Origin: an uncultured Nitrososphaeraceae archaeon
GTDB lineage: Archaea; Thermoproteota; Nitrososphaeria; Nitrososphaerales; Nitrososphaeraceae
DNA length: 29,784 bases
Reading direction: 5' to 3'
NCBI GenBank assembly: GCA_963779615.1
Contig: CAVZZA010000002.1
Span: 1-29,784, forward strand
Shown here: one piece after another, positions 1 to 29,784 of the stretch
Position numbering within the stretch: the stretch's first letter is position 1
How the letters are laid out: each line of letters starts with the position of its first letter
The notes under the pieces: model-generated
The model's input: only the letters and a program-made list of their open reading frames with translations
Told to the model about the DNA's origin: nothing
The model's database searches: none
Made by a program: the position numbers and the translations under genes

Positions 1-62
1 GGCCTGGAAAATGAATACTCTTTGGATTTGGATGAGAAATTGTCGATGAATCCTTTGGTCAT
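1..62 (-). CDS. 5' end of probable class I SAM-dependent methyltransferase (runs off window)
   Basis: Manual translation MTKGFIDNFSSKSKEYSFSRP resembles the 'DnFS..a..Y...RP.YP' N-terminus of Methyltransf_11-type proteins. Confidence 0.55.
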   Translation of the reverse strand, partial: MTKGFIDNFSSKSKEYSFSR

Positions 63-899
63 GCGCTGTTTGCCTGTTTGTTATCTTGCTTCTTTTACAT
101 ATATTTTTCCGACTTTTTGTGTAATGATATATGTTATTTTGATTGAAACCTTTACCTACCCAAATTAACCAACTCTGCAGGCTGAAAAGTGACTGAGCCT
201 ATCTGTTGTTTGAGCCCATTATTTTTCTAATTTCATTTTTGATTTTAAAAAAACTTGTAGTAAATTAGTGATAAGGAGATAAAGGAGTCCCATCTAATCT
301 TTCTAGAAAAGTAAAATAAAGGGCCAACTCCAAACAATGAAAGTCCAATACTTGAAAAAGAACAAAATATATCAAATTAGTTGATAAGTTCATAAGATGA
401 ACCATATACATTGAGACTAATGACTTAGAATTAACATTTTGTCGACTCCTGTCAGAAATTCATGTTGGACTTTTTCTGGAAATTGTAATTATTGAATGCC
501 CCTTTAAAATGCTAGTTTTTTCATGTAATTTATGCAAATACATCTGGTTTCAATCCTGCCAGAACCAGTCCTGAACCTGTTCTAAGTATAATTTATCAAA
601 CATTATCCTATTGGTATTGGAATCTCTTATAGAGAACCGGTATCTGTATTACCCAAGCCCAATGACTTCACCATAGAAGGATGGGCCGAAACAAGGACAA
701 TTCCATACAAAGTTATGGTAATGGCGATGAAATAGTATGTATACTGTATAGCACTGCTTCAATAAACTATTTTAAAATATGTATTCTCAAAGTTAATTAT
801 GTCTGCCTATGGATTATGGGTGGGGTATTCATGGAAACAAACAGTCAGACTGCAAATAACGCCGACTTTTTTTAGAGTTAATAAGAATAGGTTCCTTTG

Positions 900-1510
900 A
901 TGGTTGGATTTTAATCTTTGATCACGTAGAAGTCTTGGATGTTGCAGGACCTTTTGAGGTATTTTCTGTGACACGTCTAAACGAAATGCGTAGATTTGAA
1001 GACACTTATCCTTTTCATGTTATTCTAATAGCAGAAAGTTTGGATCAAATTCCTGCCATCGTCGGCTTACGTTTGACTCCGGATGTGGCTTTTGATGGAT
1101 GTCCAGAATTGGATTTACTGCTAGTGCCAGGTGGATTGGGAACACGTAAGGAAGTGCTTAATACTGCGCTTGTTAAGTGGATTTCAAGCAAAGCCTCCCG
1201 AACTAGTTTGACCGCATCAGTGTGCACAGGCTCAAGCCTTTTGGGAAAAGCAGGATTGTTTGATGGACGAGATGCAACCACTCATTGGCGAGCATTTGAT
1301 TTTCTATCCTCCTGTGCACCAAAAGCTAACATAAAGAAAGATGTACAATTTACTTTGAATGAACCCATATTTACTTCTGCAGGTGTTGCTGCTGGAATTG
1401 ATATGGCATTACGTATTGTGAGTCACTTTTTTGGATCCAAGATAGGACAAGCCACTGCTAGGCACATGGAGTACCCTTATCCAATAACTGTACGGCTAAG
1501 ACGAGACTGA
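900..1510 (+). CDS. DJ-1/PfpI family protein (likely 5' frameshift)
   Basis: ILIFDHVEVLDVAGPFEVF, LLVPGGLG, SVCTGS nucleophile elbow, ATTHW, TSAGVAAGIDMAL. ATG at 900 (MVG) is one base out of frame with the rest; ORF track start is 935. Confidence 0.9.
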
Positions 1511-1539
1511 CAAAAACAATTGAGCCCCTTTACCTTCCT

Positions 1540-1560
1540 GATTCAAACCCCTTGGGCCCA
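1540..1560 (+). repeat. tRNA 3'-end-like att remnant (GATTCAAACCCCTTGGGCCCA)
   Basis: T-loop-like ATTCAAA + 5 nt + 7 nt acceptor strand TGGGCCC + A, 30 bp after the DJ-1 stop. Confidence 0.4.
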
Positions 1561-1628
1561 AATCTTTGTTCATTATGGGTTTAATTAAGAAAACAGTAAC
1601 AATAATTTATTCGACAGCAGAGAAATGA

Positions 1629-1992
1629 TCAATGCAATATCCATATCAAATCCTGCAAAATTAATTGATCTGTGAACCTCAAAATTGTATCGTTAAAAGT
1701 ATAAATCCGACCCGGCCCATATAGATTTTGTTGGTTATTATAAAGTTTATTGTAATTATTTGAATAATCATGGACATTCGATAACAAATTTTGGTTCTTG
1801 GATATTATCAGGGTATTATTAGTCATATTAGAAAATGTATGCAGTTCCTCATTTACTGTATACGGTTTTTTGTCCATGTTATAATGGATATTGCACGTGT
1901 TGCAATAGTGGCCTATCTTCTTGAACGAACCCTTAACCCTCCCTAATGTAGGTGGAGTTAATACCGTGATGACAACTTTGGCATTTGGCCAT
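1629..1992 (-). pseudogene. Small Zn-ribbon (CxxC...CxxC) ORF reading into the att core; possible split-integrase N fragment
   Basis: MAKCQSCHHGINSTYIRE / frameshift / VKGSFKKIGHYCNTCNIHY...NNYNKLYNNQQNLYGPGRI; nucleotide homolog at 15927-16220. Confidence 0.6.
1705..1800 (+). repeat. att-like site, type B core ATCCGACCCGGCCCAT plus conserved tail
   Basis: Identical 16-mer at 15927 and 20904; tail TTTATTGTAATTATTTG shared with copies at 15927 and 22427. Confidence 0.85.
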
Positions 1993-2159
1993 ACCTCTAA
2001 TTTGTAAGTCGGATTAAAGAACATATTGAAAAGACGGGGGCTCTAATGGTGACGGTGAGTCTCCTTGTCCATTTTACTGGCGTAGATAAAGATCAGCAAT
2101 TGCATCAGAACAATATTTACTACGGCGGTCATATGGACGCTGCTAACCTATAATATCAA

Positions 2160-2410
2160 TAATCTTTTTTCGCTTCTTCAAGCATCTTGCACCCGACCAA
2201 GCTAATAACATTTGTATCCTTTTCCTCCGATGAATTATCAGGTCCACTTTGTGATGCTTTTTGAATGTTCTTCTATTAGATAACTGTGTTACCATCGTTA
2301 CCACCATTCTTTGCAAATGTTGAAGGTGCTGTTGTAGATGTGAATGTTGCTCCTATTACTAATGCTGCTGTCAAGACAGCAACTATTGCTAGAGTTTTAG
2401 CGCTGTTCAT
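2160..2410 (-). pseudogene. Secreted low-complexity protein, interrupted by stops
   Basis: MNSAKTLAIVAVLTAALVIGATFTSTTAPSTFA signal peptide, then GGNDGNTVI**KNIQKASQSGPDN. Confidence 0.55.
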
Positions 2411-2612
2411 TTCGTAATCATTCAGTAGAATGTTATATATATATTTGAGTTGATGAAGTTATTGATTTATAATTACTGATTTATTTAATATGTTTTAATT
2501 GATGTTTTGTTTAACATAATTTGTTACTAACTTGTTTTGTATGACTATTGACAATACTAAATGAGGAATAGTTATTCATCTATTAATTAACAGTATTATT
2601 TGCTATGAATAA

Positions 2613-2716
2613 AGTAGATATCCATTATAGTAGTAGATATCCATTATAGTAGTAGATATCCATTATAGTAGTAGATATCCATTATAGTAGTAGATATCCA
2701 TTATAGTAGTAGATAT
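2613..2716. repeat. Tandem repeat, 19-bp unit AGTAGATATCCATTATAGT x5 plus 9 bp
   Basis: Perfect head-to-tail copies without spacers. Confidence 0.97.
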
Positions 2717-2755
2717 TTTAGGAATATCTTTTCTAAGAAGAAACAACACGCCACT

Positions 2756-2971
2756 CCAGGTAAATCACTACATGATTGGGCTCAAAGCACAGCCGAAGCG
2801 GAGTATATTATTTAAAAACAGACTATAGAGAATCAAACAATACTAGGTCCATCTCTTGGTACCGGAACTACTGGAAAAGCCGCGTTAAAGTTAAATAGAA
2901 AATTCATAGGCATCAAAATTGAAGAAGACACTTTTAATATAGCAAAGAGTAGCATTGCTGAGTTTCTTAGA
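2756..2971 (+). pseudogene. C-terminal remnant of N4/N6 DNA methyltransferase
   Basis: LHDWAQSTAEAEYII*KQTIENQTILGPSLGTGTTGKAALKLNRKFIGIKIEEDTFNIAK matches the VLDPFxGSGTT...RKFIGIEI SAM-binding motif; internal TAA, no 5' part. Confidence 0.8.
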
Positions 2972-3150
2972 GTCACTGTTCAATCAAGAATCTATCTTAA
3001 TTTGCTTTACTCCGGTACTGAATTTATTATCTTAGTGATGATGAGGAAGATGAGAAACCAGAGGATGATCCATCAGAGGATAATGAAGGTGGGAAGTGGG
3101 CCACTTTGTAATCCAAATCTATTTAAATCACCATATTTCACAGAACCTAT

Positions 3151-4008
3151 TTGAATAGGATAACAAAGTCGTCATTGCCTCTATCTTTGTTGATTATCTC
3201 CACTGTGGGAGTTTTATCCCATTTTGGCACAGATTTATTAGCACAGACTCCTGTCACTACAACCTGTGATCCTAATGCTCAAACACTTAAGAAAGGTAAC
3301 GCAGGTGAGATTGTTGTTACACTACAGAATCTATTAGTGGAAAAAGGGTATATAGATAGAGATTATGTAGATGGAGACTTTGGACCCGGTACAGAGGCAG
3401 CTGTTAAACAATTTCAAACAGATAATAGTTTGACTGCAGATGGAATTGTTGGTCCTGCTACATGGCAAGTATTATGTTCAACCGCAGTACCACCTTCTGA
3501 TGAAACACCAGGAATGATGAGCTGTCCTGATGGTAGTGTAGGTACTTCATGTCCGGCAGAAACTTCTCAGACTCAGCCAAGTGTTAACAAACAGATTACC
3601 GCATCTTTGGATGTGGCCGATTCAATTTATAGCGCTAATAAAACTATGTTCTTAGGTTCAAAAAATATATCATTAACCCCTTATCCAGTGACAGAGGAAC
3701 GTTCCTCTGACCAAGGATTCCTAAAAGGTGTAGGAAATGTTACTAACAATCAGACTTACATAAGCACTCACTTATCTGATGAATTAATCCAGAGTACGGG
3801 TAATGGGACATTTGAGACTCAAGATGGAGAAAGTATTGCTTGGATCACTTCTGCTATAGGAAGACCGGTTGATGGTAGTTGGGTTTTCCATGAAATAATA
3901 TTATTCAACAATACGCAAAGCAAATCATTGGCTCTACTAAATAATAGCATCGGTTTAGTCAAGTCTACTGTTGGCAATGAACCGGATTACATCTGGCTTT
4001 TAGAGTAG
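3151..4008 (+). CDS. Secreted protein with peptidoglycan-binding (PG_binding_1) domain
   Basis: Signal peptide; LKKGNAGEIVVTLQNLL...DGDFGPGTEAAVKQFQTDNSLTADGIVGPATW; P/T/S linker; uncharacterised C-terminal domain. Confidence 0.88.
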   Translation: MNRITKSSLPLSLLIISTVGVLSHFGTDLLAQTPVTTTCDPNAQTLKKGNAGEIVVTLQNLLVEKGYIDRDYVDGDFGPGTEAAVKQFQTDNSLTADGIVGPATWQVLCSTAVPPSDETPGMMSCPDGSVGTSCPAETSQTQPSVNKQITASLDVADSIYSANKTMFLGSKNISLTPYPVTEERSSDQGFLKGVGNVTNNQTYISTHLSDELIQSTGNGTFETQDGESIAWITSAIGRPVDGSWVFHEIILFNNTQSKSLALLNNSIGLVKSTVGNEPDYIWLLE

Positions 4009-4403
4009 AGATCTTTTTCGATGCCTAGATTGATTACCTGCTGTTTGTTTGATTCACTAGCTCCACGTGCTCCTCCAACGGCAAATTTAGTTGTTGCCTG
4101 GCATGCAAACCTAACATTTCAGCTACAACATCTACACCTATAGTATACTCTAGAGTATCTCTTGCATCCATAGTTTGTATCTGTGCAAAATATGCAGATA
4201 AAATAGAAATTTTTCTAGAAAAGAGAACCAACCATATTCCGAGCCTCGTATAGCTAAACTAGTTTTCAATATTGCTCTGACTAGGAAAGGCAATATTCCT
4301 ACATCAAAAAGGGATATTAGTTCGCTATCAAATATCAAAAAATCATTGAAAATCCCTGTAACAGAGAAAAAAATTATAGAATCCTAGATAGTATAGACAG
4401 AAT

Positions 4404-5003
4404 ATGAGAAAGATTATTATTCTCACGTTTATATCCCTGGATGGTGTCATGCAGGCACCAGGCGGACCGGAGGAAGACACTTCAGGTGGATTTGAATACG
4501 GTGGATGGACCGTACCATACTTTGATGAATTCATGAACAGGGTGATGGTGGAGCAAATGACTAAACCTTTTGACTTACTGCTTGGAAGAAGGACATTTGA
4601 AATATTTGCCTCATATTGGCCGAAACATGAAGATAAATGGCCTGGTATCAACACAGTAACAAAATATGTCGCCTCAAACTCACTTACAAAACATGAATGG
4701 AATAATTCTGTCTTCTTAAAAGGAGATGTTGCAAATGAAATTAAGAATCTGAAAGAACAAGATGGTCCTGACTTGCAGGTTTACGGCAGCGGCAATCTCA
4801 TCCAGACATTATTAAAACATGATTTGGTCGGCGAACTCTGGCTCAAAATCTTTCCTATCACGCTCGGAAAAGGAAGGAAACTTTTCACCGAAGGCACCAT
4901 CCCCGCAGGTTGGAAACTTATTGATTCAAAAGTATCACCACGGGGAGTCATCGTAGCTAACTACAAACGTGAGGGCGAAGTCAAAACCGGCTCCTTTGCC
5001 TAA
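4404..5003 (+). CDS. Dihydrofolate reductase-like (RibD C-terminal) protein
   Basis: MRKII...SLDGVMQAPGGPEEDTSGGFEYGGW, LLLGRRTFE, VYGSGNLIQTLLKHDLV, LGKGRKLF. Confidence 0.93.
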   Translation: MRKIIILTFISLDGVMQAPGGPEEDTSGGFEYGGWTVPYFDEFMNRVMVEQMTKPFDLLLGRRTFEIFASYWPKHEDKWPGINTVTKYVASNSLTKHEWNNSVFLKGDVANEIKNLKEQDGPDLQVYGSGNLIQTLLKHDLVGELWLKIFPITLGKGRKLFTEGTIPAGWKLIDSKVSPRGVIVANYKREGEVKTGSFA

Positions 5004-5059
5004 TTTCCTCCGTTGGAAGGGAAATATACCTTTACATCCTATTTCATCGTGGGGAATGC

Positions 5060-5273
5060 AACGACATGTATCTCAAGTAGTATTTTTCTTTGTGCTCCTA
5101 TCGCAGATTCTTTTGACAAAGATTGCAAGTCAGCTCCCATGAATCCATGTGAGATATCAGCCAGCCTTTCTAGGTTAACGTCCTTTGCAAATGGCATTCC
5201 TCTTGTGTGGATCTGAAGTATCTCTCGCCTTACGTTTCTATCAGGAACATCAATTTCTATCGAATCGCCCTGG
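5060..5273 (-). pseudogene. cdc48: Internal fragment of CDC48/VCP AAA+ ATPase
   Basis: PGRFDR / IEIDVPDRNVRREILQIHTRGMPFAKDVNLERLADISHGFMGADLQSLSKESAIGAQRKILLEI corresponds to the D1 lid region of Cdc48. Confidence 0.85.
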
Positions 5274-5449
5274 GTGGCAAAATTGAGTCAATTCTGTTCC
5301 ACATCCAACCGGATTCGAACCCGGTTTTTAATAATATTGAATAGAGAATACTATCTGTTTTAATTTCCTTTAATATTCCATCTGTTTATTTTTAAGGATT
5401 TTGGACTATCAGTCGTTCCTATTTCTATAAACCCTAACATGATTTGTCA

Positions 5450-5716
5450 TTATATTTCTAACATCCTCTTATAAAATGAAGCATAGGCAGCATGTAGTTC
5501 TGCTTTGCCTGTGTCATTATTTTCCAAAGCCTTGCCAGCTAAGTCGAGCTGATCATTTAAGGCCTGATTGGCATGTATTTTAAACTTGTTTCGGAATGAA
5601 TTATGATCAACGGTTTTCTTTTGTTCTAATCGCTTAACGAAGTCATCATATCTTTGTACTGATTTTTCGAATTTATCAAAATCATTCATTATGTTTTTTA
5701 TTGTAGATATATCCAA
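5450..5716 (-). CDS. Hypothetical helical protein
   Basis: 88-aa ORF with plausible composition; no recognised motif. Confidence 0.45.
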   Translation of the reverse strand: MDISTIKNIMNDFDKFEKSVQRYDDFVKRLEQKKTVDHNSFRNKFKIHANQALNDQLDLAGKALENNDTGKAELHAAYASFYKRMLEI

Positions 5717-6150
5717 TAAAAATGATTAGTAATTCTTTATTCAGTCCTTCCGATTATCATATTTATTTGGATTTATTACTGTTGATTCAATAAACTTGGG
5801 CTTTTTCGCCGATCATTGGGTCAACCCTGCTCCAGTTATTAGTCAAATGTCATTGTTATTGAAAATATGCACATGGGCAAAAAAATAGTCAAATTTGTTG
5901 CTAATCTCCCCTTCCCTAACCATACCGAAGGTTTCAAATGGTGTGCTAAGACACTTGCAACCAAGTAAAATTGTTTTGGCAATGAAGAATAAGAATAATA
6001 CAATTAATACATTTAAAATAATTATTGCTTAGTTGCAACAAATATAGGAAATATGATTAAGAACAAAATAGCGAAAAGCAGAGTTCTTTATGACGAATTA
6101 AATTATGCATTCATTAAAACCCTCTCTTTTACTCATCAGAAATTACAGAC

Positions 6151-6466
6151 TCATTCTGCCCTCCAAAATAGCTGTTTATCTTTAATTTTATTCCATCCTT
6201 CCTCTTTTGAGGGAACAACTTCCACTTTGATATTATCAAAATATCTGTCCAATACCGTTTCTTTTTTCCATTGCTAAAGGTGGCAAGCAATAATCTTCTT
6301 CAATCCATACTGCATACTCGCCATGATCATTTAATCTTGCATTTCTTAGACCATATTGCAGTGATTTTCCAAATGGGATTAAAGTACGAATCATTCCATG
6401 GTCTATGTCATAACGGAGATCGGCAATATTGTCTTTGGGTTTGGCTTTTACTAAATAAAAGGCCAT
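6151..6466 (-). pseudogene. Conserved hypothetical protein (WxEEDYCxPPLA motif), frameshifted in an A-run
   Basis: MAFYLVKAKP...WIEEDYCLPPLAMEK continues in another frame as ETVLDRYFDNIKVEVVPSKEEGWNKIKDKQLFWRAE*. Confidence 0.7.
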
Positions 6467-6702
6467 ATCATATATTGAATATTAATAGTTAAAAAGCAGT
6501 AGCCTTTTGCAACTATAAGTCTATATTCAAAGAAAAAAAGTTTTATTCAAGTTGTAATAATAAAATACTTGAGTTAAGATTCATTAAAACATCATCTTCA
6601 TAATCATTTTACAATCCATTATATTTTAGTTGGAAAAATAATATTTGAAATGAACATGTATCGATCATTTTTATTTCCTCCTTAGAATTTGTCATATTCA
6701 TA

Positions 6703-6740
6703 TTAAAGGCAAAAATATCGTGCAAACTACCTGGCCCATA
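6703..6740 (+). repeat. Degenerate type B att-like site
   Basis: TTAAAGGCAAA arm starts 21 nt before AAACTACCTGGCCCATA (13/17 to ATCCGACCCGGCCCATA). Confidence 0.65.
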
Positions 6741-6840
6741 CCAATGACATTGCAAGATTCAATTATCTTAACTAAATCGTTAAGGTCATTATCATGATTA
6801 TTATAATAAGAATTCAAGTCGTTGCAAAATAGTAAAAGAG

Positions 6841-6878
6841 ATTACATTCAAATCTGAATCTTTATCCCCACGGGCCCG
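6841..6878 (+). repeat. Type A att-like site (core ATCCCCACGGGCCCG)
   Basis: ATTACATTCAAATCTGAATC arm similar to 19751 and 20791; core 14/15 identical to 18877-18891. Confidence 0.75.
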
Positions 6879-7104
6879 ATGTAGGCTATTTACTTTACAC
6901 AATCTCATTATAAAACTAATAAGTCACACTAATAAAATCAACAAAATTTTCTTCGTAAAAATTGAAATATGAACCCAGGCAGAACTAAATAGTCCAGTCC
7001 ATATCTAGGTTTATTTTGTTATTGAATTTGTAAAGTTTATTTTAATGAAATAATTATCAAATCTTCCTATTTATTTATATAAAAAAAGTTAATCTTATAA
7101 ACTC

Positions 7105-7140
7105 GATTACATCCAAATTTGACAAATGTCCGACCCTGCT
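7105..7140 (+). repeat. Degenerate att-like site
   Basis: GATTACATCCAAAT arm, TTA 21 nt before GTCCGACCCTGCT. Confidence 0.55.
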
Positions 7141-7794
7141 TATGTCAACGACATTTAATGTTATATGATCAATCAAAATGAAATATAATTATTCTATCAT
7201 TTTACTCTCAATTCAGTTCATTTGATAAATGCGATGTAGTAAAGATTACATTGAAACAGCATGTATGTCATGTGGCTGAGGCCACAATGTTGACCTGTTC
7301 CTGCAAAACTTTAACACACTTAAAAGTTCGAGAATTGGCTTGGCTTGGTGCAACTGTTTTGCAGTATCATAATCTGTAGAAAGACAATTTTGGGATAGGC
7401 TCTAAATAATAGTTAAATTCCTTGATAATATTTTCGTTTCATTTAGATATTTGTATTATAAGAAAAGTGGACTCTGCTCAAGTAACAAAAAAAGCCTTAT
7501 GCCATTACAGCATGTTTATGAATATAATCTTGGCATTTACGGATAAAAATTCTAATAATTTTAATTATGGAAACGATTTTGAATTTAGTGATAATTTAAT
7601 AATACTAAAGAAAGTAAAGTCATTAAGGCAGTTGAGAAGGACAGAGAAAGAGTTGGTTAGGCTAAACTACATGGGGGTGATTATTAAGGGCTTTACCTTA
7701 AAGGGTACACAGCAGTATATACCAACCAAGACAAAGATATGGATAGAGTGGTCCTGCCTAGAATACCTCAAGAAGGCGGAGGAGCAGGAGAGCA

Positions 7795-8198
7795 GTGAAT
7801 GGGCAATTCGTTCCTCCCTTATTTGATCCAATTGACCCGATAGATATGAAGAGGATTACATCAAGCAATTATTCGTTCATCCCATTTAAGATGGGAGTTA
7901 TGGCCATGCCAATCATGTTTACTACGCCTGGTGCTATAATCAAAGGGGCAGTAAGTACAGCGAGTGGCAATGCTATTGCCGGTATAGGACAATCCAAGAG
8001 ATAGATGGATTGGCGACGGCACAAGTAGGTATTGACAAAAATATGACGGGGAATGAATTTCAAAAAGCTATGAATATGATGGTTTGTATGCCTGCAAAGA
8101 TGAATCAAATGAGTAATGCTGAACACAATATGACAGTTAGTATGAAAGATGGTGTGATGATGATGAAGAAATTAAAATATCATAGGGCATCCCTGTAA
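7795..8198 (+). pseudogene. Possible degraded Met-rich protein (two consecutive short ORFs)
   Basis: ORFs 7795-8004 and 8010-8198, both Met/Gly-rich; no recognised family. Confidence 0.3.
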
Positions 8199-8242
8199 AC
8201 ATGAATGTATCTTAGTTAGTTGCCCTGATATTATCACTTTTT

Positions 8243-9025
8243 TTATCCGTTGTTTTGAGGTCTTATTTGCTCAATAGTGTTTGAGACAAGTTGTTCTACA
8301 GTTTCTCTTGCCCTTTCAACTAAAGGTGAATCTTGATGAGACATCAATAATTTATCAAACTTTATCTTAGAAAGCCTTTGTGCAGAGATCACCGCAGTTA
8401 CTGGATCTATTGATACAACAGCTGGAGCAATATACATATGGTCTGCACCAAATACATTCTTGTAGATGCTGTCTGCACCAAAAATAGTTCTATCTTCACC
8501 ATAATAAAGTGATATGTGGCCTGGTGTGTGTCCTGGCGTATGAATGACCTTAAGACTACCAATCATGTCTCCATCGGACACTTGATTATCTACGATTATA
8601 GGCTCTAATTCCATGCTTCCAAATTTCTTTGTTAACTCTTCTTGCGAAAGTCCAGACTCTTTGAGTATATTTTGTATTGCTTGAGCAGTTGGAGGACCAG
8701 GATATGGCGGATTATGGGCTAAATATCCTGCCTCGATCCAATGAGAATAAATTTTAGCACCTGTTCTATTTCTTATCTCATTAGCTGCTTGCGCATGATC
8801 AATATGTAAGTGAGTCAAAATAACACGTTTTATATCCTTCATGTTGTAGCCTAAATTATGTATATAATCCTCTAGTATTGGCAGTTGTGGAAGAAATGAA
8901 GGATCAATTAAGGTTAAATCATCTGCATCTACATTTTCTATAAATAAATAAGGAACAACCTTTCCACCAGGATAAGGATGGGTAAATCCATCTATTGAAT
9001 GTGCTTGCTTTGTTATTTCAACCAT
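8243..9025 (-). CDS. MBL-fold metallo-hydrolase
   Basis: THLHIDH metal motif, HTPGHTPGH, GAD and C-terminal SH. Confidence 0.93.
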   Translation of the reverse strand: MVEITKQAHSIDGFTHPYPGGKVVPYLFIENVDADDLTLIDPSFLPQLPILEDYIHNLGYNMKDIKRVILTHLHIDHAQAANEIRNRTGAKIYSHWIEAGYLAHNPPYPGPPTAQAIQNILKESGLSQEELTKKFGSMELEPIIVDNQVSDGDMIGSLKVIHTPGHTPGHISLYYGEDRTIFGADSIYKNVFGADHMYIAPAVVSIDPVTAVISAQRLSKIKFDKLLMSHQDSPLVERARETVEQLVSNTIEQIRPQNNG

Positions 9026-9677
9026 TTCGATATTGCTTCAGTATAGAATACATTAATAATAAACAGTTTGGGAGGTGTATATCATTATCTCTTCTATGAG
9101 ACGATGATAGCAAAATTGTTGATTTTGAAAATTTAATTAATGTTATAATGTTGACATTTGTGGTTTCTTGTGTTCCTAAGAGGTATAAACCATCTACATC
9201 TGCTAGTGCATCAATGAACATTAGAGACGAATTGGGTATAGAAAAAATATTGACAGGAATAATATTTTTAGTTAGGTAATATAATTTTTTAAAATACTAG
9301 ATCTTGCATAATTAGGACTGGTTAACACCCTCTACTATACTAACTATACCAATTAGCACAAATGCACAAACATCAATCTTTTCTTCATGTTATTAATTCT
9401 TAAAATGATGTATAAGCAAAGTTGACTGGAATTTGAGAATAAACTATCTGGATATTTCAGAATAAAACGGTTAAATCTGGATATGAGAAACTATTCACTA
9501 AGAGATGTTTAATAACTTACCCTAAATGGCATAGCTATTACAGAAACGTTAACAGATCTTGTTTCAAGACACATACCAACAAGTTCTTCCCTGTGGCCAG
9601 ATATTTAGTAAATGAATGACATGCAAGGACATATGGATAAATATAAATTCGTTCCATGCGATAAGATGTCAATTTAG

Positions 9678-10949
9678 ATGACTAGACCTCAAATTCATTG
9701 TCTATTGGCCTTAGTATTGGTCGTTGCGGTCTCAATTGGATTAATACATCCATTTAATTCTGTCATAGCTCAACCAGCAGTATTAAAAGATCCCAATCTA
9801 AAGGTGGAGTTAGTAGCTCAGGGATTACAACCTTCTACAAGCATGGCATTCTTGGGACCAAACGACATTTTAGTATTAGAGAAAGAAACTGGCACAGTAC
9901 AGAGAATTACAGATGGCAAAGTGCTTTCGCAACCCCTACTTCAAGTTCCTGTTTCACCAACAAATGAAAGAGGTATGCTTGGGATTGCTATTGCAAAGCA
10001 CAATAATGGTCCTACATACGTCTTCCTGTACTATACAGCACCTGGTGGTGGTGCACAATCACTCGCAAATGTTCTTTATAGATATGAATTGGTAAACAAC
10101 AACCAACAGTTAGCCAATCCCAAGCTTCTGCTAAGTCTCCCTGCACTTCCCGGCACTAACCATAATGGTGGCAAGGTAGTTGTTGGTCCTGACAATAACG
10201 TATATGCTGTTATCGGTGATCTCAAAACCCACAGAACCCAAACTGAGAATGTGGTCAATGGACCGCCTGCAGATAGCACCGGAGGTATACTAAGGGTTAC
10301 ACAGGACGGTCAGCCCGTACCAGGCCCTCCACTTGGGCAAGCTACGGCTCCTCTAAATCTGTATTATGCATATGGGGTACGCAACAGTTTTGGGATTGGC
10401 TTTGATCCTGTGACCAACAATCTATGGGATACCGAAAACGGTCCTAAATATGGGGATGAGATCAATCTTGTTCAACCTGGATTTAACAGTGGATGGGCAC
10501 AGGTAATGGGAACATCAGCTCCAGAAGGGACAATAGGAAAAGAGACTGCTGGACAAGTCATTTCTAATCCATCATCCAACTTGGTAGACTTTGCAGGAAA
10601 AGGCAAATACAGACCTCCTGAATTCACATGGTTGAAGCCGGTAGCTCCTACAGCACTAAAGTTCCTTGATTCTGTAAAACTTGGCAAACAATACCAAAAT
10701 GATATGTTTGTAGGGGACTACAAAAATGGCGATCTTTATCACTTCAATCTAGACCAAGCTAGAACAGGGCTAGCTCTTAACGGAACACTAGCTAACAAGA
10801 TATCCAATACACCGCAGGACAGTCAACCATTAATATTCGCCAGTGGATTTGATGGCGGAATTACGGACTTACAGGTTGGACCTGATGATGGCTACCTCTA
10901 CGTTCTTACATTTGCAGGTTCAATATACCGAATAGTTCCAACTTCTTGA
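9678..10949 (+). CDS. PQQ-dependent sugar dehydrogenase (GSDH family), secreted
   Basis: Signal peptide; ERGMLGIA, HNGGKV, YAYGVRNSFGIGFDP, WDTENGP, DEINLVQPGFNSGW. Confidence 0.95.
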   Translation: MTRPQIHCLLALVLVVAVSIGLIHPFNSVIAQPAVLKDPNLKVELVAQGLQPSTSMAFLGPNDILVLEKETGTVQRITDGKVLSQPLLQVPVSPTNERGMLGIAIAKHNNGPTYVFLYYTAPGGGAQSLANVLYRYELVNNNQQLANPKLLLSLPALPGTNHNGGKVVVGPDNNVYAVIGDLKTHRTQTENVVNGPPADSTGGILRVTQDGQPVPGPPLGQATAPLNLYYAYGVRNSFGIGFDPVTNNLWDTENGPKYGDEINLVQPGFNSGWAQVMGTSAPEGTIGKETAGQVISNPSSNLVDFAGKGKYRPPEFTWLKPVAPTALKFLDSVKLGKQYQNDMFVGDYKNGDLYHFNLDQARTGLALNGTLANKISNTPQDSQPLIFASGFDGGITDLQVGPDDGYLYVLTFAGSIYRIVPTS

Positions 10950-11184
10950 CTGGTCCTTTAAGATAACAAGTTTCGGGATAAATTCTCATGGAAACCCGTT
11001 TTTAAAAGTCAAGGGTGAAGCCGGAAGAACTGTCCTAGGTAACAGTGATTCTGCAGTAGAATTCGTTTATGAATTGTTTACTAATAAAGGGATATATGTT
11101 GCCGCATCAGATGGTGGCAAATATGTATCTCCAATTATTACTTTTAAGAATGTATATGGTGAACGCTGCCTGGATTCAGCAAAG

Positions 11185-11610
11185 TCTGTTGGTACGGGGC
11201 GTTTTCCATAATCTTTGACAATGGCTAGTAAAAAGCGCTCGGCAACAAATATGTTTCTTTCCCTGTATATGGACAGTGTGAGAATTTGCTTATTTTTAGG
11301 CTCCATGGCAACCCAAAGCCAGACATATTCTGAACCTGCCTTGATTGTCGTTTCATCCACAATAAATTCAGCCACCTTCTTTCCCTATGACGATATCTTT
11401 TGGGGATGGTATTTCTGAATCCAATTCCAGACTGAAACATGGTTTCGCTTAACAAAACATAAAAGCCGCTCAGATGTTCTTCTAAATGACAGGCCTGAAA
11501 AGTACAAATACAATCCATGACCAATATAATTTGAGGGTGTTCTGTTTTTAATAATCATAATTGAGACAAAGCATCCTCAAGCTATAACTTTTCCTTAAGT
11601 GAACAGAGCC
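11185..11610 (-). mobile_element. IS6-family remnant (left end and truncated transposase pseudogene)
   Basis: End GGCTCTGTTCACTT at 11610; MIIKNRTPS...LYLYFSGLSFRR...WNWIQKY...*...IVDETTIKAGSEYVWLWVAMEP; breaks at PVPTD. Confidence 0.85.
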
Positions 11611-11964
11611 GCTTTATGCAATTCCTTATCAATTATATTAAAAATATATTAATAATCAACTTCTTTTGCAACTCATCGACTTTCCTTGCAGATAGAACTT
11701 GAATTTGGCATGTCAATATATTTTGAATATGTCCAGAGGGTAAGGAAAAATTAACCCTTAGATGTCAAGAAAGTTAATAATATGTGGAAAAAAGTAGAAT
11801 TAGTAGAGGGTGGTTTTTCTTAATGCTTTTTTTATGCTATTTCTTAAATATTCTTTATATTTTTTATAGAATAATACTTATAATGCGTATTGAATTAACT
11901 TGTCCTGTTTTTATTTTTAATTTTGCATTCTTATATAGAAATGACATAATACATCTCTGTAAAC

Positions 11965-12294
11965 ATGAATCAATTAAAATTTGAATCAAATATTATTACC
12001 ATTGGAGCGATTTTGTTAGCAGTGGTTCTTATAGCAACAGGGCCCCAATATATAAAAGCACAAAGTGAATCTACAAACACAAATAACGAAATCAAAAGCA
12101 TTATTTCCACTTCAAATCCTGTGTTAAACATTACAAGCGTACCTAATTATTACACAGGAATGTCCTATACATTCACTGACCCCACAACAATTCCGCCATC
12201 AGAATCTGCTCCATTTAAACTGGCTGTCGGTCTTAGTGATGTTAGCAATTTAGAATCACTAAAAATCTATAAACCTAAGGTAAGTAGCAATTAA
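11965..12294 (+). CDS. Small secreted protein, possibly an internally deleted FxLYD-like protein
   Basis: Signal peptide; YTFTDPTTIPPSESAPFKL. Confidence 0.55.
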   Translation: MNQLKFESNIITIGAILLAVVLIATGPQYIKAQSESTNTNNEIKSIISTSNPVLNITSVPNYYTGMSYTFTDPTTIPPSESAPFKLAVGLSDVSNLESLKIYKPKVSSN

Positions 12295-12609
12295 AAAACA
12301 CATTGTAATGTTTTAATATCCTCAATCTAAATTCCTTTTATTAATTATGTTGTGACCTATTCTTTGATAACCATAATAAGGTTGAAAGAGGCCATTATTA
12401 CATATTGTTTTGTTTTAGATTTTATTCAATTATCGTTGCTCGATATTTAAAAAAATATCTAAAGAAAGAAAAAAAATTCAGAGTAGTGCGATTAAGCGTC
12501 TGATAAATCGAGCGCAATGGGAACAATACATCAAATGACAAGAGGATCCTAGGCTATTTTCCGTATCTATCCCGTGATGGTTTGTTTTTTTAGTTGTAGC
12601 CTATCTTGT

Positions 12610-14298
12610 TCAGGGTTTCGATTCGGTATTTTTATTTCTATCTAACTCCTCCAAAATTTTGTCCTTAAATGAATACAAAGACTGGTCCCATGGCTCACAC
12701 TCTATAGCTGTTTCAATACATGGTAATGCTTTATCAAATTGTCCTTTGATACAAAAACAATTGGCCTTGCTATAGAGAACATCAGCGTAGCATGAAAATA
12801 TTTCTAATGCTTTATCATAGGATAATATAGCTTCATCATACTTTCCGTGTCTACTCAATGCATTACCCTTATCAAAATAAATTAATGGATCGCGTGGATT
12901 AATTGTTTCGGCATGTTCATACTGACGGATTGCTTGTTCATGATCCTCCAAAACTGAATAGCTAATACCCTTGTGGATATAACCGTCAATATATTTTTGA
13001 TCGAGAGATATTGTTTCGTCGAACTCTGAAATAGCCCTTTGATGCTCGCCAAGTTCTTGAAGCACCCTACCCTTGTTAAAATGGTCTGCTAAAGATTTAC
13101 AGGGCAATGTAATAGCTTTCCTATAAGATTCTTCACTTGACATATTGAAACCTAATTTCTTTAATGAATCTCCACGCAGAGCCCAGAAGAGAATTTCAGG
13201 AATAAAAGGTTTCTGTTCAACTTCGTTATCAAACCTTATGGTGAGATCATCGATCTCTTCTAATAGTCTTATAATTTCTGAAAAATCTTGAAATCTATCT
13301 AAAGGATATAACTCCAAACATTTTTTAACTATATCTCTAATTTTCTCGTTCGTGTCATGCCTATAAGATTCAATATAGCGATCAATCTCATCCTGTATCT
13401 CCAAATTCGCCACGACCAAATTATCAGGAATATCCAAGGGTTCAAAATCAGAAAGAATTTTTCGGAATTCACTACCTTCCTTAAATCCTAGATGATTAGT
13501 TATTAATTCTAATAGGAGGATTCCAAAGCTAAAGATGTCAGTAAACTTGTTTATTTTCTGCGGGAATGCAATTAATCCTTCTTGTTCAGGAGCTGCGTAT
13601 CGAACATCACAGAATAGGCCACTCCCAACCTTGCCTCTTTCGTTTTGACCTGCAAGGGTTAAAGAATCTTTACTTTGATTGATACCGTCTTGATTTAAGT
13701 CGGGTTTTATACCGCCTTTTGAATCATATTCAAGTATCTCTCTAAAACTAACAAGCCCAAAATCCGCAATTTTGACGACATGGTTCATCTTATGCGGCTC
13801 TTCTGGCTTTATTTTTTTTACCAAAATATTTTCAGGCTTGAGGTCTTTATGTATTATTCCATTGGAATGCAGGAACCTCACTCCTACGGCCATCTGGTAT
13901 ATTAAAGGATACAATTCGGACGATTCTAGTTTTTTATTCATTTTAGTGTATTCTTTGAGAAATGAAGTTAAGTCACCACCGCTTACGAGTTCCATGAATA
14001 TGTGATAGTTTCCCTTAATTTCTGCCACAATTGAGCTTTGAACGATATTTGGATGAGGTGGAAGCGTCAATATGGTGAAGGCTTCTCTCTTTAAAGCATC
14101 ATCTTTGGCAGTATCATTCGCAGTCGAATGGGAATCACGATTGCTGGCCCTTTTAACAATCATCGGGATTTCGCTAGCGACATCAATGACTTTAAAAGTA
14201 TCACCAAAGTATCCGCCTGCTCCTTTACTATCTTCTCTTTTGAAGTTCCGACCATTAAATAGTGTTACAGTTTCACCATTTTCCCAACTGAATTCCAT
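12610..14298 (-). CDS. Ser/Thr protein kinase with C-terminal TPR repeats
   Basis: GAGGYFGDTF Gly loop, VK, HPNIV, HKDLKPEN, IADFG, YAAPE, DIFSFG; several TPR-like repeats in the last ~190 aa. Confidence 0.93.
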   Translation of the reverse strand: MEFSWENGETVTLFNGRNFKREDSKGAGGYFGDTFKVIDVASEIPMIVKRASNRDSHSTANDTAKDDALKREAFTILTLPPHPNIVQSSIVAEIKGNYHIFMELVSGGDLTSFLKEYTKMNKKLESSELYPLIYQMAVGVRFLHSNGIIHKDLKPENILVKKIKPEEPHKMNHVVKIADFGLVSFREILEYDSKGGIKPDLNQDGINQSKDSLTLAGQNERGKVGSGLFCDVRYAAPEQEGLIAFPQKINKFTDIFSFGILLLELITNHLGFKEGSEFRKILSDFEPLDIPDNLVVANLEIQDEIDRYIESYRHDTNEKIRDIVKKCLELYPLDRFQDFSEIIRLLEEIDDLTIRFDNEVEQKPFIPEILFWALRGDSLKKLGFNMSSEESYRKAITLPCKSLADHFNKGRVLQELGEHQRAISEFDETISLDQKYIDGYIHKGISYSVLEDHEQAIRQYEHAETINPRDPLIYFDKGNALSRHGKYDEAILSYDKALEIFSCYADVLYSKANCFCIKGQFDKALPCIETAIECEPWDQSLYSFKDKILEELDRNKNTESKP

Positions 14299-14526
14299 TT
14301 TCGTATTATCAATAATCCGTTATCTCATTTTATATATAGGGTGGAATTATAAATCCTCATATAATTTAATTTTAAGAGACAATTCTATAATAATTCTGTG
14401 CACTTTTTATCGATAGTAAAATCCTGTACTCGACATCTTGTAGCTTTTAGTGCAAATATTCATTGAAAATAAAGTAAAGATTATAACCGCAGGGTGTGAC
14501 ATAAATATAACATTGGACCTATGATC

Positions 14527-14560
14527 AAAACCGATATCGTTATTAATCCCACCCGGTTCA
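14527..14560 (+). repeat. Degenerate att-like site
   Basis: ACCGATATC arm shared with 18861; core ATCCCACCCGGTTCA is 12/15 to the type B core. Confidence 0.55.
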
Positions 14561-14603
14561 TACTCACGATTTATGGAAATATGTCCTTTAGTTAATTGAG
14601 CCC

Positions 14604-15767
14604 GGGTCATAATTCATAACAAATAAAGCTAGCCTAGAGGAGTATCATATTTTGGTGAAAAACAAAGATGCTATCCAAAAGACTAGCAACAAATTGTTCA
14701 TCATCCATTCTAATCAGCATTTTGCATATCGTAGGGTTGATTGACTGGTCATGCAGTGATAACCAGACAAAAAATCATTGTCGCCGCAGCCGCCGCGGTA
14801 GACCGTATGTATATTCTGCCACCATAATTTTTAGATGCTTTATAGTGCGCATATGGTTACGGCTTGACTCAAACAGGGCACTGCATCAATATCTCTCCAC
14901 CGACTTGCCCTACAACAGAAAGGTGACGAAAGCATGTGGACTATCAAGATTGCCACTACCGTGTAGACGCACCTTTGATAGGCGGTTGAAGACCATCTCT
15001 ATCGACATCAAAGAAAGGATTGTAACAATGGGATGCCTGTTTGTTTCGGAAGGTTTGGTCAAACCACATGTCCTCGCAATAGACAGCACACCCATCAAAG
15101 CAAAGGGTCATGTCTGGCACAAATCCTCAATGGAAAAAGGAGTGGTACCTCGTTCAGGTATTGATACCGATGCTAAATGGGGTTTCAGTCATACCAAAGG
15201 TTGGGTATTTGGATATAAACTGCATTTGATATCCAGTACTGGCTCCATTGTTGTACCTCTATCAGGCGATTTCACAACAGCCAATGTATATGACAATCAA
15301 GTCTATCCAGGACTAACATCCAGTTTACATTCGACAACAGTAAGGAAAACACATTACATGACTGCAGATCCAGGATACGATGACCAAAACCTGTATGACT
15401 TGAGCATGGATTTGGGATTTCAACTTGTGTGTCCTGTCCATCGATACAGAAATACTCCATCAGAAAGGATAAATCTAATTGTTGATTTCTATGAATCCGC
15501 TCTAGGACAGGTCATATACTCAAAGAGAGGTGCATCCATAGAACCATTGATTGAGCACATAAAATCAGTCTTTAGGATTGACCAATTACCAGTAAGGGGA
15601 TATGATAAGGCATGTGCCATTGTTCTGTTATCCGTATTGCTCTATCAGATACTTGTTTACTATAACTGCAAAATGCAGAAAGACATTCCAAATCAATCAA
15701 GTACATGATGGGATGCTGATTTGTCTTCCGAAAATAATGACTAGATTATCAAAATGAATTATGACCC
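14604..15767 (+). mobile_element. Insertion sequence with DDE_Tnp_1-type transposase
   Basis: Perfect 14-bp terminal IRs GGGTCATAATTCAT (14604-14617) / ATGAATTATGACCC (15754-15767). Confidence 0.9.
14668..15708 (+). CDS. DDE transposase
   Basis: AIDSTPI, GWVFGYKLHL, ADPGYD, KRGASIEPLIEHIKSVF. Confidence 0.92.
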   Translation: MLSKRLATNCSSSILISILHIVGLIDWSCSDNQTKNHCRRSRRGRPYVYSATIIFRCFIVRIWLRLDSNRALHQYLSTDLPYNRKVTKACGLSRLPLPCRRTFDRRLKTISIDIKERIVTMGCLFVSEGLVKPHVLAIDSTPIKAKGHVWHKSSMEKGVVPRSGIDTDAKWGFSHTKGWVFGYKLHLISSTGSIVVPLSGDFTTANVYDNQVYPGLTSSLHSTTVRKTHYMTADPGYDDQNLYDLSMDLGFQLVCPVHRYRNTPSERINLIVDFYESALGQVIYSKRGASIEPLIEHIKSVFRIDQLPVRGYDKACAIVLLSVLLYQILVYYNCKMQKDIPNQSST

Positions 15768-15892
15768 ATACTCAGTTAATTAATTATTATTTTGTTAATA
15801 CATTTCTTCATTGTTTAATCATTCCTCACGGTTTCAAACCCGATCCATTTGGATTTGAAGTAATTTGCGTAATCCATATTTGGATTGTGAAA

Positions 15893-16025
15893 ATTGAACT
15901 GCAGATTACAGGCAAATATCTCCTACATCCGACCCGGCCCATATAAAAATTGCAGGATACCATCAATTTTATTGTAATTATTTGGATAGTTATGGGTATT
16001 GGATAACATAGTTTGATTCTAAGAA
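15893..16025 (+). repeat. Type B att-like site with arm and tail
   Basis: TTGAACTGCAGATTACAGGCAAAT; TTA starts 21 nt before ATCCGACCCGGCCCAT (15927-15942); conserved tail. Confidence 0.88.
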
Positions 16026-16220
16026 ACTTTTGAGTTGTTCTCTGTTACATTAGAAACTGTATACAGTTTTTTGTCCGTGTTATGATGAATAATAAATATT
16101 GCAGTTGTTGCAATAGTAGCCTATTTTCTTGAGCGAACCATTCGCCCATTCTCGGATGTAGGTAGAGTTGATGCCATGGTGACAAGTTTGAAGGGACACC
16201 GTAAACATTTCCTCTGCCAT
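15927..16220 (-). pseudogene. Second copy of the Zn-ribbon ORF reading into the att core
   Basis: QTCHHGINSTYIREWANGSLKKIGYYCNNCNIYY* ... NNYNKIDGILQFLYGPGRM*; clear nucleotide similarity to 1705-1980. Confidence 0.65.
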
Positions 16221-16310
16221 GTTCAGTCTCATTGTTATCGTGTTTTTTACAAAATGAGAAACACAAAAGGAAATAGGCGTGTTAGATGGCAGACCCCAAT
16301 TAGCCCCAAA

Positions 16311-16478
16311 ATGAACAATGTCTCATATAAGAGCATTTTACGGTGTCTGTTGATATTTTCCGCGTTGGGGTCTTTGTTCGTTACAGGGACAAACCTGGTT
16401 CCAGTATAATCATATGCCGCCGCTGGTGGTGGTAACAATGGTGACTATAAAACCACCAAAGACTACAAGAACATCTAG
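16311..16478 (+). pseudogene. 5' remnant of secreted protein
   Basis: MNNVSYKSILRCLLIFSALGSLFVTGTNLVPV*SYAAAGGGNNGDY: signal peptide with in-frame stop. Confidence 0.4.
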
Positions 16479-16669
16479 TATCCCATAAATAATTAGAAAA
16501 TTAATAATCTCAACAGTATTTACTATCTATAGTGTTCTCTAATGTTTGAAAAACATTAAGTAATTATCCTGTATCGTAACGGGTGATATGATGGGTAGAA
16601 TCACTAACATATTGGTGACCTCAGTGAATCCTTTCCTAACCTTTAGAATTCCATTCAAGTCGATCAATG

Positions 16670-16706
16670 TAGAATCTCTCTGCCATTGGGAACTTAATCT
16701 CCACGG
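16670..16706 (+). repeat. att-like site, arm subfamily TAGAA...GGGAACTTAATC
   Basis: Direct repeat of 18713-18748; core ATCTCCACGG. Confidence 0.65.
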
Positions 16707-16921
16707 ATGAGAATTGTTACTAATGAATATTATGTACTATTGATTGTTTTCATTGTAATAATGGTAGAACTTGAATTTCCCGGTCCGGTTGTGGAGGTGG
16801 TCGTGGTAGTGGTAGAATGCAGCCGTCCAGCGGCAGTTATCTGCTACAATTGGCTCAGATTGGATTTTCAGTTATGTGATAAGGTCAACTCTAAAATCAT
16901 ACTATCTCTATTAGTCCATAC

Positions 16922-17341
16922 ATGGAATCTCCTTCAGATTATATTCAAATTATTGTCGCCGCGATATATGTAATAGCATTATTTTATACTATTGTCACAT
17001 TCCAGCGCTCGAAGAGAATTGATCAAATCGCATCATTAGGTGATGTCATGAAAGAGCTACGAGATGTGGATCGGGAACTGGCAAAAATACCTTCAGGACC
17101 TCAATTTGATGAAGTCAAAAGTCCATGGTTTTCTCGCATGTTCAATAGCCTAGAATGGCTTTCGTTTATGATCAATGAAAAAATCATGACTGACAAAAAA
17201 TTGGTTGAATACATTAAACCTGTGATAATCGGCTATTACGATAACACATTTCTGAAATCCGCGTCAGTAATTGAACGAGATTCGGACAATTATCCACAAT
17301 TTAAAAAACTCTATCAAGCCGTGAAGAGCAAGTCCAAGTGA
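16922..17341 (+). CDS. Hypothetical protein with N-terminal membrane anchor (DUF4760-like architecture)
   Basis: N-terminal hydrophobic helix, then FNSLEWLSFMINEK...YPQFKKLY. Confidence 0.7.
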   Translation: MESPSDYIQIIVAAIYVIALFYTIVTFQRSKRIDQIASLGDVMKELRDVDRELAKIPSGPQFDEVKSPWFSRMFNSLEWLSFMINEKIMTDKKLVEYIKPVIIGYYDNTFLKSASVIERDSDNYPQFKKLYQAVKSKSK

Positions 17342-17620
17342 ACAAATAGGTTGAGTATGGAGATATTTTTTATCATAATAATTTAATCGTATCACAACAA
17401 TAATCAAGTTATTAATACCTTTGAATAGAAATTGGTCGTTAAGATATTAGTTACAGTTTACTTATTTTGTCATTTCTGATAATGATCCACTCTAGGGTAG
17501 ACGGATTTTGAAATATGGCAAATTGGCAAGATTGTTTTACTTCACCCTCTCTTTCTTGATTTTATCGTGAATGTTTATGATGCATGTTTGCTCACAGTTC
17601 TCGTGTATAATAGAGTCAGT

Positions 17621-18665
17621 AGATCTCTTGCATAATTACGCCTAAACAGCTTTATGGCCATCAGTTTCTCATTAACCTGTCTTTCCTTGCTCTCGTATGA
17701 CAGGTTATCCAAAAAACCACTGCTTTTCAAGTCATTCACCGGCCTGACGGTAAGGGAGTTTGATGACATTTACGATAACGAAATAACAAAAAGACACGGC
17801 AAGCATGAGATACGGCGATTATCCAAAATGAAGAATAAGCGAGAAAGATCCATAGGCACTGGAAGACACTTTAAGCTAGATGTTAAAAACAGGTTTCTCA
17901 TGCTTTTAGTCTACTACCGTCTTTACATGACCTACACGTTGGCTGGCTTTTTGTTTGACTTGGACCAAAGTAACGTCTGCAGGGACATACAGAAGATTGA
18001 GTTGCTGGTTAGAAAGTGTGTACCAATACCTCAAAAGATATACAAAATAACAAAACGGCTAAGAACGCTTGAGGATGTTGAGCAATACTTTCCCGGTTTT
18101 ATGGCTTTCGTGGATTGTACGGAACAACAGATACCGCGACCTGAAAGCAAAACAAGAAGAAAGCGTACTATTCTGGAAAGAAGAAAAGGCATACCGTAAA
18201 AACACAGATCATGGTTAACAACTCCGGCACCATTATTCATAAAACAAAACACAAGAAGGGACACAGGCACGATTATGACATCTATAAAAAGAATCATCCT
18301 GTCACTCCAAAGCAAGTTGTTAATGTGTTTGACCTTGGATATCTTGGGGTTGAGAAAGACTTTCCTGAACAAAAGTCATCCACACCAAAAAGAAAGAAGA
18401 GGAACCGAAAAGAGTTGGCTCAAGAACAAAAAGAGTACAATCAGAATCATTCTAGAAAGAGAATAATAATAGAACACATCATTTGTCGATTAAAAAAGTA
18501 TAGAATAATGAGCGACACCTTCAGAAACAGTCTCAAAAAGTATGACAAGATATCAGATACAGTATCCGGACTGGTAAACTATAGAATACTGTCATCTTTT
18601 TAGGTAGACATAAGTCATTGCCGTACTGAATAGAAAATACTTGTTTCTAATTATGCAAGAGATCT
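17621..18665 (+). mobile_element. IS5-family-like element (HTH_Tnp_4 + DDE_Tnp_4)
   Basis: 18-bp perfect IRs AGATCTCTTGCATAATTA / TAATTATGCAAGAGATCT; 3-bp target duplication AGT (17618-17620, 18666-18668). Confidence 0.92.
17654..18603 (+). pseudogene. Transposase split by a frameshift near 18163
   Basis: FKSFTGL, LLVYYRLY, AFVDCTEQQIPRP / YYSGKKKRHTVKTQIMVN, DLGYLG, RIIIEHIICRLKKY. Confidence 0.88.
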
Positions 18666-18712
18666 AGTGCCCATCAACTCAAACCAACTATTGATAGAGT
18701 CCATGTTTGTAT

Positions 18713-18760
18713 TAGAACCCTACTACCACAGGGAACTTAATCCCACCGTCCCCGATCCAT
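18713..18760 (+). repeat. att-like site
   Basis: Arm matches 16670-16700; core ATCCCACCGTCCCCG has tRNA 3'-end geometry. Confidence 0.6.
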
Positions 18761-18842
18761 TAATGCGCTTCTGATGGGAAGCGATCTAAATTTTGATGAA
18801 TAGCAATTTCACAAATTTAAGAAATACTATTATCTTATTCAG

Positions 18843-18891
18843 TAGAATCCTATTTAAAATACCGATATCAGCATGAATTCCCACGGGCCCG
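18843..18891 (+). repeat. Type A att-like site directly upstream of integrase remnant
   Basis: TAGAATCCTATTTAAAATACCGATATCAGCATGAATTCCCACGGGCCCG; arm similar to 25956-26003. Confidence 0.78.
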
Positions 18892-18982
18892 CTTCATAAA
18901 TGAATCCTTTTTTAGGCCCACTGTGAAGGATATCGTAGGTATAAAGTTGCAATCATTTGAGCGTAATAATACTGAACCAACC

Positions 18983-19488
18983 ATGATGAATTCTCCCTAT
19001 TTTAGATTTATTGATGCATTAAAGGCCCCTGAAACAAAAAGGCAGTATCCAAAACGCTTGGAGGTTTTTTTAGACTATTTGAAACTACAATGATCAAGTA
19101 TTGAGGAGAAGGCTTATTCCTTTTATGAATTTATAAAAGGGATCCAAAGGCTTTTCAAAATGCTCTGTTAAATTATTTTATCTTCCAAAATGAGAGAGCC
19201 AAAAAGCGAGAAATATCCGAATCAACTATTCCTAACTATTACAAACCAATAAAGTTATTTTGTGATATGAATGATATTATAATTAACTGGCGATTAGTAA
19301 CTAGAGGCATTCCTAAGGGAAGACCTGCATCAGAGGATAGGGTTCCTACTAGGGATGAAATAAAGAAATTATTAGAATATCCTAATAGAGGGATAAAGCC
19401 CATAGTATTAACTATACTCCCGTCTGGAATAAGACTAGGTGCTTGGGATTATCTTAAATGGAAACACGTTATTCAAATTACGGGCTAA
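18983..19488 (+). pseudogene. Tyrosine recombinase/integrase, N-terminal half
   Basis: FIDALKAPETKRQYPKRLEVF...*...frameshift...STIPNYYKPIKLFCDMNDI...DRVPTRDEIKKLL...SGIRLGAWDYLKWKHV (first catalytic Arg); HxxR and Tyr missing. Confidence 0.85.
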
Positions 19489-19744
19489 ATAGATCTCAAC
19501 CTGTTGATGGTATTGAAAAGAAATAATGATAATAAATGGGGAAATCTATTTCTTATTTATGTAAAATACATTAGGAAGGGCCGCTCGTCAATAAGGAAGT
19601 AAAGGATACAACTTTGTTTTGCATATTCCGGAACCAGAACAAGGGGCTTTGCAAGCATTCCATAGGGAGACCATTTACTGAAACTAAAAAAGGATAGAAT
19701 CTGGAAAACAAAACTGGGATTTTATTGATTATAGTGTATAATAA

Positions 19745-19782
19745 GTCATGATTATATTCAATATTGAATCGTATCCCCACGG
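19745..19782 (+). repeat. Type A att-like site (left flank of DHFR cassette)
   Basis: GTCATGATTATATTCAATATTGAATCGTATCCCCACGG, direct repeat of 20784-20824. Confidence 0.8.
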
Positions 19783-20105
19783 ATGTATTCAACCGGCGAG
19801 AAAATATACCGAGATAGTCGAGGCTAGTTTTTTTAACTATCTGGGGAATAAAAATCCAATGCATTATGTAGTATCAAAGTATTAGTGTTTAGAAATTCGA
19901 AAATCAAAATGGAACTGTATAAAAAGAAAATTATGGAATAAAATAAACTTGTGATATACTTTTGATCCCTTCTATACTTATTAGGTATCTGTATGTCCTA
20001 TTCCTTGTGACTAATCCATATTTGCAGGAATGTCTTTTTGAATCAATGAAATTAATCAGAAGGGAAAGCAGGATCTTGAAATAAGAATTGTAGGGGAGAG
20101 TATAG

Positions 20106-20702
20106 ATGAGTAATAATAATAACAAAATAATGAGAAAATTAAAACTACATGTAGGAATGTCCATTGATGGCTGTATAGCAGGACCCAACAATGAAATGGA
20201 CTGGATAGACTTTACTTGGGATGAAAAACTCAGAGAATATGAAGACAAGCTGCACGAACCAGTTGATACCATTCTCCTGGGAAGGAAAATGACTGATGAA
20301 TTTATCGCAACCTGGTCTAATTTTGTGAAAAAACCCGATGACCCCTGGAATGCATTCGCTAAAAAAATGATGGAAACACCAAAAATTGTCTTTACTAAGA
20401 CGCTCAATAAATCAGAGTGGCCAAATACTGAAATTGCAACAGGTGGCCTCAAAGATGAAATTACAAAGTTAAAGAGTCAAGAAGGTGGTGATATCATAGT
20501 TTATGGTGGTGCCTCATTCGATTCTTCCTTGATTAAAGAAAACTTAATCGACGAATTTTATTTATTTGTTAATCCTGTAGCAATTGGGAATGGAAAGACC
20601 ATTTTTAAGGACCTAAAAGAGATCCGTAAACTATCTCTTGTTGAATCTATAGCGTTTGACTCTGGAACAGTTTTGCTCCACTATGAAGTAAAGAGAAATT
20701 GA
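20106..20702 (+). CDS. Dihydrofolate reductase-like (RibD C-terminal) protein
   Basis: MRKLKLHVGMSIDGCIAGPNNEMDW, ILLGRK, IIVYGGASFDSSLIKENLIDEF, IGNGKTIF. Confidence 0.93.
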   Translation: MSNNNNKIMRKLKLHVGMSIDGCIAGPNNEMDWIDFTWDEKLREYEDKLHEPVDTILLGRKMTDEFIATWSNFVKKPDDPWNAFAKKMMETPKIVFTKTLNKSEWPNTEIATGGLKDEITKLKSQEGGDIIVYGGASFDSSLIKENLIDEFYLFVNPVAIGNGKTIFKDLKEIRKLSLVESIAFDSGTVLLHYEVKRN

Positions 20703-20783
20703 AGGTAGACATCTGAGTAAAAAAGAAAGGAATTGATTATTTCTTATATTTTATTTCCCTTTTTTTGACATATACCATCAACT

Positions 20784-20835
20784 GTCATGGATTATATATG
20801 CAATCTTGAATCACATCCCCATGGGTTCGAACCCG
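20784..20835 (+). repeat. Type A att-like site (right flank of DHFR cassette)
   Basis: GTCATGGATTATATATGCAATCTTGAATCACATCCCCATGGGTTCGAACCCG. Confidence 0.8.
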
Positions 20836-20870
20836 TATATAAAAAAATTAAAATAGTTGTTTACAAGTAT

Positions 20871-20965
20871 TTGACCTGTAAATTATAGGCAAATATGACC
20901 TGCATCCGACCCGGCCCATGTAAACATTATATATTCTTATGTAATTAATTACAATTATTTCAATA
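20871..20965 (+). repeat. Type B att-like site
   Basis: TTATAGGCAAAT arm starts 21 nt before ATCCGACCCGGCCCAT (20904-20919); diverged tail. Confidence 0.88.
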
Positions 20966-21180
20966 TTTTTTGACATCATCATTATATTTTGTAAAAATAT
21001 GAAACAATTTGAATGTTCCTTATATGTTGACAAGAACATGACTGATGATTAAGAAAATAGGGTGGTGGATATTCCTATCTTTTATATAAAACTCCCTTTT
21101 GTGTTTTCATTATTGTTTATCTTTATCTTTTGGTAGGAAAATGACAGCATAGTAATATAATAACATAATTTTTGTATAAT

Positions 21181-21229
21181 GTTATTTGTTTTTTTTTGTT
21201 TTTTTTTGTTTTTTTTTGTTTTTTTTGTT
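21181..21229. repeat. Simple sequence repeat (G followed by ~9 T, about 4 units)
   Basis: Directly visible T-tract with ~10-bp period. Confidence 0.85.
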
Positions 21230-21300
21230 AGTTTTAAGAAACACGTGTAAAGAAATTGTATCTTGCTTGCTCAAGTGTTATCAAATAAATACAGAATATT

Positions 21301-22236
21301 CTAAATTTCTTGGCATTGATTGTTGTTGTTATTCTTTATCAAATCCAAAGCCAACAATGCACTGTTTTCTTTGTCTTTTATCTCCAACATTATGTCTGCG
21401 GCAGCCATGGGTTTCTTCTTGGAAGATTTTACTAATTCTTTATAATATGAAATAAAATGATTTTTGTCAATAGTTTTTGTATGTTTCCCTTTTCTTTCAC
21501 CTATGCTTTGGCTACTGTAGTCCATGATAGGATCGCCATCCAAAACATATTTCCATGTGTTGGTTGCGGATGTTAATGCTTCTTGTACGGTCTCGTTGTT
21601 GTTTAGACACTCATGATGGAGAGTGTCAAAAACAATTGGAATGCCTGTCTCAAAGCTAATATCCATACAATCTTTTAAAGCATATGATCTGTCGTCATTT
21701 TCAATTATGATTCTCTTTTTCAGGTTCTCTTCCAATTTCATAAAGGTTTTTATGAATCGTTCCTTTGATGTTCTTTTATCTTCATAAACTCCTCCAATAT
21801 GAATTTGAATTTTTGCATTGTGTGTTAAATTCATGCTCTCCAATACTTTAGAATGATATTGTAATTCTCTAACACTATTTTCAATTATTTTTTCATTTTT
21901 TGAATTGAGAATAACAAATTGATCTGGATGCATTGATATTCGCATGTTATTTTTCTTTATGAATTCGCCAATTTCGTTTAATTCTGTTTTAAATATGTAA
22001 TCCCAATCAATGTTGCATATTGGGTGAGATGCAAAAGGTATTATGCCTGAACTTAATCTAAAAAACAAAATATTATTGTTTAAATTAAATTTTAATATCT
22101 TTGATAGATGGTTAAGGTTGTTTTTTACAGTTTCATTAAACCTTTTTTCGGAAAATGATTTTAATCTAAATGTTGAAGAATAAGGGTTTTTTAAAGTTAA
22201 ATTTATGCAAGGATAGCCTATTTTCAACAACGTCAA
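21301..22236 (-). CDS. uvsE: UV DNA damage repair endonuclease UvsE/UvdE
   Basis: KIGYPCIN, FFRLSSGIIPFASHP, RISMHPDQFVILNS, IHIGGVY, IENDD, VFDTLHH, DIMLEIKDKE. Confidence 0.96.
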   Translation of the reverse strand: MTLLKIGYPCINLTLKNPYSSTFRLKSFSEKRFNETVKNNLNHLSKILKFNLNNNILFFRLSSGIIPFASHPICNIDWDYIFKTELNEIGEFIKKNNMRISMHPDQFVILNSKNEKIIENSVRELQYHSKVLESMNLTHNAKIQIHIGGVYEDKRTSKERFIKTFMKLEENLKKRIIIENDDRSYALKDCMDISFETGIPIVFDTLHHECLNNNETVQEALTSATNTWKYVLDGDPIMDYSSQSIGERKGKHTKTIDKNHFISYYKELVKSSKKKPMAAADIMLEIKDKENSALLALDLIKNNNNNQCQEI

Positions 22237-22393
22237 CTCAAATTATATTTTTGAATTTATTATTATTATTTATATCCGATACTATCGATATTGCATAATT
22301 TATTAGAAGTCCACTCTGGATGAGATGGATGATTAATAGAATTCAAAAGTTAACCATTTATTCTTGATTTATTTCTCTATTTTATTATTTTAC

Positions 22394-22490
22394 TTAAAGT
22401 CTGGATTATGGGCATAGTTGGTCCGTATGTAACCCGGTCCATATATAATTGCAGTTTATTATCGAATTTATTGTAATTATTTGAATATTA
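22394..22490 (+). repeat. Type B att-like site
   Basis: TTATGGGCATAG arm starts 21 nt before ATGTAACCCGGTCCAT (22427-22442); tail TTTATTGTAATTATTTGAATA. Confidence 0.82.
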
Positions 22491-22831
22491 ACCGTTGTGG
22501 ACTTTATACCCGTAGGAATAGATCCAATTGATACTGCCTTCAACCGTACAACGGCTTTATGTATGTGGCAAACGGCGTTAGCAATACCATCTCAGTCATA
22601 TACAGCGCTACAAACACCGTTATAGACACAATTCATGTGGGAACACGGCCATTTGGCATTGCCTTCAACCCAGAGAACGGGTTTTTGTACGTGGCAAACT
22701 TTGGTGGCAACACCGCCTCTGCGATAGCTCCACTCACAACCACATTTTCGGAAGGGTGCAACGGCACAGTAGGCAAAGCAGGCCAGGCAGCCGCATGCAC
22801 AGTAACCAGCGCCTGTGGAAGGCTCGCTTAG
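22491..22831 (+). pseudogene. YVTN/YncE beta-propeller repeat protein fragment
   Basis: TVVDFIPVG..P...AFN / YVANGVSNTISVI...TVIDTIHVGTRPFGIAFNPENGFLYVAN; lacks 5' end. Confidence 0.8.
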
Positions 22832-23087
22832 CGTATTTTTTCACAGCCATGCCTTCCCATGCAGTTCATAAGCCCCTTATTTTTCAGTCAGTCTTGTAAC
22901 CAAGACTTGGCTCACATACAGAATCTGGATCCACACTTTCATCTGGCCTTGATATGAACAGTCTTGTGGTCGGGCCAGGCAGCCACTTCCCCCGCTGCTA
23001 GGAGCCATACCATTGAACAAAATCTATTTTCGGGCCGCTTTAACGTCGACAACGTCCTAAGGGATTAAGGGTTTTGGGTTGTTGTGG

Positions 23088-23355
23088 TTAACGCCCTGCC
23101 GCAAGGACAGCCCTAAACCGTGCCCTGCCACCCAACATTAGGGCGTAGGCTTGTGCTGCTGCACGCTCCAGGGAAAAATCCTCATTCATGGGCCTCACCA
23201 GGAAGCATGCTGAAGGCGAGCGTGCCTTGAGTCCAGGGATGGACTGCCAGTCCAGCCCGCCAGCCAAGGAGTCAAACGGTTGTGCCATGAAGAGTGACTC
23301 AGAGTGACTCATTTGCTACCGGCAAATCTTCTGCCTCCCTCATCCTGATGTCCAT
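23088..23355 (-). pseudogene. Hypothetical ORF frameshifted by a 10-bp tandem duplication
   Basis: AGAGTGACTC x2 at 23291-23310; removing one copy gives an 85-aa ORF MDIRMREAEDLPVANESLFMAQ... Confidence 0.35.
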
Positions 23356-23494
23356 GCCGCGTTACACCAATCTGTGGCGTATCTTCGGTTTACCTCTCAT
23401 GTGGCTTCATAAGCGCCTATAAATGTCTATATAGTCTATATAGTCTATATGGTGAGGTTATATAAGCAGTTTGGCATATGAGTATATGACATAG

Positions 23495-24112
23495 TTGAGA
23501 AGATCGCCATACTACTGCCCGGCTTGTGATACAACGATGGGAAGAAGGTCTAATGCCCTGCGACACCTTGAAGACGTACACCACAACAAGGGGGTGCTAT
23601 ACGACAGGTCAAAAAATCCTGTGGACACTACAGCCAAGGCTGCTGTGCCGATTTGGTTGGATAAGAAACCCCGGCTTGATGGCGGCAGTCTTCAGGGTGC
23701 AGAAGGAAGCCCAGGCAATGATGGCGTGATGCCTGGCCACCAAACTGCCATCAGGGAAGGCAATGCTGGTGGCGGCAAGAGTGAGGATGAGGTTTACTTT
23801 GGCCGTATAGGGGAGCTTGGTTTGCCATTGGATGAGCTGGATGCCCTGCTGTCTGACCACTTTCCACATGTGAAGGGGAAGGTACTCGGAATGGTGATGT
23901 TGGAGGCTTTTGCATCTCAAAACCCAGTCAAGTCTTTTAGGGAAAGCCTGTCCCTGTGCAAGAGCATATCATGCTCAAACAGGATTGTGGACTGCATCTC
24001 GACCTATTGCAGCATACCCAAGCCTGTGGCAAACAGCCTTGTTAGAAACTCGGTTTTGGGTAACGCAAAGCCAAAGTGGGGCGACAGTGTGAAACACCGA
24101 TCTCCCGGATGA
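23495..24112 (+). CDS. Protein with N-terminal C2H2-type zinc finger
   Basis: YYCPACDTTMGRRSNALRHLEDVH. Confidence 0.75.
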   Translation: MRRSPYYCPACDTTMGRRSNALRHLEDVHHNKGVLYDRSKNPVDTTAKAAVPIWLDKKPRLDGGSLQGAEGSPGNDGVMPGHQTAIREGNAGGGKSEDEVYFGRIGELGLPLDELDALLSDHFPHVKGKVLGMVMLEAFASQNPVKSFRESLSLCKSISCSNRIVDCISTYCSIPKPVANSLVRNSVLGNAKPKWGDSVKHRSPG

Positions 24113-24729
24113 AAACGGCAGTTGTAGCTGATGGTTATGCATAAGCATTGCAGTCAAAGCATGGGGTGCAACAGCTGCAGTTGTTGCGCCACTTGGCAGC
24201 TGCCCACTATCACCAAGGGATGTTGATCCATGTGCCAGATCAAATTGGCATGGATCGGGATAGGAATAAGCTGATCATGCAGTTTCAGTCCGTACCTTCT
24301 AATGAATTCTCACCCAGCCAAATGCTGTACCATGCTACCCTAGCATTCTTGGATGTTTCAAATATGGCGACAGGGGGGCATGAGCTGTTACCCTTGATCA
24401 ACCGCTTAAACCGCTTTCCGATTGCATAAATACATCTAATTGATGGAACTTCTGTCCATTCGGCTTGTTGCCAAATCTTTCTCCATCGCACCAATCCTTT
24501 TGTGTCGATTGTCTGAAAAACTTCTAAACTAATGCGAGGTCAAGCAATAAGCTAGTTCAGACAACAAGTGTCGTCTTTCAGAATGTTGCCGGGAGGCCAA
24601 TAGTTGACAGCCGATTGAGGGCAAAGGACAATGCTGCAGACGGGTTCAATGACCCGAGCAAAAACACTCAGCAGCAGCAGCAGCAGCAGCCGTAGTCTGC
24701 CTGTGTGTGTTCCTGCATTCCAAGTCAAC

Positions 24730-25351
24730 CCATTATCACACCAACCGGCAACCTTCTGGTCACAAAGAGCTTCCCTGTCCTAGTGGATTTGCCGGCCCAC
24801 CTACATCAGAATTTACAATGCGTGTAACGCGTGCAACCAGGCAACCGAAACCCCAATCCCCAGTTCTTTCCCAGGCTCTGACAGCGGCACCACGATTAAG
24901 TTCGATGTCGGTAGATACAACATCACCGAGGACTTTGAGGACAACGCATCGTCGCAGCTAAAGGTTATGAAACATTGCCGAAGGCTGCAACGGCATCATC
25001 GAAACAGCCGGTAAGGCAGGATATGCAACGTAACAAACGAATTTGTGGTAAAGGATTACCTGTTTTTGAGCAAGTGGGGATCCCATTGGCTCCGCCGACG
25101 GCCAGCTCAATCGTCCGTTTGGCTTTGCCGTGAACCCGTCAACATGCAGCGTGTATGTGGTAGATACCAGCAACAACCGAATCCAGGTGTTCGACATCAC
25201 TGGCAACTTCATAGCGAAATGGGGATCCTTTGGTACCGGCAACGGCCAGTTTATGTTTCCAGTAGAAGTGGCCGTTAATCCCGCAACAGGCAACGTGTAT
25301 GTGGCTGACTCCCGCAACAACAGAATCCAAGTGTTTTTCCTGAACCCCTGA
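24730..25351 (+). pseudogene. Degraded surface protein: beta-sandwich domain plus NHL repeats
   Basis: Multi-frame NPNPSSFPGSDSGTT...YNITE...EGCNGII; then KWGS/GSADGQLNRPFG..VYVVDTSNNRIQVFD...KWGSFGTGNGQFMFP..VYVADSRNNRIQVF. Confidence 0.8.
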
Positions 25352-25955
25352 CCTGCCACTTGCCAAACCGGGAACACGTTATAGAAGGCTGGCAAACAGT
25401 AGCCACCGCCTGTCAGTCAATACAAACCTATTTTTTTGGCAGATAGGATGGCTTTGTTGATATTCCACGATCATAATTGCCCTTGGTACCCGCATTTGAA
25501 CAGGTCTTTATCCCTATGAGGCAATAATGAATCCGGCACCAGCAGATCACTCCGGGGTCAAGACTTTACCATATTCTTTGTTGCTCTATGCAGACCAAGA
25601 ATCCCTCTTGCATGTTGCTGTAGACGCAACATTCGAAATCATGCAATAAATTGAGCATGCCTACAAATGGTACAGGTTATAAGCCATACTACTTTGTTAA
25701 TCCTCATTGAGCGATAGCGGTTCTTCCTCTGACTCTCCAGCACCTAAATCAAGGACAGCGTGATCTTTAGGCTCCTACGGCCACCTTGCCCTGTTTATCC
25801 TCCTTGTTTCTGCCCACCTTGTCCGGTTGTGCGGTGTCTCCCCTAATGACAAGACTTTTGCACCTTTCAAAGACTTTTTAATAATTAACATATTGACGTA
25901 GAAAAAGCATATTAAAATTGATAAACTTTAAAATTATCATCACCTAATAAAACAA

Positions 25956-26003
25956 TAGAATCCTTTTTAAGAACCCGTATCATCACCAATCCCACTAGAC
26001 CCA
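25956..26003 (+). repeat. Degenerate att-like site
   Basis: TAGAATCCTTTTTAAGAACCCGTATCATCACCAATCCCACTAGACCCA aligns with 18843-18891. Confidence 0.65.
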
Positions 26004-26133
26004 TTTTTGAACTATTTTAACATTTAACTGTTTTTTCTTTGATAATTAATTAAAACTCAAAGTTGTCCGTTAACAATAAGAATCTGGCCTATACATTAAA
26101 AAAATCGTATTATTCTTTTCATTAAATCAAATT

Positions 26134-26171
26134 TTGGATTACAGGCATATAAATGGCTTGTAAACGACCCG
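26134..26171 (+). repeat. Degenerate type B att-like site
   Basis: GGATTACAGGCATATAAATGGCTTGTAAACGACCCG, most similar to 28514-28553. Confidence 0.65.
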
Positions 26172-26523
26172 AAAAAAACAATTGCTCCATTCATAAATTA
26201 AAGTTGTAATTACTACAAAGATCGCACCTAACAGCAATAATCTCTTTTTTGAAGATCATTCATTTGATTATGGCGTGCTATTAAAACCACTGTTCTAAAA
26301 GTCATGTCTTATAATTATTATTATGACATTAAGAATATTATTTCCTTAATGGAATCAAGATGTTGTTTGAGAATTAAGCCCATTATAACAAGTGATAATG
26401 GTGAGTTGAAATTGGAAAAAATCAATTTGTTTTCGGGACCTCCAAAGTCGGAAAACCTCAAATTCTAAGAGATATACGCGATAAAATGCCAGTTAAAAAT
26501 AAATTGGTCATTTTCTGATTCCT

Positions 26524-28029
26524 GTGTATTGGAAAAATAATTTCTTAAAAATGAAATTGGATTATTGTCTTGTTTTTTTGGTTATTTTTGCCGCAGGATT
26601 TGTTCATTCCATGTCATGGTTATCAATACCCTGTTTTTGTGGGAAAGCTTATGGACTTGCCGATAATATCAAACTAGCAACAAATTCAACCATAAGTCAA
26701 CCAAAAATTGCAAGTTTTGGCGCATGGACATCAAATCAATTTCCTCTAGAGTCTCTTCCAAACCGCAATGACAAAATAATGGCTATGGACTTGCTGTTAA
26801 AACAGGGATACAAAGAATATTATTTTGTGCTCAAAGATTACAAATCCGAATCAAAACAATCTCAAACTGCCAGTCTTTTGGGTGCCGCCGACAATACAAC
26901 TTTGAGGATGATTCCAATATTGTTGCCCCCTTCCGAAGGTGGAGAAAATGGCAATTATGATTGGGAGGGGTGGATAAAGTATCTCAATCTGCTAAAGTCA
27001 AGTCACCCTTCCCTTTATGGTTTTGTGATAGATGACTTTAATTGGTTTGGCACCAGTGAAGGCAAGGATAAAAAAGATGACGGTCTTGATGGAAAGCAAA
27101 AGATACAAGAAAACGTCAAATTTATGATAGAGTCAAAACTAGATAGGGCGCTACAACACAAAAGAAATGATTTGAATTTTTTTCCTGTTGTTTACCTTGA
27201 GGGACTGGGCACAAATGATGTCAAAAAATATTTTTATGATTATTCTGATGGCATTGTTTTGGCTAGCTCAAACTATTACAGTGTGGCTGATCTTCAGCAT
27301 AATCTAGATACGTTTTCCAAAGTGTTCCATAAAAAGCCATTAAAGTTTGTACTGTACACTGCAAAAACATCCAATTTTGCTGAACAAGGATATGATCCAC
27401 CATCAGATCGATTGATCCTCGCCACATTGTCAATAGCAAACAAAACTAAAGGGATTGATGAGATAGTGATATGGCGTAACACAAATAGCCATGTGATTCG
27501 AGATTACTTGTCTAACATTAACGATAAACAGTTTCTGTCATTTGTTTCGTTGATGGAAAAGCTGCAGTTAAAGGATGAAACCCAATCCAACGCACCCGAA
27601 TTGTCGTCCCATATACTGTCAAGTCAAAAAAGCAAAAGTGAAAATCATGAGGGTAACAATTCAGGAGTCTATTTGGCATCTTCAACTCCATGGCTGGGTG
27701 TTTTTGTAACTGACTTGTCGCCATCAATATCGGAAGAAATGGGGTTACCTGAACATACTAAAGGGATATTCATTCAATCTGTTGTTTCCAATAGTCCAGC
27801 TGAGAGGGCGGGATTAAACGGTGCTATTTTAGATGTGGATAGCAATGGATATCTAACAAGAAAAGGGGATGTAATAATATCCGCAGACGGAAAAGAAATA
27901 GGAAAACCAAGTGATCTCACAAAACAAGTCGGGGCAAAAAAACCTGGCGATCTGCTAACGCTTGGAATAAACATAAATGGTAATGTGTTATTTAAAGCAG
28001 TAAGGCTAGGGTCATTGCCTGGTTATTGA
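26524..28029 (+). CDS. Secreted protein with putative TIM-barrel/glycoside-hydrolase-like domain and C-terminal PDZ domain
   Basis: Signal peptide (likely start ATG 26551); YGFVIDDFNW; PWLGV...GIFIQSVVSNSPAERAGL...GDVIISADG PDZ signature. Confidence 0.85.
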   Translation: MYWKNNFLKMKLDYCLVFLVIFAAGFVHSMSWLSIPCFCGKAYGLADNIKLATNSTISQPKIASFGAWTSNQFPLESLPNRNDKIMAMDLLLKQGYKEYYFVLKDYKSESKQSQTASLLGAADNTTLRMIPILLPPSEGGENGNYDWEGWIKYLNLLKSSHPSLYGFVIDDFNWFGTSEGKDKKDDGLDGKQKIQENVKFMIESKLDRALQHKRNDLNFFPVVYLEGLGTNDVKKYFYDYSDGIVLASSNYYSVADLQHNLDTFSKVFHKKPLKFVLYTAKTSNFAEQGYDPPSDRLILATLSIANKTKGIDEIVIWRNTNSHVIRDYLSNINDKQFLSFVSLMEKLQLKDETQSNAPELSSHILSSQKSKSENHEGNNSGVYLASSTPWLGVFVTDLSPSISEEMGLPEHTKGIFIQSVVSNSPAERAGLNGAILDVDSNGYLTRKGDVIISADGKEIGKPSDLTKQVGAKKPGDLLTLGININGNVLFKAVRLGSLPGY

Positions 28030-28113
28030 TGTTGTAAATATTTTACTAAAAAAGGATACTCCTTATGGTTGGCTCCCACAATGCCTGTCCTGCGAAGATG
28101 GATTCTATTTATC

Positions 28114-28488
28114 TAGAGCCTATATGAATTCTTCAGATTAATGTTTGTCTTTGAAAGAAGTATGGTTTTGGCGGAACGTTTTATCCCTTCTCGTTGACAA
28201 ATAAGTATGGCAAGTATTCGGTTTTAACAACGGATGACGGTGACCAAGGCTCGAGGGCATCCTGCCCAAGCCTGTAGTTGATAAGTAGATCATCGCATTC
28301 ATTCTCCATTTGAGAAAAGCCTGATAGGGAGAAAGACTGATGCATCAAAGATAGGGCCAAAAGGGGTTTAACGATTATTATTTTCCATGGTGGACAAGGA
28401 ACTGCAAACTAAAGCATGCAAAAAACCGGGTTCACCTGTTTGTAGATCACCATGACAAAGAGATAAAAGTGCTTAAATGAACAGAGCC
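28114..28488 (+). mobile_element. IS6-family remnant (degraded transposase 3' part and right end)
   Basis: ERSMVLAERF, KYGK, HRIHSPFEKSLI, NCKLKH; end AAATGAACAGAGCC matches the 11597-11610 end. Confidence 0.75.
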
Positions 28489-28503
28489 GGATTGTTATTG
28501 TAG

Positions 28504-28553
28504 TTAAACTGCAGGTTACAGGCACAAATGGCCCGCAAACAGATCCGACCCAT
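28504..28553 (+). repeat. Type B att-like site upstream of second integrase remnant
   Basis: TTAAACTGCAGGTTACAGGCACAAATGGCCCGCAAACAGATCCGACCCAT; arm nearly identical to 15894-15914. Confidence 0.75.
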
Positions 28554-28601
28554 TGAAAATTTGATTATATTTATAGGCTCAGAGCCAACAATAGTAAGGA
28601 A

Positions 28602-28777
28602 GTGTCTGAAATGCAGGCTACGACAGGAATTGAAAACTTGGATATCGGAGAAGAAGGAGAAAAAGAAAATGATGATATCGCTAGAGAAGATGATTATGCT
28701 GATCCTATCGCCAATTTTTTAATTGTGTTAAAGGCCTCTGAAACAAAGAGGCAATATCCTAAAAGATTGGATGTTTT
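28602..28777 (+). pseudogene. Tyrosine integrase 5' end, interrupted by IS
   Basis: DPIANFLIVLKASETKRQYPKRLDVF is homologous to LKAPETKRQYPKRLEVF of 18983-19488; IS IR follows immediately. Confidence 0.78.
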
Positions 28778-29783
28778 TGCTTTGTTGCATGATTCTTAAA
28801 AATCTGCAATCATGTGGCACATTTTGTCTAAAAAGATATCATCTTATTATATAACGATGCTTTTAATATCATTTCTTTTATCATATTCTCAAACTTTACA
28901 GAATAAACGTACTCCCCAAACGTCCTCTTTATACACGAAAACACGGTTTCGGCCATCCATCTTTGTCCATAGCTTACGCTATCCTTCCATTTTTTAATAT
29001 CATTTCTTTGGGCTAACACTGATAGGTTCCTAAGAAAATGTCCTGTTTTCAATCTGACTCTTGCATTCTTTCTTACTTTAATACAAGGCAGGATTCCATT
29101 GTCTGCCATGCATCTAAAAATATCATTATTATCATAGGCACCATCAGCAAATAGTTTGGATATTGTTATTTTTCCACTATCAGATTTTATGACATTCTTA
29201 ACCAATTCAGGTAACGCTTTGCTATCGTGAACATGCTCGTCAGTAACCTTCATCGAAAGGATTTTCTTGCTCTTCACGTTTACTGCTATGTGGATTTTCA
29301 AATATCTCTTTCTTATACTCCATTTGTCTCTTAACCACTGGCCTCTGTTCGTAACCTTGATGCCGGTACTGTCTATTGCAATGATAAGGTAGTCATCTTC
29401 AGATTCCATGCTTTTGTTATTGTCTTCTGTTTTCATATCCAGCCTGTTTATTCTCCTGCTTATTGTGGTATAATCTGGAATGGAAGGTACTTTCCCTTTC
29501 GCATGTCCTTGTGCAATTCCCTCTGTCTGTCTGTATGGAAGATGAAAGTACACTTTGGCATAGCCAAGTAAAAGAAGAAATGTATTAGGATAGTGAAATG
29601 GCTCACCGATTTTGTCTTTATTCATCTCTTTTAGCTCTGCATCCCAGTTGTCAATAACGTCAAAACCAATCAGTATTTCACCTCGTCTAACTAGAAATTG
29701 GTTGTAGTATGGCCATTTCATATGGTTTACTAGTTGAGGCTAGCTAAATGTATTTGGAAATAGGGGAATCATGCAACAAAGCA
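28778..29783 (-). mobile_element. IS5 family, IS903-like insertion sequence
   Basis: 18-bp perfect IRs TGCTTTGTTGCATGATTC (28778-28795) / GAATCATGCAACAAAGCA (29766-29783), resembling the IS903 end. Confidence 0.92.
28828..29721 (-). CDS. IS5-family transposase
   Basis: WPYYNQFLVRRGE, LPYRQTEG, PDYTTISRR, AIDSTGIK, ADGAYD, YGQRWMAETVFSCIKRTFG. Confidence 0.96.
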   Translation of the reverse strand: MKWPYYNQFLVRRGEILIGFDVIDNWDAELKEMNKDKIGEPFHYPNTFLLLLGYAKVYFHLPYRQTEGIAQGHAKGKVPSIPDYTTISRRINRLDMKTEDNNKSMESEDDYLIIAIDSTGIKVTNRGQWLRDKWSIRKRYLKIHIAVNVKSKKILSMKVTDEHVHDSKALPELVKNVIKSDSGKITISKLFADGAYDNNDIFRCMADNGILPCIKVRKNARVRLKTGHFLRNLSVLAQRNDIKKWKDSVSYGQRWMAETVFSCIKRTFGEYVYSVKFENMIKEMILKASLYNKMISF

Positions 29784-29784
29784 G

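Follow-up and report, generated by a model that had tools for sequence, protein, structure and literature searches.

Part of a probable tRNA-anchored gene-cassette array from an ammonia-oxidising archaeon

The window, by which we mean the whole stretch of DNA analysed here (the entire 29,784-bp contig C2 of a five-contig assembly), belongs to an ammonia-oxidising archaeon and is probably part of a tRNA-anchored gene-cassette array, in a partly decayed state. Such an array would be integron-like, with an integrase other than IntI, and the array system was found across this genus of ammonia-oxidising archaea. As in a bacterial integron, mostly single accessory genes stand in a row between short co-oriented recombination sites, and the units vary between strains. 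In contrast to chromosomal integrons of bacteria, the archaeal array has a non-IntI integrase and tRNA-derived sites, and it is not a member of the integron family in the family sense. With that restriction, the preliminary description of the window as an integron-like accretion platform is supported, as each refutation test that it named (cores against host tRNAs, scatter of the sites, position of strain differences) favoured it. Very long arrays with a single integrase, present in sister genomes, strengthen the analogy.

Sites of the window and the tRNA origin of their cores

All 17 sites listed in the preliminary description lie on the plus strand, and the array described there is real; the list was incomplete, lacking two sites at ~618-660 and ~5277-5312. 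Each site is composed of a conserved left arm of 23-45 nt, followed by a tRNA-derived core of 9-18 nt, and is thus longer than first described. The arms are non-tRNA sequence and include an inverted repeat (Lys-type, TTCAA..TTGAA; Val-type, CAGG..CCTG). An interpretation of the site arm as minus-strand coding sequence was rejected. The sites are:

618..660, +, extra B2-arm site, degenerate core (nhmmer famB2, E=0.007); C2 503-681 shares 80% identity with C3 261173-261343, which lies downstream of tRNA-Met
1518..1560, +, Met-type site (1540), arm AATTGAG...CCTTACCT and tRNA-Met(CAT) 3' end (tRNA-end match)
1705..1722, +, exact Val-type core (15 nt + TAT), then Val-type right arm; usual left arm absent
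5277..5312, +, extra site, left breakpoint of a 7-kb block common to C2 and C3
6705..6738, +, degenerate Val-type site (nhmmer Ag, E=3.7e-5)
6840..6878, +, Lys-type (B1-arm) site, exact core ATCCCCACGGGCCCG (core match, profile)
7105..7142, +, Val-type site, degenerate core (nhmmer Ag, E=6.6e-7)
14515..14560, +, B2-arm site, Ala-like core, 16/17 positions identical to the tRNA-Ala(TGC) 3' end (nhmmer famB2, E=5e-13; site used in building that profile)
15904..15944, +, Val-type site with exact core, both arms complete
16668..16706, +, Lys-type site with degenerate core and variant arm (metagenome break, G043 homology)
18711..18754, +, Lys-type site, degenerate core (14/16 positions match the host tRNA-Lys end)
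18842..18891, +, B2-arm site, Lys core with 1 mismatch, integrase-type right arm (nhmmer E=2.4e-13; site used in building the profile); right flank nearly identical to that after tRNA-Lys in G043
19750..19782, +, Lys-type (B1-arm) site, left boundary of RibD_C cassette (nhmmer B1g, E=1.7e-11)
20789..20825, +, Lys-type (B1-arm) site, right boundary of RibD_C cassette (nhmmer E=1.6e-6)
20881..20921, +, Val-type site, exact core (core match, profile)
22404..22444, +, Val-type site (22427), arm still legible as the 3' portion of tRNA-Val (T-arm and acceptor strand), 28 nt with 5 mismatches
25955..26003, +, B2-arm site, Ala(GGC)-like core, 14/17 positions matching (nhmmer E=2.4e-12; site used in building the profile)
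26136..26176, +, Val-type site, decayed core (nhmmer Ag, E=1.5e-9)
28515..28552, +, Val-type site, insertion in core (nhmmer Ag, E=1.4e-10)

At E<0.05, profiles (nhmmer) built from window and sister-genome sites recovered 14 of the 17 positions in the preliminary list, every one on the plus strand (1705, 6724, 6864, 7128, 14546, 15927, 18877, 19773, 20815, 20904, 22427, 25989, 26162 and 28538); for part of these the match holds by construction, because they went into profile building. The only minus-strand match at E<0.1 was a palindrome inside site 19773, with no independent one. The three positions outside the profile matches (1540, 16697 and 18740) are backed by a tRNA-end match or by metagenome breakpoints. 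The sites are intergenic relative to Pfam-supported genes, as had been stated; the sole ORF overlapping site 1705 (1629-2024, minus strand) is without support.

Core A, ATCCGACCCGGCCCA, occurs exactly at 1705, 15927 and 20904, the three copies noted before, and with 3 mismatches at 14546. These four matches compare with 0.18 expected, and none of 100 shuffles reached four. Core B, ATCCCCACGGGCCCG, is exact at 6864, with 1 mismatch at 18877 and 3 at 20815 (three matches against 0.12 expected). The 3' end of the host tRNA-Val(GAC) gene, at C3:1007674-1007748, is reproduced exactly by Core A (15 nt and TAT in common), which accounts for three of the four genome copies of that 3'-end 15-mer. In three sister species (G043, G015 and G032), tRNA-Lys(UUU) has precisely Core B as its 3' end, and Core B matches 13/15 positions of the host's own tRNA-Lys(UUU). 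Further sites match the ends of tRNA-Met and tRNA-Ala; site 1540 corresponds to the last 20 nt of tRNA-Met(CAT) at C3:264819-264892 with one indel, and its arm also precedes a tRNA-Met core repeat at C3:251175. The proposed derivation of the cores from tRNA 3' ends thus holds, and these matches indicate at least four source tRNAs, not two. The cores at 7128, 26162, 16697 and 18740 are decayed, which counts against a cassette array, as does the lack of any tRNA gene within the 29,784 bp of the window.

The co-oriented tRNA that had been predicted to the left of the window was found on contig C3, where tRNA-Val(GAC) heads a mosaic homologue of the window. Val-type sites are ~100 nt long and nearly confined to C2 and the region downstream of this gene: almost all Val-type profile matches lie on C2 (plus strand) or at C3 969-1008 kb (minus strand), and 13 of 14 matches at E<1e-6 lie on C2 or at C3 971-1000 kb, co-oriented with the tRNA, unlike the genome-wide scatter of a MITE or REP that would have refuted the preliminary description. 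Across six oriented tRNA-Val regions, all Val-type matches share the strand of the tRNA, including 11 more sites over 42 kb in G043 and 7 on C3 of G000.

A self-spreading or regulatory intergenic repeat (a MITE, a REP-like repeat or a terminator module), with an incidental tRNA-end resemblance unrelated to site-specific recombination, would likewise give short, numerous, intergenic sites with an inverted repeat in the arms, and B2-arm sites do occur at ~20 other genome locations. We regard this explanation as the least probable of those considered. The cores are the 3' end of each array's own heading tRNA and change with it (Val, Lys, Met, Arg), integrase genes lie at a fixed distance past the cores, all copies of an array share the tRNA's orientation, the sites are restricted to islands rather than spread genome-wide, and no Rfam family matches the window at E<=1.

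Three blocks of C2 are 90-97.6% identical to C3 980-1002 kb. One of four outer block ends lies exactly at a site: at 5277..5312 the homology (97.6%) begins at the core, which is preceded by a B2 arm in C3 and by a Met-type arm in C2. The other three ends (one at an IS, one adjoining a MITE-like repeat, one at no recognisable site) speak against the cassette-array reading. The blocks could also reflect an artefact, C2 being only the C3 island as present in a second strain or as duplicated by mis-assembly, with the array inflated by collapsed repeats; C2 is a stand-alone 29.8-kb contig whose terminal IS shares 99.9% identity with two other copies, and the estimated assembly contamination is 2.28%. 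Such an artefact is very unlikely. The sites are unchanged whether C2 is a paralogue or the allele of a co-cultured strain, the same architecture occurs in C3 and in the single-contig genomes G015 and G032, and independent metagenomes contain parts of the window at 95-99% identity.

Cargo genes and mobile-element remnants

Between the sites lie mostly single genes, in a window littered with three IS copies, one IS fragment and two integrase remnants. No intact integrase is present in the window and its genes use both strands, two further points against a cassette array. The features between the sites are:

935..1510, +, DJ-1/PfpI family protein (Pfam PF01965, E=3.3e-16)
3151..4008, +, PG_binding_1 domain protein (Pfam, E=1.2e-17)
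4404..5003, +, RibD_C (dihydrofolate-reductase-like) paralogue 1 (Pfam PF01872, E=8.7e-22)
8243..9025, -, metallo-beta-lactamase-fold hydrolase (Pfam PF00753, E=9.5e-26)
9678..10949, +, glucose/sorbosone dehydrogenase, GSDH (Pfam PF07995, E=5.5e-45)
11184..11610, -, fragment of a multi-copy IS-like repeat (>50 blastn matches genome-wide; weak DDE_Tnp_IS240 match)
12610..14298, -, Ser/Thr protein kinase with TPR repeats (Pfam PF00069, E=7.4e-33, and TPR families)
14580..15791, +, insertion sequence between two sites (DDE_Tnp_1 transposase, 30-nt terminal inverted repeats)
17617..18669, +, insertion sequence (HTH_Tnp_4 and DDE_Tnp_4, 22-nt inverted repeats)
18965..19470, +, integrase remnant, N-terminal part only, frameshifted (tblastn)
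20106..20702, +, RibD_C paralogue 2 (Pfam, E=4.3e-25)
21301..22236, -, UV-damage endonuclease UvdE (Pfam PF03851, E=1.6e-64)
22491..25400, +, fragmented genes with beta-propeller repeats, polymorphic in length, 144-bp repeats inside
26524..28029, +, PDZ-domain protein (Pfam PF13180, E=1.9e-10)
28610..28777, +, integrase gene start, truncated by the terminal IS (repeat identity, N-terminal motif)
28778..29784, -, insertion sequence at the contig end (DDE_Tnp_1 transposase; 99.8-99.9% identity to two other copies)

The RibD_C cassette (19750-20821) has >60 matches across genus genomes; its copies are site-bounded with differing neighbours, and are flanked by B1 sites in L021, L024 and L026. UvdE forms a single-gene unit of 1.5 kb between two Val-type sites. 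The DJ-1/PfpI unit (659-1555) has an 85% identical copy in G041, the match ending at the Met-type core. The PG_binding_1 gene sits in a sharply bounded 1.07-kb unit (2967-4036) with copies in 7 genus genomes (84-93% identity), and no att-like sites were found beside it. The integrase remnant at 18965..19470 covers aa 5-170 and aa 100-213 of the genome's own integrases (58-61% identity, tblastn). The integrase start at 28610..28777 has the N-terminal motif common to the aligned integrases (read by eye), and 28728-28778 is 86% identical to 19019-19069.

Arrays of sister genomes and their integrases

Arrays in sister genomes consist of 20-31 co-oriented 32-nt sites behind one tRNA, spanning 90-130 kb at a median spacing of ~1.5 kb, often with one ORF per unit and usually with one tyrosine integrase nearby. 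In G043, tRNA-Lys is followed by an intact 421-aa integrase, the single integrase match in 100 kb, and then by 31 co-oriented sites over ~91 kb (median spacing 1515 bp), with no site on the opposite strand. The cargo of this array is diverse. Exactly one ORF of >=80 aa is present in 14 of its 32 intervals; the 18 that depart from this pattern count against the cassette-array reading. A 24-nt Lys-type site pattern, searched with <=3 mismatches, is present in 23 of 34 genus genomes (forward/reverse matches: G015 20/0, G032 1/29, G043 1/25), and the reversed pattern, which served as a control, gave 0 matches in all 34. The 76 sites in the retrieved loci have a sharply delimited 32-nt module in common, and those of any one locus are on a single strand. 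Some sites form 'empty' doublets spaced 90-260 nt apart.

An intact integrase gene adjoins the tRNA heading several arrays, and the G015 array is headed by tRNA-Lys and an integrase. G032 has its closest integrase ~14 kb away from the tRNA, on the opposite strand, which is unfavourable to the cassette-array reading. The protein is a tyrosine integrase of a divergent family: the R...HxxR...H...Y signature is kept in 4/4 aligned integrases, which match the curated models PF00589 and XerA weakly. Integrase sequences start ~70-190 nt past the cores at 18877 and 28538 and past the tRNA-Val gene; the one beside tRNA-Val in this genome is a ~60-aa remnant, which again counts against a cassette array.

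A unit comprises usually one accessory gene, at times a few, and ends in a site of conserved arm and core, the core repeating exactly the T-loop, T-stem and acceptor end of one particular tRNA gene. We propose that a tyrosine integrase at the array head would recombine cores with one another, so that units may be inserted, excised and reshuffled at the array sites and pile up co-oriented downstream of the tRNA. We infer the catalysis of these events by the integrase, the existence of free circular units and the entry point of new units. The array-internal Lys-type sites read ATCCCCACG and then CGCCCA (by eye), a sequence that would fail to restore the acceptor stem of the tRNA; therefore, entry at the tRNA itself is doubtful, and this weighs against the proposal. 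In the window, Val(GAC)-type units are mixed with a series of Lys(UUU)-type units, and its stray Met- and Ala-type sites may be nested insertions. This interleaving of cores of four tRNAs is unlike the prediction for a single-specificity system and also counts against our reading. Since the window integrases are only remnants, any present-day movement would need an integrase from elsewhere in the genome.

Breakpoints between strains and copies

Short assembled contigs (not reads) of close relatives from metagenome runs X1, X3 and X4 show units gained, lost or swapped, with breakpoints inside cores, as expected in the preliminary description. An X1 contig (~96-98% identity) joins 18884 to 20842, with two units absent, and an X1 joint ends at 28549. 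X4 contigs diverge from the window at 18884. X3 contigs diverge at 16697, to the left of which the X3 contig has a canonical B1 arm, and at 18744, inside the core; the sites at 16697 and 18740 both have degenerate Lys-type cores. One unit of the window shares 88% identity with a cassette of the G043 array, the homology starting at 16701, inside the core. Its right end is at no site, a further point against a cassette array.

The main rival explanation is that autonomous elements inserted serially at tRNA-Val, and related ones at secondary sites, and then lost their integrases and most genes, leaving partial-tRNA att scars and random cargo without cassette-level mobility. Serial integration at tRNA genes is documented: newer elements in Prochlorococcus islands push older ones inward, leaving fragmented integrases and partial tRNAs (10.1101/2020.12.28.424599). 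For archaea, tyrosine-recombinase elements are noted to re-use a site (PMC6563490). This genome itself has bona fide integrative elements at tRNA-Ala(TGC), with an intact integrase after the tRNA and an exact repeat of 15 nt lying 39 kb downstream, at the tRNA C4:251943 (two repeats) and at tRNA-Met (five repeats over 92 kb). The IS copies, integrase remnants and decayed cores of the window fit serial decay as well. We nevertheless consider this explanation unlikely, if well ahead of the other alternatives. Decay would have to delete every integrase and yet spare a sharp-edged 32-nt site and intact single ORFs; sister genomes have their many well-conserved sites after a single integrase, and a tblastn search (E<1e-5) of the G043 array and of 40 kb of G004 revealed no additional integrase remnants. 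The empty doublets are hard to obtain by random deletion, and the differences between close relatives comprise whole units and break in cores.

The IS at 17617..18669 is missing from a related strain, in which an X1 contig joins 17617 to 18666. The beta-propeller region (22491..25400) is shorter by ~0.9 kb in C3 and in a contig from metagenome run X2, and the internal 24220/25128 junction of C2 versus C3 is a repeat-length difference.

Sites and cores in contig C2 and the host genome

The window spans all of contig C2 (29,784 bp, 37% G+C), which belongs to a 3.17-Mb assembly of five contigs. The host genome encodes an archaeal AmoA and is therefore that of an ammonia-oxidising archaeon, which fits the archaeal host guessed in the preliminary description. 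C2 is a mosaic variant of an island on contig C3, located downstream of the tRNA-Val(GAC) gene, and is either a second chromosomal copy of this island or its allele in a second strain. The blocks listed below align between the two contigs, and the remainder of C2 is unrelated to the island.

C2 5305–12336, aligned to C3 1001870–994833, 97.6% identity
C2 21015–24220, aligned to C3 987130–983937, 90% identity
C2 25128–28777, aligned to C3 983936–980297, 95% identity

The preliminary description reported co-oriented, tRNA-derived sites in the window, and this observation is confirmed. Profiles recover 14 of the 17 sites that it listed at E<0.05, every one on the + strand, and the listed sites at 1540, 16697 and 18740 are backed by tRNA matches and strain breakpoints. 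The listed sites are real but the list was incomplete, as two more are positioned at ~618 and ~5296. Core A of the Val-type sites (ATCCGACCCGGCCCA) is exact at 1705, 15927 and 20904, and has four matches with up to three mismatches in the window, against 0.18 expected. Core B of the Lys-type sites (ATCCCCACGGGCCCG) is exact at 6864, with one mismatch at 18877 and three at 20815. Alignments show that the sites reach far past the cores and have conserved left arms of several types.

Val-type arm: GATTACAGGCAAATATGACCTGC, then core
Lys-type B1 arm: GATTCTATTCAACCTTGAAYCGT, then core
B2 arm: TAGAATCC..TTTAA...CCGATATCA..., then core
Met-type arm: distinct fourth arm type among the sites

Val-type units of the window are 1.5–8.8 kb long and enclose shorter Lys-type units. 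Val-type sites alternate with runs of Lys-type sites, which often form doublets 90–260 nt apart, and this layout fits a putative nesting of Lys-type units within Val-type units. The window contains no tRNA gene detectable by ARAGORN and no match to an Rfam family at E≤1. Minus-strand coding was considered for the conserved left arm, as an ATG overlaps the core, and was rejected since the peptides are short and the frame shifts among copies.

The proposal that the cores are 3′ ends of host tRNAs holds exactly for core A, the fourth genomic copy of which is the end of the tRNA-Val(GAC) gene (C3:1007674–1007748, minus strand); the match extends three bases into the downstream flank. At site 22427, 28 nt of the T-arm and acceptor strand of tRNA-Val(GAC) are still readable with five changes, and the Val-type arm is therefore interpreted as a decayed tRNA 3′ half. 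For core B the proposal holds only in sister genomes of the same genus. No host tRNA matches core B exactly, and the intron-containing tRNA at C1:648007–648099 differs from it at two positions, whereas the orthologous tRNA in G043, G015 and G032 ends in an exact copy. We read this tRNA as tRNA-Lys(UUU) because its anticodon loop is CTTTTAA, and consider its ARAGORN label wrong. Site 1540 matches tRNA-Met(CAT), and sites 14546 and 25989 resemble tRNA-Ala ends. As is characteristic of att cores, the cores correspond to the 3′ parts of tRNAs and form direct repeats co-oriented with them.

The T-stem of tRNA-Lys(UUU) shows a compensatory change between the host and the sister species G043, G015 and G032 (GTGGG/CCCAC vs TGGGG/CCCCA). 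The Lys-type cores of the window agree with the tRNA of the sister species and not with that of the host, which hints that the Lys-type units may have been acquired from another lineage or may be older than the T-stem change. The host genome has two further tRNA-linked islands. The one at C3:172382–264892 contains five tRNA-Met 3′-end repeats over 92 kb, and the one at C4:251943–277483 contains two exact end repeats of a different tRNA and an integrase fragment at the internal junction.

Members of a MITE or REP family would be scattered genome-wide, in both orientations and independently of tRNA genes. The sites are not distributed in this manner. A profile of the ~100-nt Val-type site has 14 matches at E<1e-6 in the host genome, 13 of which are in C2 (+ strand) or in C3 971–1000 kb (− strand), downstream of tRNA-Val and on the strand of the tRNA. 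The remaining match is at C3:187498. The scan thus agrees with the preliminary description, which had named such scattering as an argument against its reading.

Arrays and integrases in sister genomes

The Val-type site is present in 22 of the 33 other genomes of the genus. All site matches in six oriented tRNA-Val regions are on the strand of the tRNA, and the region of G043 contains 11 further sites over 42 kb. In G011, an intact integrase gene follows tRNA-Val directly, without an array. The far flank of the tRNA-Val island is not definable by nucleotide synteny across species, at 65–80% identity.

The RibD_C unit of the window (19750–20821) has many recurrences in the genus, and tracing it revealed long Lys-type arrays. 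In G043, tRNA-Lys is followed by an intact gene for a 421-aa integrase and by 31 co-oriented sites spread over ~91 kb, with a median spacing of 1515 bp. The array has no site on the opposite strand and no second integrase detectable by tblastn at E<1e-5. Exactly one ORF of at least 80 aa is contained in 14 of 32 intervals, and the array is thus built, like an integron, of many co-oriented units of about one gene, with one site each. The cargo is encoded on both strands and comprises, among others, PNPOx, an alpha/beta hydrolase, DUF1428, an Na/Ca exchanger, three RibD_C proteins, SNase, a methyltransferase and a cupin. Eight of 20 scanned G043 proteins, including the integrase, have no Pfam family. 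Right-flank classes were tried as cargo markers and dropped: GGATGTATTCA precedes RibD_C in the window, yet does so in only one of five such units of G043.

A 24-nt site pattern with up to three mismatches occurs in 23 of the 34 genomes of the genus, and its reversed control in none of the 34. The forward and reverse matches number 20 and 0 in G015, a single contig, 1 and 29 in G032, and 1 and 25 in G043. An array of ~130 kb in G015 is headed by tRNA-Lys and an integrase. The array in G032 is headed by the tRNA, with the nearest integrase ~14 kb away on the opposite strand, and G031 has a B2 site, not the tRNA, ahead of the integrase. The 76 sites of the loci examined have a common 32-nt module, GATT..ATTCAA..TTGAA.CGTATCCCCACG, which is near-invariant at most positions, has abrupt conservation edges, and is restricted to one strand per locus.

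In the host, tRNA-Arg(GCG) and tRNA-Ala(TGC) are each followed directly by an intact integrase gene of the family to which the remnants in the window belong. The tyrosine-recombinase gene that adjoins tRNA-Val(TAC) is more distant, and tRNA-Val(GAC) is followed by an integrase remnant of ~60 aa. The intact genes in G043, G015, G011 and host contigs C3 and C4 begin ~60–110 nt past the tRNA; as in tRNA-targeting archaeal elements of the non-partitioned, pNOB8-like integrase type, intact predicted integrases are thus positioned beside a putative attL. The tyrosine-recombinase signature R...HxxR...H...Y is kept in all four aligned integrases, and its Tyr is the predicted catalytic residue. The family scores weakly on curated models. 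The integrase heading the G043 array reaches 34.5 bits on NF040815, the XerA/integron-integrase model with a cut-off of 220, and has no Pfam match at E<0.001, while a host paralogue reaches 27 bits on PF00589. A PDB sequence search with the array integrase gave nothing meaningful, the best match being an unrelated kinase at E=0.38.

Strain differences and relation to integrons

Public sequencing runs, all searched as Logan contigs, contain at most 0.20 of the sampled words, and the whole stretch is present in no run. Contigs from four soil or outdoor metagenomes, which are assemblies and not reads, were compared with window 15800–28777, and only the parts of it that they cover are informative. 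A 979-nt contig with ~96–98% identity to the window lacks an IS (join 17617|18666) and connects 18884 to 20842. The junction follows the eighth core base of site 18877, and the 18 letters beyond it correspond to an allele of the right half of this second site, 20815. The contig therefore represents a strain that has neither the RibD_C unit nor the unit with the integrase remnant. Since the two joined sites do not have a common 31-mer, a mis-join through k-mers is unlikely. Two contigs of another run diverge from the window at the identical base, 18884. Other contigs diverge at 18744, within core 18740, one joint ends at 28549, within core 28538, and a contig matching rightwards from 16697 carries a canonical B1 arm on its left. 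The breakpoints that the preliminary description had anticipated at the sites are thus found at 16697, 18744, 18884 (in two runs), 20842 and 28549, and these assembled contigs display the gain, loss or reordering of units at sites that is typical of an integron-like array.

The comparison of C2 with C3 is mixed. The 7-kb block starts on its left exactly at a core, and the arms to the left of this core differ. Of the four outer block ends, three are away from recognisable sites, contrary to the pattern. The window unit 16701–17605 has 88% identity to a unit of the G043 Lys array; the homology begins inside the core, and its right end in G043 is at no site.

We hypothesize that the integrase recombines cores pairwise, so that units would excise, insert and reshuffle within the array while the anchorage at the tRNA is retained. 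Crossover would then be expected in ATCCCCACG or ATCCGACCC. It is probably within or at the right edge of the 9-mer ATCCCCACG, because conservation ends right after it, and with crossover at this position the right end of each unit would be formed by its own site. In array-internal Lys sites the continuation is CGCCCA instead of GGCCCG, which would not rebuild the acceptor stem of the tRNA, and new units therefore probably enter array-internal sites and not the tRNA. At other host tRNAs, bona fide elements with an integrase also terminate in a B2 arm, and for this reason we interpret B2 sites as right ends of autonomous elements. The B1 and Val-type arms would mark units without an integrase.

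The textbook example of a device that stockpiles and shuffles single genes is the integron, the definition of which, to our knowledge, rests on a single recombinase clade (IntI) and a single kind of site (attC). The arrays resemble chromosomal integrons such as the Vibrio superintegron in that they are long and co-oriented, consist mostly of single unrelated accessory genes with one end site per unit, have a single tyrosine recombinase gene at their head, adjacent to a fixed anchor, and extend over ~100 kb or more. In both systems the unit content varies among close strains, with breakpoints in the sites. The components are different. Judged by its scores on NF040815, PF00589 and Pfam, the integrase is a divergent archaeal tyrosine recombinase and not IntI. 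The anchor is a tRNA gene 3′ end instead of attI, and the sites are a sequence-conserved 32-nt module with a tRNA-derived core instead of structure-conserved attC hairpins; covariation is unreadable, because the inverted repeat TTCAA/TTGAA is invariant. The integrase gene is positioned between anchor and array and is co-oriented with the array (G043, G015), whereas intI is divergently oriented. Since the cargo genes are on both strands, a single promoter cannot serve them in the manner of the integron Pc.

In the absence of IntI, attC, attI and Pc, the last judged from gene strands, the system is not an integron by membership; on anatomical and population evidence it is like an integron in its working. 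The integron-like interpretation of the preliminary description is therefore supported with corrections, among them the non-membership in the integron family, the extra arms, the origin of the sites from at least four tRNAs, and the lack of an intact integrase in the window. Integrons in Archaea (10.1101/2022.02.06.479319, PMC9668308) are reportedly classical, with attC, as judged by the title and term counts of the report (attC 148, tRNA 0). They are likewise cassette platforms in archaeal genomes, whereas the arrays described here have neither IntI nor attC. CIMEs (cis-mobilisable elements) and ICE accretion in streptococci, as well as pdif modules of Acinetobacter plasmids, likewise involve non-autonomous, site-bounded units that pile up at one site, with the recombinase encoded elsewhere. 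They are bacterial, form arrays of one to few units, and use other recombinases and sites.

Among integrative elements of Thaumarchaeota (iMGEs), one survey describes tyrosine-recombinase elements at tRNA 3′ ends with short att (median 17 bp), 39 of 68 elements in tRNA genes, and known re-use of sites (PMC6563490). Short tRNA-derived att sites of archaea and their re-use are also covered in a review (PMC8371274). In Prochlorococcus tycheposon islands, serial integration displaces older elements inward, and partial tRNAs and fragmented integrases remain (10.1101/2020.12.28.424599). As far as these texts describe them, the thaumarchaeal and Prochlorococcus systems have in common with ours the insertion at tRNA 3′ ends, the short att and the repeated use of one site, and their arrays consist of few integrase-carrying elements and debris. 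The arrays here differ from such tandem accretion in having at least 20–30 conserved sites each, ~1.5 kb apart, one-gene units, one or two integrase genes in the arrays examined, and a conserved non-tRNA arm in the site. In the literature searched, we found no description of tRNA-anchored single-gene cassette arrays in archaea, for which supplementary tables (e.g. Table S2 of PMC6563490) may list tandem elements, and none of arrays with dozens of sites, single-gene units and one or two integrase genes.

We speculate, with the chances evenly balanced, that the genus independently invented the integron principle, with a tRNA 3′-end anchor, a non-IntI integrase and a 32-nt arm-plus-core site. It would have built arrays of 90–130 kb (~3–4% of the genome) with dozens of single-gene cassettes, in parallel nestable systems (Val, Lys, probably Met, and others), and the window would be a mixed Val/Lys segment whose units still differ among co-existing soil strains. 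If so, this second, mechanistically independent system would make the cassette array a convergent solution, in this case an archaeal one assembled from components that tRNA-targeting integrative elements ordinarily use. It would explain by a concrete mechanism how soil ammonia oxidisers come to have a large and flexible gene pool, and would represent a natural intermediate between tRNA-accreting elements and a dedicated gene-capture platform that bears on the origin of integrons. The 32-nt site and tRNA anchor permit cassette-targeted PCR and metagenome mining of archaeal accessory genes, like the attC-based methods for bacteria.

Gene content and mobile debris of the window

The cargo of the window is encoded on both strands. 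Genes with Pfam support encode DJ-1/PfpI, PG_binding, two RibD_C paralogues, a metallo-beta-lactamase fold, GSDH, a Ser/Thr kinase with TPR repeats, UvdE, beta-propeller fragments and a PDZ protein. These genes are mutually unrelated, as the preliminary description had stated of the genes between the sites. Overall, the cargo of the system includes genes of the detoxification, redox, repair, surface and transport categories, and many of unknown function. Mobile debris comprises three IS copies, one IS fragment and two integrase remnants.

18965–19470: integrase remnant
~28610–28777: integrase remnant, cut by the terminal IS

In tblastn searches at 1e-5, which short or very decayed remnants would escape, the window has these two remnants for ~17 sites and G043 has one integrase for 31 sites. 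The serious rival explanation is a graveyard of decayed integrative elements. In the window the system is worn, lacks an intact integrase and is riddled with IS copies, and its clean examples come from sister genomes. We consider the cassette-array reading of the window reasonably probable.

The IS at 17617–18669, with a transposase split in two ORFs (HTH_Tnp_4, DDE_Tnp_4), has at least 25 copies at 72–79% identity, and its empty site is present in a related metagenome strain. Segments 11184–11610 and 28286–28488 are two parts of a ~0.4–0.6 kb repeat with more than 50 diverged copies genome-wide (67–82% identity). The repeat occurs genus-wide, and its weak IS240-type DDE match probably marks it as an old family of the IS6-like or MITE kind.

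The 1.07-kb unit at 2967–4036 has sharp boundaries, encodes a PG_binding_1 protein and is also present in seven other genomes of the genus at 84–93% identity. Its matches have constant ends, varying flanks and no adjoining att-like sites, and it may be another kind of mobile unit. Decayed B1-like sites suspected by eye at ~2960 and ~4033 were dropped, because copies of the unit at three other loci have different flanks and no att-like sites. Homologous minus-strand fragments of a gene for a small CxxC (zinc-ribbon-like) protein, at 1850–2024 and 16080–16232, are located just right of two Val-type sites. A like arrangement follows tRNA-Val in G043, and the gene may be a conserved element-borne gene adjoining the Val-type site.

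A beta-propeller (NHL/YNCE-like) repeat gene family with 144-bp internal repeats occupies window 22491–25400, C3 983873–983936 and C4 263–273 kb. It is length-polymorphic among C2, C3 and a metagenome contig, with a difference of ~0.9 kb. A perfect 19-bp tandem repeat of ~6–7 copies (unit AGTAGATATCCATTATAGT) at 2594–2735 is located within a gene-poor stretch. T-rich 10-nt repeats (TTTTTTTTTG) at 21169–21235 directly follow the 3′ end of the UvdE gene, and a 32-nt stretch of this region is identical at C5:815994–816025.
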